From positions 6,205 to 70,204 of the forward strand of contig DASTLR010000007.1 of assembly GCA_035714745.1 (NCBI GenBank): a DNA stretch of 64,000 nt. Reading direction: 5' to 3'. The DNA comes from Minisyncoccota bacterium. GTDB lineage: Bacteria > Patescibacteriota > Minisyncoccia > Phycocordibacterales > UBA6065. Below, piece by piece: positions 1 through 64,000 of the stretch (within the stretch, counting starts at the first letter, position 1; every line of letters starts with the position of its first letter). The position numbers were made by a program, and so were the translations under genes. The notes under the pieces were generated by a model that did not search any database, was not told where the DNA came from, and saw only the letters and a list, made by a program, of their open reading frames with translations.

Positions 1-204
1 GATGCCCGCCCAGGAATGGATGGTCATGCCGCCCATGTGGGTGGCGGCGATGCCGGTCGAGGCGGTGATGCCCGCGTCGATCTCGTGCTGGCGCAGATAG
101 GCGATGTACGAGTTGACCAGGTGCGTCTTGCCGCTGCCGGCCGGGCCGGTGACGAAGACGTTCTTGCCTGTCTTCAATATCTCTAATGCCTGGGCTTGCG
201 TCAT
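1..204 (-). CDS. PIF1/RecD-like P-loop helicase, N-terminal part (gene continues beyond window start)
   Basis: Reverse translation from ATG at 204-202 gives MTQAQALEILKTGKNVFVTGPAGSGKTHLVNSYIAYLRQHEIDAGITASTGIAATHMGG. Walker A GPAGSGKT and the AAA_30/Pif1-like N-terminal pattern are present. It is truncated by the window edge. Confidence 0.55.
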   Translation of the reverse strand, partial: MTQAQALEILKTGKNVFVTGPAGSGKTHLVNSYIAYLRQHEIDAGITASTGIAATHMGGMTIHSWAGI

Positions 205-289
205 GGGGCAAGTCTATCACGGCAATATAAAGGAAAGATAAAAAATCTCCCGGGATATACCCAGGAGATGAGAGACGGAGCGGAACGGC

Positions 290-1075
290 TCAGATCACGT
301 AGTCCAGACTGGCCAGGCCGGCCGCGGCGAGTTTTTTCCAGACTGCCTCGGCATGCATGAAATGCCTGTCGAGCGTGCCGTCGACTATGCCAAGGTCCTC
401 AAAGACCGATGCCGCCCGCTTGATCTCTTCCCGGGCTTTCTCGAGCTCTTTGGAATAGACGTATTCTTCGGGATCAGCCGGCAAAGCCTTTTCCATAGTC
501 ACGACCTCCAGGGCAAGCTTGTCCAGGACGGCCTCGACCGCTACGCGCAAAGAATCGTAATACGGCGAGGACCGGTAAGTAGCGGCAGAGACGAGGAGCC
601 TCGTCGCCACATTCAGCTTCAATTTGTCGAGCATGAACAGATCCTCTGCTACCTGGGCGCGCCGCTGCATCATGACGATGAGCGAGAGAGCGCCAAAGAC
701 CGGAACGCCTGCGAGGACGATCCCGAGGAGCGAATCCCAGCCAGAAGCGATCGAGAGCGCCTTCGCCAGGCTGTGCTTGCCCCAGCCAAAGCTAAGCGTG
801 GCATAGACTATGCATACTGCCAGGACTGCTCCGCCGAACCGTTCAAAGAAAGCCATCCAGCCCAGGCGCTTCGCCTGTCCTGAGGCCAGATCTCTTACAC
901 TATTCTCGACAGTCGCGAGGTCAATGCCTTTCTTGGCTTTGTATGCCATGAGCAACTGTATGCGCTGGGCCTGAGGGAACTGCTCGATGGCGCGTCCGTA
1001 GCTTTCAAGCGTGGCGCGAACCGCCGCTTCTTGGTCTTGCGTATTCACCGTCGTTTCCTTTCGATGCCTCATGGC
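290..1075 (-). CDS. hypothetical membrane protein
   Basis: Long ORF with two or more hydrophobic segments (LAVCIVYATLSFGW, LLGIVLAGVPVFGALSLIVMM). Start moved to the internal Met (MRHRKETT) because the first 40 codons read like non-coding translation. Confidence 0.35.
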   Translation of the reverse strand, partial: AMRHRKETTVNTQDQEAAVRATLESYGRAIEQFPQAQRIQLLMAYKAKKGIDLATVENSVRDLASGQAKRLGWMAFFERFGGAVLAVCIVYATLSFGWGKHSLAKALSIASGWDSLLGIVLAGVPVFGALSLIVMMQRRAQVAEDLFMLDKLKLNVATRLLVSAATYRSSPYYDSLRVAVEAVLDKLALEVVTMEKALPADPEEYVYSKELEKAREEIKRAASVFEDLGIVDGTLDRHFMHAEAVWKKLAAAGLASLDYVI

Positions 1076-1232
1076 ATGTCGATAGAGCGTCGGTGCTCCG
1101 CTCACTTGGACGGTTTCGGGCCGCCAAACGAGGCTAGGGACATGAGAAAACCGAGGCAGGCGTTTCTGTCTCGAAATTACAATACACAGACGCACAGGTC
1201 AAACGGCAGCCGGTTTCCCTGCCGCCGTTTCC

Positions 1233-1475
1233 CTACCCCATCAGCACCTTCTTCCTCTCCTCGTATTCTTCCTTGGTGATCTCGCCCTTGGCGTAGCGCT
1301 CCTTGAGGATCTCCATGCCCTTGTCCGGCCATGGCATGCCCCAGCTCCAGCGGCCGCCGTTGGCGCGCCTGCGGCGGATGGCGGCGACGATGGCCAGGAT
1401 GACCAGGATCCAGAATATGGCGCCGATGAAGTGAAAGCCTCCATAATATGGTCCGTATCCGTATGCGTACATCAT
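1233..1475 (-). CDS. SHOCT-domain membrane protein
   Basis: N-terminal TM segment followed by the C-terminal motif ILKERYAKGEITKEEYEERKK, typical of the SHOCT short C-terminal domain. Confidence 0.55.
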   Translation of the reverse strand: MMYAYGYGPYYGGFHFIGAIFWILVILAIVAAIRRRRANGGRWSWGMPWPDKGMEILKERYAKGEITKEEYEERKKVLMG

Positions 1476-1524
1476 ATGCGTTCGATTACTGTGGTAATGC
1501 CTCTAGTATACCGCGTCTGGCACC

Positions 1525-2013
1525 CTAAAGCTTTCGCTCATAGACGCCCACGAGCTCGGCCTCTGCGACGATGTGCCCTTCCATGGCTTCCTGGACTTCT
1601 TTCTTGGTCGCTCCCTTTTTCAGGGCGAGCTGCGTGTCCAGGGCGTACAGGCGGAAGAAATAGCGGTGCTGGCGGTCCGGCGGGCACGGCCCCGCATAGG
1701 CGGCCTGGCCGGCGGAGTTGTTGCCGTAGGTACCCGGCAGGGCGGATTCGATCTCCTTTTCCTTTACGCCCGCGGTCTTTGGCGGGATGTTAAAGACCAC
1801 CCAATGGTCAAAGACACCCTCGGGCATGCGGTCCCGCGGCACGTCCGGGTCCTCCATGATCAGGACCAGGGATTTCGCCTCGGCGGGCACGCCCTGGAAG
1901 TCCAGGGGCACGTGCGAGCCCACGCCGTCCGTCGCGTCGCAGGTATACTGCGGCGGTATCGAGCCCCCAGGAACGAACGCGGGGCTGGTTATGTTCATAT
2001 GTGTCTGTGCCAT
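1525..2013 (-). CDS. YbhB/YbcL family PEBP (Raf-kinase-inhibitor-like) protein
   Basis: Motifs EDPDVP, HWVVFNIP and GPCPPDRQHRYFFRLYALD match the bacterial PEBP signature. Start set at the internal Met (MAQTHMNITSP). Confidence 0.75.
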   Translation of the reverse strand: MAQTHMNITSPAFVPGGSIPPQYTCDATDGVGSHVPLDFQGVPAEAKSLVLIMEDPDVPRDRMPEGVFDHWVVFNIPPKTAGVKEKEIESALPGTYGNNSAGQAAYAGPCPPDRQHRYFFRLYALDTQLALKKGATKKEVQEAMEGHIVAEAELVGVYERKL

Positions 2014-2143
2014 ACCATTACTACGTACGGAGAGGGCGATTCTATTCCCTTTCGCCGCACCCCGGCGCGCAGGCCCTGGCGCTTTATTTTCCGCGGCGGA
2101 TATGATAGTTTCTAGTGACATCGCGGCGCTCGCCGCGCCATAT

Positions 2144-2217
2144 TGCCGGATCGTCTAATGGTAGGACGTCGCTCTCTGAAAGCGAAAATTTTGGTTCGAT
2201 TCCAAGTCCGGCAACCA
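2144..2217 (+). tRNA. tRNA-Gln (anticodon CTG)
   Basis: Cloverleaf folds by hand: acceptor TGCCGGA/TCCGGCA, D-arm, anticodon stem TCGCT/AGCGA with loop CTCTGAA (anticodon CTG), T-arm TTGGT-TCGATTC-CAAG, discriminator A and encoded CCA. Confidence 0.85.
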
Positions 2218-2248
2218 AGTTGAGAGTAGTTTTTATCACTCAGGATCG
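2212..2248. repeat. attL-like direct repeat (overlaps tRNA-Gln 3' end)
   Basis: CAACCAAGTTGAGAGTAGTTTTTATCACTCAGGATCG recurs with about 33/37 identity at 22756-22792. The GC content drops sharply immediately downstream. Confidence 0.7.
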
Positions 2249-2263
2249 TTTATTGAATAACAA

Positions 2264-2290
2264 AACCGCCTATTGGCGGTTTTGTTGCCT
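2264..2290. terminator. bidirectional rho-independent terminator hairpin
   Basis: AACCGCC-TATT-GGCGGTT stem-loop with T-runs on both strands. It lies between the tRNA-Gln and the 3' end of the multicopper oxidase gene. Confidence 0.55.
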
Positions 2291-2291
2291 T

Positions 2292-3902
2292 CTATTGAAC
2301 CTTGAAATTGAGCATCATTCCGGCCTCCAAATGTTCTGAAATGTGGCAGTGCGCCATCCATTCTCCTAGATTATCCATTTCAACGAGAATCTCGACAGTA
2401 TCCCCTTTCTCTATGAGCGCCGTGTCTTTCCAGACAAGATTCTGATTTCTTTCGCCGTTGGTCGAAAGAACAAGGAATCTCTGGCCATGGAAGTGGATAG
2501 GGTGTTGCATAGGGTGTTCTGAATTTGGATCATTGAAGATCCTGATTTTCACTAGATCGCCCTTCTTGAAAGTCCAATTTATATTATCTCCGGTCTTTCC
2601 TGTATCCTGATCAGTAATTTTCCACTGAACAGAGTCAGCGTAGGACATCTCGTTCATCATCGCCATGGTATCCTCCCACTCAATTTTATCTTCGTCGCTT
2701 CCGCCCATAGTCATTCCTTCGCTGTTCATCATGGTACCGTCAGGCATCATATGCATGCCGTTGTTCGCCATCATTTCTCCGCCATGCATCGCGTGACTTC
2801 CATTCATGCTCATACTTCCCATATTCACAGTAAGAGAGATATTCTTGTCTGCTGCTTTTGAGAAGTAAGAATCGAGATTTGGAATAGCTTTGCGTATGTC
2901 ATTATTCGAACGCAATGTAGTGAACTGCTCCTTATATGATTTTGCTATCACGTGAGGCAATACAGAGATTTTTCCCATGATATACGTTTTGGAAGGAGTC
3001 TTATGCTCGAGAGAAAATTGTCCCGGCTTCTCGAAGAGCACATCAATCACCGCGCGTTCGGAAGGACCGAGAACGATGCTATTCACAAAGGATTCTTTCT
3101 CGTATCTTCCATTGTCGCCTCCCACTAATTTCATTTTTGCTCCTGGGATCGCAAGGTTGAATACTCGAGTATTCGCCGTATTCGTGACGTAAAACCTGAC
3201 AACTTCTTCCTGTTCAACAGAAAGCGCGTAGCTGTCACTGCCATTCACAAGCATCACATTTCCGAACCTGCCCATGAGAGCGTGATCTACGGTCTCTCCG
3301 AAAGGGGCGATCTCTCCGTTTTCCATCAAGAGATCATCGATTACGAGAGGAATTTCCCTGTTCGCGGCAGGCCAATAGGTCTGATCAGCCGGAGAAACGA
3401 TATAGTTTCCATAAAGCCCTAATTCTTGGGCGTAATCTTCTCGAAGGTGAGGGTGATACCAATACACTCCTGTATCCGGGAATTTTATTTTGTAACTAAA
3501 AGTCTCTCCTATGCCCACTTCCTTTTGCGTGCTTCCAGGCACCCCATCGAATTCATTATCGAGGCGGATTCCGTGAGAATGAATCGTCGTGGGCGCGTCT
3601 ATGTTGTTCGTGAAATTGATCGTTATCTCTGACCCTTGCGGTGCCTTCAGTATTGGGCCCGGTATTGATCCGTTATACGCGAGCATTTTCACCTCTCTTC
3701 CGGCGATCTTCTTCTTGACTATGTTTGCAGTGAGATTATAAGTATCTCCATTCTTGAGATTAACCACTTTTGCCTCCTGTGCTTCTGAGAGACCTGATAT
3801 GTCAGGAGATGTGAATCCGTTCTGTTTTTCTGTATTGAACAGCGCGAAACCCAAGATTCCGATTATGACGACTGCCAGTATGATGAATAATTTGTTCTTC
3901 AT
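2292..3902 (-). CDS. multicopper oxidase (CueO/CopA-type), secreted
   Basis: Signal peptide is present. Copper-site motifs WYHPHL, HPIHFHG and the C-terminal HCHISEHLEAGMM (type-1/trinuclear Cu ligands) match. Confidence 0.9.
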   Translation of the reverse strand: MKNKLFIILAVVIIGILGFALFNTEKQNGFTSPDISGLSEAQEAKVVNLKNGDTYNLTANIVKKKIAGREVKMLAYNGSIPGPILKAPQGSEITINFTNNIDAPTTIHSHGIRLDNEFDGVPGSTQKEVGIGETFSYKIKFPDTGVYWYHPHLREDYAQELGLYGNYIVSPADQTYWPAANREIPLVIDDLLMENGEIAPFGETVDHALMGRFGNVMLVNGSDSYALSVEQEEVVRFYVTNTANTRVFNLAIPGAKMKLVGGDNGRYEKESFVNSIVLGPSERAVIDVLFEKPGQFSLEHKTPSKTYIMGKISVLPHVIAKSYKEQFTTLRSNNDIRKAIPNLDSYFSKAADKNISLTVNMGSMSMNGSHAMHGGEMMANNGMHMMPDGTMMNSEGMTMGGSDEDKIEWEDTMAMMNEMSYADSVQWKITDQDTGKTGDNINWTFKKGDLVKIRIFNDPNSEHPMQHPIHFHGQRFLVLSTNGERNQNLVWKDTALIEKGDTVEILVEMDNLGEWMAHCHISEHLEAGMMLNFKVQ

Positions 3903-3911
3903 AGGATTTGA

Positions 3912-4916
3912 TTATATACCACACCCGCTGCTGCGCCTCTGTGAGGTCGCTCCACCAGTATCGACCCCGCAACCCGATCCACCACCTGAAGACTGGATCG
4001 GGCCCCTTACCTGTGAGGCGATTTTACTAAATCCCTGGGCACTCGACATGCTTGCACCTAATATCGTCTGAGGGTTGGCAGTCTTCCAGTCCCCACCACT
4101 CTGCCGTATGAATGTTGCAAGGATCTCATACTGATCAGGGAACCAGAACGAGTTGACTGCGACGCCGGCTTTATACATCTCCGCTTCAGTCGCGCCCTGC
4201 GAAGCCATCAGTTCAAGAAGCGCGAGCATCGCCATTCCATGATTGCAGTCTGGGAAATGCGTCGAGTTACCGCAACATGGTCGATACACGGTACGAGAGA
4301 CTTTGTCTACGAGTGCCTGCTGCTCGGGCGTTAGATTAAAGAAAACGTGTTTGCTGTAGTGGTCCATAGCGTTTCCTTTTGCCATCGTCCATCCTCCCGT
4401 AGAAGCGAAATTTTGCGCGCCGCCGTATCGTTTGTCCACCATTTCTCCCTGAGTTAGAATTGGATTGTCTTGAGCCAGTCCGAGCGCCCAGAGAAGGTTT
4501 AGGATGAGGCCTGCATTTTTTGGCGTAATAACGAGCCTGTCGGTGCTTTTTCCAAAAAGAAGCTTCTCATCATCTTTTGAAAATTGGCCTCGCTCTTCAT
4601 ACAATGCCCTGAGTCTCTCTCCATCGATAGCGCCAGTCTTCACTAATTGAACCCCCAGATCGCCCCAGACCACAGGAAGCCTGACTCCCGATAAGGGAGT
4701 CAACTCCTCATCAACAAGAGTTGTGTCCTGAGTTGGTTCATTTTCCCTGACTTGAGAAGCTTTAAGAGTCCTATACCGATCATCGGAGCTTGATTTCAAG
4801 AAAATTCCTGAGGCTACAATCACGCCCGCAATAACGATTGCTCCAGGGAGCATATATTTGCTTTTTGAGTCTTCGCGAACGGCTTCGTGATGTTCATGTG
4901 AATGATGTGTATTCAT
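3912..4916 (-). CDS. hypothetical His-rich membrane-anchored protein (possible metal-binding)
   Basis: N-terminal MNTHHSHEHHE followed by a TM segment, then the Cys cluster RPCCGNSTHFPDCNHGM. It lies inside the copper cluster. The family is not recognised. Confidence 0.35.
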   Translation of the reverse strand: MNTHHSHEHHEAVREDSKSKYMLPGAIVIAGVIVASGIFLKSSSDDRYRTLKASQVRENEPTQDTTLVDEELTPLSGVRLPVVWGDLGVQLVKTGAIDGERLRALYEERGQFSKDDEKLLFGKSTDRLVITPKNAGLILNLLWALGLAQDNPILTQGEMVDKRYGGAQNFASTGGWTMAKGNAMDHYSKHVFFNLTPEQQALVDKVSRTVYRPCCGNSTHFPDCNHGMAMLALLELMASQGATEAEMYKAGVAVNSFWFPDQYEILATFIRQSGGDWKTANPQTILGASMSSAQGFSKIASQVRGPIQSSGGGSGCGVDTGGATSQRRSSGCGI

Positions 4917-4940
4917 GGTATTTATGAATTGTTTATTTGG

Positions 4941-5591
4941 TTAGCGAATGCGAGGGATAAATCGAGGGACCTGTAACAAGTAGGCCGTATATGGAGCGCC
5001 GAACTCTTTCGTCATATCCTTCTCCTCAGATCGTGCAAGACGAGCATACATCCAGACAAGGATAGGAAACATCACCAATGTGATGAGCGTGGGCCACTGA
5101 AACAGAAATCCGATCATGATGAGGACAAACCCCACATACTGCGGGTGGCTTATTTTCGAGTAAGGTCCATCTGTAGCGAACCGATGTTCCTGCTGTGCCT
5201 TGTGAAGCACGCGCCACGCTTTCGAGAGCAAGATGAATCCTCCTCCAATCGCCACGTAACTAACTATATGGAGAATGTTGAAGTGCGGATCTCCTCCCAG
5301 ATTGAATATCGTCTCCCACAAGTGGCCCGAATTGTGAGCGTATAGATCGGTTCCTGGGTTCTTGCTTAGTAACCACCCAGAAAGGAGGTATATCGTGAGC
5401 GGGAATCCATACATCTCAGCGAAGAGGGCGACTATGAATGCGCTGAAGGCCCCGAAAGACCGCCAATCGCGCTTCGTCTTCGGCTTAGCGAAACTGAAAG
5501 CGAAGATGATAAACACCAGAGAATTCAAGACGACCATGAACCATAGACCATAAGATGAGCTGAACATGGCTTTTACTGGTTTAACTCCCAT
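4941..5591 (-). CDS. ICMT/PEMT-family membrane methyltransferase
   Basis: Multi-TM protein with DGPYSKISHPQYVGFVL and ARLARSEEKDMTKEFG, which fit the RHPxY / EE-x-x-L motifs of isoprenylcysteine carboxyl methyltransferase-like proteins. Confidence 0.65.
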   Translation of the reverse strand: MGVKPVKAMFSSSYGLWFMVVLNSLVFIIFAFSFAKPKTKRDWRSFGAFSAFIVALFAEMYGFPLTIYLLSGWLLSKNPGTDLYAHNSGHLWETIFNLGGDPHFNILHIVSYVAIGGGFILLSKAWRVLHKAQQEHRFATDGPYSKISHPQYVGFVLIMIGFLFQWPTLITLVMFPILVWMYARLARSEEKDMTKEFGAPYTAYLLQVPRFIPRIR

Positions 5592-6019
5592 GGGTAACTT
5601 CTTTCTCTGCCACCGAATCCAGAGATCTTCAAAAGAATCGAACGAGGTCTCGGATCAAGCGCCTTGAAAATGAGCTTGCCGGACCTGTGATGACCTCCCT
5701 CAGGGTCTCCCTCCCACCTCAGAGGCTCTAAGACCCTCCCGTCGTCGCTTACGATGTTTGCCGATCGAGTAAGATCCTGATCAAGAGAACCTGTATGTGT
5801 GTTAAGCGATACCTCAAAAACCCATTCCGATGAAGCAAGGTCTACAGGCTCAATCCCGATATCAATGTTTTCCGCCGAATCAGACGTAGACTCGAGCATA
5901 TCCATGCCCGCATTCGCATCGTTTGGATAGATGGATATCTCGCTTCGACGAGCAGATATCATAAACCCGACGACGCCGAGGACCGCTATGAGGCCGAGGA
6001 CGATAAGCTTATTCTTCAT
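5573..6019 (-). CDS. hypothetical secreted/membrane-anchored protein
   Basis: N-terminal signal/anchor sequence. No recognisable domain. Confidence 0.35.
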   Translation of the reverse strand: MKNKLIVLGLIAVLGVVGFMISARRSEISIYPNDANAGMDMLESTSDSAENIDIGIEPVDLASSEWVFEVSLNTHTGSLDQDLTRSANIVSDDGRVLEPLRWEGDPEGGHHRSGKLIFKALDPRPRSILLKISGFGGRERSYPWELNQ

Positions 6020-6458
6020 AATTTTTAATGAGAATTATTTTTCTGATAATGAACGCAAGACCTGCGATGTTTGCCAATATTCCGACCCAGAAGAACTCAA
6101 CTTGGTATGCGCCGATAAAAGCAAGGGCTCCAGTCGCTCCCAATATCGGTAGCACGTTCACCAAGTAGTGGGCGCAACAAGAGATCATGGACAGCGTCGA
6201 TGTCGTTCCTGTCACAGCTATCGTCTTCGACGATACCTTTCTACAAAGATTAGATGCGAGTCCTTTAAAATACAGATACAAGCCAACTTGCGCGCCGAAT
6301 CCGAGGGCAAGAGTCAGGAGAAACGGCCAGTACAATCCGAATTGCTTGCTCGCGAAAGCGGTTCCCGAAACAAGTGAGACTACCCCAAAATACACTCCGA
6401 GCAGTGCGATTGAGGCAGTGATGCCTATGATGTAAGATTTTCGATCGGTCTCTTTCAT
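6009..6458 (-). CDS. hypothetical 4-TM membrane protein
   Basis: Four hydrophobic helices and a CC pair (SCCAHYL). Confidence 0.35.
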   Translation of the reverse strand: MKETDRKSYIIGITASIALLGVYFGVVSLVSGTAFASKQFGLYWPFLLTLALGFGAQVGLYLYFKGLASNLCRKVSSKTIAVTGTTSTLSMISCCAHYLVNVLPILGATGALAFIGAYQVEFFWVGILANIAGLAFIIRKIILIKNYEE

Positions 6459-6667
6459 TGCTTTTTTACGAACTCATTCGGATGTGCCTCAAACTGCTTT
6501 CGGCAGTGTTCGGAGCAGAAGTGATAGTCACGACCTTCGAAGGTGAGACTCGGCATGCCCGACGTTGCTTCCATGCCACAGACGGGGTCGACAAGTGTAT
6601 TCTTAGGCTCAACCTTATATCCGAATCGAGCAAGTTTCTTTATGATTCCCTTAATTCTTTTTCTCAT
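6455..6667 (-). CDS. YHS/TRASH-domain metal-binding protein
   Basis: VDPVCGMEA...YHFCSEHCRKQF matches the YHS (CGM) copper-binding domain. Start chosen at the internal Met so that it does not overrun the upstream small gene. Confidence 0.55.
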   Translation of the reverse strand: MRKRIKGIIKKLARFGYKVEPKNTLVDPVCGMEATSGMPSLTFEGRDYHFCSEHCRKQFEAHPNEFVKKQ

Positions 6668-6878
6668 GACTTTGTGATTTATCTGACCATTCAGCTTCTC
6701 TAACCTCATCTTTTTTCTCGCGACTACGCATAGCCATATATCCGAGGACCGCGACCGCGAGAAACGCAAAGACGACCCACTTTCCACCACCCAGGGAGCC
6801 AGCACCGAAGATAATGAGGATGAGCGGTAATCCGCAGCAAATCGCCATCATCCAAAGATTTGATTTGTCAGAATCCAT
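6651..6878 (-). CDS. small membrane protein (CCG motif)
   Basis: Two TM helices. The MDSDKS start leaves a 5-nt gap to the upstream redoxin gene. The family is not recognised. Confidence 0.35.
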   Translation of the reverse strand: MDSDKSNLWMMAICCGLPLILIIFGAGSLGGGKWVVFAFLAVAVLGYMAMRSREKKDEVREAEWSDKSQSHEKKN

Positions 6879-6882
6879 GTTT

Positions 6883-7557
6883 TTACTGGTTAGATCGGAT
6901 CGCATCTACTTTCTCTGAAATAAGGTCATTATTGATTCCCATTCTCGGATCGTCATAGACAAATCTCACGACCCCTGCGGCGTCTATGACTACATAGCTA
7001 TGGCCAGGATACGCGCCCTTGTGCATGGAAGACGGCGTAGCGAGCATGCCGAGAGACGACGAAACGTTCTTATCCGTGTCGAAGAGAACCTTCGCGCCTG
7101 CGAGCTTCGGCATTTTCGCCACCGCTGTCCCCCAATTAGACGCTGAATCCACGACAATCGAATAAGAAGCAACTGATTCTGAATTTAGCCTTGGATCCGA
7201 GGAGAGCTGCACCATCTGATTCCAACAGGACGGATAGCACATGAGTCCTTCATTGAAGAATAGGACCACGGTCTTACCCTTAAGCTCTGAGAGACGAAGT
7301 GTATTGCCGTCCTTATCAGCGAGGCTGAAGTCCGGTGCAGGCTTATCGACGAGATCCTTTATCTCCGAAGCAGTCGAGGGCTGGCTTGAGTGATGGCCCG
7401 ACATGTCTCCCGAATTCGAGCGGGCCATGTGAGAACCGCCGGCGCTTGCTTGCGCTTGATCAGAGTCTCCCGAATTATAGTTTGCATATAGAACACTACC
7501 GATAATCGCAAGAGCTATGATCACGAAGCCGTAAAATATCTGATTTGAATTTTTCAT
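6883..7557 (-). CDS. thioredoxin-fold redoxin (AhpC/TSA-ResA-like), membrane anchored
   Basis: APDFSLADKDGNTLRLSELKGKTVVLFF is the AhpC/TSA-redoxin N-terminal signature. An active-site Cys pair (CYPSC) follows. Confidence 0.6.
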   Translation of the reverse strand: MKNSNQIFYGFVIIALAIIGSVLYANYNSGDSDQAQASAGGSHMARSNSGDMSGHHSSQPSTASEIKDLVDKPAPDFSLADKDGNTLRLSELKGKTVVLFFNEGLMCYPSCWNQMVQLSSDPRLNSESVASYSIVVDSASNWGTAVAKMPKLAGAKVLFDTDKNVSSSLGMLATPSSMHKGAYPGHSYVVIDAAGVVRFVYDDPRMGINNDLISEKVDAIRSNQ

Positions 7558-7572
7558 TCTTTTAGTTAGTTT

Positions 7573-8466
7573 TTACTTAGTTGATTTCCACTGCCTGAGA
7601 GCGACCCATGTGATAAGCGCAGCGATAGCCGTAACGATGAGAAGCCAGCCGATTACGGGGAGTCGAACGATTCCCGATAACGTTTCAGTTATCTTCGCAG
7701 CATAGATGTTTATGACGACGCCGCTTCCTGCGTGGGACAGAAGCTTTCCTGTAAATGCAAGATAGAGCGTTATGATTCCCATACCGAGGAACATGAGAGC
7801 AGACACCGACTCCATGAGCGTAATCTCGACTTTTTTAGATCCGAGAGAATAGGTTACCGGCGCAGCGAATTTCTCATGGAGCTTTCCTGACACCTTCGAG
7901 CTATCGAGAATGAAAGCGAGGATGAAGAGGGGCGCTACCATTCCAAGCACATACGCCAGAGTATAGATGCCGCCCCAGAAGAGAGAACCTGGCATAGCTG
8001 CAAGAGCAAGGACGCCGGCCAAGACAGGGGCGCAACATGTGGTCGCTATACCTGAGAATATTCCCAAGGAATAAACTGACACCGCATTGTGTTTTTTGAG
8101 CCGAGGCGTGACATGAAACGGCAACTTGAGATGAACTCCTGTGAGAGTCGACAAACCGAGAGCTATGAGCAGAATGCTGCCCGCGACGAAGATGGGCGTA
8201 TGGTAGGTGCTGAATACCTGTCCAAGTGCCGCCACGCCAAGTCCCAAAGGCAGAAACACGGTCAGTATCCCGAGAAAGAATATGAAGGTCATGAGAAAGA
8301 CCTTGTATTTTTCTCGAAAGATCGAGGCAAGGTATGAAGGCAGGAGAACAGTTATACAGCACGGGGCGAAGAGCGCTGCCACACCGGCGACAAAGGCCGA
8401 GATGATAGAAGCTCCGAGTAACATGTCCATGATGTTCTGATGAAGTTGATAAGAGATTCCAAGCAA
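7573..8466 (-). CDS. cytochrome c biogenesis CcdA/DsbD transmembrane-domain protein
   Basis: Multi-TM protein with FAPCCITVLLPSYL and TTCCAPVL, which fit the DsbD-family Cys-containing TM helix pattern. Confidence 0.65.
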   Translation of the reverse strand: MLGISYQLHQNIMDMLLGASIISAFVAGVAALFAPCCITVLLPSYLASIFREKYKVFLMTFIFFLGILTVFLPLGLGVAALGQVFSTYHTPIFVAGSILLIALGLSTLTGVHLKLPFHVTPRLKKHNAVSVYSLGIFSGIATTCCAPVLAGVLALAAMPGSLFWGGIYTLAYVLGMVAPLFILAFILDSSKVSGKLHEKFAAPVTYSLGSKKVEITLMESVSALMFLGMGIITLYLAFTGKLLSHAGSGVVINIYAAKITETLSGIVRLPVIGWLLIVTAIAALITWVALRQWKSTK

Positions 8467-8534
8467 GCAAAAAAGTCCCGTGAAAAAGGGACTTCAGGTA
8501 GCACAAATCTCCTTATCGAAAGAGAGAGTGCTAC

Positions 8535-8930
8535 CTACGCGAGAGACGGACTCAGTTCAAAGCGAGAAAGCCAGCTATGGACCTTATGTTTGAAAAAATA
8601 ATAAGCTTCGAGTGATCTGCGCCTATAGAAAACAAATAGCTTGTCTTGAGAAGAGAATAGAAAGGCGAGCGACCCAAGAAAAACGACAACAAAGGCTGCG
8701 AGAGCCAGGAGAGTACTCGCAAAAATGGAAAGCGTCGCATTCATCGCGCTCTGATATACAGAGATATTGTGGAGCGCCTCACCCCACTGCATCGGAGGAC
8801 AGGTCGTATTCGGCATCTCAGGATCACAACTCATCTGAGCATGGTTCATACCGATAAAGCCAAATACGCCCGAAAGTAATACAGCGAGGAGAAGCAGATA
8901 TCCGATTTTGTTTAAAGAAATCTTCGTCAT
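8535..8930 (-). CDS. hypothetical membrane protein
   Basis: Two hydrophobic segments and Cys/Pro-rich loop CDPEMPNTTCPP. Confidence 0.35.
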   Translation of the reverse strand: MTKISLNKIGYLLLLAVLLSGVFGFIGMNHAQMSCDPEMPNTTCPPMQWGEALHNISVYQSAMNATLSIFASTLLALAAFVVVFLGSLAFLFSSQDKLFVFYRRRSLEAYYFFKHKVHSWLSRFELSPSLA

Positions 8931-9012
8931 TTCATTACCTCACATTAGCACTTCCATTTTACCATTTTTAGTCTCGACACGCAATTTCATTGTTTCGAAA
9001 TATAACGTATCT

Positions 9013-11151
9013 CTACAACGCCTTGCGCTTAAGCGCGATGGCGTTTATCGCAACAACTATCGTGCTTACCGACATGAGAACAGCCGCGATCGCCGGATCA
9101 AGCAAGATACCTTTGAATGCCAACGCCCCCGCCGCGAGAGGCAGGGCGAAGATATTGTATCCAGCTGCCCACCATAGATTTTGGATCATCTTCCTGTATG
9201 TCATCTTTGACAAATTGATGATCTTCACGATGTCTCTCGGATCATCCCTTACGAGAATGATTCCTGCTGATTCGATTGCAACATTGGTTCCCGCCCCTAT
9301 AGCTATACCGAGATCTGCTTGAGTAAGAGCTGGTGCATCGTTGATACCATCGCCAACCATAGCGACCTTTAGATTTCTCTCTTGGAGCTCTTTTACCTTC
9401 TCAGACTTTTGATGAGGAAGCACTCGAGCGAAATATTCGTCGATCCCCAGCTCTTTACTCACCCATTCTGCGACGTCATGTGAGTCACCGGTGATCATGG
9501 CGGTTTGTACTCCTATTTTCTTGAGAGATTTTATCGTCTCAGATGATTCCTCTCGGATTATATCTGCAAGCGCGATCGCGCCGAGTAACACGCCGTCGCG
9601 AAGGACAAAAACAATGGTTTGTCCTTTTTTGCCCGCGGACTCCAACTTACCTGTCAGTGAATTGGGAAGGTTTATGCGTAGGTTCTCAAGCAGAGCTGGA
9701 CCTCCCACCATGACTTCCTTACCGTCGACATACGCCTTTACACCCTTACCCTTTAATGCCTCGAACTTCTTCGGTTCGAGAAGGGCAATTCTTCGCTCTT
9801 TCGCCTTTGCCACTATTCCTTTTGCAATTGGATGTTCAGAAAGAGAGTCAAGGGAAGCTGCGAGATTCAACACCTCGTCAGTGTCAGTAGTACCCACATT
9901 CCAAATATCGACTACTCCGAACCGTCCCTCAGTAAGAGTGCCGGTCTTGTCGAAAAGAACTATGTCAACAGTCCGCGCAGCTTCAAGCGCCAGCCTCTGC
10001 TTTACAAGAAAGCCATTGTGGGCGGCCTTGGTGGTCGAAATCGATGCGACCAGCGGCACAGCGAGTCCGAGCGCATGAGGACAAGCGATAACAAGAACAG
10101 CGACCAGACGTGCCATAGCAAACGCCACTTCCGCACCCGCGAAGATCCATGAGACAAAAGTAATCAAACCTCCAATAACAGCAACGAGAGTGAGATAAAA
10201 GGCGGCTCTATCGGAAAGCATCTGAAGCCTCGATTTGGAGGCCTGGGCTTCGGCTACGAGACGCATGACGCCCGCTAGAAAGGTCTTATCGCCAATATTG
10301 TCGACCTCGACGCGAAGTGCTCCGTCTCCGTTTATCGTACCCGCAATAACACTGTCATTGACTCTTTTCGAGACAGGCTTTGATTCGCCGGTTACCATCG
10401 ATTCATTCACATCTGATTCACCCTCCAAGATTTTGCCGTCAGCAGGTATTTTGCCTCCAGGTCGGACAAGCACCAGATCTTTCTCTCTAAGTTCAGAAAG
10501 AGAAATAGAGATTGTCTGACCATCACGCAAGACTTCGGCGGTGTCAGGCAAGAGCTTCGATAACTCCTTCAAAGCGCCTTGAGCGCCAGAAACCGCTCGC
10601 ATTTCGAGCCAATGCCCGAGAAGCATGATCGTAATGAGGGTTGTAAGCTCCCAAAACAATGCCTCTTTGCCCGCCAGTACCGCATATACGCTCCAAACAT
10701 AAGCGGCTGATATTGCGATCGCGATGAGCGTCATCATCCCCGGAAGACGACCCTTGATTTCTCTCCACGCGCTCGCGATAAAGACCCACCCACCGTAAAA
10801 GAAAACGAGCGTTCCGAGCACAAGCGGCATGTACTCTATTCCGCGAAACCCTGGCAACGTCCATCCGAACAAAGTCTTGAGGACATCAGCATATATCACA
10901 ACAGGAAGAGTAAGAATGAGACTCACCCAAAACTTTTTCAAAAATACTGATGTGCTGTGACCCGCATGTTTATCATGGTCCATGTGACCTCCTGAGTCCT
11001 TCTTCTTTGAAGACACGGGCAACAATCTCATACCGCATTCAGGACATATCCCCGGCGTCTTCTGAATGATTTTAGGATGCATCAGACACGAGTATACAGA
11101 CCCCTCTTGGAGCGTTGTCTGATGATCTGAATGAGTATGATCTTGCTTCAT
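9013..11151 (-). CDS. copA: heavy-metal (copper) translocating P1B-type ATPase
   Basis: The N-terminal metal-binding motifs (CLMHP...CPECGM), the transmembrane CPH motif, the DKTGTLT phosphorylation site and the GDGINDAP hinge are all present. Confidence 0.92.
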   Translation of the reverse strand: MKQDHTHSDHQTTLQEGSVYSCLMHPKIIQKTPGICPECGMRLLPVSSKKKDSGGHMDHDKHAGHSTSVFLKKFWVSLILTLPVVIYADVLKTLFGWTLPGFRGIEYMPLVLGTLVFFYGGWVFIASAWREIKGRLPGMMTLIAIAISAAYVWSVYAVLAGKEALFWELTTLITIMLLGHWLEMRAVSGAQGALKELSKLLPDTAEVLRDGQTISISLSELREKDLVLVRPGGKIPADGKILEGESDVNESMVTGESKPVSKRVNDSVIAGTINGDGALRVEVDNIGDKTFLAGVMRLVAEAQASKSRLQMLSDRAAFYLTLVAVIGGLITFVSWIFAGAEVAFAMARLVAVLVIACPHALGLAVPLVASISTTKAAHNGFLVKQRLALEAARTVDIVLFDKTGTLTEGRFGVVDIWNVGTTDTDEVLNLAASLDSLSEHPIAKGIVAKAKERRIALLEPKKFEALKGKGVKAYVDGKEVMVGGPALLENLRINLPNSLTGKLESAGKKGQTIVFVLRDGVLLGAIALADIIREESSETIKSLKKIGVQTAMITGDSHDVAEWVSKELGIDEYFARVLPHQKSEKVKELQERNLKVAMVGDGINDAPALTQADLGIAIGAGTNVAIESAGIILVRDDPRDIVKIINLSKMTYRKMIQNLWWAAGYNIFALPLAAGALAFKGILLDPAIAAVLMSVSTIVVAINAIALKRKAL

Positions 11152-11421
11152 TTAGTTACTCTTCAAGCTTGAGTTATGCATCCATACATAATACGCGCCG
11201 AAGATCCAAGCGAAGATGAGCATATACACTGCTCCAAGAGCCATGCTCCACGGATTGCCCCACACAAAACCAGGCAGAGTCTCAAACAATGCATGATGCA
11301 GATCCTGACCGACAGATGTTCTGCCAAGAGGGAGATATCCTCCGACAAGGCAAATCAAATATGCGACCTCTAATCCGAGCACGCACTTCCAAGCGTATGA
11401 CTTTAAAGCTAGTTTTTCCAT
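11152..11421 (-). CDS. small membrane protein (DUF-like) in copA operon
   Basis: Three hydrophobic helices. It lies between csoR and copA on the same strand. Confidence 0.4.
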   Translation of the reverse strand: MEKLALKSYAWKCVLGLEVAYLICLVGGYLPLGRTSVGQDLHHALFETLPGFVWGNPWSMALGAVYMLIFAWIFGAYYVWMHNSSLKSN

Positions 11422-11435
11422 AAAATTAAATAATA

Positions 11436-11705
11436 TTATCTCCTTCGAGATATCCTATAGACTGACAGCATTTCTTTAGTCGCCTTATCGTCTTCGCCCT
11501 TTCTCATCTGATCGGCCACATGTGTTTTCAGATGATGCTCGAGAACAAGGTTCTCAAAGCCTGAAAGAGCCTCCTTAACGGCGGCAGACTGGTTGATAAT
11601 GTCTATGCAGTATTTACCGTCTAAAAGCATTTTCTCGAGGCCGCTAATTTGCCCAGCCGCGATCCTAAGCCTTCTAACAGCATTTTTCAGGTAATCGCTT
11701 TCCAT
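11436..11705 (-). CDS. csoR: CsoR/RcnR-family copper-sensing repressor
   Basis: RLRIAAGQISGLEKML...YCIDIINQSAAV...LEHHLKTH matches the CsoR four-helix bundle, including the Cu ligands Cys and His-x-x-x-His. Confidence 0.85.
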   Translation of the reverse strand: MESDYLKNAVRRLRIAAGQISGLEKMLLDGKYCIDIINQSAAVKEALSGFENLVLEHHLKTHVADQMRKGEDDKATKEMLSVYRISRRR

Positions 11706-11712
11706 AGCTTAA

Positions 11713-11733
11713 GTATACCCCTAGGGGGTATAC
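11713..11733. promoter_or_regulatory. CsoR-type operator: perfect palindrome GTATACCCC-TAG-GGGGTATAC
   Basis: Nine-bp perfect inverted repeat around TAG, immediately upstream of the csoR start. It resembles the known GC-tract CsoR operators (TACCCnnnGGGGTA). Confidence 0.6.
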
Positions 11734-11770
11734 CCGCAAGAGCGTCGGTGGATAACTTTTATGGATCTAC

Positions 11771-13054
11771 TTAATTCAAAACGGTGATCTTCTTGTTCCT
11801 AAGAACAATCTTTGATTTAAAACATGTTAGTAAATCTCTCTTTTCAAAAATGTTACCCTCTTTTATTAAATACTTCGCGTAGTTCCTTATATCGATATCT
11901 TTGACTGAATAATCACATGTTTCTCCACCAAGAATTCCGATGCTAAATTTTTTATGCCTTTCGATTTCCTGATGAAGCTTCTTCCGCAACCCGGATTGGT
12001 CAAGATCTATCTTTTCAGTAAATTCGAGTAGTTGTTTTACGAGATCACCCTCTTCGAGATACCCGTTCTTGCAATGCGTATCTCTAATTTTCGTGCATCC
12101 GTAATAAATGTATTTTTTAACAGACCCATCGGCAAGATTCTTGAACTTCTCTTGAGCGGTAATACCTGATCCGCAAAGACCGCATGTCATGAGTTTCGTG
12201 AAAGCAAATTCTTTATTCGTCTCTTTACTCTTTCGCTGGCATCTCAGTTGATTCTGAACTTGGTCAAAAAGCTCCTTAGAGATGAGCGGGGTGTGTTTGC
12301 CTTGGTAGAACTTTGCGCTGTTCTTGGGATATTCAAAAGTGCCGTAATAGAAATGATTGTGGAGGATAATGAAAATATTGCTTAGCGTGAGAGGCTTTCC
12401 GCTCCGAGCAGTGAATTCCCGGTCTTTGAGCCACTGATACACTTTCTTTCCGCCCCAACCCTCATAGCCTACTTTCTCAAATACTTGTTTGATGATCGGG
12501 GCGCGAATCGGATCTATGTGGACCACGCAAACCTCATTCACGTTCGAACTATTCACGTATCCAGTAGGCGCAGGAGCAGGCCATAGGCCCATTTCGCACC
12601 TCGTCCTCAGTCCCCGCTTCACGTTCACGCTCTTATTGTCGTTCTCGAGCTTCGCCTGCGAGCAAAGAATCATGAGGAGGAACTTGTCATTCGGGTTGTT
12701 TGTGAACTTCTGCCCATATGTCCGTATCTCGGCGAGTAATTTCTGATCCATGAGATCCACGACCGAACCGAGGTCTCCTGCGTTTCGGGATAATCGGTCT
12801 GGATGCCAGACGAGAATGCCGTCGTACTTCTTCTCTCGTATCTCGTCGAGGAGCTTCTTGAACTCCTCTCGCTGTCCCGAAGCTTTTGCTGAATGCGCTT
12901 CCCTTTTTATATCGACTATCTCTAGCCCCTCCCGCTCCGCGATCTTCTTCATCTCGTTTACCTGCGATTCGATCGACAGAGCCTGCTTCTCCTCTTGTTC
13001 GGTAGACTTGCGGGCGTACAGGCAATATCGGACCTTGGTTGCTTGTTGTTCCAT
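11771..13054 (-). CDS. large serine recombinase (resolvase/integrase family)
   Basis: The N-terminal catalytic motif YARKSTEQEEKQALSIESQ (Ser nucleophile), a recombinase domain, and the C-terminal zinc ribbon CGLCGS...YYGC are present. Confidence 0.88.
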   Translation of the reverse strand: MEQQATKVRYCLYARKSTEQEEKQALSIESQVNEMKKIAEREGLEIVDIKREAHSAKASGQREEFKKLLDEIREKKYDGILVWHPDRLSRNAGDLGSVVDLMDQKLLAEIRTYGQKFTNNPNDKFLLMILCSQAKLENDNKSVNVKRGLRTRCEMGLWPAPAPTGYVNSSNVNEVCVVHIDPIRAPIIKQVFEKVGYEGWGGKKVYQWLKDREFTARSGKPLTLSNIFIILHNHFYYGTFEYPKNSAKFYQGKHTPLISKELFDQVQNQLRCQRKSKETNKEFAFTKLMTCGLCGSGITAQEKFKNLADGSVKKYIYYGCTKIRDTHCKNGYLEEGDLVKQLLEFTEKIDLDQSGLRKKLHQEIERHKKFSIGILGGETCDYSVKDIDIRNYAKYLIKEGNIFEKRDLLTCFKSKIVLRNKKITVLN

Positions 13055-13380
13055 ACATCCATTGATGACAGAACCATCGGTTTTGCTAAGCCCGAGGCAT
13101 TGGCATCATGTTGACAGCACTAGGTTAAAATCGCTTAACAAAAGGGTCTTTTAGCGATAATATGATGTCGTCAGTAACAACATAGTTACCTAACCCCGTA
13201 TGGCGACATGCGGGCACGGTACGAATACAGTTAGTCACAAGACGATAAAGAACCCATCATCAGGGGTCACGTCTTGTGCTATTTCAGGGAAACCTGCGAT
13301 ATGAGCTTCGGCTCTACCTGGTGGTGGGCTTTTTGTATTTACAGAGCGCCACTGGATTTATCAGAGATCTGAAATAAACA

Positions 13381-13755
13381 ATGGCGAAAATTCTCATATG
13401 TACCCAATGCGGCCACGTCGGAAAACCCGTGTACGCCACGAAAGGAAGCTTCGGCATCGAGATGCTTTTATGGCTCTTCTTCCTCGTACCGGGCCTCATC
13501 TACTCGATATGGAGGCTATCCTCTAAGACGAACGTCTGCGAGCAATGCAAGAGTCCGTCGCTCATACCAGTAACCTCCCCGAATGCGAAGAGTATATTTG
13601 AGAGCACGGGTCAGAACCAGGCAGAATATTTAGATACCGCAAAAAGTCTTGATGCCATCAACGCCAAGAGGGCAAAAACCAGAAAGATCGTCATACTTGT
13701 ACTCATAGCGGTCTTCATCGGGAACATAGTGATCATGTCGGCCATACTGTCTTAA
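13381..13755 (+). CDS. zinc-ribbon (CxxC...CxxC) membrane protein
   Basis: CTQCGH and CEQCKS motifs flank a TM helix. A second C-terminal TM helix follows. Confidence 0.4.
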   Translation: MAKILICTQCGHVGKPVYATKGSFGIEMLLWLFFLVPGLIYSIWRLSSKTNVCEQCKSPSLIPVTSPNAKSIFESTGQNQAEYLDTAKSLDAINAKRAKTRKIVILVLIAVFIGNIVIMSAILS

Positions 13756-13764
13756 ATCATTCCT

Positions 13765-14460
13765 ATGTTCACCTCGCTCAAACTTTTCTTAATACAGGCG
13801 CTCGTCGCCGTAGGAATCATGTCCCCCGCCACCACTACGTCCATTGCGCCCACACCGATCGTAGAACCTCAAGCAATCATCGAAACGATTGCGGAAACCC
13901 CTACGGCCACTACCACGACTATAGAAACTTCTCGTGTCGAAGAAAGACCTGTTACGACTAAGCCTGTCCAGGCTCAGACCTCTGCGCCCGCGGTGAAATC
14001 AAACAACGATGTCCTCATCGTCGTGGAAGAACCCGCACCAACGAAGGTTGATCCGGTCGTGTACGCAAAGCCCGTGAACGGCTCATGCGGGGATGTCGCC
14101 AACAGGAAATTAACGCAAGCGCCGACCGAGTCTCTCTGCACTACAGGAGATCCGACTTCGGTCGAGGAGAAGGACAATACCTACAGCTGGACATGCATGG
14201 GCAAAAACGGCGGCTGGAACGCATCGACATGCCAAGCGTACAAGACCGAGGACGGCGTATGCGGAAGCCTAGCGAACAGCATCGTTCCTCCAAAGTTCAA
14301 CGGCTTCACCAAGGACAAGCTCTGCACGGTCGGGTTCGAGACTATGGTCACGACCGTGGGACAACAGCTGAGCTGGCAGTGTGGCGGCTGGTTCGGCGGG
14401 AAGAACGCAATGTGCTACGCGATTCAGGCGGTAGATCCGAACTCGGTCAGGAGTTACTAG
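13765..14460 (+). CDS. secreted Cys-rich protein with two tandem ~55-aa repeats
   Basis: Signal peptide, then a Thr/Pro-rich linker, then two copies of a four-Cys unit (G-CG...C...W-C...C). Confidence 0.45.
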   Translation: MFTSLKLFLIQALVAVGIMSPATTTSIAPTPIVEPQAIIETIAETPTATTTTIETSRVEERPVTTKPVQAQTSAPAVKSNNDVLIVVEEPAPTKVDPVVYAKPVNGSCGDVANRKLTQAPTESLCTTGDPTSVEEKDNTYSWTCMGKNGGWNASTCQAYKTEDGVCGSLANSIVPPKFNGFTKDKLCTVGFETMVTTVGQQLSWQCGGWFGGKNAMCYAIQAVDPNSVRSY

Positions 14461-14906
14461 GCCCCGTCCTCCGATGAAGACCCCTTGGCTTTCATGCGTT
14501 CCGCATCCTTAACTTTCCGCTTCCTCTCGGCCTCCCATTCATTCACCCATTCTCTAACCTTCGCCTCCGCCTCCCTTCTCTTTCTCGCGGTACGAATCGG
14601 ATCCTCTTCCTGCTCCTGAGCAAATCCTCTCGCGTACCACGGCGATTGCTTGAATTTAGGATGCCTGCGACTAAGCCAATACTGAATGGCCTTCCAATCG
14701 CCCTGCTCCACTTTCTTGAATGCGCCCATTTCAGCCACGTCATTCAAAACTTCATCGCCAGACAAAATAGCTGCGTCGGCGAGTATTGCGAACCATTCCT
14801 CATGCGCCCTCCACCGATAATAGGTCTGTCGAGATATTCCGTGCTTCTTGCACGCGTAAGAAACGATGGAAACCTCTGACAGCGTTTCGAGGAATTTTTC
14901 TTGCAT
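14457..14906 (-). CDS. HTH DNA-binding protein, terminase-small-subunit-like
   Basis: HGISRQTYYRWRAHEEW helix-turn-helix and a charged C-terminal tail. A strong SD sequence (GGGAGGAGG) directly precedes the ATG at 14906. The gene overlaps the upstream MTase gene stop. Confidence 0.5.
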   Translation of the reverse strand: MQEKFLETLSEVSIVSYACKKHGISRQTYYRWRAHEEWFAILADAAILSGDEVLNDVAEMGAFKKVEQGDWKAIQYWLSRRHPKFKQSPWYARGFAQEQEEDPIRTARKRREAEAKVREWVNEWEAERKRKVKDAERMKAKGSSSEDGA

Positions 14907-14917
14907 CCTCCTCCCTT

Positions 14918-16198
14918 TCATTGGTGTATAATTTTTACCTTAAGACCCGTCAGCTTCTCCCAGCGACGGATGATGAGGTCGCAGAACCTCGGCTCAAGCT
15001 CGCATCCGTAGACCCTTCGACCGAGGGATTCGGCGGCAATAAGCGTGCTTCCCGATCCGAGGAAGCTATCGAGGATTATGTCGTTCTGTTTCGTGCACCT
15101 CTTTATCGCCTTCTCGTGGAGCTGTGGCGGCTTCGAGGTTGCGTGCTCATAGCTCCTTGCAGATAGGCGCTTGGCCGTCCACACATCGAACATGCCGTCC
15201 ACTTTCTCTATGAGGTCGTTACCCGTACCCAGCTCCTTATTCATCACTTCGTTGAGATCGGTGATCGATTCGGCGATGTACGGCCTCCCTCTCGTCCCAT
15301 ATACAGCGGGCTCATACGCCTTGTTGAAGGCGACGGTCGGCACGGGATTGAGCGCGTTCTTGAGCCAGAGGCACACGCGCCTGTTCGTGATATCCAGAGT
15401 GCGGTAGAGCTCTTGGACCACGCCAATATAGATCTGATCGCACCAGTAGAAGACGTGCGCGTCTTTGCCGAGATAAAGCAAAGCACACTCCATACTCTTC
15501 TTTAGGAATTCTTTATATTCTCCGAACGAGCGCGAATCGTTCACGTCGCCTCCATACGACTTCTCCCCTCCTATACCTCCGTTATAGTCCACGTCTATGT
15601 TGTAGACGGGATCAGAATAGATCATCGAGGCTCGGTCTTTTCCGAACAGACGCTCCAAAGTCTCCGTCTTCGTCGAGTCGCCACAAATAACCCGATGCTT
15701 TCCAAGAAAAATGATATCGCCAAGCCTCGTCTTCGGCTCCTCTATCTTCTCAAGCTCTGCTTCGACATCGAAATCCTCCTCTTTCACCTCCCTATCCTCG
15801 TCGAATATCTTAGAGAGCTCAATATCGTCAAAGCCTGCGAATTCGAGGGTTTCCAAGTCGAAGGACTTGAGCAGGTCGAAGTCCCAATCACCACCGATCT
15901 TGTTAGAGGCGATGAGATATTCCTTAGACTCTTGCTCAGTGAGCTTCCTGTTCGGAACCCGAACATCGATCAGCTCATCTCCCCTGCCAAGGATTTGGAG
16001 GGCCTTGATGCGCTGGTGGCCAGCCAGTATAGCGCCATTGGTATCGATGGCGGGAATTTCGACGAGATTGTACTTCTTGAGGCTCCTCTTGAGGTCCGAC
16101 ATCTGCTTGTCGGATATCTTGCGAGGGTTGATCTCCTGAGGGATAAGATCGTCCACCTTTCTCTGGACCGTGGTCCATGTGAGCTTCGTGTTTTTCAT
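14918..16198 (-). CDS. ParB-like nuclease domain fused to DNA methyltransferase (N6-A/N4-C class, beta architecture)
   Basis: N-terminal ParB/Srx-like motif (AILAGHQRIKA). The MTase motif IV (SDPVYN) precedes motif I (FLGSGST) near the C-terminus. Confidence 0.75.
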   Translation of the reverse strand: MKNTKLTWTTVQRKVDDLIPQEINPRKISDKQMSDLKRSLKKYNLVEIPAIDTNGAILAGHQRIKALQILGRGDELIDVRVPNRKLTEQESKEYLIASNKIGGDWDFDLLKSFDLETLEFAGFDDIELSKIFDEDREVKEEDFDVEAELEKIEEPKTRLGDIIFLGKHRVICGDSTKTETLERLFGKDRASMIYSDPVYNIDVDYNGGIGGEKSYGGDVNDSRSFGEYKEFLKKSMECALLYLGKDAHVFYWCDQIYIGVVQELYRTLDITNRRVCLWLKNALNPVPTVAFNKAYEPAVYGTRGRPYIAESITDLNEVMNKELGTGNDLIEKVDGMFDVWTAKRLSARSYEHATSKPPQLHEKAIKRCTKQNDIILDSFLGSGSTLIAAESLGRRVYGCELEPRFCDLIIRRWEKLTGLKVKIIHQ

Positions 16199-16355
16199 TG
16201 TGTCACGTGCGCTAGCGAATAAATAGACAGAGGAATCACAAAAGCCTGACTTCATACGAAGGCTCAGCGCACCAAAATCTGATGCACTCAGGCTTTATAT
16301 GAGGTCAGGCGGGTTAAATATGTCTATTTAAGCGGCACCAACACTCTATGTTTCC

Positions 16356-16712
16356 CTAGATAAGGAGACCTGCTCGTTTGAGCTCGCTCAGGCTGGCCTC
16401 TCGGTACGTCTTGCCACCGAGCGTCATTCGATCGGTCGTATCGAGTAGAGATTCAAGCTCTGAATCGGAGCTGTCAGGAAAATATATACCATTTATAGAT
16501 ATCTCCCCTTTCACGATCTTCTGCTTGAGATAAGGAGGGATGCGGAAATCGACCCGCACACTCCCGTCCGATCCGTCCAGACGAGCGTTCACCTTCTCTA
16601 GAAATATATTCTGTCGCTTGGAGGGGTCCCAGTTCTTCTCGTCGCGATTCCTGAGCTTCCTATTCGGGAAGCTTATGGAAACCGCTTTGGAATCCCTGAT
16701 TTCCGCCTCCAT
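16356..16712 (-). CDS. hypothetical protein (divergent from LexA-like gene)
   Basis: ORF only. No domain recognised. Confidence 0.35.
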   Translation of the reverse strand: MEAEIRDSKAVSISFPNRKLRNRDEKNWDPSKRQNIFLEKVNARLDGSDGSVRVDFRIPPYLKQKIVKGEISINGIYFPDSSDSELESLLDTTDRMTLGGKTYREASLSELKRAGLLI

Positions 16713-16736
16713 GACAAAATCGTAGCATTCTCATTA

Positions 16737-16768
16737 TGTGTGTACAATGTGTATAACCTGTGTACAAC
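16737..16768. promoter_or_regulatory. three tandem TGTGTA(C/T)AA repeats (putative operator) in divergent promoter region
   Basis: TGTGTACAA at 16739 and 16759, and TGTGTATAA at 16748. Each has a TGTACA palindromic core. The repeats lie 50-80 bp upstream of the LexA-like gene. Confidence 0.5.
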
Positions 16769-16820
16769 ATTTCTCGCGAAATGTCTTGCATGAGTAAAGT
16801 AGAAGAGGTAGGATTGGGTC

Positions 16821-17462
16821 ATGCATCAGATACAGAAAAAGCTCATAGAGCTCATCAGCAACCGCGAAGACGCAGGTTCGCTTAGCCTCAGGAAGATGGC
16901 GGAGATTGTCGGCGTACCAAATCGGCCCCAGACCATCAAACACCACCTCCAACAGCTCGAGAAGAACGGGCTGATCCAAATGAACCTTGAGGAGAAGTTC
17001 CTTAAGCTCGTGAAGAAAGGCTACAACAAGCCCGTAGCGAGCCCGCTCTATTCCCTGCCCGTCGTAGGCATGGCGAACTGCGGACCAGCCGCCGACATAG
17101 CCGAAGAGAACGTGAGCCAGTACCTCAAAGTATCGTCGAGGATGCTCCCCCGCAACAAGGAGAGGCTCTACGCCCTCATCGCGGACGGCCAGTCCATGAA
17201 CAAGGCGAAGATAGACGGCAAGACGATAGAGGACGGTGACTTTGTTCTCGTGGACGGAAATTGCAAGACGTTTAAGAACGGCGACATTGTAGTTGCGGTC
17301 ATCGACGGCATGGCGACCATCAAAAAGTATAGGTTCAACAAAGGGGATGAGACCATCGTTCTCGAGGCGGATTCAACGGAGAAGTACCTCCCCATCTTTC
17401 TCCATGAGGGCGACGACTTCCTCCTGAACGGGAAGGTTATCGGCATTATCAAAGCTAAGTAA
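16821..17462 (+). CDS. LexA/CI-like repressor (wHTH + S24 self-cleaving peptidase)
   Basis: N-terminal winged HTH. The C-terminal ADGQSMNKA...GDFVLVD...K fits the Ser/Lys dyad fold of S24 peptidases. Confidence 0.8.
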   Translation: MHQIQKKLIELISNREDAGSLSLRKMAEIVGVPNRPQTIKHHLQQLEKNGLIQMNLEEKFLKLVKKGYNKPVASPLYSLPVVGMANCGPAADIAEENVSQYLKVSSRMLPRNKERLYALIADGQSMNKAKIDGKTIEDGDFVLVDGNCKTFKNGDIVVAVIDGMATIKKYRFNKGDETIVLEADSTEKYLPIFLHEGDDFLLNGKVIGIIKAK

Positions 17463-17469
17463 TTACAAC

Positions 17470-18663
17470 ATGGCAGCAAAAATTGAATTCTTTCCCGTAG
17501 ACAACGGAGACATGACACTCCTGACGCTTGAGAGCGGGCGCCAGGTGCTCATTGATATCCACATCAGACAGATTGATGATTCTGAGGAATCACCACCAGA
17601 CGTTACGACCATGCTCCGCAATCGACTGAAACGAGATGAACAGAACCGCCTGTACGTCGACGCTTTCCTGCTCACCCACCCAGACGAGGATCATATCCTC
17701 GGACTCTCTGAACACTTCCATCTCGGACCAATCGAAGACTGGGACGAGGATTCCGACAAAATTATCATCCGAGAGATGTGGTCGTCTCCGATCATATTCC
17801 GCCGAAAGAGTACGCTGGCTGAAAAAGCGAGCGTCACACTTTGCGATGACGCCATCGCTTGGTGGAACGAGGCGCGCCGACGAGTAAAAGCTTTCAGGGA
17901 TGGAGACGGTCTCAACGACGGTAACCGAATTCTTGTGCTAGGAGACGATATTGGCGATAAGGAAGCGGGATTGGAACAAATCAATATCCGCATCGGAAAT
18001 AGCTTTAGCCACATCTGCGGAACCGAGGACGGCTCTGTGATTATTGACTTGCTCGGCCCATTGCCTCAGCAGGAAACCGAAGAGGACGAAGAGGCATTGG
18101 CGAAAAACCGCTCAAGCGTAATAGCCCGTTTCCGATTCACGATAGACGATACAGATGATGCATTCATGTTCCTCGCCGGAGGAGACGCCGAAGTGTTCGT
18201 ATGGGAGCGCATTTGGGACATGCATAAAGACCATCCCGCAACCCTCTCCTACGACCTTCTTCAGACACCTCATCATTGCTCATTTCATTCAATGTCCTCA
18301 GACAGCTGGTCCGAGCGAGGCGAGGATGCGAAGGTGAATTCGAAAGCGTTGAACGCTCTGTCCCAAGCAAAGAAAGGCGCAAGCATAGTTTCTAGTTCAA
18401 AGCCGATTTCGGACGATGACGATGATCCTCCTTGCGTTCGCGCCGCGCGCGAATACGAGGCAATTGCCAAAAGGGTTGGTGGAAAGTTCATATGTACAAT
18501 GACACACCACGGAGAGGGAGAGCCTGACGTGCTTCTCTTCACGCTTGGCGAAGATGGTGGAAATAAAGGATACCATTCCCCTATTCCAACCGGCCCAGTA
18601 ATCTCTCGCCTCGACCCGCCAACAGGAGAGTTTGAAAAACACGGTGGCGGTCGTTATGCCTAA
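17470..18663 (+). CDS. metallo-beta-lactamase-fold protein
   Basis: FFPVDNGDMTLL...LIDIH...LLTHPDEDH (HxHxDH motif) and later His and Asp ligands. The 3' end overlaps the next gene by 32 nt. Confidence 0.78.
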   Translation: MAAKIEFFPVDNGDMTLLTLESGRQVLIDIHIRQIDDSEESPPDVTTMLRNRLKRDEQNRLYVDAFLLTHPDEDHILGLSEHFHLGPIEDWDEDSDKIIIREMWSSPIIFRRKSTLAEKASVTLCDDAIAWWNEARRRVKAFRDGDGLNDGNRILVLGDDIGDKEAGLEQINIRIGNSFSHICGTEDGSVIIDLLGPLPQQETEEDEEALAKNRSSVIARFRFTIDDTDDAFMFLAGGDAEVFVWERIWDMHKDHPATLSYDLLQTPHHCSFHSMSSDSWSERGEDAKVNSKALNALSQAKKGASIVSSSKPISDDDDDPPCVRAAREYEAIAKRVGGKFICTMTHHGEGEPDVLLFTLGEDGGNKGYHSPIPTGPVISRLDPPTGEFEKHGGGRYA

Positions 18664-20467
18664 GTCAACAACAACACACCGCAGGACATTCCGTGAGTCC
18701 ATTTCGAATGTCGACAAGTTTCTTCGAGAAAAACTCGGAAACGCGATTAGCACCCTCTCAAATAGAGAGCTGAGCGGTTATGATAACGGCCATCGCTTTG
18801 TGCGTGGATGGAAAATCAAAGACAAATCGCTCGAGGCAATATTTAAAGTCTTGATTCCAAGCGACTTTCCATACGGTGTCCCAAGAATCGCGATTGAGGA
18901 TCTAGAAGAACCCGACAGGGATCTCGGTAAAACTGTCCCCCACATTGAAGGCAAGGGTCTCCTCTGCCTCCCGAAGCTCAATGCTTCTCCAAGCAACCCG
19001 ACAGGACTTGTGCGCGAGCTACTCCAGATGGCGAAGACATACATAGAGACCTTCTCTAACCAACCAGAAAGGGTTGATCAAGATTTCCAAGACGAGTTCA
19101 TCTCTTATTGGAATCGACATAGGACAAAGGATGCGGACCCGATCTTGTCGCTAATCGACCCCCTCTCTGAGACGCATGAGATAATGGTCAGCAAGACGAA
19201 GGATGGTTTCCTGATCGTTGGTGAATCGACCGAGACCATCAGCAGCTGGCATAAAAATCGATTTCCGATGACGAAAGAGCTACCTTTTCAAAAAGGTCTC
19301 TTTATAAAATTGGACAAACCCCCGATACCAGAGCAGTTTCCAGATACAGTTTCGGAACTTAAGAATCTGATCGTATCTAATGCTCCAAGCGCCCTAAATG
19401 CCTTTATGGGGCGCCTAATAAACGTGAACCCGTATGTCGTTATAATGTCGTTCGCCAAGGGCTCCGAAGTCGGACTTATCGGCGTAAGCATTCTTAGCAA
19501 CACCGACAAGTCGCGAATCACCCGCGGCTTCAGAGGCACCGCCTACATGACCCCCGAAATGAAACTGAATCGACTGACAGAGCACTCGGAAACCAAAAGA
19601 TGTCAGGTAGTCCGCCTAGAACATGATTGGGTGCACGGCCGAGGCAAAGACACGTCTCAAGGTATCTTAAAGAAATCGAGGGTAACAATCCTTGGTTGCG
19701 GTTCTCTGGGTTCTCATACGGCAGTACGGCTCGCACAAGCGGGCGTGGGACAAATCACCCTAGTGGACCCAGAAAGCCTTGATGCCGCTAACGTGGGGCG
19801 ACATGCTTTGGGAATCCGCCACATAGAAAGGTCGAAAGCATATTCTCTTTCAGAGGAGCTAAGGGAGCGATTCCCTCACCTTAAAATCCTACCTTGTCCT
19901 ACGAAATGGGAGATTCTGATGGAGAAAAATTCAGATCATTTTAAAAAAGCCGACCTCGTCATAAGCACGATTGGTGAATGGCATGCGGAGGGGCCATTAA
20001 ACGAATGGCAGTCATCAGAAGATTTAGCCCCACCAATCCTATACGGTTGGATGGAGGCGCGCGCATCGGTCGCACACGCAGTGCTGATAAAAAAACCAGG
20101 TCCATGTCTTCAGTGCGTATTGGAAGAAAACGGCGACATGAGGGCGCCTGACTCTGAAGGTTGGCCTGATAACGATGGATTGGAATCAGAACCAGCGTGC
20201 GGCTCAACGTTTCAACCCTACGGACCCATCGATCTAGCTTTCGCTGAAGCCCTCGTCTCGGACCTGGCCATCGCCATGTTGACAGGAGATCAGGTAGAGA
20301 GCATTCATAGGGTACACGCGGTGTCTAAAAGCCGCATGGAAAAACTTCGAGGAAAATGGACAGATACCCACAAAAAGTTTCGTCCCGAGGGTTTCAACGG
20401 GAGCTTCCAATATGAGAGGCCCTTAAAGAAACACAAAGAGTGTCCACTCTGCTCACAAAAAACATGA
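18632..20467 (+). CDS. Cap2-like E2-E1 fusion protein (UBC-like E2 domain + ThiF/MoeB E1 domain)
   Basis: N-terminal PHIEGKGLLCLPKL fits the E2 HPN-x-G-x-(I/L)C(L) catalytic-Cys motif. The central VTILGCGSLGSHTAVRLAQAGVGQITLVDPE is an E1 Rossmann/GxGxxG motif. The C-terminus has CLQC and CPLC Zn Cys pairs. Confidence 0.85.
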   Translation: MKNTVAVVMPKSTTTHRRTFRESISNVDKFLREKLGNAISTLSNRELSGYDNGHRFVRGWKIKDKSLEAIFKVLIPSDFPYGVPRIAIEDLEEPDRDLGKTVPHIEGKGLLCLPKLNASPSNPTGLVRELLQMAKTYIETFSNQPERVDQDFQDEFISYWNRHRTKDADPILSLIDPLSETHEIMVSKTKDGFLIVGESTETISSWHKNRFPMTKELPFQKGLFIKLDKPPIPEQFPDTVSELKNLIVSNAPSALNAFMGRLINVNPYVVIMSFAKGSEVGLIGVSILSNTDKSRITRGFRGTAYMTPEMKLNRLTEHSETKRCQVVRLEHDWVHGRGKDTSQGILKKSRVTILGCGSLGSHTAVRLAQAGVGQITLVDPESLDAANVGRHALGIRHIERSKAYSLSEELRERFPHLKILPCPTKWEILMEKNSDHFKKADLVISTIGEWHAEGPLNEWQSSEDLAPPILYGWMEARASVAHAVLIKKPGPCLQCVLEENGDMRAPDSEGWPDNDGLESEPACGSTFQPYGPIDLAFAEALVSDLAIAMLTGDQVESIHRVHAVSKSRMEKLRGKWTDTHKKFRPEGFNGSFQYERPLKKHKECPLCSQKT

Positions 20468-20961
20468 AAGACTTAACCTACAAACTACCTGGGTCTTTGG
20501 GCATAGTAATCTTCAGCGAGGCTGCGCTCAGAACAATCTCAACGTATCGTCAGTGCGGCTTCTTCAGCAAGGAAGCAGGAGGGCAGCTATTTGCAGAAAT
20601 TGAGAACGGTGTCATGCGAATAGTAGACGCGACCGAACCAAGAAAAAAAGACCGTCGAGGGAAATTCAGCTTTTGGCCCCACCGACCAACTGAACAAACC
20701 GAAATCAAGGAACGCTTTAAGAAAAAAGGCTTGCACTTCGTAGGCGACTGGCACACTCACCCTGAATCCACGCCATCCCCTTCTGGGAGCGATGCAAGAA
20801 GTATCGCAGAGACCATGAGGCAAAGTCGCCATACCCTGCCAGGCATCCTATTAGTAATCATAGGGACCTTAGAGCTTCCCGACGGTCTATATGTCGGATT
20901 CCAAACCAAAACGATGCTCTACAAGCTTGATGTGTTGACGACTGGCGAAAAAGTGGTTTAA
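20440..20961 (+). CDS. Cap3-like JAB/JAMM (MPN+) isopeptidase
   Basis: EAGGQLFAEIE...GDWHTHPESTPSPSGSD matches the E...HxH-x7-S-xx-D JAMM zinc site. The gene overlaps the E2-E1 gene by 28 nt. Confidence 0.85.
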   Translation: MSTLLTKNMKDLTYKLPGSLGIVIFSEAALRTISTYRQCGFFSKEAGGQLFAEIENGVMRIVDATEPRKKDRRGKFSFWPHRPTEQTEIKERFKKKGLHFVGDWHTHPESTPSPSGSDARSIAETMRQSRHTLPGILLVIIGTLELPDGLYVGFQTKTMLYKLDVLTTGEKVV

Positions 20962-20970
20962 GCGTATTAT

Positions 20971-21573
20971 TTGCTCATGACCGATAAGATATTCTCTAAG
21001 CTGAACGTATACGACCAGATCGGATATCTGCTTGTTGGCAGCATCGCCTCACTGGTTTTCCTTTTCAACAACAAATTACTCGGCTCCCCTATCGACATCC
21101 CGGCTTTTGATATCAGTAGCCTAATCATATGGGCGATCGTGGCTTATTTCGTGGGTCATATCGTCCACGCAGTTGCCAATATAATCATCAAAGAAAATAA
21201 AACCGATTTCTCCGAATCGGACAAGGAGATACTTGAACGAGGAAAGCACTTCTTCGACCTCAAGAAGCAAGAACTCAATGCCACATATCTCTTGTGTTAC
21301 ATGCTCGCGTCTGCAAAAGATGTAACGGGCCAAGTCCAATCATTCAATGCGTACTACAGCCTGTATCGGGGCTGGTTCATAATTTTCCTGCTAGAGATGA
21401 ATTTCCTTTCATTTACGAGCATAATGCATGGCTTCAGCCTGCACATCCTCATACTTTTCAGCATAGCCTCATTCATTGCCTATCTCACCCTCAATAGAAC
21501 ACGAAGGTTCTACGGCTACTCTCGCGCAAAGACACTTCAAACATTTACTCTGATTGAGAAACTCAAACTATAA
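20971..21573 (+). CDS. multi-TM membrane protein (candidate effector)
   Basis: About four hydrophobic helices. The start is 10 nt after the JAB gene stop, and the 3' end overlaps the next gene. Confidence 0.45.
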   Translation: MLMTDKIFSKLNVYDQIGYLLVGSIASLVFLFNNKLLGSPIDIPAFDISSLIIWAIVAYFVGHIVHAVANIIIKENKTDFSESDKEILERGKHFFDLKKQELNATYLLCYMLASAKDVTGQVQSFNAYYSLYRGWFIIFLLEMNFLSFTSIMHGFSLHILILFSIASFIAYLTLNRTRRFYGYSRAKTLQTFTLIEKLKL

Positions 21574-22141
21574 TCAGAATCGTATGAAGCCAAACAATTT
21601 TCTTCAGAAAATCGGCATAGAAAGAGGAAATCTCAAACCGTTTTCACTCTTCGTGCTGGGCATTATCCTAGTCACAACCGCATTTACTGTAACTCCATTC
21701 TTTGCAACTATCGGTCCAGCAATTCTTATCATCGTCTTTGGTGTCTTTTTCTCAATCCTGTGGTTTGTTGCTGGCTATGCTGTATTCCGCTCACTCCTCG
21801 TCGCGAGCGTCGGGCTCAGCTTCATCATATTCATAGGCCAGTCTTACTGCGACCTGCCTATTGACGAGCGCGTGGCAGACAGCGCGCTGATGACCCTTAT
21901 TGGATTCGGCTTCATCTATGTGACAGCGCAATTCGGCAAGTCTCTCTACAAGGAATTATTCGGAGACAAAGATGCAAAGGAAGATTGGAAGCAAAAGGGC
22001 ATGATTGGCGTTCTTAAAGAGATCAATCAGAACAAGCATTCATGGCTCGCGCTCATCACATATGGACTGCTTATAAGTCTGTTCATCTGGCAGGTTAATA
22101 GCGTAATCAGACCAATTATTAACGGCCTCTGCGTGTACTAA
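21554..22141 (+). CDS. multi-TM membrane protein (candidate effector)
   Basis: About four or five hydrophobic helices. Last gene of the overlapping operon. Confidence 0.45.
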   Translation: MRNSNYNQNRMKPNNFLQKIGIERGNLKPFSLFVLGIILVTTAFTVTPFFATIGPAILIIVFGVFFSILWFVAGYAVFRSLLVASVGLSFIIFIGQSYCDLPIDERVADSALMTLIGFGFIYVTAQFGKSLYKELFGDKDAKEDWKQKGMIGVLKEINQNKHSWLALITYGLLISLFIWQVNSVIRPIINGLCVY

Positions 22142-22142
22142 T

Positions 22143-22313
22143 ATGGCATTTGCAACGAATGGTACGCCCAACATGAAGGGTCTTGAGGATAAGGTAGAGA
22201 AGCTCCAAGAACTGCTCAAGAAAAGGAGGTGGTGGGAAACTACCTGGGTGCAGATCATTGCCTTTATAGGGGCAGTTGCTGGTATCGTCAGCCTCTATAC
22301 CCTTTTCGAGTAG
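22143..22313 (+). CDS. small C-terminally anchored membrane protein (56 aa)
   Basis: MAFATNGTPNMKGLEDKVEKLQELLKKRRWWETTWVQIIAFIGAVAGIVSLYTLFE. Not in the ORF track (<60 aa). It starts 2 nt after the previous gene. Confidence 0.3.
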   Translation: MAFATNGTPNMKGLEDKVEKLQELLKKRRWWETTWVQIIAFIGAVAGIVSLYTLFE

Positions 22314-22335
22314 CCACTGTCGCTCCCAAACAAAA

Positions 22336-22633
22336 TATGGAGAAAAAGAATTACAGGATGAAGGCCGAGGCAGGAACCTTCAAGCTCACCCTGAATGTGC
22401 TGAGGGTCACTCACATGAGGCCCGGCTTCAAGCGTTTCCTAAGAAGGGTCTGGGCAGGCTTTTCACTAAGTGGGGATACCACTAAACATCCCGAGGGAGT
22501 GATACTGAGCAGGGTCGTCGATAGAGAGAACAATAAGTACGAAGAGCTGGTAATCGATAATAAGACCGGCACGGTCGCACGATCCGTACAAGAACCGCTA
22601 ACCGAGCATTTCTCCAGATCAAAGAAATCATAA
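22336..22633 (+). CDS. hypothetical protein
   Basis: Internal Met (MEKKNYRMKAEAG) of the 22229-22633 ORF. No domain recognised. Confidence 0.3.
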
Positions 22634-22755
22634 TCCTTAAAGCAGTGTCACTTTTGTCACATTTTGGTCGCTCAGGACGGGTCGATTTGATAAAATTAGG
22701 AACGTCACAAAAGCGTTGCTGGGTATAGCATCGTTTGGTTCTATCCCGAGAACGC

Positions 22756-22792
22756 CAACCAAGTTGAGAGTAGTTTATATCGCTCAGGACGG
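22756..22792. repeat. attR-like direct repeat with degenerate tRNA-Gln 3' fragment
   Basis: CAACCAAGTTGAGAGTAGTTTATATCGCTCAGGACGG. A degenerate copy of the tRNA T-arm/acceptor lies upstream (TTGGTTCtATcCCgAGaaCGcCAACCAAG). An extra copy of TCGCTCAGGACGGGT sits at 22667-22681. Confidence 0.65.
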
Positions 22793-22841
22793 GTGCTCTA
22801 GTATCAAAGTTACAAATCAGAAAATCTGATACAATTTTGGT

Positions 22842-23822
22842 ATGAAAAATTATCAAGGGGATTTTATAGCTCCTACAGTCATCGGGTTAATTATTTTAAT
22901 TGCGGTAGGCGGTGGAATATATTTTGTTCAAAAGAAAAAAGTTCAGCCGATAACCGAAGGAACAAATAACGTCTCTGGCTTAACAACCTACAAAAACGAA
23001 CAGTATGACTTTGAGATTTCATACGATTCGTCAAAGCATTCTATAAAAGCAGAGGGAGATAAAATCGTCGGTTATACAGATTACGATTTAATTTTTAACG
23101 AATCTAATAAGCGCGGATTTGAAGAGAGTCATACGTTGTATGCCTTTCCGAAAGAAGTTGCTGAAACAATAGACAATGCTATTAAGAGAGTGATCCTCAC
23201 ATCTGAACATAATCCTAAGGATGTGTGTAGAGCATTGCCCCTATCAGAAATGGGCGATTATACAAGAAGGTACATAGACTGCGGTGACACTGAGACTGAG
23301 TATAAAAATTACGAGAAGCTCCCAACCTATTATGTTGGACGTTCCCCATCAGCATACTTCCTCTACAATCCATCGTATCCCCATGTTTTCTTTTACGCCG
23401 TGGGAGATCAAGTAAGTGACAATTTCTTGCTTACAGGCTTGAAATTCACCGGAGCAAGCAATGTGCCATCAATCAAAGTTACTTCTCCAAATGGCGGTGA
23501 AACTTGGAAAATGTCCGAACAGAAATCTATTGTTTGGACTTCATCTAACCTGCCAAGTAATGCAAAGGTTGGCATTAGGCTGAGGTCAGAAAAAGATTTT
23601 TCCTATTTCTGTGATCCTGTTGGGGCAGAAGTTTTAGCAAAGCAGGGTTCATTTGCTATCACCCCAGCAACTACTGTATGTGTCGGCATCACATCAAGTC
23701 GACCAGAAGACAGATTCAAGCTCACTGCTGGTAGGTATAAAGTCGAGCTCGGTGCCACGAATTACGGCGGTGGAAAGGGGCTAATGGATTCAAGTGACAA
23801 TTATTTCACCATTACGAATTAA
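22842..23822 (+). CDS. hypothetical membrane-anchored extracellular protein
   Basis: N-terminal TM anchor. The gene is low-GC. No recognisable domain. Confidence 0.4.
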   Translation: MKNYQGDFIAPTVIGLIILIAVGGGIYFVQKKKVQPITEGTNNVSGLTTYKNEQYDFEISYDSSKHSIKAEGDKIVGYTDYDLIFNESNKRGFEESHTLYAFPKEVAETIDNAIKRVILTSEHNPKDVCRALPLSEMGDYTRRYIDCGDTETEYKNYEKLPTYYVGRSPSAYFLYNPSYPHVFFYAVGDQVSDNFLLTGLKFTGASNVPSIKVTSPNGGETWKMSEQKSIVWTSSNLPSNAKVGIRLRSEKDFSYFCDPVGAEVLAKQGSFAITPATTVCVGITSSRPEDRFKLTAGRYKVELGATNYGGGKGLMDSSDNYFTITN

Positions 23823-23843
23823 AAGTCATCTCGTCTTTAGGTT

Positions 23844-25289
23844 ATGATCACGAAAGAGCTCATTGAACATATAAAAAATCAATCCGCTCTAGGGAAAAAT
23901 TCTCTGGATATAAAACAGGAGCTGATTTCTAGTGGTGGATGGTCAGCGTCAGATATAGATGAAGCGTTCAGGGTTATTAACTCCACACCAAGAAGATCGG
24001 TCCTGCCTTATATCTTTTCTGCTATATTATTCCTAGTTTTAGGAGGTGTCGCATTCGCGCATATAACGAAAAGCGCTCAACCCAACCTACGTCAGACCGT
24101 AGAAAATCCTGATGTCTCAGAAATGATATTTAGAGATAATTCTATAAATATCGATAACTCTAAAAATACCGTCGTCCCACCGATTCAAGACGAGACTAAA
24201 GAAGCTCCACTCGCTCAGGACCAAAAAACTCCTACAGAAAATCAGAAACCGATCAAAAGCTACAATCTCGGCACTATTTCTATCCGAGCAATCGTTGCAA
24301 ATATAGATGAAGTGAGCGATAAGTTTGGATCCTATGGGATGAAATTTGGTAAGTCGAAATTATCCGAAGTAGACCAAGCACTTCAGAGATTGAATACGTT
24401 TGTAAAGAAAAGTTCATACGAAAAAGCACAATTAGAATGGACTACCTCGGGTGTATATGAACTTGGGAGGGGTGTATGTGACAAGAGTTCGTATGGAGCC
24501 AAGGTAAATGATCTCATCGAACGAGCTTTGAAAGCTGCTGATTCAGAAAGTCCACTCGAAGACTATTCTTTCTACGTTGTAATTCATCCATTGCCCGATT
24601 GTCCGAGTGGTGAATATTGGAGTTATGAAGGACGGGGTCAATTCAAGACATATAGTCTCAATGGTAGGACCGTCAACCTAAGAGGCATACATATAAGCGA
24701 CTTGTCCGATCATTATCTCTTTCATGAATTTGGACACTCACTTGGCTATAAACTAGAAAAAGGAATCGGTCACCCCGACTATATGAACTGTCCAATAACA
24801 ACAAATGGCAGTGAAGTTCAAATCGCTATATCAAATACCTGTCGCCATATTTTCGATTTCAATAGTGGTGCAACACCGATCTACACAATGATGTCTACGC
24901 CAAACACTTTGGCTGATTATAGTGCTATCGAAAAGGAAACTGCTGATTGGTTGGATGGTTCCGATATCATTACAGCGACATCCGGAGAATATCTTTTATC
25001 AGCACTCGAACAAGCTGGACCAAGTCCGAAAGCTCTAAAAATTCCTATCCGGGGAACAAACTATACGGCATACGTGTCCTTCAGACTGCTCGGTGACAAC
25101 AAACCAAATGGTGTTATTTTGGATATAACAAACGGCGGAGTCGATAGCTTCCTTGTGACCAACAGTGCTGACAAAAATCAGCCACTCAAAATAGGGACAT
25201 CTTACCGTCTGGGGACAAATGGTCCGATCATACGGGTTATCAATATCGAAGATAATTCTGCTTCGGTCAGTATATCTAGCTCAAATTAA
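23844..25289 (+). CDS. membrane-anchored zincin-like metallopeptidase (HEFGH)
   Basis: N-terminal region followed by a TM helix. LFHEFGHSLGY contains the HExxH zinc-binding motif. Confidence 0.5.
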   Translation: MITKELIEHIKNQSALGKNSLDIKQELISSGGWSASDIDEAFRVINSTPRRSVLPYIFSAILFLVLGGVAFAHITKSAQPNLRQTVENPDVSEMIFRDNSINIDNSKNTVVPPIQDETKEAPLAQDQKTPTENQKPIKSYNLGTISIRAIVANIDEVSDKFGSYGMKFGKSKLSEVDQALQRLNTFVKKSSYEKAQLEWTTSGVYELGRGVCDKSSYGAKVNDLIERALKAADSESPLEDYSFYVVIHPLPDCPSGEYWSYEGRGQFKTYSLNGRTVNLRGIHISDLSDHYLFHEFGHSLGYKLEKGIGHPDYMNCPITTNGSEVQIAISNTCRHIFDFNSGATPIYTMMSTPNTLADYSAIEKETADWLDGSDIITATSGEYLLSALEQAGPSPKALKIPIRGTNYTAYVSFRLLGDNKPNGVILDITNGGVDSFLVTNSADKNQPLKIGTSYRLGTNGPIIRVINIEDNSASVSISSSN

Positions 25290-25348
25290 AAGCTCGCCCG
25301 ACTTGGAGCGAGTTTCGACAAAGTTTGAACGTATTTGTCTGATTACGT

Positions 25349-25570
25349 TTAATAGTAGCGGAGTTCCTTTCCTTTGAAGCTAACCGAAAACGGGCTGACG
25401 AGAAGTGTTCGTCCGCCAGCGATGGGTTTAACTTTCATCTCTCCGCCTTTGATGATCTCTAGGAAAATGAATTCTCCTCGGCCGTTTGATACGGTAACTT
25501 GATCACCGGGCTTGACGCCCGATTTCTCAATCATCTTCCGTTTGACGATTGCCTTCTTATAGGGGTGCAT
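25349..25570 (-). CDS. hypothetical small protein (possible AbrB/MazE-like swapped-hairpin)
   Basis: MHPYKKAIVKRKMIEKSGVKPGDQVTVSNGRGEFIFLEI. Weak resemblance only. Confidence 0.25.
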   Translation of the reverse strand: MHPYKKAIVKRKMIEKSGVKPGDQVTVSNGRGEFIFLEIIKGGEMKVKPIAGGRTLLVSPFSVSFKGKELRYY

Positions 25571-26055
25571 AGGGAACCTCAGGTACTGAAACACTTGCTT
25601 CCGCTACCGACGTATTCAGGTCTATCAGCCCCGACTTCAAAAAGTTGGGATGCGACAAAGCCGAACGAGCGACTCCCGATGTAGCCGTTCTGGTATACGA
25701 ACAAGTCAAAGACGCTGATTATCCGCAGATCTTCGGCAGCTTGGATCAGAGCCTCGATCGTCTGGTGTTGACCACCCCGCAGATCAAGAGCTTTGTGGCG
25801 AATCATGCAAAGGACCACCTTCTCGAGGCAGAATGGACATGTTTTCGCTTTCTCTTTAAGACGGGTAACGAGTTCTTCATTGCGGACGCGCGCGTTCTCT
25901 CTGACGGCGGCCGCGAGGTTCGCGTCACCCGCTTCCTGGACGGCTCTGTCCGGCATGCCAAATACCGCCATCGTATCGTGGTTCCTCAACTAGCTGAGAA
26001 CTAGTTCTCTAACATCGTCCCACGCCACCGACCAATAGGATATACTCTAAATAAT

Positions 26056-26919
26056 ATGTGGTTCATCTACGCGCTTTCAGGCGCACTAATATCATCGTTT
26101 CGAAAGATAAACGAAAAGCATCTAAGCCATGCGGTCGATCATTTGCATTTAGCATGGATGACGCGACTAGCATCATTGCCTGTGATAGCAGCGCTTGCAG
26201 CCATGACCGGACAGCTCTTGGTAGATCGCCCGCTGTCGATGTCGTTTTGGGTCAGCCTGACCGTCGTCATCTGCGTGACGACGCCGCTCGATACGATTGT
26301 GTATCTACAGAGCCTACAGCACGGGCAGCTATCAAAGATATCCCCACTCCTTTCTTTGTGGCCAGCGCTCACGCTTGTGACCGGCGCTGTTTTCTTGAAG
26401 CAGATTCCAAGCATTGCGGCCGTACTGGCAGTGCTCATCATTGTAGTCGGAGTATATGTATTGAATACAAAGCGAGGTGAGGGAAATGTCTTTCGTAACC
26501 TGTGGAACGATCGCGGCACGCGCTTTGCCCTCATTGGAATCGTCACGCTTGCCTGTAACTCGACTCTAGGCGCGATCGGGGTCGCCCAGTCGGCGCCGCT
26601 GTTCTTCGCTCTCTGGATGACCATCGGGTCAGTAGTGGTCCAGTTCGTGTACGCTCAGATCATCGCGCCAGGCAAATATCGCGGCGCGAACAAGGGCATG
26701 ATCGCTCAAAACGGCGCCATTCAGGGCTCCGCGGCCGCTTTCTATTTTTACGCCGTGGCGACGGGGCCGATCGCCTATGTGACGGCCATCCGGTCGCTCT
26801 CCTCTACGTTCTCGGCCATCTTTGGCGCCCGCGCTTTCAATGAAGACCTGGGTAGGCGCAAGATCATCGCCCTTGCACTGATCGCTGTCGGCGCAGTTGC
26901 GCTGGGCTTACTGACATAA
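26056..26919 (+). CDS. EamA/DMT-family transporter
   Basis: About ten TM helices with two-fold internal repeat architecture typical of drug/metabolite transporters. Confidence 0.65.
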   Translation: MWFIYALSGALISSFRKINEKHLSHAVDHLHLAWMTRLASLPVIAALAAMTGQLLVDRPLSMSFWVSLTVVICVTTPLDTIVYLQSLQHGQLSKISPLLSLWPALTLVTGAVFLKQIPSIAAVLAVLIIVVGVYVLNTKRGEGNVFRNLWNDRGTRFALIGIVTLACNSTLGAIGVAQSAPLFFALWMTIGSVVVQFVYAQIIAPGKYRGANKGMIAQNGAIQGSAAAFYFYAVATGPIAYVTAIRSLSSTFSAIFGARAFNEDLGRRKIIALALIAVGAVALGLLT

Positions 26920-26982
26920 AGCTTGCATTATTGATCCGCGGCGCTGATTGTTTGCCATCTGCCAGCATCCCTATCACCATGC

Positions 26983-27444
26983 TCAGAGCGCTCTTTCGAG
27001 ACCCAGCTCGATCTCTTTGAATCCGGAATTCTTGTAGAAGCCGATAGCCTTTGCGTTGTCGAAATAGACTCGGACAAAGACCCGGTCGAAACCCTTCTCT
27101 TTAGCTATCTTGAAGCATTCGTCTAGGAGCATCCTCCCCACGCCTTTTGATCGATAAGCAGGGCTTACTCCCATATCATTCACTTCCAAGTATCTGCTTT
27201 TGCGCCCTACTTCTTCTTTTTTGCTTCCTGCCAAATAGCCGATCCTCTTGCCATTCTCTTCGGCAATGAGACAAAGAGCGTCGGCATCCCTCGCCATCGA
27301 TGTGTAATAGCCCTTTGCTTCATCAGTCAGCGACCACCCAACCTGAGGGTCACTGTCGTATTGTTGGTTGTCGACGAAGACTTCGTTGTTCAGCGCCTGT
27401 AGATACGACACATCCTGACCGGTCGCTCGACGTATGGTTATCAT
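26983..27444 (-). CDS. GNAT-family N-acetyltransferase
   Basis: Acetyl-CoA binding motif A (RSKGVGRMLLDE) and the overall GNAT layout. Confidence 0.82.
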   Translation of the reverse strand: MITIRRATGQDVSYLQALNNEVFVDNQQYDSDPQVGWSLTDEAKGYYTSMARDADALCLIAEENGKRIGYLAGSKKEEVGRKSRYLEVNDMGVSPAYRSKGVGRMLLDECFKIAKEKGFDRVFVRVYFDNAKAIGFYKNSGFKEIELGLERAL

Positions 27445-27610
27445 CCCTTAACTATAGCAGATATACTCCGCCGTGTTCTTTAACAAGGAAAGGGCTATAC
27501 TATCGTCAGCCAGAAAAAACCTATGAAAGCGACCAGCGCCCGCGCGGCCCTGGTGGCGCTACACGGCCGAGAGAAAAAAGAGATTTCCTGGAATCTAAAG
27601 CGGCGATCGC

Positions 27611-28117
27611 CTAGATCCTGTATTGCTTGTGCAGGCTGATCTTGATGCCGTTGGCAACCGCCTTTCTGATGGTGTCCTGGGTGCCGGTCGAGCCGTTGAC
27701 CTGGAAGGCATAGACCTCCTGGGCGGCGCGGACCTCTTCCCTGTCGCGCAGGTCGTAATGCTCCTGGGTGATGGTGGTGTAGGGCATCTCGACCAGGTTG
27801 CGCGGATTGGCCCTCTTGATGGCCCACAGCAGGCGCGCCAGATTGTCGATATCTCGCATGGTCAAGGGAAAGAGCACGCCGTTGGCGCGGTTGTCCTCGA
27901 TGTAGCTCTCCAGGTCGGCGGGGATGATGACTTTCAAGTGGGCGCAGGTCGGATCGAGCCGAAAGGCCTCGTCCATGGCGAAGTAGTCGACGCCGGTGGC
28001 GCCGCCCGTCAGCACGCCGTCGCCGCGGGCGATGACCTCGCGCACGGCCTCTCTGACGTCAGCCTCGACGCGCTTGTCGGTCAAGCGAAAGGTGCCGGTA
28101 AAGAGGACCCATTTCAT
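27611..28117 (-). CDS. DprA/SLOG-family Rossmann-fold protein
   Basis: MKWVLFTGTFRL...VLTGGATGVDYFAMDEA resembles the DprA/LOG-like (SLOG) nucleotide-binding motif. Start set at the internal Met. Confidence 0.4.
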   Translation of the reverse strand: MKWVLFTGTFRLTDKRVEADVREAVREVIARGDGVLTGGATGVDYFAMDEAFRLDPTCAHLKVIIPADLESYIEDNRANGVLFPLTMRDIDNLARLLWAIKRANPRNLVEMPYTTITQEHYDLRDREEVRAAQEVYAFQVNGSTGTQDTIRKAVANGIKISLHKQYRI

Positions 28118-28211
28118 ACGTAGATAAGATAGTATCATATTTCGCCATCCATGAAGCCGTCTGCTACACTTCTTTCGTACCAATAATGCAGACCGCATAA
28201 GCAAAGAACGA

Positions 28212-28637
28212 ATGCCCAACAAACAAACCATCACTGTCGAGACCTCGATCCAGGCGCCCGTCGAGCGCGTATGGGAGATATGGAACGAGCCCGAGCATAT
28301 CGTGCGATGGTGCCACGCCTCGGACGACTGGGAGGCTCCGACCGCCGAGAACGACCTGCGCGTCGGCGGGACCTTCCGCACAGTCATGGCCGCCCGCGAC
28401 GGCAGCGCCCGCTTCGATTTCGCGGGAACGTACGCGCGGGTGACGCCGCACAGGGAGATCGACTACGTCATGGCCGACGGGCGCCGGGTCTCTGTCCGCT
28501 TCGAGACCGTGGGCAGCGCCACAAAGATCGCCGAGACCTTTGATCCGGAGAGCGAGAACCCCCTAGAGATGCAGCGCGCCGGCTGGCAGGCGATATTAGA
28601 CAACTTCGCCCGCTACGCGGAGAAGGCAGCGAAATAA
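28212..28637 (+). CDS. SRPBCC / AHSA1 (activator of Hsp90 ATPase-like) domain protein
   Basis: ITVETSIQAPVERVWEIWNEPEHIVRW is the START/Bet-v1-like AHSA1 signature. Confidence 0.8.
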   Translation: MPNKQTITVETSIQAPVERVWEIWNEPEHIVRWCHASDDWEAPTAENDLRVGGTFRTVMAARDGSARFDFAGTYARVTPHREIDYVMADGRRVSVRFETVGSATKIAETFDPESENPLEMQRAGWQAILDNFARYAEKAAK

Positions 28638-28640
28638 TAT

Positions 28641-29126
28641 ATGAAGATACAAAAGATCACTCCGTTCCTGTGGTTCGATAGCCGGGCCGAAGAAGCCGCT
28701 CATTTCTACGTCTCGATATTCAAGGATTCCCGGATCCTGGATGTGGCCCGCTACCCCGAGAATTCCCCGGGCAAGGCCGGCTCGGTGATGCTCGTCTCTT
28801 TCGAGCTTTTCGGCCAGAAGTTCTCCGCCCTGAACGGCGGGCCGGTCTTCACATTCACCGAGGCCGTCTCCTTTATGGTCGAGTGCGAGGACCAGGCCGA
28901 GATCGACCATTATTGGAATAGCCTGACCGCCGACGGCGGCAAGGAGGTCGAGTGCGGCTGGCTCAAGGACAAGTACGGCCTCTCCTGGCAGATCGTGCCA
29001 AAGATGTTCTCGGAGCTGATGGCCCGGGGAGACAAGGAGAAGAACGACCGCATGCTCAAGGCCCTCTGGACGATGAAGAAGCTCGACATCGCAGAGCTTC
29101 AAAAGGCGTACGACGGCACGCAGTAA
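28641..29126 (+). CDS. VOC-family protein (PhnB / 3-demethylubiquinone-9 3-methyltransferase-like)
   Basis: ITPFLWFDSRAEEAAHFYVSIF...VSFELFGQKF is the glyoxalase/bleomycin-resistance fold PhnB pattern. Confidence 0.8.
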   Translation: MKIQKITPFLWFDSRAEEAAHFYVSIFKDSRILDVARYPENSPGKAGSVMLVSFELFGQKFSALNGGPVFTFTEAVSFMVECEDQAEIDHYWNSLTADGGKEVECGWLKDKYGLSWQIVPKMFSELMARGDKEKNDRMLKALWTMKKLDIAELQKAYDGTQ

Positions 29127-29156
29127 CGGCAGCGAGCAAAAAGCGAACAAGAAAAA

Positions 29157-29174
29157 GCCACCCCTAGGGGTGGC
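29157..29174. terminator. terminator hairpin GCCACCCC-TA-GGGGTGGC between convergent genes
   Basis: Perfect 8-bp inverted repeat. On the minus strand it is followed by TTTTTCTTGTT, so it terminates the 29182-30015 gene. Confidence 0.55.
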
Positions 29175-29181
29175 TGTGCCG

Positions 29182-30015
29182 TTAGGACGTGACGGCCGCG
29201 ACCTTCTCGTATTTGTTCCTGATAAGGATGCGCGACCGACCAACCTGATCGAGCGGGATGACCTTTACGGCCAGGGCGACGCGATTGTCGGCGTTGAGGG
29301 CCTGCCAATACGCCTCGAGGATCTCCTCGGGACTCCCCCGCAGCGGCATGAGCAAGGGCTCACCATGAAACGACGGCAGCGGATTGCCGTCACCCCTGTA
29401 GGTAGTGACACAGTAGCCGAATCCGCGGCCGATGGTCTGATACCGATAGCCGATCCGCTCGCACGAATCGTCCCGGGACGATTTGCGGATGATGACGATC
29501 TTGTAGTGCCGCTCGCCGGTGATGGGATGGATCCCGAAAACTCCCGTGATGCGCGGAGTAAAGTTCGGCACATCCGATTCGTATGTATAGTCCATGAGAC
29601 CCACATCCATATTCCTCGAAGCCATCACGTCATCGGTCTGGCGGCCATTGCTGACCACAAAATATGCGCCATCGTCGAGCATGGCGTCATAGACGATGAG
29701 CTCAAGCTGTTTCGGATCCGTGGACTTTGACGGGTCGGCGAGCTCGACTGAGAGGCGGCCGAATTCCTGGCCAAAGACGCGATTGCGGCTGCTCTCGCTC
29801 CGCCCCATGATCCAGTAGACCTGGAGGGCGTTATTGCCCTCCTCGTCCATGCCGAGGATGAGGCCCCGGCCGGGATAGGGATTTTGGGCGAGGGCGTTGA
29901 AGTTCTCCAATGCCAGCTGCGCAGGTATCTTCATGACTGAATGTTCAGGATTGAGGTTGAAGGGTTCTTTCCCCACATTAAGCAAGGAAAGTGCTTTGTC
30001 AATGAGATGTCCCAC
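29182..30015 (-). CDS. IMP cyclohydrolase PurO-like protein
   Basis: LQVYWIMGRSESSRNRVF resembles the conserved AYRVSSRSFPNR segment of archaeal-type PurO. Confidence 0.5.
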   Translation of the reverse strand: MGHLIDKALSLLNVGKEPFNLNPEHSVMKIPAQLALENFNALAQNPYPGRGLILGMDEEGNNALQVYWIMGRSESSRNRVFGQEFGRLSVELADPSKSTDPKQLELIVYDAMLDDGAYFVVSNGRQTDDVMASRNMDVGLMDYTYESDVPNFTPRITGVFGIHPITGERHYKIVIIRKSSRDDSCERIGYRYQTIGRGFGYCVTTYRGDGNPLPSFHGEPLLMPLRGSPEEILEAYWQALNADNRVALAVKVIPLDQVGRSRILIRNKYEKVAAVTS

Positions 30016-30257
30016 GCGACGCGAGCCATTCGCGTCGGGGATTTACCTTCCCTTTTCATAGTCAGCAATTGCATACCTCCGGTTTTCTATATTCCAAGCC
30101 ATATCTTTCGGTCAGCAATTGCTAACTATATTTTTAAAACACTGCGCGCCGCGCGTGATTTTGTGCGACCATTTTAGAAATTCTGCCCTGCACAGCACCG
30201 CCTAGCAATTCAAAGGCAGTTAACATCTACATCAGATAGGGATATGATGGAGGGCGA

Positions 30258-30572
30258 ATGTCCCTCATCATCCGCGACCAGCTCGTGACACCGCCGACGT
30301 GGTTCTCGTCCTTTCGCGACCTGACCCTCTACTGCAACGTCTTCCTGCATGCAGAGATCCTCATCGAATCCGAGGATCCCGACCCCTACTGGAAATGGAT
30401 CAAGCCGCGCGGCGGCATGGACTTCATCGAAGATTTCGTCCGGCCCGGCAGCGAGGACGGCGTCAGGCTCGACATCGAGCCGAACTTCCCCCGCACCGTG
30501 GTGACCGACCGCATCGCTCCCGAGAACGTCCATCGGCTCATCGCCCAGCTGAGATTCTGCGGCAGGTTATGA
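30258..30572 (+). CDS. hypothetical protein
   Basis: ORF in the expected frame with reasonable codon usage. No domain recognised. Confidence 0.3.
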   Translation: MSLIIRDQLVTPPTWFSSFRDLTLYCNVFLHAEILIESEDPDPYWKWIKPRGGMDFIEDFVRPGSEDGVRLDIEPNFPRTVVTDRIAPENVHRLIAQLRFCGRL

Positions 30573-30652
30573 CGAGCGGCCACCACCCGCGATCAAGGCG
30601 CCGACTGAAAAGGTTGGCGCCTTTTTCATTGCGTCGTTCGTACTAGAGGCGT

Positions 30653-31189
30653 ATGGAAAGCATAAAGAAGAAAGACTCAAAAAAGATCGGCGTGACGTTC
30701 AGCGCCTTCGACCTCTGCCATGCCGGGCACATGAGGATGCTCAAGGATGCCAAAAATCAGTGCGACTATCTCATCGTCGGCCTGCAGGACGATCCGGCGC
30801 AGTCCACTGACCGAGACTACCGCCTGCGCACGGGCGGCAAGCCAAAGAACACGCCCATCATGTCCCTGGCCGAACGCCGCGAGATCCTGGAGGGCGTCCG
30901 CTACGTCGACGAAATCTTCGTCTATTCTACGGAGGAGGACCTCTTGAACTGGCTGAAAAACAACCGCTACGACGTGCGCATCCTAGGCTCCGACTGGGAG
31001 GGCAAGCCCTACACCGGCCACGACCTGCCGCATACGGCCTACTTCCACCGCCGCGACCACCCCTACTCCACTTCGGAATTGCGCGAGCGCATCTATCTGG
31101 CCGAACATGCCAAGCGCGAGGCCCTAGAGCTCGACCGATCCATCGAGGAGAGCCTCAAAAGCATGCTGAGCGGCCCGCAGAAGGCGTAA
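30653..31189 (+). CDS. cytidylyltransferase-like (glycerol-3-phosphate cytidylyltransferase family)
   Basis: GVTFSAFDLCHAGH is the (H/T)xGH nucleotidyltransferase motif of TagD-like enzymes. Confidence 0.75.
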   Translation: MESIKKKDSKKIGVTFSAFDLCHAGHMRMLKDAKNQCDYLIVGLQDDPAQSTDRDYRLRTGGKPKNTPIMSLAERREILEGVRYVDEIFVYSTEEDLLNWLKNNRYDVRILGSDWEGKPYTGHDLPHTAYFHRRDHPYSTSELRERIYLAEHAKREALELDRSIEESLKSMLSGPQKA

Positions 31190-31254
31190 TCACGGATTAC
31201 AGAGGCAAGAAAAAAGACGCCCGGTGAGGGACGCCCTTGCTATCGAACTGTCGG

Positions 31255-32070
31255 TCACTTCTTGGCTTCGGCCGGCCTGACCGCTTCGAGCAGTCGGACC
31301 GTCACGAGCGAGTATCCGATTGCACCGAGGATGGCTCCGACCGACGCCCCGACGAGCGGCGAATCGAACTTCCATCCGACGACGGTGCCGATCATGGCGT
31401 AGGTGGCGGTCTGGACCCGGGCTTCGCAGTGGATCTTGCGGAACACGAGAGCCGTGAACTTCGCCATGTGCACGAAGAACCACGTGACGCCTTTGCCTAT
31501 CGTCGCGCGGTGCCTGTAGAGCGCCGATACGGTCAAGGTGATCAGGCGCGCGGTGCCAATGGGTAGCAATGACCACCTCAGATCGGAGAACATTTTCTTG
31601 CCATACGCCGCATCGCCGATGATGAGCATGAACATGGCCGGACAAAGTGGCATTGCCGCAGAGAAAAGCAGCGATGCACTCATCGTAACTGATGCCGGGA
31701 GAATATCGCCACCCGAGTAGCCACTTACGATCAAACATACGACAATATTTGTCGCGCTCATTGCCACTCCGACGATCACAAACACAATCGTCCAGCCGGC
31801 CCATCGAAGGAAAGCAACAGTCTTCCGACCAATCCATGCCGCCACCCGACTGAAGTAGAGGCCGAAGTCGCATTCCTTCCAGGCCTCGATGACGGCCACG
31901 GCCACGCTCTTCGGGTCGAGGAGCACGTAGCCCGCCGCACCGCCGGCGATGAGGCCGATGGCGAGCGACAGGAAGGACTTCTCGAACCAGCGGACGCTGA
32001 CAACGGAGCCAAAGAAGGCCCCGGCAAAGATGGCAAAGGCCACCTGGAACAAACGATTCTGAGTCTTCAT
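31255..32070 (-). CDS. hypothetical polytopic membrane protein
   Basis: At least six hydrophobic helices. Start at MKTQNRLF. Confidence 0.4.
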   Translation of the reverse strand: MKTQNRLFQVAFAIFAGAFFGSVVSVRWFEKSFLSLAIGLIAGGAAGYVLLDPKSVAVAVIEAWKECDFGLYFSRVAAWIGRKTVAFLRWAGWTIVFVIVGVAMSATNIVVCLIVSGYSGGDILPASVTMSASLLFSAAMPLCPAMFMLIIGDAAYGKKMFSDLRWSLLPIGTARLITLTVSALYRHRATIGKGVTWFFVHMAKFTALVFRKIHCEARVQTATYAMIGTVVGWKFDSPLVGASVGAILGAIGYSLVTVRLLEAVRPAEAKK

Positions 32071-32349
32071 GAGGAAATTCCCTGTGCCGTGTACCGATGG
32101 CACGGTCCTGAAGTGACGTCAAGGAACGTATATTTTTCATATTATACAATATTAACAGTACTAAATCAATACCCCTCGCCGCCCGCCCTGTCGCGTCAAG
32201 CGGGACAGTGGCCGAATGGCTCAATGGGGCCTTTATAGGGATGGACTTGCGCTCCATACGGGTTCCTGTATACTCCTGGCGCCCCTGAACGACCGTGGAT
32301 GCCGAACTTCCGTTAGCGGGGCCTTCCCTCCCCGCGAAAAGCACGCTAC

Positions 32350-34065
32350 ATGAGAACCATTGCAGTATTGTTAGACCCTTTGAGAAAGGTTGTGTTGGCT
32401 CTGGCCGTGGTCGCAGCGGCAGCGGCCTCGATCCATGCGACGGCATACGCAGCGACGCCCGTTAACGCAAGCGTAAATATCTGGTGGCCGGCCCAGAACG
32501 CCGCCCTCGACGGCACTCAGCCCTTCAAGGCGGTCGTCGACGGCCATGATCTGTCCGACTACGACATGTACTGGTCCGTCGACGGCGGCGGCCAGGTCAA
32601 GATGTACGACAGCCAGGCGGACTATCCCCACAAGGAAGCCATAGTCGACCTCTCCGGATGGAACTGGAGCTCGACCGGGACCTATTCCCTCTCGTTCATA
32701 GCCAAGGACCATTCAGGGAACGAGATCGCCCGCAGCGCGGTGACGATCAAGCACGGCGCGCCTGCCCCAGCGCCTACGGCGCCAAACCCTCTTACAAACC
32801 CTACTGCTCCTACCCCTACCATCTCGGTCGCCCCAGCGACGACCACGGTAACGCCGGTAGAAACCGCAAGGCTTGATATCCGAGTTTGGTGGCCGACGGC
32901 GAACGCGACCGTGAGCGGCGTCCAGCCCCTCAAGGCCGTGCTCGGCTCGAACCTCTCCGCCTATAGGATGTACTGGTCCGTCGATGGCGGGGCCATGACC
33001 GAGATGAAGGACAGCTACGCAGACGCTCCCCACAAGGAGGCGATGATCGACTTTTCCAGCTGGACCTGGAAGGGCTCGAGCGCCTACGTCATCACCCTGA
33101 CGGCCAAGGACCTGAAAGGCAACGTCGTCGGCACCGGCAGCGTCTCGGTGTATGTGAAGAGCGCGGCCCCCGCCCCGGTGGCGGCGTCCGCTCCGACAGT
33201 TTCCTCCGCGAAGCTGTACGTAGACCCCAACAACCCTGCCATCGCCCAGTCGCAGGCATGGGCAAGCTCCCGGCCAGCCGACGCGGCCGTCATGGCCAAG
33301 ATCGGCACCCAGTCCACGGGCATCTGGCTCGGCGGCTGGAACGCAGACGTGCAGTCTGACGTCTCCCGCGCCATGAGCGCCGCTTCGTCCCAGGGCTCGA
33401 TGCCCACCTTCGTGGCATATAACATCCCTGGCCGCGACTGCGGGTCGTATTCGGCCGGCGGCGCCTCGAACGCCAGCGAGTACCTGGGCTGGATACGCAA
33501 GGTATCCGCAGGCCTCGGCTCGGGCAAGGCCATCCTCATCCTCGAGCCGGACGGCATCGCCTCGATCGACTGCCTCTCTGATTCCCAGAAGGCGGACCGC
33601 TACTCGATGCTCTCCCAGGCCCTGGACATCCTGAAAGCGAACAATGCCGGGACCAAGGTCTACGTCGACGCCGGCCACTCCGGCTGGGTGAACGAGACCG
33701 AGATCGCCAGCCGCCTGGCCAAGGCCGGCATCGCCAAGGCAGCCGGGTTCTCCCTGAACGTCTCGAACTTCGTCGGCACGGACGAGAACGTCGCCTACGG
33801 CGCGCGCGTCTCGCAGATCGCCGGCGGAGCGCACTTCGTCGTCGATACCTCCCGAAACGGCTCGGGATCGAACGGAGAGTGGTGCAACCCTTCGGGCAGG
33901 TCGCTTGGCCAGCAGCCGACCCTGTCCACGGGCAAGACCCTCGTAGACGCCTTCCTCTGGGCCAAGAAGCCCGGAGAGTCGGACGGAAGCTGTAACGGCG
34001 GCCCAAGCGCCGGACAGTGGTGGCCAGAGTACGCTCTCGGCCTCGGCCAGAGGGCGGGCTACTAA
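32350..34065 (+). CDS. glycoside hydrolase family 6 (cellulase) with two tandem N-terminal ~120-aa domains
   Basis: Signal peptide and a duplicated WWP...MYWSVDGG...PHKEA domain. The GH6 catalytic motifs are VAYNIPGRDCG, LILEPDGIAS, DAGHSGW and LWAKKPGESDG. Confidence 0.88.
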   Translation: MRTIAVLLDPLRKVVLALAVVAAAAASIHATAYAATPVNASVNIWWPAQNAALDGTQPFKAVVDGHDLSDYDMYWSVDGGGQVKMYDSQADYPHKEAIVDLSGWNWSSTGTYSLSFIAKDHSGNEIARSAVTIKHGAPAPAPTAPNPLTNPTAPTPTISVAPATTTVTPVETARLDIRVWWPTANATVSGVQPLKAVLGSNLSAYRMYWSVDGGAMTEMKDSYADAPHKEAMIDFSSWTWKGSSAYVITLTAKDLKGNVVGTGSVSVYVKSAAPAPVAASAPTVSSAKLYVDPNNPAIAQSQAWASSRPADAAVMAKIGTQSTGIWLGGWNADVQSDVSRAMSAASSQGSMPTFVAYNIPGRDCGSYSAGGASNASEYLGWIRKVSAGLGSGKAILILEPDGIASIDCLSDSQKADRYSMLSQALDILKANNAGTKVYVDAGHSGWVNETEIASRLAKAGIAKAAGFSLNVSNFVGTDENVAYGARVSQIAGGAHFVVDTSRNGSGSNGEWCNPSGRSLGQQPTLSTGKTLVDAFLWAKKPGESDGSCNGGPSAGQWWPEYALGLGQRAGY

Positions 34066-34608
34066 GGCCGCAGAATGCTCGGAAGATTGTCGCGAAACGC
34101 TCGGCTCCCTGCCGGGCGTTTTGCTATGAGGCCGCCCCCTCTTCAAAAAATGACGTTCGTCAAAATGGAGTTTTAAAGCTCCATTTCGGCGAAAAGGAAA
34201 TTTTGCGATATCCTTGCCTCCGAAGCAGCATAAGTCTTTGCATGTAAAACTATCCATGCTAGATTTATGCCAGTGCCACTGTTCTTCAGCCTTCGGGCAT
34301 GTGCGAGTAATACGCGGAAACCTAGCTTGCCGGCGAGTAATGGTGGACCTGTTGCGCCACGATGAATACCGGATCGAAAGAAGGGTTCGCGACCTATCAG
34401 ATAGTTGGCGGGGTAATAGCCCACCAAGTCTATGACGGGTAGCTGTCGTTGAGATACACACAGCCGGAGAAGAACGCAATCAGACGCACGATATAGAAAT
34501 GACCGGCCGGTCATGACGCCGGAGTATATACCCGGCCTTAAGGAGACCCTCGGGCCCACCCGAGCTATCCGAGCCCCGACTTCGCGTCGGGGCTTTTGCT
34601 ATATACTT

Positions 34609-35289
34609 ATGGCCATGACCCTCTTCACCCACCTACCCCAGAACGTCGCGGCGATATACAAAGGGAAGAATCTAGCCTGGCAGGCCGCGGCAGTCGCCCT
34701 GACCTATGCCATCGTGGCAAGCGGCCTGGACTGGAGGTATTTCCTGGCCACGCGCCCTATCCCCTGGTCGGCCGTCATGCCGGCCGTGGCCCTGGGCGGC
34801 ATCGTGCCGATCGTCCTGCCGCTCTGCGTCGTAGCCGTCGGCTCCCTGCGCAAGGACGCGCTCCTTAGGGCGCAGGGCTGGGCACTGGGCCAGGCAACGC
34901 TTCTGGGCCTGCTCATATCTTCCTTGTACAAGGCGTTCACCGGCCGCATCCCGCCCGAACTGGCGACAGGCCTCGGCGGCGCGGACTCCCTCATGGATAT
35001 CAGCCACGGCTTCCAGCTGGGCTTTCTCCGCGGCGGCGTCTTTTGGGGCTGGCCATCCTCGCATACCGCCGTAGCCTTTGCCCTGGGCGCGGCGCTCTAT
35101 GCTATCTCCCCCGGCAGGCCCTGGCGCTGGGCGAGCCTGGCCTGGGCTCTCTACGTCGGCCTGGCGGTCTCGGTCTCGATCCACTGGCTCTCCGAATTCG
35201 TCGCCGGCGCCATCATCGGCACGGTCATAGGCCTGGCCGTAGGACGTGGTATAATGGCTCAATGGCAAGCAAAAAGAACCTCATCATAG
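34609..35289 (+). CDS. PAP2-family phosphatase (membrane)
   Basis: KAFTGRIPP (KxxxxxxRP), WPSSHTA (PSGH) and SIHWLSEFVAG (SRxxxxxHxxxD-like) motifs are present. Start at the internal Met. Confidence 0.72.
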   Translation: MAMTLFTHLPQNVAAIYKGKNLAWQAAAVALTYAIVASGLDWRYFLATRPIPWSAVMPAVALGGIVPIVLPLCVVAVGSLRKDALLRAQGWALGQATLLGLLISSLYKAFTGRIPPELATGLGGADSLMDISHGFQLGFLRGGVFWGWPSSHTAVAFALGAALYAISPGRPWRWASLAWALYVGLAVSVSIHWLSEFVAGAIIGTVIGLAVGRGIMAQWQAKRTSS

Positions 35290-35654
35290 GCATAGCGGCC
35301 GTCATCGCCGTGGCCGCTGCGGCATACCTCCTCTTCGGCATGCCGAAGAACGGCCCTGTCGTCATAACCCGCGAGCTTACCCAGGCCGATAACGGCAAGG
35401 CCGTAGACATGAACAGAGGCGACCGCTTGGTCATCAAGCTCGGCGACAAGGAATCCTGGGCCCTCTCCATCAAGCCGACCGGCGTCATCGACCGAGCCAA
35501 GAACATAGCGGCCGTGCGCGGTTCTCAGGGCGTCTATACGGCCAATACCGTCGGAACCGCCGTCGTCACGGCCCAGGGCCGCCCCGTCTGCGCCTCGGGC
35601 ACCATGTGCGCGCAGTACATAATCGAGTTCGCCGCCACGGTGAACGTCAAATAG
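35262..35654 (+). CDS. small membrane-anchored extracellular protein
   Basis: MASKKNLIIG anchor followed by a beta-rich domain. A chagasin/I42-like inhibitor fold is possible but the motif match is weak. Confidence 0.35.
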   Translation: MASKKNLIIGIAAVIAVAAAAYLLFGMPKNGPVVITRELTQADNGKAVDMNRGDRLVIKLGDKESWALSIKPTGVIDRAKNIAAVRGSQGVYTANTVGTAVVTAQGRPVCASGTMCAQYIIEFAATVNVK

Positions 35655-35655
35655 C

Positions 35656-36255
35656 ATGAGCCTGCTCGCGTTCATGGGAGTAGTGGGCGGCGTCTGCTCG
35701 CTCGCGGGCTATGTCCCCTATGCCCGCGAGATCATCCAGGGCAAAAGCGCTCCTCAGCGCGCCTCGTGGCTGATCTGGACCCTCTCCAGCTGCCTGGTGC
35801 TCTTTTCATACTGGGAGGTCGGCGCCCGCACGACCATCTGGCTCCCCCTGGCCTACGTCATCGGCTCCGCCTTCATCACCGTCCTGGCCTATACCCACGG
35901 CAAGGAAGGTTGGGGCGTCCTCGAGCAATTGGCCCTGGTGGTAGCCATCATCTCGTCGATCCGCTGGATCTACTTCGCTCAGCCGTTCGTCACCCTAGCC
36001 CTGAACATGGCCATCGGCTTTTTGGGCTATCTGCCGACGATCAAGGCCCTGGCCCTGAACAAGACGAAGAGCGAGGAGCTGGCCCTGGAGGGGTGGACGC
36101 TCTTCTTCTTGGGCTCGATCTTTAACCTGATGGCCGTCTCTTCGTGGACCATGACCATCGCCGCCGTGCCGATCGTCATCTTCGTCATGAACGGCATCAT
36201 ATTGGGCCTGTCCCTGCGCAACTCCTTGGCCCAGGAGAGGACGCCGACGCTCTAG
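35656..36255 (+). CDS. hypothetical 6-TM membrane protein
   Basis: Six hydrophobic helices. The start is 2 nt after the previous gene. Confidence 0.4.
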   Translation: MSLLAFMGVVGGVCSLAGYVPYAREIIQGKSAPQRASWLIWTLSSCLVLFSYWEVGARTTIWLPLAYVIGSAFITVLAYTHGKEGWGVLEQLALVVAIISSIRWIYFAQPFVTLALNMAIGFLGYLPTIKALALNKTKSEELALEGWTLFFLGSIFNLMAVSSWTMTIAAVPIVIFVMNGIILGLSLRNSLAQERTPTL

Positions 36256-36270
36256 GCTGTCATCAGATCC

Positions 36271-37824
36271 CTAGAGGGCATCCGCCGTCACGCTGGCCGA
36301 GTCGGGCTTCTGCGGGGTGAACACCGCTTCGTGGAGCGGCTTCAAGCGCTTGCGCATGTAGCCCTGCGGAGCCGCCGCGAATATGTACGGCAGGAACATG
36401 CCGACGTTAAAGGCGCACCACGAGGCGTTGTTGATGACCGATGCCGAGAAGCCCTCGCGCCCGACCGCATAGCCAAAGCCGACGACGGCCAGGACGACGT
36501 AGGCGATGTGCGGCGCCGCCAGGTGGAGGAAGTTGCCCTTCAGGCCTTTCTTTGCCGTCACCGAGAAGCCGACCTTCTGTCCGGTCAGCACGGACCAGAG
36601 GGCGCGGATCTGGATCCAGAACGACGAGAGCGAGAAGGACAGGGCGCGGAAGGAGAAGCGGTCGTTCGAGGTAGCGGACAGCACGCCTATGGTCAGGAAG
36701 ATATACGGGATGAAGACCAGGGCCAGGAGCATGGTGTCGATCCTCACTGGGATCAGGTCGAAGTAGAAGAAGAGCAGCGGCAAAGAGACGTTCATGAGCA
36801 CCACCGCGCCCGAAAGGAAGTACGAGACGGACGAGAGGTACTGGATCTTTTGCTGGAAGCGGAGGCCGCGGCGGAAGAGCAGCCCATAGCGAAAGACGAC
36901 GTCGAGCGCTCCCCTGGCCCACCTGAACTGCTGCTTGGTGTACGACAGGAAATCCTCGGGCGCCAGGCCTTCGGCGAGCACTTCGGGCACATAGAGCGAT
37001 CGCCAACCCCTCTCGTGGATGAAGAGCCCTGTGGCGAAATCCTCGGCGATGGATTCCGTGCACATGCCGCCGACCTGCTCCAGGGCTTTGCGCGAGATGA
37101 CCATATTGGTGCCGCACATAGTGGCGGCGTTCAAGCGGTTCTTGCCCCTGCAGATCGGGCCAAAGAAGAGCTCCTGCTGCTCCCAGGACGACAGGGCGAC
37201 GGCGTTCTCATGGGCGTTCTTGTAGAACTGCGGGGTCTGGACGAAGCCCAGCTTTGGGTCGGCGAAATATCCCATGGTCTTTTTCAGGAAATCGGCGTGC
37301 GGCACGTGGTCCGCGTCAAAGACAGCCACGTACGGCGAGCGCGTCTCGCGCAGGGCGTTATTGATATTGCCCGCCTTTGCCCCTCCCGGCGCCGTTCGGG
37401 TGATGCAATGGACGCCCAGCCTCTTTGCCAGGGCTACCACGTCTTCCCAATCGTCTTTTTTGGCCACGAAGCCGTCGTTCAATATATAGACCTTGTGGTT
37501 CGGATAGTCCATGTCGCGCGCGGCCGCCGCGGTCGCCTCGACGATGTCGATCGGCTCCCCTGCCACGGTGATGAAGACGTCGACTGGCGGCGCGAGATCC
37601 GGGTCGTGCCGGGCTTTGTGGTCCAGGCGCCAGACCGTATGCAGATACGTCAAAGCCTGCCAGGTATGGAAGACCTCTCCGGCGATCAGCAGCCAAAAGA
37701 GGATCTCGTTGCCGTGCGGAAAGAAGAACAGCAGGACGAAGAAATAGACGAGGGCCATAAGGAGGTTCGCCCCCAGGATGAGCCGGGTCGGCGCGCTCGA
37801 CAGGAATTGGGTTTTCGATGGCAT
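36271..37824 (-). CDS. family-2 glycosyltransferase, cellulose-synthase-like
   Basis: DAD (VFDADH), TED (ESIAED) and QQFRWARG (QxxRW) motifs of processive GT2 synthases. N- and C-terminal TM helices. Confidence 0.8.
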   Translation of the reverse strand: MPSKTQFLSSAPTRLILGANLLMALVYFFVLLFFFPHGNEILFWLLIAGEVFHTWQALTYLHTVWRLDHKARHDPDLAPPVDVFITVAGEPIDIVEATAAAARDMDYPNHKVYILNDGFVAKKDDWEDVVALAKRLGVHCITRTAPGGAKAGNINNALRETRSPYVAVFDADHVPHADFLKKTMGYFADPKLGFVQTPQFYKNAHENAVALSSWEQQELFFGPICRGKNRLNAATMCGTNMVISRKALEQVGGMCTESIAEDFATGLFIHERGWRSLYVPEVLAEGLAPEDFLSYTKQQFRWARGALDVVFRYGLLFRRGLRFQQKIQYLSSVSYFLSGAVVLMNVSLPLLFFYFDLIPVRIDTMLLALVFIPYIFLTIGVLSATSNDRFSFRALSFSLSSFWIQIRALWSVLTGQKVGFSVTAKKGLKGNFLHLAAPHIAYVVLAVVGFGYAVGREGFSASVINNASWCAFNVGMFLPYIFAAAPQGYMRKRLKPLHEAVFTPQKPDSASVTADAL

Positions 37825-37829
37825 AGTCG

Positions 37830-39317
37830 TTATGGATAGCGAAGCTTATAAACGTACAGGGTCAGGCCGGGGGAGAACGGCACCATCTCGAGCCTCTGGT
37901 AGTGCTTGTCCATATAGAGGCGCAGGTCTTCCTCATAGCCCTGGTCATAGCCCATCAAGAGATAGAGTCTGCCGTAGACGCCCGACCACGTATCAAGGCT
38001 CTGCCGGAGCGCCCCTTCAGAGTACGGCTGGGCGACCTTGCCCTTGGCGAAACGATCCCAGCGCGGGAAGCTCTGCAGGCTGGCCGATCCCCGGTAGTAG
38101 TACTCGACCGGGTACGTGATGAACGGAGCGGAAACGACGAAGAGGTCGCTCGGGGTCGCATGGGCAGTCACGTACGCTGATGCCGAGCGGAAATCCTCCT
38201 TGACCGGCGACGACGGATCAAACGCTTGGGCCGCCAGAGCGGCAAGGAGGAGGGCCGCCAGCGCTCCCACGGCAAGGCTCCTGGCCCAGCCGCGATACGA
38301 GGAGAGGAAGAAAGAGGCCAGGATATAGAGCGACGGCAGGCAGATGATCAGATAGCGCGAAAGAAAGATCGGCTGGAGCGTCGCCGAGACCAGGAAGGCC
38401 AAGACAACCGGCACGAAGGAGGCGGCGAGCAGGTATGCGGTCTCCGGCTCGCGCGATCGCCTGCGCGCCAGAAAAGTGAAGCCTACAAGGACCAAGAGAG
38501 GCCACAGCGAGAGGAAGACGGTGTTGACCGGATCCGACTGGAAGCCGATGATGAAGTTCGAGAAGACGTTGAAGAAGTCAACCGTCGTCGGCCGCTCCAG
38601 CACAGGGTTAGTCAGGCCGGCGCCGGCCGCGTAACGGTAGGCGAACCACGCCAGGTACCCGGCGCCGGCCGCCGCCATCAGCCATAGGAACCTCTTGAGC
38701 GCGTCCTTTTGAAAGAGTTCTTTCCGTACCGCGAAGAACGCGACCTGCACCGCGGCGATAAAGACGAAGAAGAGGTGCGTAAAGAGGCCCAAGAGGATGA
38801 CGAGCGAATACCAGAACCAGCCGTCGGCGGTCGGCCTCTTCCACAGCCTGATAAAGAGCAGGTGGCTGAGCGCGGCCAACAGGAACATCAGCGAATACAT
38901 GCGCGCCTCCGAGCCATACCAGTTCATAAAGGGCGAAACGGACGTGACCAGGGCGGCTACATAGGCCACGCGGGGAGAATAGGCCTCCAGAGACAGATAG
39001 AACACCGCGGGCACGGAGAGCACGAAGAATACCAGAGAGAACAGGCGCAGAGCGGCCGCAGAGGTGCCAAAGGCGACCTCCCAGAAGTGCAGGCCGATGA
39101 AGTAGAGCGGCACGTGCACGTCCTTTGCCACAACGTTCAGGACTCCGCCGAGCGAGCGGGACGTCTGCCAGATGCTCTGGGCCTCGTCCAGGCGGATGCT
39201 CTGCCCCATCCAGACAAAGAACGAGAGGAGAGCGGAAAGGAGGCAGAGCAGGCTCAGATAGGCCGCCGGAGCGAGGAGGAGGCCGTCTGTTTTCAGCGCG
39301 CGTTCTCGTATAGCCAT
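37830..39317 (-). CDS. polytopic membrane glycosyltransferase, GT39/ArnT (PMT_2)-like
   Basis: At least ten TM helices in the layout of dolichyl-phosphate-mannose-protein mannosyltransferase-like enzymes. Start set 4 nt downstream of the upstream gene stop. Confidence 0.5.
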   Translation of the reverse strand: MAIRERALKTDGLLLAPAAYLSLLCLLSALLSFFVWMGQSIRLDEAQSIWQTSRSLGGVLNVVAKDVHVPLYFIGLHFWEVAFGTSAAALRLFSLVFFVLSVPAVFYLSLEAYSPRVAYVAALVTSVSPFMNWYGSEARMYSLMFLLAALSHLLFIRLWKRPTADGWFWYSLVILLGLFTHLFFVFIAAVQVAFFAVRKELFQKDALKRFLWLMAAAGAGYLAWFAYRYAAGAGLTNPVLERPTTVDFFNVFSNFIIGFQSDPVNTVFLSLWPLLVLVGFTFLARRRSREPETAYLLAASFVPVVLAFLVSATLQPIFLSRYLIICLPSLYILASFFLSSYRGWARSLAVGALAALLLAALAAQAFDPSSPVKEDFRSASAYVTAHATPSDLFVVSAPFITYPVEYYYRGSASLQSFPRWDRFAKGKVAQPYSEGALRQSLDTWSGVYGRLYLLMGYDQGYEEDLRLYMDKHYQRLEMVPFSPGLTLYVYKLRYP

Positions 39318-39321
39318 GGTT

Positions 39322-40593
39322 TTATTTCGCGCTATGCGCGGCATAATTGATATCGCCATACAGGTTCGTAAGCTCGCCGGCATACAGGGCTATGCCGAAC
39401 CACGCCCAATTCTCGTCATAATAGGACTGCGGCTTGGCCCACTTCGACTCGTTGGTGTCATAGACGGCCTCAAGCTTCCGCCGATAGACAGCGTCGGCAT
39501 CGGCCACATCGGATACGGCGAAATACCCCATCGCCCCGCCGTACATAGAGAGCGCCTGGTCCTCGGTCAGCCTCGCCCCGTCGTGGCGGTACGATGTCGC
39601 CAGACTGCCCTTGGCCCGCCATTCGCTCCGCAGGAAACCCATCTTGTCCAAGGCCTCCTTTGCCCGCGGATCGCTCGTCCAGGCATAATCCAGAGCCAGG
39701 CGCCACGGCAGGCGCATAGCGTCAAAGCTGAAATTCGTCGAGAGACCCGTCGAGGCAGGCGCGGCCGAGACGGCGCCCGTCGCCTTGTCGACGACCACCC
39801 AATCGGGCGGAATGGTGGCGCTCGCCCCCGAATCCAAGGTCAGCCGCATGCTCTGGTCGATCACTTCGTATGAGGTCGAAGCCAGGGCGCGCCAGTCATG
39901 GACAGGGTCGACCTCAGCGAATATCTTGTAGGCATAGGGCGAGAGATAGGACGGATTGACCACGATGGTGCCCTTGCTCGTCGTCTTCTCGACGTTGTTG
40001 GCGGCCAGGTACGGCCTGCCGCCGATCGTCACCACCTCCTTGTTCCAGATGTCGCGCACGATGAGGATGCCGTCGCCGAAATACTTCTGGTCGTTCCAGC
40101 GCCGAGAGGCGAAGATGAGCGCCAGGGCGATATCGCTGTCTGCGTCCGAGGCCGTGTTGTAGCCACCCTGGTCTCGCAGGACGCCGTACGATCCGTCGGC
40201 CCTCTTGCCAAAGAGCCAGCTCACCAGATGGTCCTCCTTTCTCTGGAGGTTGTCCTTCGTCCACTGCCAGGACGAATCGAACGTGTCCTTGTCGTCCATC
40301 CAGGCGGCGCGCAAAAGGGTATAGCTCTGCCCTTCCGAGGTCGTGATGTTGTCTCTCTGCTTGTCTAGGCTGCGCAGCGAGCTGGGCTCCAGATAGTTCA
40401 GCTTGTACTGGTACCAGAGGGCGGCCAGCATGTTCCTCTTCGAGAATTCCGGCGGGCGCATGTCTAAGATGCCCCCAATGTTAAGAGCGAAAGCCGCTAC
40501 AAGGACGACGATGACGATACACGTGCCGTACACGAGGGCCGAGAGTTGGGTATGGCTTTGTTCGGTCATGGTGAAAATCTGCTTATGATCCAA
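39322..40593 (-). CDS. glycoside hydrolase family 8 endoglucanase (BcsZ-like)
   Basis: TTSEGQSYTLLRAAWMDD matches the GH8 signature (ATSEGQSYGM). N-terminal TM anchor. Confidence 0.82.
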   Translation of the reverse strand: MDHKQIFTMTEQSHTQLSALVYGTCIVIVVLVAAFALNIGGILDMRPPEFSKRNMLAALWYQYKLNYLEPSSLRSLDKQRDNITTSEGQSYTLLRAAWMDDKDTFDSSWQWTKDNLQRKEDHLVSWLFGKRADGSYGVLRDQGGYNTASDADSDIALALIFASRRWNDQKYFGDGILIVRDIWNKEVVTIGGRPYLAANNVEKTTSKGTIVVNPSYLSPYAYKIFAEVDPVHDWRALASTSYEVIDQSMRLTLDSGASATIPPDWVVVDKATGAVSAAPASTGLSTNFSFDAMRLPWRLALDYAWTSDPRAKEALDKMGFLRSEWRAKGSLATSYRHDGARLTEDQALSMYGGAMGYFAVSDVADADAVYRRKLEAVYDTNESKWAKPQSYYDENWAWFGIALYAGELTNLYGDINYAAHSAK

Positions 40594-40641
40594 GCCGGTC
40601 GTATGTAGTACGCATGTACCGGCGCCGTTGTCTCATATACA

Positions 40642-41502
40642 ATGGAGGGCATGAAGACCATCTGCATATACCACAAAGACTGCACGGACGGCACGGCCGC
40701 TGCGGCAATAGTCCTGCGCAAGCATCCCGACGCCGTCCTCTACCCCCTCGGCCACGGCTATGATCCGCGAGAACTCGAGCCCATCCTAGCCTCCGTCGAA
40801 AAAGGCGATCGCATCCTGACCGTCGACTGCGCCATAGGCGCCCGCGAGTTCCTGGCCGCCGGCCACGCCGTCACGACCATCGACCACCATGTCGGGGCCC
40901 AGGGCGAATATGCGAAGCTCGCCGCCGAGAACCCTGCCTATACCTTCATCTTTGACGAGAAGCATTCGGGCGCCGGCCTGACGTGGATCACCCTCTTTCC
41001 CGACGAGCCGATGCCCGAGCTCGTCAAGCTCGTCGAGGACCAGGACATCTGGAACTGGCGCTATTCGCCTGATACCGATAACGTCACCAACCGCCTGTGG
41101 ATGCTCGACAACCGCCCCGACGAGGTGCTGCGCCTGATGTTCCAACCGCTCGACGGCCTAAAGAAAGAAGGCCGTGCGATCACCGAATACAAGCAGGCCC
41201 TAATCCAGAGGGCTATGGCCAAGGCCGAGCCGACCCAAGTCATGGTCGGCGCCTTCAAGGTGCCTTTCTATAATCTGACGGACTTCAAGTCGGAGCTCGG
41301 CAACCTCCTCTGCGCCAAGCATGGGGGTACGGTCGCGCTCTACACCGTCGAGGCCCTCCACATGCGCGTCAGCTTCCGCTCGCTCGAGGCCCATACGCCC
41401 TCGGCCCTGGACATCGCCAAGCTGGTCGGCGGCAACGGCCACCGCAACGCCGCCGGAGCAAAGATGGAGCTGGACAAGTTCTACGGGAATATCGTGAGAT
41501 AA
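40642..41502 (+). CDS. DHH-family phosphoesterase with DHHA1 domain (NrnA-like)
   Basis: ICIYHKDCTDG (DHH-family N-terminal motif), TIDHH and C-terminal GGNGHRNAAGA (DHHA1 GGGH motif). The true start may be Met4 at 40651. Confidence 0.75.
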   Translation: MEGMKTICIYHKDCTDGTAAAAIVLRKHPDAVLYPLGHGYDPRELEPILASVEKGDRILTVDCAIGAREFLAAGHAVTTIDHHVGAQGEYAKLAAENPAYTFIFDEKHSGAGLTWITLFPDEPMPELVKLVEDQDIWNWRYSPDTDNVTNRLWMLDNRPDEVLRLMFQPLDGLKKEGRAITEYKQALIQRAMAKAEPTQVMVGAFKVPFYNLTDFKSELGNLLCAKHGGTVALYTVEALHMRVSFRSLEAHTPSALDIAKLVGGNGHRNAAGAKMELDKFYGNIVR

Positions 41503-41507
41503 AAGAA

Positions 41508-41546
41508 AGAAGGCGGGGAATCTTGCCTCCCCGCCTTCTTTTATAG
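41508..41546. terminator. bidirectional rho-independent terminator
   Basis: Perfect 10-bp stem GAAGGCGGGG/CCCCGCCTTC followed by TTTTAT. It lies between convergent genes. Confidence 0.6.
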
Positions 41547-41558
41547 ACCCTGTGGCCC

Positions 41559-41711
41559 TTAGGCTACAGGATTGCGGCCTTGGATGATCCTGACCAGGAA
41601 CATGATGATGGCCACGACGAGGAGGATGTGGATGAACCCGCCGAGCGTATACGAAGTGACCAGGCCGAGGATCCAGAGGACCAGAAGGATCGTTGCTAAA
41701 GTTATGAGCAT
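41559..41711 (-). CDS. lmo0937-family small membrane protein (50 aa)
   Basis: MLITLATILLVLWILGLVTSYTLGGFIHILLVVAIIMFLVRIIQGRNPVA matches the conserved LVLWLLG...GGxIHxLLVIAIV...RLIQGR pattern. Not in the ORF track. Confidence 0.55.
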   Translation of the reverse strand: MLITLATILLVLWILGLVTSYTLGGFIHILLVVAIIMFLVRIIQGRNPVA

Positions 41712-42110
41712 GTTCTTTATATGCTAATCGCTTGTAATCAGTGGTTCGTGGATACTACGCGGCTCCCGCTCCAAAAGTTACCATCCCGAAACGCAAAATG
41801 CCTCCCGAGAGGAGGACATTATGCGACGCTGAACCGGCTATGCCGGCCCTGGGACGAAGAGATCGCCCAGGAAGCGTGATTCCCTTGCAGCACTATTTTG
41901 ATCTTTTGAGATTGTGTGTACAAAGAGCTTCCGTATCTAATACGCCCCTCGGGCCCCCATAGGCTCTGTACATGAGCATGGATATGTAGTCCGATTCGGG
42001 CGCCAAAGCCGAAACAATGGCGGAAAGGCTCCCGTACTATCGGTGAGAGACGCTCGGGACGAACAGGCTATCGGCATGACCTCTCTCGGCTCGCTTACAT
42101 CGACAGACAT

Positions 42111-42578
42111 ATGGCGCTCGCAAAGACCATCGCATCTCGGACATACGGATCGCGCCTCGCGGAATACGCAAGATTCGGCTTTACCGGGGCTCTCAATACA
42201 GGTACGGATTTCGTCGTGCTCAACAGCCTTCTCTCTATCACCGGAGGCTCTCACGGCGCATATCTGGCATGCAAGGCCGTTTCGTTCGCCATCGCGGTCG
42301 TCCAAAGCTACTTCCTGAACAAGTATTGGGTATTCCAAGCCAAAGGCGAGGGCAAGAACATGGAAGAGACCGCTCGCTTCTTTGCCGTGTCAGTCGCAGG
42401 GCTGGTCTTCAATATCGTGGGATCGTCCATAGTCTTTGGCCTCCTGGGCGCCCTTAACGTCTTTGACTTCAGGGTCAGGGCGAACATCGGCGCCCTAGTC
42501 GGCACCCTGCTCGTCCTGGCCTGGAACTACACCGGCTATAAATTCTTCGTCTTTAAAAAGCTCGCCACCCTAAAATGA
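42111..42578 (+). CDS. GtrA-family membrane protein
   Basis: Four-TM protein with N-terminal YARFGFTGALNTGTDFVVLNSL, typical of GtrA-like flippase-associated proteins. Confidence 0.72.
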   Translation: MALAKTIASRTYGSRLAEYARFGFTGALNTGTDFVVLNSLLSITGGSHGAYLACKAVSFAIAVVQSYFLNKYWVFQAKGEGKNMEETARFFAVSVAGLVFNIVGSSIVFGLLGALNVFDFRVRANIGALVGTLLVLAWNYTGYKFFVFKKLATLK

Positions 42579-42587
42579 AACCTCCCC

Positions 42588-43487
42588 ATGAACAACATAT
42601 ACCTTTCCGTAGTGATCCCGGCATATAACGAAGAAAAAAGAATCGGCGCCACCCTCGCCGATTTAAAGCGATATTTTTCCGACAAGGGCTATGCTTACGA
42701 GGTTATCGTCGTGTCAGACGGCTCGACCGACGGCACGGCCGAAGCGGTATCGCGGTTCGCCAAAGGGTTCCCCGCCCTCAAGCTGATCGACAACAAAGAG
42801 AATCGAGGCAAGGGCTATGCCGTGCGCTGCGGCATGCTCGAGGCGCGAGGGCAATACCGCCTCTTTATGGATGCAGATAATTCCGTGACCATCGACACCG
42901 TAGAGCCGTTCATAGAAGAAGCGCGAAAAAGCGGCTGCGACGTGACCATCGGCTCGATCGCCTTTTCAGCCGAAGCCAAGGTCGTCGAGCATAACGGCTG
43001 GCATAGGCGGGTCTTTGGCTCGGTGTCGAAGCTCCTAGTCCGCGCGGTGGCCACTCCGGGCATCTACGACACGCAGCGCGGCTTCAAGCTTTTCACCGGC
43101 AGGGCCGCCCAAGCCGTCTTTCCCCAGCAGAAAGTCGACCGCTTCGGCTTTGACATCGAGCTCCTGGTCATCGCGCGCGCCCACGGATTCTCCATCCGCG
43201 AATTGCCGGTGGCCTGGGATAATCCAGCGGGATCAAAGGTGCATATGCGCGCCTATCTCGATTCTTTCGTCGAGCTGTGGAAGATATACGCGAATATGCT
43301 GCGCGGCTCGTATGACCCGAACGGCGAGCGCCGCACCAGCCTGCAGAGAGCCAGCTTCCTCGTCCTCTTTCTGGGCGAGTTCCCAGCCCTGCTCTCGCGC
43401 TTCGTCCGCGAGCTCCTGACGACAAAGATCCGCCTACAGGAGATCCGTGACGGCTTCTCGCGCCAAAGCCAGCATGAAGCGGCCTAG
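42588..43487 (+). CDS. family-2 glycosyltransferase (dolichyl-phosphate mannose/glucose synthase-like)
   Basis: LSVVIPAYNEE...VIVVSDGSTDGT...FMDADN are GT-A fold motifs. The gene follows gtrA-like with a 9-nt gap. Confidence 0.85.
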   Translation: MNNIYLSVVIPAYNEEKRIGATLADLKRYFSDKGYAYEVIVVSDGSTDGTAEAVSRFAKGFPALKLIDNKENRGKGYAVRCGMLEARGQYRLFMDADNSVTIDTVEPFIEEARKSGCDVTIGSIAFSAEAKVVEHNGWHRRVFGSVSKLLVRAVATPGIYDTQRGFKLFTGRAAQAVFPQQKVDRFGFDIELLVIARAHGFSIRELPVAWDNPAGSKVHMRAYLDSFVELWKIYANMLRGSYDPNGERRTSLQRASFLVLFLGEFPALLSRFVRELLTTKIRLQEIRDGFSRQSQHEAA

Positions 43488-43526
43488 ATGCGAGCGAAAG
43501 CCCGGCAAGTTCCGGGCTTTTTGCGT

Positions 43527-43988
43527 TTATCGAACCGCCGGCGAAGACGTTGCCATCCTAACGGGCCTGATCTGTACGGACTGGGCCGTGACGCTGCCGT
43601 CTGGGTTCGCCGATCCCGTGACCATAACGTTGGTGCCGACAGCCAAGTCTGCAAGCGACCCGGAAACGGTCTTTGCCACCTGGGTCGAGCCGCCGATAAA
43701 GACGATCTTCGAACCGCCGTCCTGAAGCTTGACCGTGACCGACTGGCCGTCCCGGGCTATGACCGTGCCGCCGATGAAGCCGCCCTGGACTCCGGGACCG
43801 CCCTGCCCTCCGATATTCCTTTGGAAGACCAAGCCTCCTCCGGCGCCGTTGGAATTGACGCGCATGCCGCCCGCCGCGGCCGCCCTCTGCGAGCCGCCCT
43901 TGGCGCCCGACGCCATGGCGTATCCTCCCCAAAAGAATATCGCCGCTATCGCTACCGCTCCTATCGCCGTCTTTGCGTTATTATTCAT
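43527..43988 (-). CDS. secreted Gly-rich protein
   Basis: Signal peptide and GG-rich low-complexity region followed by a beta-rich domain. Confidence 0.4.
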   Translation of the reverse strand: MNNNAKTAIGAVAIAAIFFWGGYAMASGAKGGSQRAAAAGGMRVNSNGAGGGLVFQRNIGGQGGPGVQGGFIGGTVIARDGQSVTVKLQDGGSKIVFIGGSTQVAKTVSGSLADLAVGTNVMVTGSANPDGSVTAQSVQIRPVRMATSSPAVR

Positions 43989-44042
43989 CTCCTTTCTTTC
44001 TGATTATCTTTGTGCTCTTTGTAATGTGTATGTTCTTTGCTC

Positions 44043-45275
44043 CTACTCATACCTCAACGCTTCTATCGGATTCAGCATCGACGCCCGCCGGGCCGGATAG
44101 TAGCCAAAGATGATGCCGATGCCCGCCGACACGCCGAAGGCCAGCAGGACCGACGACAGCGATACCTGCGCCTGGAGGATGCCGAAATACCCCAAGGCGA
44201 GCGATATGCCCCAGCCGATGGCGACGCCGATAGCCCCGCCCAAAAAGGTCAGGACCACCGCCTCGACGAGGAATTGCAGGCTGATGTCGCGCCGTTTGGC
44301 GCCAATGGCTTTGCGCAGGCCGATCTCGCGCGTCCTCTCGGTGACGGTGGTGAGCATCATGTTCATGATGCCGATGCCTCCGACCAAGAGCGATATGCCC
44401 GCCACGGCCGCCAGGAGCATGGTGAAAGTCCCCGTGACCGAGGACGCGGTAGCGACGATATCGGCCTGGTTGAGCACGCTGAAATCAGCCTGCGCCGGGT
44501 CCGAGATCCGGTGCCTGGCCAAGAGGATGTCGCCTATCTCGGCCTGCAGAGCAGCCATTGACTGGGCATCGCTCGCCTGGACGCTGATCGAGGTCACATA
44601 CGTTCCTCCCGCCAGGTACCTCTGGGCGCTCCCCAGGGGCACATATATCACGTCATCCTGGCTGCCGAAGCCCGATCCTCCTTTCGCCGCGGTCACGCCG
44701 ATGACCTTGAACTGCACGCCCTTGATACGGATGACCTGGCCGATGGCGCTCTGGGCGTCCGCATCCGCCCCGAACAGGTCGCCGAGCGCGGTGGGCCCGA
44801 GCACGGCGACCTTTGCCGCGCCCTTTGACTGCTCGTCGGCGATGAAATCTCCTGCCGCCACCTGGACGTTGCGCACGCCGGGATACGCCGCCGTCGCGCC
44901 GACGACCGAGGTATTGGTGTTCGTGCCCTTGGCCGTCACCTGGTAGCGCCCAGAGAGTTCGGGAGCCACTGCCTTCGCTAGGCTGGATTGCGAGGCGATG
45001 GCCTCGGCGTCCGAGCTCACGAGCGTACGCGAGGCCCCCCTGCCCGTGCTGACCTGGAAGCCCTGGGTGCGCTGGGCGCCCGGCGTGACGATGATGAGGT
45101 TCGAACCGATCGACTGGATGCTCGCTTGGATGGCGTTCTTGGCGCCGTTGCCGATGGCCGTCATGGCTATGACGGAGGCGATGCCGATGACGATGCCGAG
45201 CATGGTCAGACCGGTGCGTACTTTGTTAGCCGACAGAGCGGCGCGAGTCTCGTCGATAAGATCAATGGTTCTCAT
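44043..45275 (-). CDS. ABC transporter permease, MacB/FtsX-like
   Basis: N-terminal TM helix, a large periplasmic domain and a C-terminal FtsX 3-TM bundle. The gene overlaps the ATPase gene stop by 4 nt. Confidence 0.82.
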   Translation of the reverse strand: MRTIDLIDETRAALSANKVRTGLTMLGIVIGIASVIAMTAIGNGAKNAIQASIQSIGSNLIIVTPGAQRTQGFQVSTGRGASRTLVSSDAEAIASQSSLAKAVAPELSGRYQVTAKGTNTNTSVVGATAAYPGVRNVQVAAGDFIADEQSKGAAKVAVLGPTALGDLFGADADAQSAIGQVIRIKGVQFKVIGVTAAKGGSGFGSQDDVIYVPLGSAQRYLAGGTYVTSISVQASDAQSMAALQAEIGDILLARHRISDPAQADFSVLNQADIVATASSVTGTFTMLLAAVAGISLLVGGIGIMNMMLTTVTERTREIGLRKAIGAKRRDISLQFLVEAVVLTFLGGAIGVAIGWGISLALGYFGILQAQVSLSSVLLAFGVSAGIGIIFGYYPARRASMLNPIEALRYE

Positions 45276-46027
45276 ATGCGTGCGATGCGGCGCGCATGCG
45301 AAGCTGAATCGCTCTGGATGACGCCGTCCTTGATACAGATGATCCTGTCCGCATGCTCCGCCACGTCGTGCTCGTGGGTGATGAGCACGATGGTCCTGCC
45401 CTCCTCCCTATTCAGCCTCTGAAAGGTGCCCAGGACGATCTCGCCCGTCCGGGAATCCAGGTTTCCCGTGGGCTCGTCGGCCAGGATGAGCGTCGGGTCG
45501 TTCACCAGGGCGCGGGCGATGGCTACGCGCTGGATCTGTCCGCCCGACAGCTCGTTCGAGCGGTGATGGAAATGGCTCTCGTCGAGCCCCGCCGATATGA
45601 GCGCCGCCCTCGCCCTCTCTTCTCTGGTGTTCTTCGTGTTCTTAGTGTTCTTGGTGTTCTCTGTGTTCTTCGTATTCCCCGCGTCCCCCTCCCCATACAC
45701 CAGCGGCAATATGACGTTGCGCAGGACGGTCGTCCTCGGCAACAGGTTGAACGACTGAAAGACGAAGCCTATCTTGCTCCTTCTGATATCCGCCAGCTCG
45801 TCGTCGGAGAGGGTCGATACGTCCTTGCCATCCAGGACGTAGGTGCCCCGAGAGGGCGTGTCCAAGGCTCCCAAGATATGCATAAGGGTCGATTTGCCCG
45901 ATCCCGAAGGGCCCATAACGGCCACGAACTCGCCGTCGCGGACGGTAAAGCTCACCCCGCGCAGAGCCTGAAAGGCCACGTCGGTGCCTTCAGAATATGT
46001 CTTGGCGACGTCCTTGATCTCGATCAT
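45272..46027 (-). CDS. ABC transporter ATP-binding protein (MacB/LolD-like) with NTK-repeat insertion
   Basis: Walker A (GPSGSGKST), Q-loop, signature ([15 protein letters not shown]), Walker B ([11 protein letters not shown]) and H-loop are present. An insertion [21 protein letters not shown] precedes the signature motif. Confidence 0.88.
45626..45679. repeat. in-frame 9-bp tandem repeat (x6) NGTGTTCTT inside ABC ATPase gene
   Basis: GGTGTTCTT CGTGTTCTT AGTGTTCTT GGTGTTCTC TGTGTTCTT CGTATTC, encoding (NTK)n on the coding strand. Confidence 0.85.
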
Positions 46028-46030
46028 GGC

Positions 46031-47692
46031 CTATCGAGAGATGAATTGGACGTTACGCACCGCGCCCGTCGCGCCCGCGCTAGTCGCTCGGGTCCCGCCC
46101 AGGCTGTTCAAGATGCTCGGCGCGGCCGCTGCCTTTGCCGCCGCGACCGAAACGGTGCGGGCGATGACCTGGTCGCCCTCCGAGAGGCCGGAAACGACCT
46201 CGACCGACGTGTCGTTAGAATCGCCGACCTCGACTGGCACGTTGACCGGCGAGCCATCGGCACCCAGCTTCTGCACGTAGCGAGAACCGGAAGCGGTCTT
46301 GATCGCGCTCGCCGGGACCAAGAGGACGTCCTGCTTGGCCTGGGCGATGATGCCTGCGTTGACGGTCATGCCGGGCTTGACCCGCGGATCGACGTCGTCA
46401 AAGGCGATCTCGACCGAATAGCTCACCACTCCCTGCGAGACCGTGCCCACGATATCGACGTCGGATACGTGGCCGGCCAGAGTCAAGCCGTCGATGGCGT
46501 CAAAGGTCAAAGTGGCCTTGTCGCCTTTCTTGACTTTGGCCGCGTCGACCTCGTTCAGCGATATGTTCACGACCTGGCGGTCGGTCACGACCGTGGCGAT
46601 GGCCGTGCCGTTGCCCGCCTTGTCCCCGACCTTCGCCGATACTTTTGCCACGATGCCGTCGAAAGGAGCCCTGATGCGGTGGTCGGCAAGGGCCTTTTGG
46701 GCGTCCGAAAGCGCGGCTGCGGCCTGGTTCACCGCCAGCTCGGCCGACTTCATGCCCAGGTCGGCTGTGGTGCCGCTCGTCTTTGCGTCGTCGATGGCTG
46801 ACAGGGCGTTCGTCACGCTGGCCGCGTCGGCGTTCACCTTGCTCACATACGAGGTGACCGAGGCCTTGTCCGCGGCGAGCTCTCGAGGCGCCGAGCCCAG
46901 CCTGTTCTGGATGAAATCCAGGGTGCTGTACGTGCCCGAGAGGGCCGAGAGAAGCTTTTTGAGGATGACGTTGGTCTCGTTCAGGAGCGAGACGGTCTCT
47001 TCAGCCGACGATTCGCCAGAGATGTTCTTGTAGCGCGTGAAGTTAGCGTCGTATTCGGCCTTGGCCGCGTCAAAGGCCGCTCCGGCCTGGAGCTTGTACT
47101 CGGCGGCCGAGCTGCCGGCCTGGGCGGCGATGCTCAGATCCGAGAAGTACGGCGAATGCGAGGCAGAATAATAGATGTCGCTCATGCCCGAGAATATCGT
47201 CGGCAAGTCGATCGACGTAGCAACGATGGCGTTATAGCCATTCTGGTAAGCCTTGGCGATATCAGAGGCCTGCGAAGCGGGGGCCTGGTCGGCGGCCTGC
47301 TTTTTCGCCTTTTCATAAGAGACTTTCGCGTTCTCGAGAGCCAGCTCGGCGTTGCTCACGGCGCGCGCGGCGTCCGCGCTGTCGATCGCGGCCAGGGTCT
47401 GGCCCTCGACGACTCGGTCGCCGTTCGCCGCCGGCACCGAGATGACCGTGCCCGATACGGCGCTCGTGACCGACACCTGATTCTCGGCGGCTACCTGGCC
47501 AGACCCGGATATGGAAGTGATGAGCGTGCCCCGCGCGGCCTGGGCAAGGACGTACTTCGGCGCGGCTGACCCCGATTGCGCATGGCTCCAGACCGCATAG
47601 CCCGAGCCGGCGACGGCGACGAGGGCCACGGCAGAGAGGGCTTTATGGGCGAACAGGTACGAGCGGATAGCGTGGATTCGTTTCATGGTCAT
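46031..47692 (-). CDS. HlyD/MacA-family periplasmic adaptor (efflux membrane fusion protein)
   Basis: N-terminal anchor, a long coiled-coil/Ala-rich region, and beta-barrel/lipoyl-like segments. It lies upstream of the ABC ATPase/permease on the same strand. Confidence 0.7.
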   Translation of the reverse strand: MTMKRIHAIRSYLFAHKALSAVALVAVAGSGYAVWSHAQSGSAAPKYVLAQAARGTLITSISGSGQVAAENQVSVTSAVSGTVISVPAANGDRVVEGQTLAAIDSADAARAVSNAELALENAKVSYEKAKKQAADQAPASQASDIAKAYQNGYNAIVATSIDLPTIFSGMSDIYYSASHSPYFSDLSIAAQAGSSAAEYKLQAGAAFDAAKAEYDANFTRYKNISGESSAEETVSLLNETNVILKKLLSALSGTYSTLDFIQNRLGSAPRELAADKASVTSYVSKVNADAASVTNALSAIDDAKTSGTTADLGMKSAELAVNQAAAALSDAQKALADHRIRAPFDGIVAKVSAKVGDKAGNGTAIATVVTDRQVVNISLNEVDAAKVKKGDKATLTFDAIDGLTLAGHVSDVDIVGTVSQGVVSYSVEIAFDDVDPRVKPGMTVNAGIIAQAKQDVLLVPASAIKTASGSRYVQKLGADGSPVNVPVEVGDSNDTSVEVVSGLSEGDQVIARTVSVAAAKAAAAPSILNSLGGTRATSAGATGAVRNVQFISR

Positions 47693-48117
47693 TGAGCCGA
47701 TACGGGCATAAGGCGGATAAAGCGGGCCTGGATCGAGCCGCCGGCGTCCGGGTCTCCCAGGACGAAGGCATCGTCATCGACGCGTATGGCCGTCTGGCCG
47801 ACCGCTTCCCGAAAGCGCACCACCGATGTGCTCGAAGCGACGACGATGGTCTTCTCCGCGCCGTCAGGGCCTACGACAACGAACGAAGGCAGCGAGACCG
47901 AGACCACCCTGCCGGTCGCGCCATGGATCTGTCCGCGGCCCGGGCCGAACTGCCCTCGCGGCCCTTCGATCAGGCGCGCGTAGCGCTCGCCCCCGCGGTA
48001 GGAGAACAGGGCCTTGTGATAGCCGACGAATATGCCGGCCTGAAAGACGACGAGCCCGGCGATGACCGCTATGACCGTCAATATAAGGGCGCGCGTGCGC
48101 GCGGATAGCTTATGCAT
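47689..48117 (-). CDS. hypothetical membrane-anchored protein
   Basis: Internal Met (MHKLSARTRALILTVIAVIAGLVVF) of a longer ORF. The upstream part is Arg/Ser/Pro-rich, atypical for coding sequence. Confidence 0.35.
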   Translation of the reverse strand: MHKLSARTRALILTVIAVIAGLVVFQAGIFVGYHKALFSYRGGERYARLIEGPRGQFGPGRGQIHGATGRVVSVSLPSFVVVGPDGAEKTIVVASSTSVVRFREAVGQTAIRVDDDAFVLGDPDAGGSIQARFIRLMPVSAQ

Positions 48118-48511
48118 ATGAATATGTCTTGCGCCGCTTGATAATGCCGGCCGCCGATATGGCAGACCAGCCCAGGACGAGCGCCGCCGAAAGGGCCAGG
48201 GCGATGCCCAGCGCCGGCAGCGATTCCAGGATGGACAGGCCAAGCTCTTTCGAATACGACAGGGCTGCCGCCGTGTCCGAGAACATGAACGAGAGAAAGT
48301 CTCCCAGGCCCGAAGACGCAGAGGCATCCCAGATATAGGCGACCGCTGCGGCCAGGCCCCCGGCCGACGCGACAGCCAGGGCAGACGCCGCGGCCAGGCG
48401 CCGCGCGAGCCTTGCCCGAACGGCGGCGGCCACCCGGGCGATGACCCTGGATTCGAATCCGGAGTCCGGCTCGACCGGCTGGAGACGCTTGAACGGCGAA
48501 TGGGTATCCAT
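48110..48511 (-). CDS. putative anti-sigma factor (membrane)
   Basis: It lies immediately downstream of an ECF sigma gene. It has an N-terminal cytoplasmic segment and TM helices. Confidence 0.4.
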   Translation of the reverse strand: MDTHSPFKRLQPVEPDSGFESRVIARVAAAVRARLARRLAAASALAVASAGGLAAAVAYIWDASASSGLGDFLSFMFSDTAAALSYSKELGLSILESLPALGIALALSAALVLGWSAISAAGIIKRRKTYSYA

Positions 48512-48559
48512 GCAAACGGTATACGGATCAGATCGCCCGCCTGGTGCACCTGCCAGCCT

Positions 48560-49111
48560 CTAGCCCCTAAACCCGCGGTGGGCCAATATCTTGCGCAAAG
48601 CCAGGATCGCCCGTCGATAATGGCTCTTTTCGGTGTTGAGCGGCCGTCCGGTCAGCGACGAGATCTGCTCGAACGTGCGCCCTTCGACGTCGTGGAGATA
48701 GACCGCGTTGCGCTGGTCGAACGACAGCTCCCGCAGGGCCTCCTCGAGGACGCCCTCGGCTATGCGGGCGTCAAAGGACGCGGCCGCGCCGTCATCCTCG
48801 GCCGCCAGGCTTTCGTCGTCTTCATAGACGTCCGAGAGGGCCGCGTCGCGCCTCTTGCGCAAGAGGTCGTAGGTCGCGTTGCGGACGATGGCAAAGAGCC
48901 AGGGCCGGAACTCCCGGGAGAGGTCGTACGCGCCCAGGCTCTTCCACGCCTTGACGAAGGCTTCTTGGACCGCATCCTCGGCGACGTCCCGGTCTCCCGA
49001 CAGCCGATAGGCAAAGGCATAGGCTCGGCGGGCATGCCTGCGGACGAGCTCGCCAAAGGCGGCCTGGCGCCCCGCGAGCGCTTCCCTGACGATGTCCGCG
49101 TCGCTTTGCAT
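48560..49111 (-). CDS. ECF-type RNA polymerase sigma-70 factor
   Basis: Region 2 (FGELVRRHARRAYAFAYRLSGDRDVAEDAVQEAFVKAW) and region 4 HTH. Confidence 0.88.
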   Translation of the reverse strand: MQSDADIVREALAGRQAAFGELVRRHARRAYAFAYRLSGDRDVAEDAVQEAFVKAWKSLGAYDLSREFRPWLFAIVRNATYDLLRKRRDAALSDVYEDDESLAAEDDGAAASFDARIAEGVLEEALRELSFDQRNAVYLHDVEGRTFEQISSLTGRPLNTEKSHYRRAILALRKILAHRGFRG

Positions 49112-49206
49112 GGGTTGATTGTACTGTCAGCGGGACATATGCGCAAAAAAGCCTCTCTTTCGAGAGACTCTTTTTGCGCGCGGGAGCTCGACAGAGGCCT
49201 GCTGGC

Positions 49207-49947
49207 CTAGTATGCCCGCGTCTCGGCCGAGGAAGTGGCAGACGCCGACTGGTATCTGCTCTTCAATATCGACTGGAGGGCGTTGACGAGGCGTGCCTTG
49301 GCCGACGACGAGAGTGTCGTGGTGGCTTCGGCCTTGGCCAGGGTGCCCGCGGTGCTGTTCAGATCGCTCTCAAAGGCGGCCTGGGTCTCGTCTTTGACGA
49401 AGAGGCTGTACCACCATGGATATGCGACATCGACATTGCCGCCGGCATCGACCGTGGCGCGCACGGTGACGGTGACCGGCACGATGCCCAGGAACTTCGC
49501 CGGCTCATGGTACCAGACGGATACCTGCGAGTCGTCGGCCTCGATCTTGGCGACGTTATCGTCGCTCATCATCAAGGCGCGAGAATAGTCGCGGAGGTCG
49601 TCTGACGTCGAGACGTTCGTCGCCGAGACATAGGCGGTAGTCGATGCCTGGAGGTCTCCGCGTGAGATGGTGAAAGCGTGCAGGTCCGCCGCAGCGCCGC
49701 CATTCGTGCCGCCGTTCAGGGTGTTATACGAGCCGTTCATGGTCGTAGAGGCGTAAGCCGAGTCGCTCCCCGCCGAGCTGGAAGCCTTGTTCGCCGAAGC
49801 CGGATTCCCGACAGCGGCAGAGGCGTCCACCCCCACGCTCGACGCGGCGCCGTAGACGTCGGCCGAGACCCCTATCTGGGCAAAGGCCGGAGCGGCCGCA
49901 AAGATCGACAGCGCAGCCGCCACGAAGGTCAATCGCTGTATAATCAT
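49207..49947 (-). CDS. secreted Ala/Ser-rich hypothetical protein
   Basis: Signal peptide (AFAQ) and low-complexity N-terminal half. A beta-rich C-terminal domain follows. Confidence 0.4.
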   Translation of the reverse strand: MIIQRLTFVAAALSIFAAAPAFAQIGVSADVYGAASSVGVDASAAVGNPASANKASSSAGSDSAYASTTMNGSYNTLNGGTNGGAAADLHAFTISRGDLQASTTAYVSATNVSTSDDLRDYSRALMMSDDNVAKIEADDSQVSVWYHEPAKFLGIVPVTVTVRATVDAGGNVDVAYPWWYSLFVKDETQAAFESDLNSTAGTLAKAEATTTLSSSAKARLVNALQSILKSRYQSASATSSAETRAY

Positions 49948-50030
49948 AGAGTAGTATCGTTAATGATAAGGGACGCCGCCTTCTAATAGCGCATCCTTCT
50001 CAATAGTACGAATATCCTGCCCAAAAAGGT

Positions 50031-50948
50031 CTACAGCCTGAGGTATTTGCGCACCGCCAGATAGCTGGACAAAGCCCCGAGCAGGGCCCCCGCAGCCAAT
50101 ATGCCGCCTCCGATGGCGGCGAAATATCCCGTATAGTATCGAAAGACGCTGAAACCGCTGAAGAACGTGCCCGTGACCCGCGAGACCCAGAACGTAGCGG
50201 GATAGAAGAGGGCCAGGGTGATGATCGCCGAGACCAGACCGTACATGACGCCCGAGATGATGAACGGCCCTCTGACGAAACGGTTAGACGCGCCCACCAG
50301 CCTCATGACCGAGATCTCCTCGCGGGCGATGTAGATGGCCAGGCGGATGGTATTGAAGACGATGAGGATAGAGATGAAGACCAGCACGAGGCCCAGGAAG
50401 ATGCCGATGCGCGTGCCGCCGGCGATCATCTTCGTCAGGGTGTCGATGGCGGTCTTGTTCTGATAGTAATTGATCTTGTCGACGAAGGTCCCTGGCGTCC
50501 CCGATTCAGAATCGAGGAATTTGGCGATGCCTTCGTACTGCGAGGTCTGCTTTGCCTTGATGTTCAGGATGGCGCCCAATGGATTCTCGCCCAGTTCCGC
50601 CAAAGCCTGCAGGGTCACCTGGTCGTTGGCGTGCTTGGATTTAAAACCCTCCAGGGCCGCCTCGCGAGAGACGTACTCGACGTTGGCAACCTCGGGAAGG
50701 GCCTCGAGCTTCTTTTTGAGGCCCAAGATGTCCGCCTCCGCGGCCTGAGGGACGAAATAGACGTTCACGTCGACTTTCTTCTTTATCTCGTTCAGCGAGG
50801 AGTTCAGGAGAGCGCCCGCAAAGACCATGCCGCCGAGCGAGAACAAGGTCACCGTGATGATGAGCACGGACGAGAGCGAGACGAAGCCGTTCCTCCAGAA
50901 CGAGACGAAGCCCGATTTTATGATGCGCTTGGTGGTGGTCCAGAACAT
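50031..50948 (-). CDS. ftsX: cell division permease-like protein FtsX
   Basis: [28 protein letters not shown]-terminal signature, an extracellular domain and a C-terminal 3-TM bundle. It lies downstream of ftsE. Confidence 0.82.
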
Positions 50949-50970
50949 GCCGTATGTGGATATGGTTAGA

Positions 50971-51651
50971 TTATATCGCGTACCTGCCCTCCTTGTCGTC
51001 CCTGACGACCCTGCCCTTCTCCATGGTAACGACGCGCCCGCCGATGTTCTCAACGACGCCCTTGTTATGCGTGGTCAGGACGACCGTGGTGCCCAGGCCG
51101 TTGACCTTCTTTAATATCTGGACGATCTCGAAGGTGTTGACCGGGTCCAGGTTGCCCGTCGGCTCGTCGGCGATGATCAGGTCCGGCTGGTTGACGATGG
51201 CGCGGGCGATGGCTACGCGCTGCTTCTCGCCGCCCGAGAGCTCGTGCGGGAAGCTCCAGATCTTCTTGCCCAGGTCGACCAGTTCCAGGACATGCGGCAC
51301 GTCGGAGGCGATCTCCTCGTCCGTCCTGCCAGCCGCCTCCATGGCAAAGGCGATGTTCTCGTAGACGGTCTTGCCGGGTATCAGGCGGAAATCCTGGAAT
51401 ACCGTGCCGATGCGGCGGCGGTACTGCGGCATGGCCTTGCGCTTCTGCTTGTGGACGTCCACGGACTCGAAATAAACGGTGCCGCGGGTCGGCCGCTCCT
51501 CGGCCAGGATCATCTTTATGAGGGTGGTCTTGCCCGCGCCCGAGTGGCCAACGATTGAGACGAATTCCTTTGGCTGGATATGGAGCGAGACCTCGTCCAG
51601 GGCGATCGAGTCGTCGGCGTATACCTTCGTCACTTTGTCGAATTTGATCAT
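50971..51651 (-). CDS. ftsE: cell division ATP-binding protein FtsE
   Basis: [11 protein letters not shown]...[10 protein letters not shown]...[19 protein letters not shown]...[10 protein letters not shown] aligns along its whole length to the FtsE pattern. Confidence 0.9.
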
Positions 51652-51660
51652 GCTTGCCTA

Positions 51661-52542
51661 TTATAAACCTTTTTCTGCTTCCAAGAACATATCGAGATCT
51701 CCTTCTAGGACGGCGTCGATGTTCGAGGTCTCGGCGCCGGTGCGGTGATCCTTGACCATCTTGTAGGGATGCTGGACGTACGAGCGGATCTGGTTGCCCC
51801 ACTCGATGTCGGCGGTCCGGGATATCTGCATGCCCTTTTCCTTGGCCAGGCGCTCCTCCTCGCGGAGCTTGTAGATCTTTGCCTGGAGCATGGCCATGGC
51901 GCGCTCGCGGTTCTGGGCCTGGGAGCGTTCGGACGAGACGTGCACGGACATTTTTGTCGGCAGGTGGATCAGGCGCACGGCGGTCTCGCGCTTATTGACG
52001 TTCTGGCCGCCGGGACCGGACGATTTGGCGAATTCTATCTTTATCTCGTCGGGATTCAGGGGGATGTTCTCAAGCTTGTCGAATTTCGGGATGACCTCGA
52101 CCAGGGAGAACGACGTCTGGCGGAGCTTTTTGGCGTTAAAGGGCGAGATGCGGACCAGGCGGTGGACGCCGGATTCGTTCTTGAGCTCGCCATAGGCTCC
52201 CTTGCCCATGATCTCGAACGAGATATTACGGTAGCCGCCGTGGTCATTCGGGTTGTCGTGGACCAGATAGGTCTGCCAGCCGCGCTTGGCCGCGAAGCGG
52301 GAGTACATCTCGTAGAGCATGCGCGAGAAATCCTCGGCGTCGTCCCCGCCGGCGCCCGAAAATATGGTTACGACGGCGTTGCCCCGCTCGTAGCGCTCGA
52401 CTTCAGCCATGGCGGCCTTGAGCTCGTTCAATTCCTTGAGGATGCCCTGGGCGCGGTCTTTGTCATCCCAAAAAGAGGCCTCGGCCATGAGCGCCTCGAT
52501 CTCTGCTATCCTTTTGCGGGGGTCTGTGGCGGTGTTTGCCAT
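51661..52542 (-). CDS. prfB: peptide chain release factor 2 (no programmed frameshift; shortened domain 1)
   Basis: SPF tripeptide (RISPFNA) and GGQ (SGPGGQNVNK) are present. The FWDD...RAQ N-terminal motif is present, but domain 1 is about 70 aa shorter than E. coli RF2. Confidence 0.85.
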   Translation of the reverse strand: MANTATDPRKRIAEIEALMAEASFWDDKDRAQGILKELNELKAAMAEVERYERGNAVVTIFSGAGGDDAEDFSRMLYEMYSRFAAKRGWQTYLVHDNPNDHGGYRNISFEIMGKGAYGELKNESGVHRLVRISPFNAKKLRQTSFSLVEVIPKFDKLENIPLNPDEIKIEFAKSSGPGGQNVNKRETAVRLIHLPTKMSVHVSSERSQAQNRERAMAMLQAKIYKLREEERLAKEKGMQISRTADIEWGNQIRSYVQHPYKMVKDHRTGAETSNIDAVLEGDLDMFLEAEKGL

Positions 52543-52793
52543 AGGTCGAGTATATCAAACAAAAGGCCGGGGGCAGCGCTGAAGGGACATCCGTATCCTT
52601 CGCGCGAGCCGCCGGCCAAAAGCTACTGCAGGGTTTCGGGTCAGGACCGAGGTCCTGGGGTGGCGGGTGGAAACACTGGTGCTTTTATAGGTCGCGCCTG
52701 CTTGGGGGTTGAGCAGCAGAACAGGCGGCGACCGCTCTATCATGCTCGATTTCCGAGGGAAGTCAAGGAAACCGGAGGCCTACGCCGCCAATC

Positions 52794-52823
52794 TTGAAAA
52801 ACAGCCAGAATTATACTAGTATT
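52794..52823 (+). promoter_or_regulatory. candidate sigma70-type promoter for tRNA-Thr pair
   Basis: TTGAAA, an 18-nt spacer, then TAGTAT. It lies about 26 nt upstream of the tRNA 5' end. Confidence 0.3.
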
Positions 52824-52849
52824 TGGTCTCGGCTCTTTTACAGCACGCA

Positions 52850-53118
52850 GCCAACGTAGCTCAGTCGGTAGAGCACGTCATTGGTGGGTCGTAACCCCTG
52901 CCCACGCGCGCGGCAACGCTCGCGTGAATCCCGAATAACGGTTAAAGCCCTAGCGTCCTTGGACCGGGTCAAGACCGTGGCGCCACGTCTCCATTGACAG
53001 CGCCCGAACGACTGACAAGGGTCTCCGCTCTGCGGAGAAAGATACAGTCTAGTCCTCCCGCAAGGAGAGGTGTTAACGAATGACGAGGTCTCCGGTTCGA
53101 TCCCGGACGTTGGCTCCA
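52850..53118 (+). tRNA. tRNA-Thr (anticodon GGT) interrupted by a group I intron after anticodon position 36
   Basis: Exon 1 (52850-52885) and exon 2 (53079-53118) join into a perfect 76-nt cloverleaf. Acceptor GCCAACG/CGTTGGC, anticodon stem CGTCA/TGACG with loop TTGGT|AA (identical to the E. coli tRNA-Thr GGU loop), T-arm TCCGG-TTCGATC-CCGGA, and CCA. Confidence 0.75.
52886..53078 (+). ncRNA. group I self-splicing intron (193 nt, Azoarcus tRNA-Ile-like insertion site)
   Basis: Begins after U36 (U-G wobble at the 5' splice site) and ends with G (omega G). Contains the R-like element GAACGACTGACA and the S-like element AAGATACAGTCTAGTCC. The same 36/37 insertion position is used by the Azoarcus CAU intron. 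Confidence 0.7.
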
Positions 53119-53131
53119 GACGGAATAGAAC

Positions 53132-53205
53132 GCCACCTTAGTTCAGTGGTAGAACGGCGGTATCGTAAACCGCAGACCCCAGTCCGATTCTGGGCGGTGG
53201 CTCCA
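53132..53205 (+). tRNA. tRNA-Thr (anticodon CGT)
   Basis: Acceptor GCCACCT/CGGTGGC (one U-C mismatch at 7-66), D-stem GTTC/GAAC, anticodon stem GCGGT/ACCGC with loop ATCGTAA, T-arm CCCAG-TCCGATT-CTGGG, and CCA. Confidence 0.7.
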
Positions 53206-53248
53206 CGAAGTTGCTTCATGAACATTATCAGCTAATGCTCATGACAAT

Positions 53249-53710
53249 ATGCCTAATCCTAAAAAACCTAGGATCCTTTGTCCTATCTGCGGCAAAGAAC
53301 CCTATCGCTCTTTCTACAAATATTGCAGCAATGCGTGTCAGCAAGAATATCAATACCGTCAATATATTGAAAAATGGAAATCAGGAAAAGTGACCGGACT
53401 CCAAAGCATCGGCGTCGTCAACCCGTATATCAAAAAATACCTAAGAAGAAAATTCAATGATACGTGCATGCTGTGCGGCTGGGCGCAAAAAAATCCTATA
53501 ACCAATAAAGTTCCGCTGGTCGCAGACCATATCGATGGCGATTGGCGCAATAACGTCGAGAGCAATCTGCGGCTTATCTGCCCTAATTGCGACTCGCTCA
53601 CGCCGACATACTCAGGCCTAAATCGGGGCAAGGGTCGTCCCCATAGGACGCCGAGCAGAAGAGCTGCTCAGGCGAAGCTCCTGCTTACTCAGAGATCTCC
53701 CCTCTCCTGA
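53249..53710 (+). CDS. HNH endonuclease (free-standing, low-GC)
   Basis: LVADHIDGDWRNNVESNLRLICPNCD is the HNH motif with Zn Cys pairs. N-terminal CPICGK...C zinc ribbon. The gene is about 41% GC against about 62% in its surroundings. Confidence 0.78.
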   Translation: MPNPKKPRILCPICGKEPYRSFYKYCSNACQQEYQYRQYIEKWKSGKVTGLQSIGVVNPYIKKYLRRKFNDTCMLCGWAQKNPITNKVPLVADHIDGDWRNNVESNLRLICPNCDSLTPTYSGLNRGKGRPHRTPSRRAAQAKLLLTQRSPLS

Positions 53711-54389
53711 ACCTATTGACCAATTCGTGCGCCAGGCGCGTGGGCTCGGGCAAGCGATAGCCGCGCAGACAGGTCCGCACGACCTCCAGGGCGTCGTCGA
53801 CGCTCGTCATATGTCCCGGCGAGATGACGAGGGAATTTGCTCGCTGTTTCGACTTCAGGGCATAGCCGATCGCCTCGCCAGTCTTGGGATCGACCACGGG
53901 AGAAGCCTCGCCGACCCTCTGCGGCTCCTCGTACGAGCCATAGAGCCGCGACTTGGCGCAGCCGATGGTCGGGATGCCCGTGACGATGCCCAGGTGCGCG
54001 GCGATGCCCAAACGGCGCGGATGGGCGATGCCCTGCCCATCGACCATGATGAGGTCAGGGCTGTGACCCAGCTTCTCTCTGAGCTTTTCCAGGCAGGCCA
54101 GCAGGCCCGGAATCTCCCTGAACGACAGCAGGCCGGGTATATAGGGAAAGCCTATCCGCATGCGGACGACCGCATGGCCTATCGGCTCGAGCCTCGGATA
54201 CGTCATAGCCGCGACGCCCGCAAAAAGCTCCGTGCCAAAGCGCTCCATGGATACGTCAACGCCGGCGATGACCGTGACCGGCTTGCCCTGGCCGCGCAGA
54301 CCCGGCAAAGGCTGGATGCGGAGCTCCTCCCGCAGGCGGTCCTGCAGGGCTATAGCTTCCCGTGACGTTCTGGCTTGCATATGCTTCAT
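53685..54389 (-). CDS. nfi: endonuclease V (deoxyinosine 3' endonuclease)
   Basis: IAGVDVS...FPYIPGLLSFREIPGLL matches the EndoV catalytic core. Start at the internal Met. Confidence 0.8.
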   Translation of the reverse strand: MKHMQARTSREAIALQDRLREELRIQPLPGLRGQGKPVTVIAGVDVSMERFGTELFAGVAAMTYPRLEPIGHAVVRMRIGFPYIPGLLSFREIPGLLACLEKLREKLGHSPDLIMVDGQGIAHPRRLGIAAHLGIVTGIPTIGCAKSRLYGSYEEPQRVGEASPVVDPKTGEAIGYALKSKQRANSLVISPGHMTSVDDALEVVRTCLRGYRLPEPTRLAHELVNRFRRGEISE

Positions 54390-54478
54390 AATGTACGACA
54401 ATACTACGGTTCCAGTCCCAAAATCGGGTCGGAGAGACCTGAAACATCGCCCGCACCTGGAGCGTATAACTATCACGT

Positions 54479-55024
54479 ATGAGCATTATCCCGCCTGAAG
54501 TCATCGAACGCGCGAAAAAGGGCGACCTTATCGCCTTTGAGGAGATCGTCTCCACCTTCGAAAAGCCCCTGTGGAACTACCTGGTCCGCCTGGTCGGCAG
54601 CAAGGACGACGCAGAGGACCTGATCCAGGACACCTTCGTCAAGGTATACAAGCACCTCAAGAACATCGATTCCACCAGGAACATCAAATCCTGGATATAT
54701 ACGATCGCCACCAATACGGCCTACGACTTCCTCCGCAAGAAGAAGCGCGAGTCCACCACGGCTCTTGACGAAGAATACGAAACAAAGCCTGATAACGCAT
54801 CGTACTACAGTGTATCGGTAGAAGATAGCATTGAAAGGAAGGATGTGACCGCGGCGATAGACCAGCTCGACCTTCTGTACAGAGGGCCGATAATTCTCTA
54901 TTACAAAGATGGCTTCAGCTATGAAGAGATAGCCGAGATGCTCTCGATCCCGATCAATACGCTCAAGACCCGGCTCTCGCGGGCAAAGAAGCAATTGGCG
55001 AATCTGCTGGTGAACTACGAATAG
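54479..55024 (+). CDS. ECF-type RNA polymerase sigma-70 factor
   Basis: Region 2 (LWNYLVRLVGSKDDAEDLIQDTFVKVY) and region 4 (EEIAEMLSIPINTLKTRLSRAKKQL). Confidence 0.85.
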   Translation: MSIIPPEVIERAKKGDLIAFEEIVSTFEKPLWNYLVRLVGSKDDAEDLIQDTFVKVYKHLKNIDSTRNIKSWIYTIATNTAYDFLRKKKRESTTALDEEYETKPDNASYYSVSVEDSIERKDVTAAIDQLDLLYRGPIILYYKDGFSYEEIAEMLSIPINTLKTRLSRAKKQLANLLVNYE

Positions 55025-55039
55025 GTTTAAAAGATCAAC

Positions 55040-55441
55040 ATGAACACCACCCACATGAACGAACAGCTGAAGATGGACGACATACCGATGCCATCACACC
55101 TCCATGCCCGCATCATGAAGCGCGTCTTCCTGGCAGGATACGGCAAGTATCTGGCCTTCTCGAGCTCTATCCTGGCCCTTAACCTGGGCGTCCTGGGCCT
55201 GGACCTCTATCGCGCCTTCAGCAAGGAAGGCGCTGAGCAGGCCCTCCAGAGCCTCAAGGATACCTTCGCCATGACCCCGGCGTACTTCGCCTCGGCGGCG
55301 CAGACGATCTACGGCATCCTGCCCCTCCAGTCGATCATAGCTACCGCCTTTACCGTCGCCCTCTCGACCTACATCGCCGTCATCTTCGTAAAGATCTACA
55401 GGAACCCGGCGGGCATCCGATTGCTCAGAAAAGCCGCCTAA
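55040..55441 (+). CDS. putative anti-sigma factor / membrane protein
   Basis: Immediately downstream of the ECF sigma gene. Two TM helices. Confidence 0.4.
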   Translation: MNTTHMNEQLKMDDIPMPSHLHARIMKRVFLAGYGKYLAFSSSILALNLGVLGLDLYRAFSKEGAEQALQSLKDTFAMTPAYFASAAQTIYGILPLQSIIATAFTVALSTYIAVIFVKIYRNPAGIRLLRKAA

Positions 55442-55842
55442 GCCCTGCTCTGGGGCGCGGATAACGAACATCGCATCCTCGAGAGGATGCGATGCCTTGT
55501 TTTCTGGATAGGCCTTTCTCGGATCGCCTTACTGCTGCCCCGAAGTCCCGGAACCGTTGCCGCCGGTCGTGCCGCCCAGATTCACCTGGAGGGCTGGGTT
55601 CGTAGAGGTGGTCTCTACCGCCGGAGCCTTGCGAGCCATGACGAACCAGACGATGAAACCGACGACTATGACGACCAAGATGACCAGGATGGCGTTCGTC
55701 GTTGAATTGTTCTCATACATATGTTTTTCTATTTATTGAGCCTCGCTGTATATACGTAGCTGCGGCTGGCCTTGGGTTCGCCTCGATTTTTAGGCCAGGA
55801 TATGCTTAAATAGTGCCACGCCGTGCGCTGCATGGCAGTCTT

Positions 55843-55917
55843 GCGGGTGTAGCTCAGTTTGGTTAGAGCGCTTCCCTGTCACGGAAGAGGTCGCGGGTTC
55901 GAACCCCGTCACTCGCG
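55843..55917 (+). tRNA. tRNA-Asp (anticodon GTC)
   Basis: Acceptor GCGGGTG/CACTCGC, D-arm GCTC-AGTTTGGTTA-GAGC, anticodon stem CTTCC/GGAAG with loop CTGTCAC, T-arm GCGGG-TTCGAAC-CCCGT, discriminator G. CCA is not encoded. Confidence 0.8.
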
Positions 55918-55951
55918 CACGAGGGGCTTGAAATATGGCTAGGAACGATAT

Positions 55952-56025
55952 GTCGGGGTAGCTCAGTTGGTTAGAGCACAGGACTCATAAGCCTGGGGTC
56001 GTGGGTTCGACTCCCACCCCCGACA
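55952..56025 (+). tRNA. tRNA-Met (anticodon CAT; elongator-type, could be Ile2/lysidine)
   Basis: Acceptor GTCGGGG/CCCCGAC fully paired (not initiator). Anticodon loop CTCATAA. T-arm GTGGG-TTCGACT-CCCAC. Discriminator A. Confidence 0.72.
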
Positions 56026-56191
56026 CCGAAAAGGATGGTTTGAAAGAAATCTCCAGGTGCCCCGTAATATCAATGTGTCCTTCTAATAGTGATCGACCAG
56101 GGCGCCCTCCCGATGAGACGGCGCCTTTGTCTTTTGAAACAAACGCCTCGGCTCGACGGTACTAACAATATATCAATAGGCTTTATACATC

Positions 56192-56707
56192 ATGGATAAC
56201 CAAGATAATCGAGAGGCGTCGTCCGTAGGCTATTGGGTAGCCGGCATCATCATCCTCATAGTCGTTATCGGCGGCATAGTGCTCTGGAGGTCGAACGCCT
56301 CGGACACTGCCGGAACCGCCGCCCGGACAGGGTCTACGACCGTCCTTCCCTATGGAAGGACAACGGTGGCGGTCGGCCAAAGCGCTTCGTTCGACGGCAT
56401 AACCATCACCCCACTGACCGTCGCCGAAGACAGCCGCTGCGCCGCGGGCGTCCAGTGCGTCTGGGCGGGCACCGTCAGGGTCGCCGTCAGGTCGGACCTG
56501 GCAGCAGGTTCGTCCCGCCAGGACGTCATAGCCCTGGGCAGCACCACGCCCATCGGCACCTTCGCCGTCTCGCTCGTCAGCGTAACCCCAGACAAAAGAG
56601 CGGGCGTGGACATCGCCTCAAATGATTACCGCTTCACCTTTGAAGTACACCAGAACGGCAGCGGGGCAGCGGTCCCCGGCGCCGAGCCTCTCGAGGGCAA
56701 GGGATAA
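56192..56707 (+). CDS. membrane-anchored hypothetical protein
   Basis: N-terminal TM helix and a beta-rich extracellular domain. Confidence 0.4.
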   Translation: MDNQDNREASSVGYWVAGIIILIVVIGGIVLWRSNASDTAGTAARTGSTTVLPYGRTTVAVGQSASFDGITITPLTVAEDSRCAAGVQCVWAGTVRVAVRSDLAAGSSRQDVIALGSTTPIGTFAVSLVSVTPDKRAGVDIASNDYRFTFEVHQNGSGAAVPGAEPLEGKG

Positions 56708-56735
56708 ATCCCGCAGGACTTGCTATACTAGGGGC

Positions 56736-57536
56736 ATGAAGACCGCGGCCTCAAAGGCCCAGATCGTCGTCACCCTCGGACCGGCCTCTTCGAACGAAGA
56801 GGTCTTTTCCGCCATGGTGGCCCATCAAGCGGACGCGGCGCGCTTGAACTTCGCCTGGGGCGATTATGTCGAGAAGGCCGCGCAGATCGCCGTGGTGCGC
56901 TCGGTAGAGAAGCGCGCAGGCCGGCGCATCCCTATCATCGCCGACCTGCCTGGACCGCGGGTCCAGGGCGACCAGGGCCACAGCTTTCGCCTGGGCGCCC
57001 CTGCCCTGACGCCCCAGGACGCGGAACATATGAAGTTCGGCATCCGTCACGCCGTAGATTACTTTGCCCTGTCGTTCATCGGCTCGGCCCAGGACGTCAG
57101 AACGGCCCGCGCCGCCCTGGCCGCTGCCGGGGGCAGCCAACCCTTGATCGCAAAGATCGAGCGCGCCGAAGCCCTGGCCGACATCGACGCCATCATCGGC
57201 GCGGCAGACGCAGTCATGGTCGCCCGTGGCGACTTGGGAGACAATATACCTTTGGAAAAGCTCCCCTTTGCCCAGGCAGACATCATCAAGCGGGCCAACG
57301 CCGCCGGAAAACCGGTCATCACCGCCACCGAGATGCTCCTATCCATGAAAGAGAGCCTGCGCCCCACCCGCGCCGAGACGACCGACGTGGCGAACGCCAT
57401 CCTGCAGGGCTCGGATGCCGTCATGCTCTCGGAAGAGACGTCTGTCGGCAAGCATCCCGTCGAAGCAGTGGCCGTAATGGAGAGAATCGTCCTAGAAGCT
57501 GAGAAGCATACCCGCCGGGCCTGCGTGGTATTATAG
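56736..57536 (+). CDS. pyk: pyruvate kinase (short form, barrel domain only)
   Basis: VVTLGPAS...ARLNFAWG, MVARGDLG and TEMLLSM...PTRAETTDVANAILQGSDAVMLSEETSVGKHP are PK active-site blocks. No C-terminal regulatory domain. Confidence 0.7.
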   Translation: MKTAASKAQIVVTLGPASSNEEVFSAMVAHQADAARLNFAWGDYVEKAAQIAVVRSVEKRAGRRIPIIADLPGPRVQGDQGHSFRLGAPALTPQDAEHMKFGIRHAVDYFALSFIGSAQDVRTARAALAAAGGSQPLIAKIERAEALADIDAIIGAADAVMVARGDLGDNIPLEKLPFAQADIIKRANAAGKPVITATEMLLSMKESLRPTRAETTDVANAILQGSDAVMLSEETSVGKHPVEAVAVMERIVLEAEKHTRRACVVL

Positions 57537-57540
57537 TCGT

Positions 57541-58170
57541 ATGGGAAAGCTCATCCTTGCGCGCCACCACGAATCCGAATGGAACAAGCTCGGCCTATGG
57601 ACCGGCGTCCGCGACCGCCATCTGACCGAATACGGCTTCAAAAAATCCGAGGAAATGGGCCTCCTGATACGCGACTTCCGCATCGACCAGGCCTTTGCCT
57701 CCATGCAGGTCCGCTCGATCGAGACGCTTTCCTCGATGCTCAACGCCATGGGCCAGTACAGCGTGCCCACCGAACACGCCGCGGCCCTGAACGAGCGCGA
57801 TTACGGCGACTACACCGGCAAGAACAAATGGGAGATGGAAAAGCTCATCGGCGAGGAGCAGTGGAACAAGGTGCGCCGCGACTGGGACTGCCCGATACCG
57901 AACGGCGAGACCCTGAAGATGGTCTCGGCTCGCGCCCTGCCTTTCTATAAAGAAAAGATAGTGCCCGCCCTCTCAGCCGGCAAGACCGTACTCGTCGTAG
58001 CCCACGGCAATTCCTGCCGCGCCCTTATCAAATACATCGAGAACGTCTCTGACCAGGAAATCCAGGGCGTCGAAATGCCCTTTGGCGGCATCTTCATCTA
58101 CGACGTCGACGCGGACGGCCATGCGACGCACAAAGAAACCAGGCGCGTCGAATCGCAGGTCAATTCATAG
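57541..58170 (+). CDS. histidine-phosphatase family phosphoglycerate mutase
   Basis: LILARHHESEWN (RHGE motif), RDRHLTE and the C-terminal VAHGNS. Confidence 0.8.
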   Translation: MGKLILARHHESEWNKLGLWTGVRDRHLTEYGFKKSEEMGLLIRDFRIDQAFASMQVRSIETLSSMLNAMGQYSVPTEHAAALNERDYGDYTGKNKWEMEKLIGEEQWNKVRRDWDCPIPNGETLKMVSARALPFYKEKIVPALSAGKTVLVVAHGNSCRALIKYIENVSDQEIQGVEMPFGGIFIYDVDADGHATHKETRRVESQVNS

Positions 58171-58191
58171 CCATAGGCCCTATCCATCATC

Positions 58192-59160
58192 ATGAAAAAG
58201 ATATACATCACTCGTCAGATCCCGGCAGCCGGCCTCTCCCTCCTTCGCAAGCAAGGATATGCCGTAGACGTCTGGCCGCGCGATACGGCTCCGAGCAAGG
58301 GAGACATCATCAAGGCCCTCAAGAAGGGCGCCTATGACGGGGCCATCACTCTTTTGACCGACACCATCGACGCAGAGGTCATGGACGCCGCCCCGACGGT
58401 GCGCATATTCGCCAACTACGCCGATGGCTTCAATAATATCGACCTGGCCGAGGCGAAAAAGCGCGGCATCGCCGTGACCAATACGCCCGGCGTTTCCTCG
58501 CAGGCAGTGGCCGAGCACGCTGTGGCCCTGATGCTCGCCCTGGCTACGCGCCTCGTCGAAGCGGACGCTTTCACCCGCCGCGGCAAGTATCGCGGCTGGG
58601 CGCCCATGAATCTCATCGGCACCGATCTCGGGGGCAAGACCCTCGGCCTGGTCGGCGCCGGCCATATCGGAGCCCATGCCGCCCGCATCATGAAGAACGG
58701 CTTTGGGGCGCGCGTAGTCTATTACGACGTCGCGGAAAACGCCTCGATCGAGAAAGAATGCGGCGCCCAGCGCAAGCTCTCGCTCGAGGAGCTCCTCCGC
58801 GAGGCGGATTTCGTCAGCATCCATGTGCCGCTCCTGCCTTCGACCCATCACCTCATCGATGAAACGCGCCTCGGCATGATGAAACCGACGGCATTCCTGG
58901 TGAATACCTCGCGCGGCCCCGTCATAGACGAGAACGCTCTGGTGAAAGCCCTGCAAGCAGGCAAAATCGCCGGCGCTGGCCTGGACGTATACGAATTCGA
59001 GCCAAAGCTCACCCGCGGCCTGGCGAAGCTCCCCAACGTGGTGCTGACGCCCCATATCGCCTCGGCTCGCGACAGCGTGCGCAACGCCATGGCCGTCCTG
59101 GCGGCGCAGAACGTCATCGACTGCCTGGAAGGGCGCGAGCCACAGAATCGGGTGGCGTAG
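58192..59160 (+). CDS. D-isomer-specific 2-hydroxyacid dehydrogenase (GhrB/PGDH-like)
   Basis: GKTLGLVGAGHIGAHAA NAD-binding motif and the catalytic R/E/H (SIHVPLLPSTHHLI, NTSRG). Confidence 0.85.
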   Translation: MKKIYITRQIPAAGLSLLRKQGYAVDVWPRDTAPSKGDIIKALKKGAYDGAITLLTDTIDAEVMDAAPTVRIFANYADGFNNIDLAEAKKRGIAVTNTPGVSSQAVAEHAVALMLALATRLVEADAFTRRGKYRGWAPMNLIGTDLGGKTLGLVGAGHIGAHAARIMKNGFGARVVYYDVAENASIEKECGAQRKLSLEELLREADFVSIHVPLLPSTHHLIDETRLGMMKPTAFLVNTSRGPVIDENALVKALQAGKIAGAGLDVYEFEPKLTRGLAKLPNVVLTPHIASARDSVRNAMAVLAAQNVIDCLEGREPQNRVA

Positions 59161-59168
59161 GGCGGCAC

Positions 59169-60287
59169 CTAGCTTTTGAATTCCACTTCAAAGGGATACA
59201 TGCCCATGCCGCAGGTGCCTTTGTAGGCGCCTGGCTGCGGCGTGCCGATATCGATGTCGGTCGAGCCCGTCTGGGCCAATTGGCGGCTCACTGAGAGGCT
59301 CGGGATGCGCACCGACGACGAGCAGTCGAACGAGCCGCGCGTGATAAAGCGGATAACGGTCGGCAGACCAGCCTGGGCGACGCTCCGGCGCGGCTGATAG
59401 CCGCCTTCGGCGCGAATAGAAACGACCTGAATGCCGTTCTCAAGAGAGATGTTGCTGCTTGTGGCCCGTCCCTGCGCGCGTTCGGTTCCGCCATTCGACT
59501 CGCTCGGCCAGAGGCCCGCTGCCGTTAGGCTATATGCCAGATTCGTCACAGCTAGGACGATGACGAGCAGGCCGGCTGCCTTGAAAAAGACGCCCTTCCT
59601 CTGCCAGCCGCCGGCCCGGGCCGAGCCTACGCTCGCCAGGGCCAGGACAGGCAGCGTGCCGAGCGAGAACGCCAGCATAGCCAACCCGCCAGCCATAAAG
59701 CTGCCCGTGCCCAGGGCATAGACCTGCATGGATTGAGTAAAGCCACAGGGCAAAAAGAAGGTCGCCGCGCCAAAGAAGAACGGCGCCAGCCAGTGGCTGA
59801 CCGTCGAGGCTCCCCTGGCTCGATCGGCAAGCCATTCCGGCATCGAGGGCACCAGCCTCTCTGCCCAGGGAAAGATGCCGAGGAGGTTCAGCCCCAAGCC
59901 GAGCATGACCAGGCTGATAGCGATGCCGAGGAGCGACGACATCCAGGCGCTCAGGGTGAATGCCATGCCCAGGGCGCCCAGGGCCCCGCCCAGGACGAAG
60001 AACGAGGCCAGGCGGCCGACATGAAAGAAAGCCTGGGCGCGAGCGCCTCCCCTGCCGTCTTTGACGAAGGTCGCCGTCATAGAGAGCACCAGGCCGCCGA
60101 CGACGGCGGTGCACATCGAGAGCGAGGCGACCAGGCCGATGGCGAAGGCCGCGCCGAACGAGACGCTGCCCGCCTGGACGACGCTCAACAGGCCGCTCTT
60201 CTGCAAAGCCCAAAAGACCATGCCGAGCGCCAGGGCGATCGGCACGGCCAGCCACAGGTCTGCCTTGTCTTGAGGAGTTATCTCCAT
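59169..60287 (-). CDS. DsbD_2-like polytopic membrane protein with C-terminal Cys/Met-rich soluble domain
   Basis: SLSMCTAVVGG and FFLPCGFT TM Cys motifs. The C-terminal domain ends GTCGMGMYPFEVEF (possible metal site). Confidence 0.35.
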   Translation of the reverse strand: MEITPQDKADLWLAVPIALALGMVFWALQKSGLLSVVQAGSVSFGAAFAIGLVASLSMCTAVVGGLVLSMTATFVKDGRGGARAQAFFHVGRLASFFVLGGALGALGMAFTLSAWMSSLLGIAISLVMLGLGLNLLGIFPWAERLVPSMPEWLADRARGASTVSHWLAPFFFGAATFFLPCGFTQSMQVYALGTGSFMAGGLAMLAFSLGTLPVLALASVGSARAGGWQRKGVFFKAAGLLVIVLAVTNLAYSLTAAGLWPSESNGGTERAQGRATSSNISLENGIQVVSIRAEGGYQPRRSVAQAGLPTVIRFITRGSFDCSSSVRIPSLSVSRQLAQTGSTDIDIGTPQPGAYKGTCGMGMYPFEVEFKS

Positions 60288-60308
60288 CGTAACCCTATTG
60301 TACCAGAC

Positions 60309-60830
60309 CTAGTATTCCACTCCCCTCGCCGCCCGGACGCCCAGGGCGTAGGGATGCTTGATCTCGCACATCTCGGTGACCAGGTCGGCGCGCTCCATGA
60401 ACTGCTTGGGGCAGCCGCGGCCCGTCATGATGAGGTGCTCGCATTTGATGAGGGCGCGGTCGATGAAGGCCGAGACCTCGGCGGCAGTCAAAAGACCGAG
60501 CGACTGGGCCACCCAGATCTCGTCCATGATGAGGATGTCCCACTTTCCCGTCTTCAGCTCCTTGAGAGAAAAAGCCAGCGCATCGTGCGCGGCTTTGATG
60601 TGCTCTTCTATGGGAAGCTTGTCGCAGGGGGTCTTTACGAAGCCTTTGCCCATCTTGACGATATGGAAGTCGTCGCCGAACTTCCGCGAGGATTTATCTT
60701 CTCCCGACTCCCACGGCCCCTTGATGAGCTGGACCATGAGCACCCGGGAGCCGTTGCCGATGGCCCGGAGGGCCTGGCCGATGGCAGCCGTGGTCTTGCC
60801 CTTGCCGTTGCCTGTAAAAATGATGAGCAT
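60309..60830 (-). CDS. cobO: cob(I)yrinic acid a,c-diamide adenosyltransferase (CobA/CobO/BtuR)
   Basis: MLIIFTGNGKGKTTAAIGQALRAIGNGSRVLMVQLIKG matches the CobO P-loop signature. It lies directly downstream of the B12-dependent RNR. Confidence 0.82.
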   Translation of the reverse strand: MLIIFTGNGKGKTTAAIGQALRAIGNGSRVLMVQLIKGPWESGEDKSSRKFGDDFHIVKMGKGFVKTPCDKLPIEEHIKAAHDALAFSLKELKTGKWDILIMDEIWVAQSLGLLTAAEVSAFIDRALIKCEHLIMTGRGCPKQFMERADLVTEMCEIKHPYALGVRAARGVEY

Positions 60831-60834
60831 ATGG

Positions 60835-63168
60835 TTACAATGCCACCTCGCAGACCCCCGCCACGCAGGCGAGCTCTTTTTTCACGTCCAGCTCGTTGGT
60901 CTTCTCGTAGGTGATGATCTTCGAATAATCGATGTGGGCCAGCTTGGCGGCCAATTCCTCGTAGCGGGCCTTGTCGATGGCCTCGTACGGCGCCAGCTGG
61001 TAGACGTGGTTGTCGCGCGGCAGGAACGAGAGGCCGCCGACGATATCCCAGTTCTTGTAGACCCAATTGCCGACCTCGATCCACTCGCTCTCGCCGACCG
61101 AGACGGTCACCGAGGGGTTATGCTCGGTGTAATTGACCTTTACCGTCTTCCAGAATTCCAAGAGGTCGATGGCCGAGAGGTCGTCCTTGTAGATCGACCC
61201 TTCGGGAGCCTTGACCGGGAATTCCAGGACGTAGGTCGTGGCGCTGGAGGCCGACTGGCCGACCTCGGGATGGTACGGCACGCCCTGGTCCTTGAGCATC
61301 TTGAAGAGCGAATCGGTGGCCGAGATGCGCACGCGGCGGATGTAGTATTCCGCATGGCGCGGATGCATGCCCGACGAGCAGTCGACGGTCTGCGATACGG
61401 TGCCGGACGGCTTGACGCAGGTGATGCAGGTCGAGGCGTTGATGCCGAAGCGCGCGGCATACTCGGCATTGGCGCGGACCGACTCTTCTTTCATGGCTAC
61501 CATCGTCTCGGCCTCGCGAGCAACCGGCGAATCCCACTGGCCCGTCACCGAGACGCCCAAGAGGCGCTCATGCTCGCAGTGTTCCTGCCATTCTTTCGAC
61601 AGGTACGGGAAATAGGTCAGGGTCGACTGATAAGTGCCGATGAGCGTGGCCAGGCGAGCCTTGCGCAAGAGGTCCTGGCGCGAGTCCTCGCGGCGGGCCA
61701 CCACCTCGGAGAGGTTGCAGAACTGCTTTGACTGGAGGATGATCTCGCCGCAGGGATTGGTGCCGACAGGGCCGATGACGTTGCCGGCAGCGTCGAAGTA
61801 GCCTTCGTATTTTTTGAGCACCTCGATACGGCGGGCCGGCAGGGTCTTGGCCAGCGACCCGCGGTTAAAGATGCCGCGCTCTCCCGATCCGGACTTCATC
61901 AGGGCCACCCACTCGTCCATGAATTCGACGTTCGACGGCTTGGTCAGATAGACGGCCGAGTTGTTGGCCAGCATGCGCTGCGGCTCGGTGGCGTAGAAGG
62001 TGCCCTTTTTGGCATCGCGGATCTCGGTGTCGTCCAGGTCCGAGAGCGAGATCATGGCGCTCCTGCGCACGCCGCCGGCCACCACGCAGTCGCCGATGGT
62101 GCAGATGATGTCGTGGACGTCGATGTTGCGCAGGCGCTTGCCCTGACGCGCTAACATCTTCTCGCGGGTAAAGGCCAGGAGGCGCTTGAGCGGCTCGGGG
62201 CCCGAAGCCTTGCCTCCCATGGTCTTGAGCCTAGCGCCGGCAGGGCGGAGCTGGCTGAAATCGAAGTCGATGTCGGCGCCCGAGACCCAGGCCATGACGC
62301 CGGCGGTCAGGGCGTCGGCCCAGCCCTCCTTGCTGTCGGCGATGACGTGGGTCGGTAGCCTTTTGCCCGTCTGGACCTTTATCTGGTCGAATTTCTGGAC
62401 GTTCTGGCTCTCGACCGACCAGCCGACGCCAGTGCCGCACATGGATATGTACATGATCTCGGCCAAGTCGCGGAAGCTCTCGGGGGCGATGAACGAGCAG
62501 TTATAGGCGCAGACGTGCGTCTTGCGCGCGGCCGGGCCGGCGAACTGCAAGAGGCGCATCGACGGCATGACCTCCTGCCTGAGGATGCCCTCGCGGACCT
62601 CGGCGTATTCCGCGGCAGTGAGCTTCTCTCCCAAATTCTCGCGCATGAACGCCATATATCGATCGACTGTCTCGATCCAGGTCTCGCGGCGCGACTCGGC
62701 TTCGATCCAGCGCGCGTAGGTGCGGTAGTAGACGAACTCGCCCAGGGTATTGCGGAAGTATTTTTTGCTGTCCTCGGCCAATTTTCGGACGTGCTCGGGC
62801 ACTGCGGCACCAGCCTCGCGCAAGGCGGCCCGATTCTGGCGATACAGGATGAAGGTCTTGGCCGTCTGCACGTATTTACCCAAGATAAGCTCCTTTTCCA
62901 CGCTGTCCTGGATGCCCTCGACGTTGGGAATAAAGTTCTTGTATTTTGCCGCGATCGAGGCGATGTCCGTCCAGACCGCGTCCGCCACCTTTTCCGCCTC
63001 GGCGAGCGAGCCCTCCTGGGCCGAGCGCATGGCCTTGTCCACTGCCCGGACGATCTTCATGTAGTCGAAGGCCACGATGACCCCGTTCCTCTTCTGCACG
63101 CGCTTGACCAGAGCCTCCTTCGACATGTCATCCGTCTTGCCCCACAGGTTCCTTTGTTCGGCTGGCAT
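60835..63168 (-). CDS. nrdJ: class II (adenosylcobalamin-dependent) ribonucleotide reductase
   Basis: 777 aa. VCAYNCSFIAPESF active-site Cys region and a C-terminal Cys pair. Overall NrdJ layout. Confidence 0.88.
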   Translation of the reverse strand: MPAEQRNLWGKTDDMSKEALVKRVQKRNGVIVAFDYMKIVRAVDKAMRSAQEGSLAEAEKVADAVWTDIASIAAKYKNFIPNVEGIQDSVEKELILGKYVQTAKTFILYRQNRAALREAGAAVPEHVRKLAEDSKKYFRNTLGEFVYYRTYARWIEAESRRETWIETVDRYMAFMRENLGEKLTAAEYAEVREGILRQEVMPSMRLLQFAGPAARKTHVCAYNCSFIAPESFRDLAEIMYISMCGTGVGWSVESQNVQKFDQIKVQTGKRLPTHVIADSKEGWADALTAGVMAWVSGADIDFDFSQLRPAGARLKTMGGKASGPEPLKRLLAFTREKMLARQGKRLRNIDVHDIICTIGDCVVAGGVRRSAMISLSDLDDTEIRDAKKGTFYATEPQRMLANNSAVYLTKPSNVEFMDEWVALMKSGSGERGIFNRGSLAKTLPARRIEVLKKYEGYFDAAGNVIGPVGTNPCGEIILQSKQFCNLSEVVARREDSRQDLLRKARLATLIGTYQSTLTYFPYLSKEWQEHCEHERLLGVSVTGQWDSPVAREAETMVAMKEESVRANAEYAARFGINASTCITCVKPSGTVSQTVDCSSGMHPRHAEYYIRRVRISATDSLFKMLKDQGVPYHPEVGQSASSATTYVLEFPVKAPEGSIYKDDLSAIDLLEFWKTVKVNYTEHNPSVTVSVGESEWIEVGNWVYKNWDIVGGLSFLPRDNHVYQLAPYEAIDKARYEELAAKLAHIDYSKIITYEKTNELDVKKELACVAGVCEVAL

Positions 63169-63339
63169 CGTTCGTCGTTTATTTCGTAGTTTCGCAACTT
63201 GATAATAGAATGTGAAATCATTATACGGCCCTCGGGCCGAGCGCCGAAGGAAAACGGTGGATAACGAATTCTATGAAATGCGCCTTGGCGAGCTGTCAAT
63301 CGGCTGATATACTGGCCGCGTATACAAACTATCGAAACT

Positions 63340-63645
63340 ATGAAATCTCCCCTGCCGAAAGAGGCATACCAGAAGAACGCCCATATCTACAAGCTCCTGG
63401 CCAACCCAAAGCGCCTGGAGATCCTGAACATGCTCAAGAAGAAGGAGACCGCCGTCGAGGAGCTTCTCCGCTCTACGGGCCTGCCAAAAGCCAACCTATC
63501 CCAGCATCTGGCCCTCATGCGCCACAACGGCCTGGTAGTGCCCCGCCGCCACGGGCTCAACATCTTCTACCGCATCGTCGATCCCCGCATCGTCGAGCCC
63601 TGCAAGATCCTCCACGACCTCCGCCACAAGAAGCTGGTCGTATAG
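63340..63645 (+). CDS. ArsR/SmtB-family transcriptional regulator
   Basis: IYKLLANPKRLEILNMLKK...LSQHLALMRHNGLV winged HTH. Confidence 0.8.
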   Translation: MKSPLPKEAYQKNAHIYKLLANPKRLEILNMLKKKETAVEELLRSTGLPKANLSQHLALMRHNGLVVPRRHGLNIFYRIVDPRIVEPCKILHDLRHKKLVV

Positions 63646-63650
63646 CCATT

Positions 63651-63893
63651 ATGAAGACGGCCTTCGAGATCTTCGGCTGGTACGGCACCGCAGCCATAGT
63701 CCTTGCCTATGCGCTGGTTAGCTTTGGCTACTTGAGCCCCGCCTCGCTCGCCTATCAGGTCCTCAACGGAACCGGAGCTCTGGGCGTCGCCGCAATATCT
63801 CTCTATAGGCGCACCTACCAGCCAGGCATCCTCAATATCATCTGGACCATCATCGCCCTCCTCGCCATAGCTCGAGTCCTCTCCCTCTCCTAG
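63651..63893 (+). CDS. small 2-TM membrane protein
   Basis: The ATG is 3 nt after the arsR stop. Two hydrophobic helices. Confidence 0.4.
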   Translation: MKTAFEIFGWYGTAAIVLAYALVSFGYLSPASLAYQVLNGTGALGVAAISLYRRTYQPGILNIIWTIIALLAIARVLSLS

Positions 63894-64000
63894 CTCCTAT
63901 CTCTTATCTATCCCCCTCCCCTCTTGCGCTTTCTCTCGCGCAGTAGTTTAACTATTTCGAAACATTGAAATAGTGTCACATCGGGTCTACTCTAAGGATA

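Follow-up and report, generated by a model that had tools for sequence, protein, structure and literature searches.

A 20.5-kb island at the 3' end of tRNA-Gln(CTG) in an ultra-small bacterium, probably inserted by its own large serine recombinase and adjoined by a putative second element

The tRNA-Gln(CTG) gene of an uncultured ultra-small (CPR) bacterium is followed by a foreign island, here designated element X, which was probably inserted by the large serine recombinase (LSR) that it encodes and not by a tyrosine integrase, and which appears to form a tandem pair with the remnant of a second element, designated Y. This assignment is drawn from sequence comparison of the window, i.e. the whole analysed stretch of 64,000 nucleotides, with related loci. 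The attachment site, the putative arms of the elements and the recombinase are located as follows:

2144..2217, + strand: tRNA-Gln(CTG), predicted by ARAGORN
2193-2215: proposed bacterial half-site (B), consisting of the T-arm and the acceptor 3' strand of tRNA-Gln
2216..2250, + strand: P' arm of element X, left end (CAAGTTGAGAGTAGTTTTTATCACTCAGGATCGTT)
11771..13054, - strand: large serine recombinase of 427 aa, putative integrase (Resolvase, Recombinase and Zn_ribbon_recom domains)
22645..22759, + strand: P arm of element X, right end, assigned by homology to loci L093 and L167 and composed of box1 (22645-22660), box2 (22668-22684), a T-arm/acceptor look-alike (22737-22759) and the CAAC core (22756-22759)
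22760..22796, + strand: orphan second P' arm (CAAGTTGAGAGTAGTTTATATCGCTCAGGACGGGTGC), sharing 31/35 positions with its counterparts in L093 and L095
22842..25289, + strand: putative remnant of a second element (Y), GC content 0.41

The Rfam tRNA model covers positions 2144-2214 with 62 bits, and the tRNA is the sole Rfam match. The direct repeat noticed in a preliminary description of this DNA is real: two copies of a 37-mer, one at the tRNA 3' end (2212-2248) and one at 22756-22792, agree at 33 of 37 positions and share an exact 21-mer, CAACCAAGTTGAGAGTAGTTT (2212-2232 and 22756-22776), which occurs nowhere else in the 64 kb and for which shuffled sequences give an expectation of 0. Similarity extends to 77% across 75 nt (2190-2264 vs 22734-22808). 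The tRNA contributes 6 nt to the repeat, the remainder being element arm, and the stretch leading into the second copy (22737-22759, GGTTCTATCCCGAGAACGCCAAC) agrees with the 3' end of the tRNA at 17/23 positions. The GC content is 0.596 in the left flank, 0.486 from 2218 to 22759, 0.407 from 22760 to 25340, 0.557 from 25341 to 29180 and 0.606 in the rest; a shift at the tRNA does exist, but with 0.60 to 0.49 it is smaller than the fall from about 62% to about 42% first reported. Both junctions recur at 99.98-100% identity in independent assemblies from other samples (L001, L091, L092 and L175) and are therefore not an assembly artefact.

Comparison with relatives that lack the insertion, which had been recommended, supports the view that tRNA-Gln(CTG) is followed at its 3' end by a foreign island. 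The closest element-free relatives found (L179, L002 and L003) possess the same tRNA and neither the element nor the repeat sequence, and the P' sequence of about 35 bp is missing after their tRNA. In the syntenic relative L179, 5.8 kb stand in place of the window's 28 kb, and its GC content is 0.57-0.65 outside its own low-GC stretches; the flanking PBP protein of the nearest element-free relative is just 73% identical. In the element-free relatives, tRNA-Gln ends with GGCAAC|A... and CCA is not encoded. By this alignment, bases 2216-2217 of the window come from the element and yield the encoded CCA of its tRNA-Gln.

The LSR is the only recombinase detected by Pfam among the scanned island ORFs of >=80 aa, in agreement with the preliminary description. 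It has all three LSR domains (PF00239, PF07508 and PF13408), its ORF is full length, and the residues R15-K16-S17 are invariant across 20 homologues. The nearest solved structures are those of the SPbeta SprA/YokA, TP901-1 and A118 integrases, the enzyme has more than 8000 homologues, and it belongs to a very large (Candidatus) Paceibacterota family. Among 72 related loci, a tRNA gene is located downstream of the LSR in 22, in all 22 on the opposite strand as in the window; the median distance to the LSR stop codon is 1.9 kb and the shortest 120 nt. The tRNA species differ by clade (Gln, Ser, Glu, Asp, Arg, Asn and Trp). The closest homologues, L093 (81%) and L095 (79%), have tRNA-Gln(CTG) on the 3' side of the LSR in the same orientation as in the window; the same tRNA is found with the LSR of L173 (67%), and tRNA-Gln(TTG) with that of L170 (68%). 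Since a tRNA is present in only 22/72 loci and absent from 15 of the 23 having more than 5 kb of downstream sequence, the link to tRNAs may not hold for every clade. Literature searches for CPR bacteria in which serine recombinases act at tRNAs retrieved nothing.

The preliminary description had read the site as a tyrosine-integrase signature and had regarded the LSR in the middle of the island as out of keeping with it. The central position is confirmed, but it is due to 9.5 kb of copper cargo between LSR and tRNA; in L099, L106, L122, L141 and L149 the distance is 120-200 nt, which is the usual int-att layout. The alternative assumes that a lost or trans-acting tyrosine recombinase inserted the 20.5 kb and thereby duplicated a core of 21-37 bp; the LSR would in that case be a resolvase or unconnected cargo. 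Tyrosine integrases usually target tRNA 3' ends, and the exact 21-nt repeat including 6 nt of the tRNA, together with the tRNA-like stretch at the far end, would suit such an event. Against it, the LSR family has its own association with tRNA 3' ends, always with the tRNA on the opposite strand, and a tyrosine recombinase was detected neither among the scanned island ORFs (>=80 aa, Pfam) nor in the Pfam calls of the related elements L093-L096. Together with the structure of the element ends, considered next, these findings make this explanation very improbable.

In the cleanly bounded relative L093, which has the same arms, attL and attR have only CAAC in common: the P arm of the window is homologous to positions 4090-3963(-) of L093 up to exactly this motif, beyond which unrelated DNA follows, so that the shared core is 4 bp and too short for tyrosine-type strand exchange. 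The P arm is also homologous to positions 12745-12845 of L167. The P' arm of X directly follows tRNA-Gln in L093 and L095 as well (28/35 identical positions each). The two P' copies of the window agree with each other at 30/35 positions and with P' arms from other genomes at 28-31/35, i.e. they are no closer mutually than to the arms of foreign elements. As judged from these alignments, the supposed 37-bp att repeat is a pair of element-side P' arms and not a duplicated core, and the window's repeat is longer than that of L093 because a second P' arm is present; no long direct repeats were found around other family members in 20 loci. Similarly, the likeness of the stretch preceding the second copy to the tRNA is real (17/23), but its interpretation as a decayed tRNA copy fails, as it is a conserved element arm that matches its counterpart in L093 at 20/23 positions. 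The classification as a tyrosine-integrase tRNA island, which calls for the same tRNA-derived core (6-8-bp overlap) at both ends, was rejected, the tRNA part being 6 nt in the window and the common core 4 bp in L093.

Further features of the arms are a GACC motif, located 12-35 nt 3' of the tRNA in 12/21 loci as compared to 5% of controls (P ~6e-11), which is conserved about 20-27 nt into the P' arm, and the T-loop sequence GGTTC about 21 nt into the B arm. The P arm of about 115 bp contains a direct repeat of a P' motif (box2), which finds no explanation in the canonical model of a 50-bp attP. No clear dyad of inverted half-sites, as a serine-integrase attP should have, was apparent, and RNA structure in the P arm was not significant (z = -0.19).

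The right junction consists of the P arm and a second element-type arm (P') instead of the P arm and chromosomal DNA. It thus looks like an intact attP (P-O-P') and indicates that two related attachment sites took part, from which we infer tandem elements; the idea of a composite island or of sequential insertions, raised in the preliminary description, fits this junction. The low-GC DNA that had been noticed beyond the second repeat, with its two secreted proteins, is likewise as described: the GC content is 0.407, and the region encodes a membrane-anchored protein of 326 aa and a zincin-like protein of 481 aa with an HEFGH motif, both with N-terminal hydrophobic segments. Homologues of the peptidase occur in tRNA-linked, LSR-flanked contexts (L167 and L169). 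Region 22760-25340 accordingly probably represents the remnant of a second, related element in tandem with X. Recombinase and P arm are both absent from Y, so its remnant status is based on the orphan P' arm, the GC content and the homologue contexts; its right limit (~25340) is set by GC content only, and neither a second P arm nor a chromosomal B' remnant bounding Y was found in the window. Comparable arrangements exist elsewhere: five IMG/VR contigs have two LSRs in the same orientation, inside L115 a P arm resembling tRNA-Ser is connected to a P' motif in a manner similar to the window junction, and in L167 a P arm adjoins a second LSR.

The same layout could have arisen in a single event, in which a circular dimer or cointegrate with two attP sites was inserted via one of them and the distal copy was mostly deleted later. 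This would require only canonical attP x attB recombination and would give the order B-O-P' ... P-O-P' ... exactly, with the internal junction (22737-22796) resembling an intact attP. On the other hand, the GC contents of the two parts are unequal (0.486 vs 0.407), the distal P arm was not found, and the parts have zero genes in common, i.e. they are not copies of one element. We consider this course of events unlikely, while acknowledging that the sequence cannot tell a single dimer or cointegrate insertion from stepwise accretion.

The remaining genes of element X are arranged in the following order:

2292..11705, - strand: copper-resistance cargo (Pfam) with multicopper oxidase, ICMT-like, YHS, thioredoxin-like, DsbD_TM, the CsoR repressor, a P-type ATPase with heavy-metal-binding domain and further ORFs without assignment
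13381..14460, + strand: two ORFs of unknown type (124 and 231 aa) in the slot of the large terminase subunit (TerL) of relatives
14457-14921, - strand: terminase-small-subunit-like (TerS-like) HTH protein (Pfam, PHROGs)
14918-16255, - strand: ParB-N6/N4 DNA methyltransferase (Pfam, PHROGs)
16356-16712, - strand: 118-aa protein, which together with the two preceding genes forms the conserved core of the element family
16821..22633, + strand: second cargo block with an S24 LexA/CI-like repressor, E2-E1, JAB and small ORFs

Across the 72 LSR loci, the methyltransferase is present in 63 and the HTH protein in 59, and the gene order of the conserved core (14457..16712) is identical in L093-L096. 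The copper genes were not found in the other LSR loci, save one partial ATPase match in L144, and are therefore treated as cargo. The second block encodes a weakly MBL-like protein of 397 aa, an E2-E1 fusion (Cap2-like) and a JAB peptidase (Cap3-like), with PADLOC scores of 531 bits for E1-E2 and 180 bits for JAB. Neither PADLOC nor Pfam detected a CD-NTase cyclase, and an assignment of the cargo at 17470-20961 to CBASS type II was rejected, as the Cap2/Cap3-like genes occur without a detected cyclase. Also rejected was the possibility that the LSR marks the joint of two tandem elements at ~13.3 kb, because LSR, TerS-like protein and methyltransferase form one conserved block in relatives. Virion structural genes were not detected among the scanned island ORFs by Pfam, with a PHROGs search also run; an intact temperate phage was dismissed, only the TerS-like protein being present. 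Relative L122 carries genes for a reverse transcriptase and type III restriction-modification, and capsid genes are absent from it.

A TerL homologue is encoded in 53/72 related loci and is missing here, which together with the missing structural genes is compatible with a fixed relic: a decayed prophage or satellite with an inactive LSR and fossil att sites, whose layout came about by deletions and homologous recombination among related hotspot elements. Stray T-arm-like fragments at such sites in L093 and L003 point in the same direction, as does the fact that the integrated form alone was seen, in five samples. Exact-protein look-ups with the PBP, the LSR and the 326-aa protein as queries for an empty site or another context gave only contigs identical to the window and revealed neither a circular form nor an empty site or excision scar for this population; three contigs break within the tRNA (at 2169, 2189 and 2217) and match the window up to the break, and are therefore uninformative on polymorphism. 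No circular contigs were found among the IMG/VR family members, and no recombination directionality factor was identified. A metagenome scan with an 18-mer core gave six matches, all by chance and with no tRNA context; in IMG/VR, the 21-mer gave no match and a 17-mer of the P' arm two chance matches within a coding region. The full-length LSR with its conserved catalytic residues and the two intact arms, which are conserved as well as those of other elements, speak against a relic. We regard it as a possible but less likely state of the island; moreover, it bears solely on whether the island is active today and does not conflict with an LSR-driven origin.

For the preferred LSR-driven insertion, we propose the following mechanism. 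Element X (2216-22759, 20.5 kb), an integrative island, probably descends from a phage-related element of Candidatus Paceibacterota that carried terminase genes. The LSR (11771-13054) would bind the attachment site of the circular element, i.e. the P arm (22645-22759) joined to the P' arm (2216-2250), as well as tRNA-Gln(CTG) at its 3'-terminal T-arm and acceptor strand, and would insert X by strand exchange at a short staggered cut presumably placed inside CAAC (2212-2215), which spans the end of the acceptor, the discriminator and one further base. The tRNA body would be kept intact, and the first two bases of X would create the encoded CCA. Cargo was probably gained on both sides of the conserved core of LSR, TerS-like protein and ParB-methyltransferase: the 9.5-kb copper block between LSR and tRNA, and the LexA-like repressor with the MBL/E2-E1/JAB module toward the far end. 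In the order that we prefer, X would have arrived later, between the tRNA and an older Y, with tRNA + P'(Y) as target. A canonical serine integrase accepts neither attL nor attR as a partner of attP, so that the tandem step would need either a relaxed site choice or the insertion of a dimer or cointegrate.

Taken together, and with somewhat less than even confidence, these features may reflect an undescribed, very large Paceibacterota-specific LSR family whose B half-site is the tRNA T-arm and acceptor 3' end, whose crossover lies at the discriminator/CCA, which has been retargeted among at least ten tRNA species via a look-alike attP arm and which tolerates element-type sequence beyond the crossover. 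Islands that have terminase genes but no capsid and that carry genes for defence and metal resistance could then accumulate in tandem at one tRNA, and a conserved direct-repeat box would belong to an attP of unusual length. A common annotation reflex is corrected by the present case: a tRNA with a direct repeat need not mean a tyrosine integrase. Should the family act as proposed, it would provide serine integrases with bacterial sites predictable from tRNA 3' ends, help in delimiting islands of CPR genomes and possibly be a starting point for integration vectors for Patescibacteria, for which, to our knowledge, few genetic tools exist. The island also suggests that reduced CPR genomes gain copper resistance and ubiquitin-like defence modules by tandem accretion at a tRNA hotspot.

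Among known systems, the phages phiC31, Bxb1, A118, TP901-1 and SPbeta (SprA) have the same enzyme architecture, and the position of int beside attP in the simplest relatives and the very short common core of attL and attR are also shared. Those phages integrate in protein-coding genes or intergenic sites, and their attP, built of inverted half-sites, measures about 50 bp, whereas the island's target is a tRNA 3' terminus, its attP seems to comprise about 150 bp with a direct-repeat box, and the element in the window is devoid of virion genes. With tyrosine-integrase tRNA islands including the Prochlorococcus tycheposons, the island has in common the tRNA 3' hotspot, the variable cargo and the arrays of elements and remnants, but it lacks a tyrosine recombinase, its end repeat is no duplicated core, and no copy carried by the element serves to restore its tRNA. 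Among tycheposon-like elements, a minority of 27/937 carry a large serine recombinase (10.1101/2020.12.28.424599). In the filamentous phages phiRSM of Ralstonia, a serine recombinase likewise acts at a tRNA 3' end, namely that of tRNA-Ser, with a 13-bp site (PMC4471427); that enzyme is of the small resolvase/invertase type and the common sequence has 13 bp, in contrast to an LSR and ~4 bp (L093) here, and the LSR family uses many tRNA species. The SCC/SCCmec cassettes, which depend on the LSRs CcrAB/CcrC, are inserted at the extreme 3' end of a conserved housekeeping gene that is kept active, and they stack in tandem with internal att copies and carry resistance and anti-phage defence genes (PMC11470126). 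The presumed recombination of the island resembles theirs in the LSR insertion at a gene 3' end, the tandem stacking and the resistance and defence cargo, and accretion at the tRNA hotspot recalls the growth of the staphylococcal cassettes. The island differs from them in its target, a tRNA gene instead of rlmH, in having only one recombinase, from a separate clade specific to Paceibacterota, in a core with terminase genes and a ParB-methyltransferase, and in a long P arm that resembles the target tRNA.

The island is best read as one of the serine-recombinase type, arranged in tandem and targeted, unusually, to the end of a tRNA gene. It is part of a 306-kb scaffold from the ENA metagenome BAND20-1, the window proteins are assigned by NCBI naming to Candidatus Paceibacterota (CPR/Patescibacteria group), and both island junctions recur in independent assemblies from other samples with 99.98-100% identity. 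A tRNA-Gln(CTG) gene was predicted by ARAGORN at 2144-2217 (Rfam match 2144-2214), and the 21-mer CAACCAAGTTGAGAGTAGTTT is present in the 64-kb window at two positions only, 2212 and 22756, with none expected by chance. The 37-mer copies are identical at 33 of 37 positions, and around the repeat 75 nt are alike at 77% identity, which bears out the repeat at the tRNA-Gln end and at a second site noted in the preliminary description. From 0.596 to the left of the tRNA, the GC content drops to 0.486 in 2218-22759 (element X, 2216-22759) and to 0.407 in 22760-25340 (putative element Y), then rises to 0.557 in 25341-29180 and 0.606 past 29180. It also falls to about 0.53-0.55 near three further tRNA genes of the window, Thr-CGT (53132-53205), Asp-GTC (55843-55918), and Met-CAT (55952-56027). 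The gene content of the island, in which no tyrosine recombinase was found, is as follows:

2292-11705, minus strand: copper-resistance block (multicopper oxidase, YHS, thioredoxin-like, DsbD_TM, P-type ATPase with metal-binding domain, CsoR repressor)
11771-13054, minus strand: large serine recombinase (LSR)
13381-14460, plus strand: two unknown ORFs
14457-16712, minus strand: terminase-small-subunit-like HTH protein, ParB-N6/N4 methyltransferase, 118-aa protein
16821-22633, plus strand: LexA/CI-like repressor, 397-aa weakly MBL-like protein, E2-E1 fusion, JAB peptidase, small unknown ORFs
past the second repeat: 326-aa protein and 481-aa HEFGH protein (gene of the latter 23844-25289, plus strand)

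Relatives with an element-free tRNA-Gln, the check proposed in the preliminary description, are represented by the database loci L179, L002, and L003, which all have this tRNA; in L002 and L003, unrelated sequence comes after it. Of the relatives found, L179 is the closest (PBP 73% identical; GC content 0.57-0.65 outside its own low-GC stretches) and is syntenic with the window on the left (PIF1, SHOCT, and PBP; window 1-2013) and on the right (105-aa, CTP-transferase, and GH6 genes; window 30243-34062). Its tRNA-Gln(CTG) ends with GGCAAC|ACGCACTT, no recombinase is present near this tRNA, and the distance from the tRNA to the 105-aa gene is about 5.8 kb, whereas it is 28 kb in the window. The low-GC stretches of L179 are located at about 5900-8800 and 16000-19000 (GC content 0.38-0.47 vs about 0.62); one of them, lacking a recombinase, directly follows tRNA-Gln, which makes this tRNA end a hotspot in L179 as well. 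Short extra T-arm-like or tRNA 3'-end fragments beside hotspot tRNA genes (L093 at about 14660-14640 and 14575-14555, L003 at 8425-8450, L111 at about 16075-16055) look as if left over from repeated insertion and decay. The 3' flank of tRNA-Gln (window 2215-2217) reads GGCAAC-A in the three element-free loci and GGCAACCA with the element; an encoded CCA, which is absent from the former and created in the window by the first bases of the element, therefore occurs only where the element is present.

Directly after the tRNA, the window and L093 and L095, the loci of the closest LSR homologues, share the P' arm CAAGTYGAGnGTAGTTTATATCGCTCARGA (28-31 of 35 positions identical), and GACC occurs 12-35 nt past the tRNA in 12 of 21 loci across clades, compared to 5% of control windows (P about 6e-11). 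The far end is clean in L093, where 4090-3963 (minus strand) is homologous to window 22645-22759, the P arm. This homology takes in GTGTCACTTTTGTCAC, TCGCYCARGACGGGTCG, and the T-arm look-alike GGTTCTATCCCGAnnnnGCCAAC and ends at CAAC, after which the DNA is unrelated; hence attL and attR have only CAAC in common, an overlap that is consistent with a serine-recombinase crossover and too short for one of the tyrosine type. The T-arm stretch, originally taken for a degenerate tRNA 3' copy, is more conserved between elements (20 of 23 positions) than it is like the tRNA (17 of 23) and is probably a functional look-alike and not a decaying duplicate; the RNA fold of the P arm was not significant. 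In the window as well as in L093, the box TCGCTCAGGACGGGTCG is directly repeated, with one copy in the P' arm and the other in the P arm at about 90 nt from the crossover. A homologous P-arm copy is also found in L167, where the LSRs share only 32-35% identity with the LSR of the window. This direct repeat is unaccounted for by the canonical 50-bp attP model of serine integrases. Copies of the box are located at:

window: 22668-22684 and 22780-22796
L093: 4054-4038 and 14703-14687
L167: 12748-12764

At the right junction, CAAC at 22759 is followed not by chromosomal DNA but by a second P' arm, which matches the P' arms of L093 and L095 at 31 of 35 positions and the left copy of the window at 30 of 35. 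Accordingly, the repeat represents two P' arms of related elements, and together with the absence of a tyrosine recombinase from the island genes scanned and the CAAC-only overlap in L093 this speaks against the tyrosine-type integration proposed initially. The junction at 22737-22796 is laid out like an intact attP, and the presence of a single P arm alongside two P' arms implies the involvement of two attachment sites. Tandems recur in the family, in agreement with the earlier suggestion of a composite island: two LSRs in the same orientation are present on five IMG/VR contigs, the array of L115, which ends in tRNA-Ser, contains an internal site where a tRNA-Ser-like arm meets a P' motif, and in L167 a P arm ending with CCGCA, as does its tRNA-Ser, adjoins a second LSR. 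One homologue of the 481-aa protein is located between two LSRs in L167 and another 60 nt past tRNA-His in L169. Based on these tandems and contexts, we interpret the segment 22760-25340 as a second element reduced to a remnant, its right limit being set by GC content alone; a search for a P arm or B' remnant bounding this segment gave none.

Judged from the sequences, the LSR would join the P-O-P' site of the element to the tRNA 3' end within CAAC (2212-2215), an exchange predicted to leave the tRNA intact. As the sequence following the tRNA in empty sites is unconserved (ACGCA in L179 and L002, AAATTG in L003, AACGAAG in L093), the target's far half may be of little importance, and a new element could therefore use the tRNA and the P' arm of a resident element as target, by which older elements would be displaced outward. 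Insertion of a dimer or cointegrate instead of such stepwise accretion is also compatible with the sequence; under stepwise accretion, X would be younger than Y.

More than 8000 homologues of the LSR were found, many with 65-81% identity, and the named ones belong to Paceibacterota or Patescibacteria. The closest ones (L093, 81%; L095, 79%) both have an opposite-strand tRNA-Gln(CTG) on the LSR 3' side. Within a set of 72 loci (68 from an IMG/VR scan with family alignment, plus L093-L095, L170, and L173), a tRNA is located downstream of the LSR in 22, always on the opposite strand and at a distance of 120 nt to 5.6 kb (median 1.9 kb). The tRNA species vary by clade (Gln-CTG, Gln-TTG, several Ser, Glu, Asp, Arg, Asn, Trp), and the link is not universal, as 15 of the 23 loci whose downstream sequence exceeds 5 kb have none. 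Besides the LSR (72/72), a methyltransferase (63/72) and a TerS-like protein (59/72) are conserved, and a large terminase occurs in 53/72 (truncated in L093, absent from the window), the remaining genes being variable. The cargo of L122 (3907-9676) comprises reverse transcriptase and type III restriction-modification genes and no capsid genes. Defence-like cargo is frequent in related elements (also L095 1767-5477, L170 11277-13541, and L173 5365-8160), further examples being an SNF2 helicase with DUF2779, an AAA_13 ATPase, and an SMC_N/AAA_21 protein.

In the window, the copper block, carried in a CPR bacterium as cargo between recombinase and tRNA, looks complete. The operon at 16821-20961 (plus strand) encodes the LexA/CI-like S24 repressor, the 397-aa protein with a weakly metallo-beta-lactamase-like N-terminus, the E2-E1 fusion, and the JAB peptidase (PADLOC: E1-E2 531 bits, JAB 180 bits); it resembles a type II CBASS ubiquitin-transfer module that lacks the cyclase, no CD-NTase having been detected near the operon. 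Only 26 homologues of the 481-aa HEFGH protein were found, all of them Paceibacterota-like, and the fusion of several of them to a peptidoglycan-binding domain suggests a secreted cell-wall peptidase carried on mobile elements.

In the literature searched, the coverage of which was partial, neither an account of this Paceibacterota LSR family nor LSRs targeting tRNA termini in CPR bacteria were found. Phages of the phiRSM type integrate at the tRNA-Ser 3' end through a small serine recombinase (PMC4471427), and an LSR is present in a minority of the tycheposon-like elements of Prochlorococcus (10.1101/2020.12.28.424599). The closest working analogue of the island is SCC/SCCmec, in which large serine recombinases put cassettes at the rlmH 3' end and defence genes are found on tandem cassettes (PMC11470126).

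Follow-up and report, generated by a model that had tools for sequence, protein, structure and literature searches.

A 6A-MBL-type operon with separate ligase and isopeptidase genes on a tRNA-Gln island of a Candidatus Paceibacterota bacterium

The window, that is, the whole 64,000-nucleotide stretch of DNA analysed, holds an island hosted by a Candidatus Paceibacterota (CPR) bacterium. Six plus-strand open reading frames (ORFs), co-directional and tightly packed, are all present in it with the motifs ascribed to them in an initial annotation, and the domain matches of the repressor, MBL, E2-E1 and JAB proteins lie well outside what chance would give. These genes and the surrounding features are listed below; where two ranges are given, the first is the ORF as read and the second runs from the likely true start.

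2190-2264, plus strand: left att-like direct repeat, overlapping the 3' end of tRNA-Gln (tRNA 2144-2217; repeat search)
11771-16255, minus strand: mobile backbone upstream of the operon (Pfam matches)
11771-13054, minus strand: large serine recombinase (Pfam)
14457-14921, minus strand: small HTH/terminase-small-like protein (Pfam)
14918-16255, minus strand: ParB-N6/N4 DNA methylase (Pfam)
16740-16790, plus strand: promoter/operator-like region upstream of the repressor gene (sequence and inverted-repeat search)
16740-16747, 16749-16756 and 16760-16767, plus strand: three GTGTAnAA direct repeats (sequence)
16767-16784, plus strand: palindrome ACATTTC-tcgc-GAAATGT, candidate operator (inverted-repeat search)
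16786-16790, plus strand: TTGCA -35-like element, abutting the palindrome (sequence)
16821-17462, plus strand: LexA-like repressor, 213 aa (Peptidase_S24, 3.3e-18; LexA_DNA_bind, 0.0039)
17470-18663, plus strand: 6A-MBL-type metallo-beta-lactamase-fold (MBL) protein, 397 aa (NCBIfam NF058524)
18632-20467, opening at TTG 18632, and 18656-20467, plus strand: Cap2-like E2-E1 fusion, 603 aa from ATG 18656 (Prok-E2_B, 4.2e-10; ThiF, 2.4e-22)
20440-20961, opening at GTG 20440, and 20464-20961, plus strand: Cap3-like JAB/JAMM isopeptidase, 165 aa from ATG 20464 (Prok-JAB, 2.1e-13)
20971-21573 and 20977-21573, plus strand: TM1, Csx27-like four-helix membrane protein, 198 aa from ATG 20977 (PADLOC Csx27, family comparison)
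21554-22141 and 21584-22141, plus strand: TM2, membrane protein, 185 aa from ATG 21584 (46 homologues)
22734-22808, plus strand: right att-like direct repeat, marking where the island ends some 600 nt beyond TM2 (repeat search)

The first gene of the operon starts at 16821 and not at 16737, where the unit had been said to begin; the ATG at 16737 reaches a stop after six codons. The revised starts of the later genes are backed by the gene calls of relatives, by database entries and by the starts of HMM and PDB alignments, and with them the junctions, in gene order, measure +7, -8, -4 (ATGA), +15 and +10 nt. The original description of overlaps or gaps of at most 10 nt thus stands apart from the single gap of 15 nt. 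At the -8 nt junction between the MBL and E2-E1 genes, the E2-E1 ATG falls within ...TATGCCTAA. A nucleotidyltransferase is absent from the operon, which is cyclase-less as first described.

The proposal of a tRNA-integrated island is borne out by the 75-nt repeat, whose copies are 77% identical and pair the tRNA-Gln 3' end with the far end of the island, and by a GC content of about 47-50% inside as against about 60% outside. The phrase "next to phage-like genes" fared less well, the neighbours being the large serine recombinase, the small HTH protein and the ParB-methylase, with no structural phage genes found among the island neighbours. Orthologues of this backbone occur in the same order at the related loci L001, L081, L083, L084, L173 and L174. 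In L173 and L174 TM2 stands on the same recombinase/HTH/ParB-methylase backbone after a ThsB_TIR plus 8xMP cargo, at L171 a TM2 homologue lies in an unrelated context, and the named sources of TM2 homologues are Paceibacterota/Parcubacteria MAGs. Because the same backbone keeps TM2 where a ThsB-TIR cargo replaces the operon, TM2 is judged to be an island backbone gene and no component of the defence system. Thus, of the two membrane proteins once counted in the unit, TM1 is retained and TM2 is not. MBL followed by ligase and JAB followed by TM1 are found in other genomes; TM2 does not adjoin the operon in L001, L081 or L083, and the repressor gene is absent from L084.

The operon is, on its sequence, a variant of the already described anti-phage 6A-MBL system in which E2-E1 and JAB are split. 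An MBL, E2-E1 and JAB operon constitutes row 6a of Table 1 in Iyer, Burroughs & Aravind 2006 (PMC1779556). The anti-phage system was named 6A-MBL and tested by van den Berg 2024, as cited in passages of PMC11601596 and PMC13276650, and excerpts of the secondary literature cite it as a Cap2-type conjugation pathway. Dedicated NCBIfam models exist for it, NF058524 (MBL) and NF058523 (cap2_3), and the earlier statement that the combination belongs to no named system does not hold. The call of an MBL fold is secured by the equivalog model NF058524 (6A-MBL_enzyme), which the window protein matches at 391.7 bits against a cutoff of 220 (E 2.8e-117). Canonical 6A-MBL loci and the window share an MBL family at equivalog level, the order MBL then E2/E1/JAB, the lack of a cyclase and of a ubiquitin-like protein, a flexible conserved C-terminal tail and, often, a multi-TM gene downstream. 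Canonical loci differ in encoding a single E2-E1-JAB protein of 740-840 aa that scores above 550 bits with NF058523 (599 and 556 bits at the loci checked), whereas the window has separate genes of a CBASS-type clade, and its E2-E1 protein, at 62.6 bits, fails the cutoff of 320.

The protein first read as 611 aa is indeed an E2-E1 fusion, matching PADLOC E1-E2 PDLC00836 over its full length (8e-160) and, as its likening to Cap2 had anticipated, the Cap2 chains 7to3/7tsq in the PDB. Its key residues are E2 Cys104, the Rossmann motif GCGSLGS (347-353), CLQC (484-487), E1 loop Cys515 (EPACG) and CPLC (596-599); the cysteines are invariant among 7 orthologues, with spacing comparable to that of C493/C496/C513 in E. 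coli Cap2 (PMC10097602). The motifs PHIEGKGLLCLP, GCGSLGS and CLQC/CPLC were found in the translated ORFs, as was HTHPESTPSPSGSD of the JAB protein, whose motif residues are Glu37 and H97-x-H99-x7-S107-x2-D110. Its identification as a JAMM peptidase is confirmed by matches to PADLOC JAB (4.7e-54) and to the PDB 9ild peptidase (5.8e-12), with 66.8 bits against NCBIfam Cap3, under the cutoff of 200. With type II CBASS the window shares split Cap2 and Cap3 proteins encoded by overlapping genes, the catalytic Cys pattern and the JAMM motif; it lacks a CD-NTase and a cyclic-nucleotide-sensing effector, the putative conjugated enzyme being a ComEC-like metallo-hydrolase. In a crude neighbour-joining tree, drawn without support values, the MBL-linked Cap2 clade that holds the window ligase adjoins type II CBASS Cap2s whose CD-NTases end with the same tail as the MBL protein.

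The ComEC-like hydrolase core of the MBL protein (HPDEDH 70-75, GGDAE 237-241, PHHCS 267-271) is invariant across 24 homologues. Its AF2 model (pLDDT 82.6, pTM 0.85) is matched best, among solved structures, by the beta-lactamase-like domain of ComEC (9ic4; E 1.8e-11; TM-score 0.70 on target), with RNase J, CPSF73 and RNase Z next, and weak matches of N-terminal segments link it to the MBL models of other defence systems (LmuA, DRT RTasMBL, Avs1a and, in PADLOC, PDC-M48B). It shares H-x-D-x-D-H and HH-x-S type motifs with ComEC/Rec2, but is a stand-alone, soluble protein that lacks a fused ComEC channel domain, and it is longer than 9ic4 (397 vs 266 aa), with extra insertions and a predicted conjugation tail. 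From its fold, the MBL protein is predicted to be an effector nuclease. The C-terminal tail (363-397), which ends ...GGGRYA, is probably disordered, because these last ~35 residues are modelled with low confidence (pLDDT <50).

Across about 100 loci the type of MBL tail co-varies with ligase architecture: xR[YH]A ends the protein at 20 of 22 split-ligase loci, and HG plus 0-6 residues at 73 of 77 fused or undetermined loci, canonical 6A-MBL proteins ending ...QPLxHG. Among related Cap2s, the non-MBL partners are DncV-like CD-NTases in 38/39 cases, and all but four of the 53 distinct partner proteins listed have the GGGR[YH]A-type tail, with its terminal Ala/Gly; the window MBL protein and the CD-NTases of related operons are identical in this tail. 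Ledvina and colleagues reportedly described, in 2023, the action of type II CBASS Cap2/Cap3 on the CD-NTase C-terminus. In that system the E2-E1 ligase and JAB isopeptidase act on this C-terminus, Cap2 forms a thioester with its Gly/Ala, and conservation of the C-terminal Gly/Ala is seen in CD-NTases only alongside Cap2+Cap3 (Jenson 2023, PMC10097602). The possession of one GGGRYA tail by the MBL protein and by the CD-NTases of related Cap2s, together with the low-confidence tail and its co-variation with the ligase, supports the MBL protein as the conjugation substrate, a role that had been raised among others at the outset.

TM1 resembles the Csx27 family in its length of about 200 aa and its four TM helices (AF2 model, pLDDT 89.7). 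The 224 members of its own family are about 195-205 aa long, share strongly conserved polar motifs and come, where the source is named, mostly from CPR MAGs; 21 of 34 members match PADLOC Csx27 (best 5e-8), the match of the window protein itself being marginal (6.9e-4). Csx27 is an accessory of type VI-B1 CRISPR, whereas TM1 has no Cas13b nearby and its family is also found in restriction-modification clusters. Where the CPR loci extend beyond the JAB gene, a family member lies 3' of JAB in L001, L081 and L092, with more diverged copies in L002 and L083. Elsewhere, in three other contexts, TM1 homologues always stand beside ComEC-like MBL proteins, among which are matches to NCBIfam ComEC_Rec2, in pairs located inside restriction-modification clusters; a TM protein and an MBL protein likewise make up the PADLOC candidate system PDC-M48. 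A partnership of TM1 with the MBL protein at the membrane is likely. Of 82 6A-MBL loci, 46 have a multi-TM ORF after the ligase gene and the other 36 have no adjacent TM gene; homology of TM1 to the TM proteins after canonical 6A-MBL ligases was undetectable, and profile searches revealed no recognisable nucleotide-sensing domain in TM1.

The recurrent TM1 and MBL pairing, the ComEC nuclease domain as best structural match and the ComEC_Rec2 matches would also suit a ubiquitin-like-regulated machine for DNA uptake and degradation rather than dedicated anti-phage defence, with a Csx27-like channel, a ComEC-like MBL that degrades one strand or imported DNA, and conjugation as the regulator. Makarova and colleagues reportedly linked the Csx27 family to ComEC-like and ubiquitin-like genes in 2019 and are said to have proposed such a hypothesis, which could suit CPR bacteria if these rely, as is thought, on scavenged nucleotides. 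The hypothesis is cited second-hand in a passage of PMC7642515. We regard it as unlikely, since sister islands have a ThsB-TIR defence gene in the cargo slot, TM1/MBL pairs elsewhere lie within restriction-modification clusters, the ligase clade is common to CBASS and canonical 6A-MBL is cited, in the passages noted above, as experimentally anti-phage.

A still less probable reading is CBASS-like signalling, whereby a conjugated MBL replaces the CD-NTase, makes or destroys a small-molecule signal, and leaves killing to the membrane protein(s). The MBL stands precisely where related Cap2/Cap3 operons have their CD-NTase and bears precisely the tail of those enzymes, the linkage of TM1 to the operon is tight, and membrane effectors are common in CBASS; the closest fold relatives of the MBL, however, act on nucleic acids, TM1 is devoid of a recognisable nucleotide-sensing domain, and over two-fifths of 6A-MBL loci (36/82) do without an adjacent TM gene.

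The S24/LexA-like call for the first gene is sound. The repressor combines an N-terminal winged HTH with an S24 self-cleaving peptidase domain and, like LexA, UmuD and CI repressors, has a Ser-Lys dyad (Ser125, Lys168) and a UmuD-type Cys87-Gly88 site, the dyad and cleavage region being invariant across 5 relatives. It is not the housekeeping LexA, because its score with TIGR00498 lexA (87.1 bits) is under the equivalog cutoff of 110.95. In L001, L081/L082, L083 and the canonical fused-type locus L020 the MBL gene is immediately preceded by the repressor gene, which is missing from L173/L174 with their other cargo. The gene moves with the cargo rather than with the island backbone; because L084, the closest locus, lacks it, the repressor is dispensable. 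The orthologous repressor genes of L001 and L083 are preceded by repeats and a palindrome in the same layout, the L083 palindrome (ACTTTAC|GTAAAGT) being perfect, and L081, whose LexA-like protein is of a different subtype, carries a palindrome of its own, TGCAAAaTTTGCA. A consensus sigma-70 scan called no promoter at 16740-16790, so the promoter status of this region is one that we infer. Local transcriptional regulators of defence operons include the WYL-type CapW/BrxR and CapH-CapP, and the window repressor likewise has a palindromic candidate operator at its own promoter, immediately before the defence genes. It is a one-protein solution as compared with CapH+CapP, and not a WYL protein, whereas a divergently transcribed WYL regulator occupies the equivalent position at the one Klebsiella plasmid 6A-MBL locus inspected. 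Repressors of the HTH plus S24 kind are common regulators of prophages and integrative elements, and the gene sits in a recombinase-bearing island, but that it is the island's CI-type repressor for excision or transfer, only incidentally adjacent to the defence genes so that the six genes would make up no single functional unit, is very improbable given its absence from same-backbone sister islands with other cargo, the two divergent subtypes (35% and 28% identity) found directly upstream of MBL genes, and a gap to the MBL gene of only 7 nt (1 nt in L083).

On balance, we lean towards the operon being a 6A-MBL anti-phage variant, built around a tail-conjugated nuclease and carried as cargo of a serine-recombinase island at tRNA-Gln in Candidatus Paceibacterota. 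In such a system the E1 domain would adenylate the MBL protein at its terminal Ala; the protein, held in thioester linkage, would then go by way of Cys515 to E2 Cys104 and be joined to a lysine of a target or of the MBL protein itself, a bond that the JAB peptidase would undo. On the model of type II CBASS, where the CD-NTase is conjugated, conjugation may prime or localise the nuclease, which, probably at the membrane with the Csx27-like TM1, would degrade invading or cellular DNA, with TM2 outside the machine. The LexA-like repressor, bound to the palindrome at its own promoter, would hold the operon off, and RecA-stimulated self-cleavage at Cys87-Gly88 would tie its expression to DNA damage or phage replication.

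The operon is a variant of the named anti-phage 6A-MBL system, distinguished by a split ligase, a CBASS-type tail on its metallo-beta-lactamase-fold (MBL) protein, a LexA-like regulator and an associated Csx27-like membrane protein, and it is carried on a mobile island of a CPR genome. It consists of six plus-strand genes, listed here with likely ATG starts that are backed by gene calls in relatives, by database entries and by the starts of HMM and PDB alignments:

16821-17462, plus strand, LexA-like repressor, 213 aa
17470-18663, plus strand, MBL-fold protein, 397 aa
18656-20467, plus strand, E2-E1 (Cap2-like) protein, 603 aa
20464-20961, plus strand, JAB (Cap3-like) protein, 165 aa
20977-21573, plus strand, membrane protein TM1, 198 aa
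21584-22141, plus strand, membrane protein TM2, 185 aa

With these starts the successive gene junctions measure +7, -8, -4, +15 and +10 nt, and position 16737, where the initial annotation had begun the unit, is not a gene start. All of the motifs quoted in that annotation were found in the window's proteins, and each of its domain calls held up in family searches, with E-values far beyond chance. The Cap2-like protein carries the E2 motif PHIEGKGLLCLP, with catalytic Cys104, together with the E1 motifs GCGSLGS (347-353), CLQC (484-487), EPACG with Cys515 and CPLC (596-599); C104, GCGSLGS and C515 are invariant among orthologues. The JAB protein has Glu37 followed by H97xH99x7S107x2D110, and an NCBI entry matches the MBL protein with 100% identity.

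The identity of the system follows from the MBL protein and its gene order. NCBIfam profile NF058524 ('anti-phage 6A-MBL system MBL-fold protein') scores the window MBL at 391.7 bits (cutoff 220), aligning residues 7-363 with positions 1-346 of the 346-position profile; elsewhere it gives 446.7 bits at L004, a canonical comparison locus with a single fused ligase, and 406.6 bits at L094, a split-type locus. The MBL gene lies directly upstream of the ligase genes, with overlaps of 8 nt between MBL and E2-E1 and 4 nt between E2-E1 and JAB, and there is no cyclase or Ubl gene; the order of MBL then ligase, whose conservation had been proposed as a check on the operon, recurs in 80 genome loci. 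Thus the operon shares with 6A-MBL the MBL family at equivalog level, the gene order and the lack of a cyclase or Ubl gene, but differs in that a single triple-module E2-E1-JAB protein is absent from it, E2-E1 and JAB being separate genes. Profile NF058523 (cap2_3, cutoff 320) scores the window E2-E1 and JAB at 62.6 and 31.1 bits, both below cutoff, as against 598.7 and 556.4 bits for the canonical loci L004 and L017, and the ligase half of the split subtype would escape the present NCBIfam 6A-MBL rules.

The combination that the initial annotation could not place in any named system therefore has a name, and it is not a new kind of system, since the operon type was already described in 2006 as row 6a in Table 1 of Iyer, Burroughs & Aravind (PMC1779556); row 6b, which directly follows it there, later became type II CBASS. 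Later papers credit the anti-phage activity of 6A-MBL to van den Berg et al. 2024, protection being reported for Pseudomonas aeruginosa against phages that include jumbo phages, and one of these papers names 6A-MBL among jumbo-phage defences (10.1101/2025.09.30.679545). A literature search combining E2-E1, metallo-beta-lactamase and JAB returned no match. The MBL family of the system is large, with 1769 database matches and 376 confirmed genome loci. Plasmids of enterobacteria often carry canonical 6A-MBL: matches occur on 279 plasmids, 127 of these from Klebsiella.

That the MBL gene might be a diverged nucleotidyltransferase is ruled out by the HMM and fold results. The protein is best predicted to be a metal-dependent nuclease effector: the HPDxDH (70-75), GGDAE (237-241) and PHHCS (267-271) residues are invariant, and the best match among solved structures is the ComEC beta-lactamase-like nuclease domain (9ic4, E 1.8e-11), followed by INTS11, RNase J, CPSF73 and RNase Z. 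The fold and the intact metal-binding motifs are thus shared with ComEC-type MBL nucleases, nuclease activity being a prediction for the window protein. The N-terminal segment also gives weak matches to PADLOC models for the MBL proteins of further defence systems, namely LmuA, DRT RTasMBL, Avs1a and PDC-M48B.

The ligase genes connect the operon to type II CBASS. Along its entire length the window E2-E1 protein matches a CBASS-type E1-E2 model of PADLOC (8e-160), its Prok-E2_B and ThiF domains exceed the Pfam cutoffs, and Prok-JAB in the JAB protein scores 50.6 bits (cutoff 25); the NCBIfam Cap3 equivalog gives the JAB protein 66.8 bits, below its cutoff of 200. Sequence searches of the PDB with the Cap2-like protein detected the E1 adenylation domain and not the E2 domain, so that the E2 assignment rests on Pfam and PADLOC. 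Cap2 E2-E1 features, a Cap3 JAMM isopeptidase and a flexible substrate tail ending in Gly/Ala are all shared with type II CBASS, which however also has a CD-NTase and a cyclic-nucleotide-activated effector; the window operon is without both, and its ligase partner has an MBL fold. Searches with Pfam, NCBIfam and PADLOC revealed no NTase domain in the six operon proteins, and no SAVED, STING, Cap15-like or other sensor domain in TM1 or TM2.

Comparison of 80 genome and 79 metagenome loci, in which 99 distinct MBL loci were analysed, separates two subtypes. In the canonical subtype the ligase is one E2-E1-JAB gene of 740-840 aa, and the MBL protein ends in ...QPLxHG, at times with 1-6 further residues (73 of 77 loci with a fused or undetermined ligase). 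The split subtype, which accounts for 22 of the 99 loci, has an E2-E1 gene of about 600 aa and a JAB gene of about 170 aa, and its MBL protein ends in ...K-x-GGGRYA (20 of 22 loci). Nine canonical loci (L030, L032, L035, L038, L049, L057, L063, L065 and L071) extend 1-6 residues past ...HG, as in ...HGCGSDLA, ...HGKGRP and ...HGAA, and because of these extensions the JAB domain may trim the pro-tail of such MBL proteins to free the terminal Gly. At the Parvibaculum-type locus L177 (6001-8951), which adjoins genes for a ParB_N protein and a large serine recombinase, E2 (224 aa) and E1 (353 aa) are encoded by two genes behind a GGGRYA-tailed MBL, and no JAB gene was called; this architecture is either a third type or a decayed copy.

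The same tail is found on proteins unrelated to MBL. When metagenomes were scanned with an alignment of split-type Cap2, the nearest relatives (35-57% identity) turned out to be preceded by an MBL gene. Of 39 cases at about 30% identity, 38 have a DncV-like CD-NTase in the upstream position instead, and the remaining one has a guanylate-cyclase-type enzyme there. A GGGR[YH]A-type tail is present on 49 of the 53 distinct non-MBL partner proteins listed for these related Cap2s. One member of an alignment of such metagenome loci (A3, from L103-L169) is a Guanylate_cyc-domain, Pycsar-like partner of a related split Cap2. In a crude neighbour-joining tree of Cap2, built without support values, the window's MBL-linked clade is sister to the CD-NTase-linked Cap2s, and a second MBL-linked group falls within the latter. 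Cap2 is known to form a thioester with the C-terminal Gly/Ala of the CD-NTase, and that residue is conserved only where the operon has both Cap2 and Cap3 (Jenson et al. 2023, PMC10097602). AF2 models the window MBL confidently (pLDDT 82.6, pTM 0.85) except at residues 363-397, ending in GGGRYA, which are of low confidence and probably disordered. The co-variation of tail and ligase, the tails of the CD-NTases, the rule of Jenson et al. and the probably disordered tail together make the MBL protein very likely the substrate of conjugation.

Four steps go beyond homology, and we infer them from the parallel with type II CBASS: that the MBL tail is conjugated, that the protein acts as a nuclease, that it is coupled to the membrane and that induction is of the SOS type. 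A more far-reaching proposal is possible, though we lean somewhat against it: the short C-terminal peptide ...K-x-GGGR[YH]A would be the sole address label in one Cap2/Cap3 clade, grafted on two or more occasions onto enzymes of unrelated kinds (CD-NTases, a candidate Pycsar-type cyclase and ComEC-like MBL nucleases), and in CPR bacteria the system would act as a nuclease defence, SOS-gated and coupled to the membrane through a Csx27-like protein.

Of the two membrane proteins that the initial annotation assigned to the system, TM1 recurs 3' of JAB in related operons and stands, while TM2 proves to be part of the island backbone. The TM1 family comprises 224 proteins of about 195-205 aa, whose named sources are mostly CPR MAGs and whose polar motifs are strongly conserved; a TM1-family gene lies 3' of JAB in the window and in L001, L081 and L092, and a diverged one in L002 and L083. 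The predicted TM1 model has four long hydrophobic helices, and there is no solved Csx27-like structure to set beside it. TM1 may belong to the Csx27 family: it has about 200 aa and four predicted transmembrane helices, and the PADLOC Csx27 profile matches the window protein weakly (E 6.9e-4) and 21 of 34 proteins of the TM1 family, the best at 5e-8. TM1 homologues also occur in three unrelated neighbourhoods of restriction-modification type (L085-L087, 4256-6618; L088/L089, 6001-8926; L090/L091, 6001-7501), always beside one or two ComEC-like MBL proteins of 275-305 aa, in clusters of GmrSD_N, methylase and ResIII genes, of MmeI-type and PLD-helicase genes, and of a HinfI restriction-modification system. 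The PADLOC candidate PDC-M48, a transmembrane plus MBL pair, appears to be the same pairing. At L088 (6588-7982) a 464-aa Pfam AGS_C protein stands between a TM1 homologue and an MBL protein, and its N-terminal segment aligns with the beginning of the 6A-MBL enzyme model (3e-8). Makarova and colleagues reportedly tied the Csx27 family, in 2019, to ComEC-like, ubiquitin-like and DNA-modification genes, a linkage with which the pairing of TM1 and ComEC-like MBL proteins agrees.

In 46 of 82 loci the gene immediately after the ligase is a multi-TM ORF of 170-270 aa. These ORFs form at least three sequence clusters, among which TM1's alone is detectably Csx27-like. TM1 is not detectably homologous to the membrane proteins after canonical ligases, with hhalign probabilities of 0.8-7% and Csx27 matches for only 3 of 28, and for this reason no claim of a single family is made.

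The first gene encodes a repressor with winged-HTH and S24 domains that is LexA-like and, judging from its sequence, self-cleaving. It shares with LexA the Ser-Lys dyad (Ser125, Lys168) and a UmuD-like Cys87-Gly88 cleavage site, all conserved among its relatives, but falls below the lexA equivalog cutoff (TIGR00498, 87.1 bits; cutoff 110.95) and is therefore not the housekeeping LexA. Upstream of it lie three GTGTAnAA repeats and then a palindrome, ACATTTC-N4-GAAATGT, abutting a TTGCA element, a layout kept in L001 and L083; L081 has another LexA-like subtype with its own perfect palindrome. A sigma-70 consensus scan of this region gave no promoter and nothing above shuffled expectation, so the putative operator and promoter are drawn from conservation across loci. 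A LexA-like gene is directly upstream of MBL in the window, L001, L081/L082, L083 and the canonical-type L020, and absent from the closest locus (L084), from non-CPR split loci and from sister islands that carry a different cargo, a pattern that identifies the repressor as an optional, cargo-linked regulator. It would couple the operon to DNA damage. On a Klebsiella pneumoniae plasmid (L176; NZ_CP046614.1, 124582-135673), a canonical 6A-MBL operon has a divergently transcribed WYL-domain regulator beside MBL and a umuD gene downstream.

The operon is part of a 20.5-kb low-GC island bounded by a 75-nt direct repeat, one copy of which is at the 3' end of tRNA-Gln (2190-2264) and the other at 22734-22808. 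Besides the operon, the island holds a large serine recombinase, a small HTH protein, a ParB-methylase and, on its left, a copper/redox resistance cluster (2292-11705: multicopper oxidase, YHS-domain protein, thioredoxin-like AhpC/TSA, DsbD-like membrane protein, P-type heavy-metal ATPase and CsoR-type repressor). Because of this cluster, and because no structural phage genes were found in the island, the idea of a prophage is rejected and an integrative island preferred; viral contigs scanned with the Cap2 alignment yielded a single distant relative and no evidence for a phage-borne system. Two small overlapping ORFs, both without an assigned family, lie in the stretch from TM2 to the right att-like repeat (22143-22633), the first of 56 aa with a single TM helix, beginning 1 nt past the TM2 stop, and the second of 134 aa.

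A common integrative backbone, consisting of a large serine recombinase, a small HTH/terminase-small-like protein, a ParB-N6/N4 methylase and TM2, is present in CPR genomes (window 11771-22808; L173/L174; L081, L083 and L084), and the TM2 family itself has 46 members with named sources in Paceibacterota/Parcubacteria MAGs. L173/L174 share the window's recombinase (5e-178), ParB-methylase (1e-221) and TM2 (3e-80), and in the slot between methylase and TM2, which in the window holds the 6A-MBL-type operon, they carry ThsB_TIR and 8xMP, the entire LexA-MBL-Cap2-Cap3-TM1 block being replaced. TM2, being kept with other cargo, is thus a backbone gene flanking a swappable defence slot.

The defence repertoire of Patescibacteria has, to our knowledge, been little characterised, and these loci document in that group a serine-recombinase island with an exchangeable slot for defence cargo. 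The CPR version of 6A-MBL adds a LexA-like repressor, self-cleaving by its sequence features, with a conserved operator, and also a Csx27-like membrane protein that pairs consistently with ComEC-like MBL proteins. The tail common to split-subtype MBLs and the CD-NTases in related CBASS operons is good comparative evidence that the MBL is conjugated and that payloads have been swapped. If the tail alone suffices, any enzyme could be steered into the conjugation pathway, and split 6A-MBL and type II CBASS would be one system with an exchangeable payload.

What the first reader, a model, noticed from the sequence alone, without database searches (positions are those of the whole stretch)
17470..18663. 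MBL-fold protein translationally coupled to the E2-E1 gene; possible conjugation substrate
The MBL gene's last 32 nt overlap the E2-E1 start, and a second in-frame ATG (MPKST) sits 8 nt before the MBL stop. The protein ends in the flexible tail ...EFEKHGGGRYA. In characterised Cap2 systems the partner enzyme is conjugated through its extreme C-terminal Gly or Ala. The MBL-fold protein occupies the position that the CD-NTase occupies in CBASS. It is therefore inferred, not shown, to be the candidate client of the E1/E2 pair.
Basis: inference. Interest (0 to 1): 0.6.

Follow-up and report, generated by a model that had tools for sequence, protein, structure and literature searches.

The report
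MBL enzyme tagged for Cap2 conjugation
This gene encodes the metallo-hydrolase of a known anti-phage system (6A-MBL), here in an unfused variant, and comparison with related loci strongly suggests that its floppy C-terminal tail is the handle by which the neighbouring ubiquitin-like E1/E2 enzyme attaches it to other proteins.

Summary
ORF 17470-18663 encodes a 397-aa MBL-fold protein: NCBIfam 6A-MBL_enzyme scores 392 bits against a cut-off of 220, and the fold resembles the ComEC nuclease domain. The core is confidently folded. The last 34 residues are disordered and end in KHGGGRYA.

The stop overlaps the ATG of a Cap2-like E2-E1 gene by 8 nt, and that gene overlaps a Cap3-like JAB gene by 4 nt.

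In related loci the gene directly upstream of this Cap2 clade carries a G..R[YH][AG] end in 70 of 74 cases, against 3 of 848 other ORFs. That upstream gene can be a CD-NTase, a class III cyclase or an MBL. MBL homologues paired with fused E2-E1-JAB proteins keep about 57% core identity but carry a different tail (QPLxHG). About 10-20% carry short extensions past the motif, which look like pro-forms.

The system is already known (Iyer 2006 row 6a; 6A-MBL, van den Berg 2024), and MBL conjugation is already assumed in the literature.

Three things appear to be new:
- the split Cap2/Cap3 architecture
- the tail shared across three folds
- a conserved membrane-protein partner (20977-21573)

The parts
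16765..16788 (.). Palindrome CAACATTTCTCGCGAAATGTCTTG, a candidate operator for the LexA-like repressor. It lies 33 nt upstream of that gene's start.
   Evidence: the repeat finder. The function is inferred only.
16821..17462 (+). LexA/UmuD-like self-cleaving repressor (wHTH plus S24 peptidase). Its stop is 7 nt before the MBL start, so it is probably the first gene of the operon.
   Evidence: Pfam Peptidase_S24 at 3e-18. NCBIfam lexA at 1e-24, below cut-off. Alignment to E. coli LexA conserves the Ser (GQSM) and the Lys (TIKK), with C-G at the A84-G85 cleavage site. A LexA-like gene also lies upstream of the MBL in L001 and L019.
17470..18663 (+). 6A-MBL-type MBL-fold metallo-hydrolase, 397 aa. 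The folded core is residues 1-363 with invariant H70-P-D72-x-D74-H75, D239 and H268-H269-C270.
   Evidence: Identical to P0001, 'metallohydrolase [Candidatus Paceibacterota bacterium]'.
18559..18660 (+). Disordered C-terminal tail (residues 364-397) ending in K-H-G-G-G-R-Y-A-COOH (motif at 18637-18660). Proposed handle for Cap2 adenylation and conjugation.
   Evidence: pLDDT mostly below 50. Tail motif statistics.
18656..20467 (+). Cap2-like E2-E1 fusion, 603 aa. E2 Cys in VPHIEGKGLLCLP; E1 motifs GCGSLGS, LVDPE and NVGRH; candidate E1 Cys in EPACG; two CxxC pairs. It overlaps the MBL stop by 8 nt.
   Evidence: Pfam Prok-E2_B plus ThiF. PADLOC PDLC00836 at 8e-160. Invariant columns. 33% identical to P0229, a Cap2 of a bona fide type II CBASS.
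20464..20961 (+). Cap3-like JAB/JAMM isopeptidase with motif HTHPESTPSPSGSD (HxHx7Sx2D). Its ATG overlaps the Cap2 stop (ATGA).
   Evidence: Pfam Prok-JAB at 2e-13. PADLOC JAB at 5e-54. Sequence read.
20977..21573 (+). 198-aa all-helical membrane protein, a conserved partner of the MBL gene. Function unknown; effector, anchor and target are all possible.
   Evidence: HMMs built from the partner genes hit 78 of 91 MBL loci and 0 of 73 CBASS/Pycsar loci. AF2 pLDDT 91.8. No fold match. No Pfam or NCBIfam hit.

Best explanation
This is the enzyme component of a 6A-MBL-type anti-phage operon. The operon reads: LexA-like repressor, MBL, Cap2-like E2-E1, Cap3-like JAB, membrane protein.

The MBL protein is a ComEC-like binuclear metallo-phosphodiesterase or nuclease with an intact metal site. 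Its 34-residue disordered tail ends in KxGGGRYA.

Proposed mechanism, inferred by homology to type II CBASS:
1. The E1 domain of Cap2 binds the tail and adenylates the carboxylate of the terminal Ala.
2. The MBL is passed as a thioester to the E1 cysteine and then to the E2 cysteine.
3. It is then ligated to lysines of so far unknown targets, which primes or relocates the enzyme.
4. The JAB peptidase cleaves exactly after the terminal Ala. This reverses conjugation and, in homologues with extra residues, matures pro-forms.

The 8-nt and 4-nt gene overlaps probably couple translation of substrate, ligase and peptidase. The LexA-like repressor probably keeps the operon off until DNA damage or infection.

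Shown here: gene order, overlaps, fold, catalytic motifs, disorder of the tail, and co-variation of the tail with the Cap2 clade. Inferred: every chemical step, the priming effect and the regulation.

I consider the MBL more likely an effector working with the membrane partner (about 0.6) than a signal-making enzyme (about 0.4).
For: Family membership of the MBL: NF058524 scores 391.7 bits against a cut-off of 220.

Fold: ComEC MBL domain, Pce phosphodiesterase and RNase J/CPSF73-type enzymes. Invariant HxDxDH, D239 and HHC columns.

Disorder: tail residues 364-397 have pLDDT mostly below 50.

Conservation of the end: 111 of 120 close homologues and 65 of 87 diverse representatives end in G or A. 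Most of the rest carry [HY][GA] followed by 1-13 extra residues.

Tail follows the E1/E2 partner:
- ..GGGRYA MBLs are always followed by a Cap2 of about 600 aa (E <= 1e-116 to the window's) plus a separate JAB.
- ..QPLxHG MBLs are followed by a fusion of about 740-790 aa.
- MBL core identity is about 57% both within the RYA class and between the two classes.

Same tail on unrelated folds within this Cap2 clade: 70 of 74 genes directly upstream of Cap2 end in G..R[YH][AG], against 3 of 848 other ORFs of at least 150 aa. These upstream genes are 58 clear CD-NTases, 8 MBLs, one Guanylate_cyc cyclase and divergent CD-NTases. One example is the CBASS CD-NTase of L083, which ends DKRGGERYA.

Selection acts on the peptide: Arg at position -3 is 61/61 and uses all six codons, and the Gly codons vary at third positions.

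Catalytic motifs of E2, E1 and JAB are intact.

Published biochemistry for the homologous system:
- The cGAS C-terminus sits in the Cap2 adenylation site as an AMP conjugate, and Cap3 cleaves exactly after the last residue (bioRxiv 10.1101/2022.03.31.486616).
- The terminal Gly/Ala is conserved only in operons that have Cap2 and Cap3, and it is required for thioester formation and conjugation (PMC10097602).
- The literature already groups 'MBL pathways' with type II CBASS and Pycsar (PMC11601596; PMC13373217).
Against: No conjugate, thioester or adenylate was observed; all the chemistry is by analogy.

I could not read the primary 6A-MBL paper (van den Berg 2024). I therefore do not know whether conjugation of the MBL has been tested.

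About a quarter of the diverse family members do not end in G/A. The Klebsiella plasmid version ends ...PRAGVINQ. These need a processing step that is only assumed.

Part of the terminal [YH]-A conservation is explained at the nucleotide level by the embedded Cap2 start codon: NAT codons in 57 of 61 loci.

A distant MBL next to separate E2, E1 and JAB genes (L168) ends ...AMAQE. So an E1/E2 neighbour does not always imply a G/A tail.

The conjugation target and the substrate of the MBL active site are unknown.
Confidence: 0.8

Rival explanations
1. The conserved 3' end of the MBL gene reflects the translation-initiation region of the overlapping Cap2 gene (a G-rich Shine-Dalgarno-like run plus the ATG). 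It would not be a peptide recognised by E1, and the tail itself would have no function.
For: The Cap2 ATG is embedded in the Tyr/His-Ala-stop codons, and TAT/CAT is used in 57 of 61 distinct loci against TAC in 4. The GGN GGN GGN run lies 8-15 nt upstream of the ATG. GCC for Ala in 41 of 61 loci fits the frequent 'MP' start of Cap2.
Against: Arg at -3 is invariant (61/61) but is encoded by all six codons. The Gly codons use GGC, GGT, GGA and GGG. Only 17 of 61 loci contain a GGAG/GAGG core. The QPLxHG class is equally conserved with variable spacing to the next gene, from about -250 to +121 nt measured to the first possible start. Tails with extensions past the motif exist. Biochemistry on CD-NTases shows the terminal residue is the reactive group.
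Confidence: 0.05
2. The MBL protein is only the effector and is not itself conjugated. Cap2/Cap3 would modify something else: the membrane partner, a host or phage protein, or a Ubl encoded elsewhere. The tail would merely dock the MBL to Cap2 or keep it inactive.
For: The MBL plus membrane-protein pair also occurs without any Cap2, next to methylase and helicase genes (L164, L166), where the MBLs have no G/A end. In L168 an MBL sits beside separate E2, E1 and JAB genes yet ends AMAQE. The tools here offer no way to demonstrate transfer.
Against: No beta-grasp/Ubl ORF lies in the operon. A terminal small residue preceded by a disordered linker is exactly what E1 adenylation needs, and it is conserved family-wide. 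CD-NTases and a cyclase that pair with the same Cap2 clade carry the identical tail, and for CD-NTases the tail is the conjugated group. Pro-form extensions only make sense if a free carboxylate must be generated.
Confidence: 0.1
3. The tail is a targeting peptide for the conserved membrane protein. It would recruit the MBL to the membrane independently of E1/E2 chemistry.
For: The membrane partner is present in 78 of 91 MBL loci.
Against: CBASS and Pycsar loci carry the same tail but have no such membrane gene (0 of 73). The two tail classes do not map onto the two membrane-protein subfamilies: TMB partners occur with both RYA and HG tails (window, L001, L005...).
Confidence: 0.03

Closest known systems
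6A-MBL anti-phage system (Iyer, Burroughs & Aravind 2006, Table 1 row 6a; named and shown to defend P. aeruginosa by van den Berg et al. 2024; NCBIfam NF058524 and NF058523)
   Same: The MBL protein is a bona fide member: NF058524 scores 392 bits against a cut-off of 220, with 50-57% core identity to canonical members. E2, E1 and JAB activities are encoded immediately downstream. The tail is disordered and ends in a small residue.
   Different: E2-E1 and JAB are two separate genes, not one triple-module protein. The E2-E1 scores only 62.7 bits against the 6A-MBL cap2_3 model (cut-off 320) and belongs to a CBASS-type Cap2 clade. The tail is ..GGGRYA rather than ..QPLxHG. The host is a CPR bacterium and the regulator is LexA-like. 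The conserved membrane partner has no curated NCBIfam model.
Type II CBASS Cap2/Cap3 regulation of CD-NTases (Ledvina et al. 2023; Jenson et al. 2023)
   Same: A Cap2-like E2-E1 fusion 33% identical to a CBASS-linked Cap2. A Cap3-like JAB. The substrate gene lies directly upstream with an overlapping stop and start. The disordered tail ends in Ala, and its sequence motif is the same as on the CD-NTases of that Cap2 clade.
   Different: There is no CD-NTase, no SAVED/CARF-type effector, and no evidence for a nucleotide signal. The conjugated enzyme is a hydrolase-fold protein rather than a synthase.
Type II Pycsar (cyclase plus Cap2/Cap3)
   Same: The same regulatory module. One cyclase found here (L158, PF00211) ends ..VRKEGGGRYA.
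   Different: A different enzyme fold and different chemistry.
ComEC/Rec2 C-terminal MBL nuclease domain, and defence-associated MBL proteins (Avs1a, Lamassu LmuA variants, DRT-associated MBL)
   Same: The closest fold match is 9ic4. Weak N-terminal profile matches to Avs1a, LmuA and RTasMBL. Like ComEC, the MBL is associated with a membrane component.
   Different: A stand-alone protein with an HxDxDH motif and a conjugation tail. No OB or competence domains.

Membership tests
6A-MBL anti-phage system | MBL-fold protein matching the curated 6A-MBL_enzyme model above its cut-off | tested here: met
   NF058524.1 scores 391.7 bits against a cut-off of 220, covering residues 7-363.
6A-MBL anti-phage system | Adjacent single polypeptide with E2, E1 and JAB domains (triple module; NF058523 cap2_3) | tested here: not met
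   The E2-E1 is 603 aa without a JAB domain and scores 62.7 bits against a cut-off of 320. JAB is a separate 166-173 aa gene that scores 31 bits on the model's C-terminus.
6A-MBL anti-phage system | Intact E2 Cys, E1 adenylation motifs and Cys, and the JAMM motif | tested here: met
   PH..GLLCLP, GCGSLGS, LVDPE, NVGRH, EPACG and 2x CxxC are invariant across the family and present in the window. HxHx7Sx2D is present in the JAB.
6A-MBL anti-phage system | Protects against phage | not testable with these tools
   Known only from secondary citations of van den Berg 2024.
Type II CBASS | CD-NTase (SMODS/DncV-like) signal synthase in the operon | tested here: not met
   No such domain in any ORF from 16821 to 22141. 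The position upstream of Cap2 is occupied by the MBL.
Type II CBASS | Cap2 E2-E1 fusion and Cap3 JAB | tested here: met
   PADLOC E1-E2 PDLC00836 at 8e-160 over the full length, and JAB PDLC00898 at 5e-54. 33% identity to the Cap2 of CBASS locus L083. NCBIfam Cap3 scores 66.8 bits, below its cut-off of 200.
Cap2 substrates (CD-NTase-like 'client') | Disordered C-terminal extension ending in Gly/Ala, conserved only when Cap2 and Cap3 are present | tested here: met
   pLDDT is mostly below 50 for residues 364-397. G/A end in 111 of 120 and 65 of 87 homologues. MBLs outside Cap2 contexts (L164, L166) lack it.
Cap2 substrates (CD-NTase-like 'client') | Covalent E1/E2 thioester and isopeptide conjugates through the C-terminus | not testable with these tools
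   Needs biochemistry or a multimer structure prediction; only single chains can be predicted here.
Metallo-beta-lactamase superfamily | Alpha-beta/beta-alpha sandwich with the metal-binding motif set (HxHxDH, H, D/C, H) | tested here: met
   Foldseek probability 1.0 to many MBL structures. The motif is the variant H70-x-D72-x-D74-H75, with D239 and H268/H269 invariant. No Pfam MBL model reaches threshold.
LexA/S24 self-cleaving repressors (upstream gene) | N-terminal wHTH, Ala/Cys-Gly cleavage site, Ser-Lys dyad | tested here: met
   Peptidase_S24 at 3e-18. Alignment to E. coli LexA conserves Ser119 and Lys156, with C-G at the cleavage site. The lexA equivalog score of 87 is below its cut-off of 111.

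The most novel reading that the evidence does not exclude
The K-x-G-G-G-R-[Y/H]-A tail is a portable, clade-specific 'address tag' for one lineage of Cap2 ligases. It has been grafted onto at least three unrelated enzyme folds: CD-NTase, class III cyclase and MBL hydrolase. In the MBL case, Cap2/Cap3 would control a two-gene effector module (ComEC-like MBL plus a dedicated membrane protein) rather than a second-messenger synthase. That same MBL-membrane module is also plugged into methylase/helicase and split E2/E1/JAB operons. If so, Cap2/Cap3 is a general-purpose priming device whose specificity could be reprogrammed by transplanting about 10 residues.
Probability: 0.45. Interest if true: 0.6.

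Novelty: new variant of a known kind. Interest (0 to 1): 0.45.

Why it matters
The gene itself belongs to a described defence system, so the basic call is not a discovery.

The comparison adds three testable points.

First, substrate choice by bacterial E1-E2 fusions seems to be written in a short transferable tail. That gives a simple experiment: swap tails between an MBL, a CD-NTase and a cyclase. It may also give a tool for directed protein conjugation.

Second, current curated models would miss this split variant. The E2-E1 fails the 6A-MBL model, and the variant occurs in small-genome CPR bacteria.

Third, a conserved membrane partner of the MBL is absent from the curated two-gene description. 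It may be the missing effector, anchor or target, and so bears on how 6A-MBL actually stops phage.

Tried and rejected
- Pfam on the MBL protein gave no hit. PADLOC gave only weak N-terminal hits to other MBL defence proteins.
- A sequence search of the E2-E1 against PDB chains aligned only the ThiF core (Cap2 7to3 at 1e-6). This was too weak to transfer residue numbers.
It was repeated with closer sequences.
- The primary 6A-MBL paper (van den Berg 2024) and the published Ledvina 2023 paper are not held. Nine literature searches found no paper reporting a direct test of MBL conjugation.
- The fold search of the membrane partner against PDB gave nothing below E = 0.5. Pfam and NCBIfam found nothing for it, and PADLOC gave only a weak Csx27 hit at 7e-4.
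- Homology between the two membrane-protein subfamilies is only marginal by hhalign (probability 52%, E 1.4e-4). One protein (L014) hits both HMMs.
- The promoter and terminator scan inside the operon found nothing above shuffled expectation.
- No MBL homologue was found in the phage collection.
- I considered and rejected the idea that the TTG at 18632 is the Cap2 start.
- I considered an SD/ATG-only explanation for tail conservation. It was rejected as the sole cause on the codon evidence.

Full report
**1. What is in the sequence**

ORF 17470..18663 (+) is real and encodes 397 aa ending ...GEFEKHGGGRYA, with stop TAA at 18661-18663.

The next ORF can begin at TTG 18632 or at ATG 18656 (MPKST...). 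The identical database entry P0121 starts at the ATG and is 603 aa. The overlap is therefore ATGCCTAA, 8 nt.

The E2-E1 gene in turn overlaps the JAB gene by ATGA (ATG 20464, stop 20465-20467).

Upstream, a LexA-like gene (16821..17462) ends 7 nt before the MBL start. Downstream of JAB lies a 198-aa membrane-protein gene (20977..21573).

No promoter-like or terminator-like site above shuffled expectation interrupts this run of genes.

The identical MBL protein is annotated 'metallohydrolase [Candidatus Paceibacterota bacterium]' on a 306-kb contig.

**2. What the protein is**

Pfam finds nothing. NCBIfam NF058524 'anti-phage 6A-MBL system MBL-fold protein' scores 391.7 bits against a cut-off of 220 over residues 7-363.

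An AlphaFold2 model built on 75 homologues has mean pLDDT 88.8 and pTM 0.88. The core (residues 1-363) is confident. Residues 364-397 are mostly below pLDDT 50.

The best Foldseek match is the ComEC beta-lactamase-like domain (9ic4, E 1e-12). Next come the Pce phosphorylcholine esterase and RNase J/CPSF73-type nucleases.

Invariant columns include H70-P-D72-x-D74-H75, D239 and H268-H269-C270. The metal site is therefore intact, with an HxDxDH variant of the classical motif.

**3. The neighbours**

The 603-aa protein has Prok-E2_B and ThiF domains. It matches a PADLOC E1-E2 model end to end (E 8e-160).

Across homologues the following are invariant, and all are present in the window:
- the E2 PH...C motif
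- the Gly-rich loop
- the LVDPE Asp
- NVGRH
- an EPACG cysteine
- two CxxC pairs

The JAB protein carries HxHx7Sx2D.

The E2-E1 reaches only 62.7 bits on the curated '6A-MBL cap2_3' model (cut-off 320), and the JAB is a separate gene. This operon is therefore not the canonical fused architecture.

**4. Is the tail a conjugation handle? Comparative tests**

*(a) Conservation.*
- Of the 120 closest homologues, 111 end in G or A. They fall into two sharply different classes..K.GGGRYA and ..G.QPLxHG.
- In an exhaustive search of cluster representatives reaching down to about 30% identity, 65 of 87 full-length proteins end in G or A. Most of the others show [H/Y][G/A] followed by a few extra residues.

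*(b) The tail follows the ligase.* In 80 genome loci:
- Every ..GGGRYA MBL is followed by a Cap2 of about 600 aa closely related to the window's (E <= 1e-116), plus a separate JAB.
- ..QPLxHG MBLs are followed by a fused protein of about 740-790 aa that shares little beyond the ThiF core.
- The MBL cores are about 57% identical both between the two classes and within the RYA class.
- The body is therefore conserved while the tail and the ligase are exchanged together.

*(c) The same tail sits on unrelated folds.*
- A Cap2 33% identical to the window's lies in a bona fide type II CBASS (DncV-like NTase, patatin, Cap2, JAB). Its CD-NTase ends ...VDKRGGERYA.
- A metagenome scan seeded on that Cap2 clade returned 80 further loci.
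- The gene directly upstream of Cap2 ends G..R[YH][AG] in 70 of 74 cases, against 3 of 848 other ORFs of at least 150 aa in the same loci.
- The upstream genes are CD-NTases (56 of 58 with the motif), MBLs (8 of 8), one class III cyclase (PF00211), and divergent CD-NTases next to SAVED effectors.

*(d) Pro-forms.* About 11 of the 120 homologues and about 16 of the 80 genome loci carry 1-13 residues past the motif. Examples are GGGRYARRSA, PLPHGAEAPQES and HAHGCGSDLA. This makes sense if a peptidase must expose the carboxylate. Cap3 is known to cut exactly after the last residue of cGAS in fusions.

*(e) Peptide or nucleotide constraint?*
- The Cap2 ATG is embedded in the Tyr/His-Ala-stop codons. 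NAT is used in 57 of 61 distinct loci, so the overlap itself is conserved. This explains the frequent 'MP' start of Cap2.
- However, Arg at position -3 is invariant while using all six codons. The Gly codons vary at third positions. Only 17 of 61 loci contain a GGAG/GAGG core.
- The tail is therefore selected as a peptide, with an added start-codon constraint on its last two codons.

**5. Literature**

- The system was named 6A-MBL and reported as anti-phage in P. aeruginosa by van den Berg et al. 2024. I could not read that paper. I know it through citing papers, which also list it among jumbo-phage defences.
- Ye et al. [quoted passage not shown] - For CBASS, the C-terminal Gly/Ala requirement, the Cap2 thioester, lysine isopeptides and Cap3 cleavage are all experimentally shown (PMC10097602; bioRxiv 10.1101/2022.03.31.486616).
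- I found no held paper that tests MBL conjugation directly.

**6. Further components**

*The membrane partner.*
- The 198-aa protein after JAB groups with the gene that follows the fused ligase in many canonical loci.
- HMMs of two related membrane-protein subfamilies hit 78 of 91 MBL loci. The misses are mostly short contigs. They hit 0 of 73 CBASS/Pycsar loci with the related Cap2.
- The gene can lie downstream of JAB, upstream of the MBL, or convergent to the operon.
- Its AF2 model is confident and all-helical (pLDDT 91.8). It has no structural or profile match.

*The same membrane family in other operons.* Elsewhere it again sits next to other ComEC-like MBL genes:
- in methylase/helicase operons (L164, L166)
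- in an operon with separate E2, E1 and JAB genes (L168)

Those MBLs do not end in G/A. MBL plus membrane protein therefore looks like a portable module. This tilts me towards an effector role for the MBL, but it does not settle the question.

*The LexA-like protein.* It keeps the Ser-Lys dyad and has a Cys-Gly at the cleavage position. A palindrome lies 33 nt upstream of its start. Induction by DNA damage is plausible but not shown.

**7. Verdict**

It is not itself novel.

The window holds a split-gene, CBASS-clade-ligase variant of the system in a CPR bacterium.

As far as I could check, these points are new:
- the clade-specific tail shared by three enzyme folds
- the conserved 8-nt overlap
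- the membrane partner

My confidence that the MBL is the Cap2 substrate through its C-terminal Ala is about 0.8.

Noticed in passing
window 20977-21573 (+); also L001 9174-9770, L081 7229-7984 (-), L129 3839-4672: A membrane protein of about 200-250 aa accompanies the MBL gene in 78 of 91 loci, in variable position and orientation. It is absent from 73 CBASS/Pycsar loci that have the related Cap2. It has no Pfam, NCBIfam or PDB-fold match, although its AF2 model is confident.
   Followed up: partly
L164 4256-6618; L166 4994-6597; L168 638-4429: The same membrane-protein family sits next to other ComEC-like MBL genes in unrelated operons. One type has GmrSD_N, an N6_N4 methylase and a ResIII helicase. 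Another has separate E2-CBASS, ThiF and JAB genes. MBL plus membrane protein looks like a portable two-gene module.
   Followed up: partly
window 18652-18663 and the equivalent site in 61 distinct loci: The substrate's last codons, (T/C)AT GCN stop, embed the Cap2 ATG. The 8-nt overlap is conserved in 57 of 61 loci whatever the substrate fold. It explains why so many Cap2 proteins begin with Met-Pro.
   Followed up: yes
L158 836-2389: A class III adenylate/guanylate cyclase (PF00211) lies directly upstream of a Cap2 and ends ..VRKEGGGRYA. This is a type II Pycsar-like operon using the same tail.
   Followed up: partly
window 16765-16788: Palindrome CAACATTTCTCGCGAAATGTCTTG lies between the divergent 118-aa ORF (16356-16712, -) and the LexA-like gene. 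It is a candidate operator.
   Followed up: no
L170 (Klebsiella pneumoniae plasmid NZ_CP046614.1) 3504-7907: The enterobacterial plasmid 6A-MBL has a divergent WYL regulator, a fused 742-aa E2-E1-JAB, and an MBL ending ...PRAGVINQ. This end is not G/A and may be a pro-form. The family occurs on 279 PLSDB plasmids (127 Klebsiella, 139 conjugative) and on no phage record.
   Followed up: partly
window 11771-13054 (-), 14918-16255 (-): A large serine recombinase, and a protein carrying an N6_N4 DNA methylase domain (PF01555, residues 209-427 of 444), lie just upstream of the operon. The defence genes may sit on an integrated mobile element.
   Followed up: no
window 21554-22141 (+): A second ORF of 195 aa with four predicted transmembrane segments overlaps the end of the membrane-partner gene by 20 nt. 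It has no family match, and its relation to the system is unknown.
   Followed up: no
P0013, L027: Some homologues carry the tail motif twice in tandem (..GGGRYASGDRYG; ..QPLRHGQPLRHG). This could give two alternative processing or conjugation ends.
   Followed up: no
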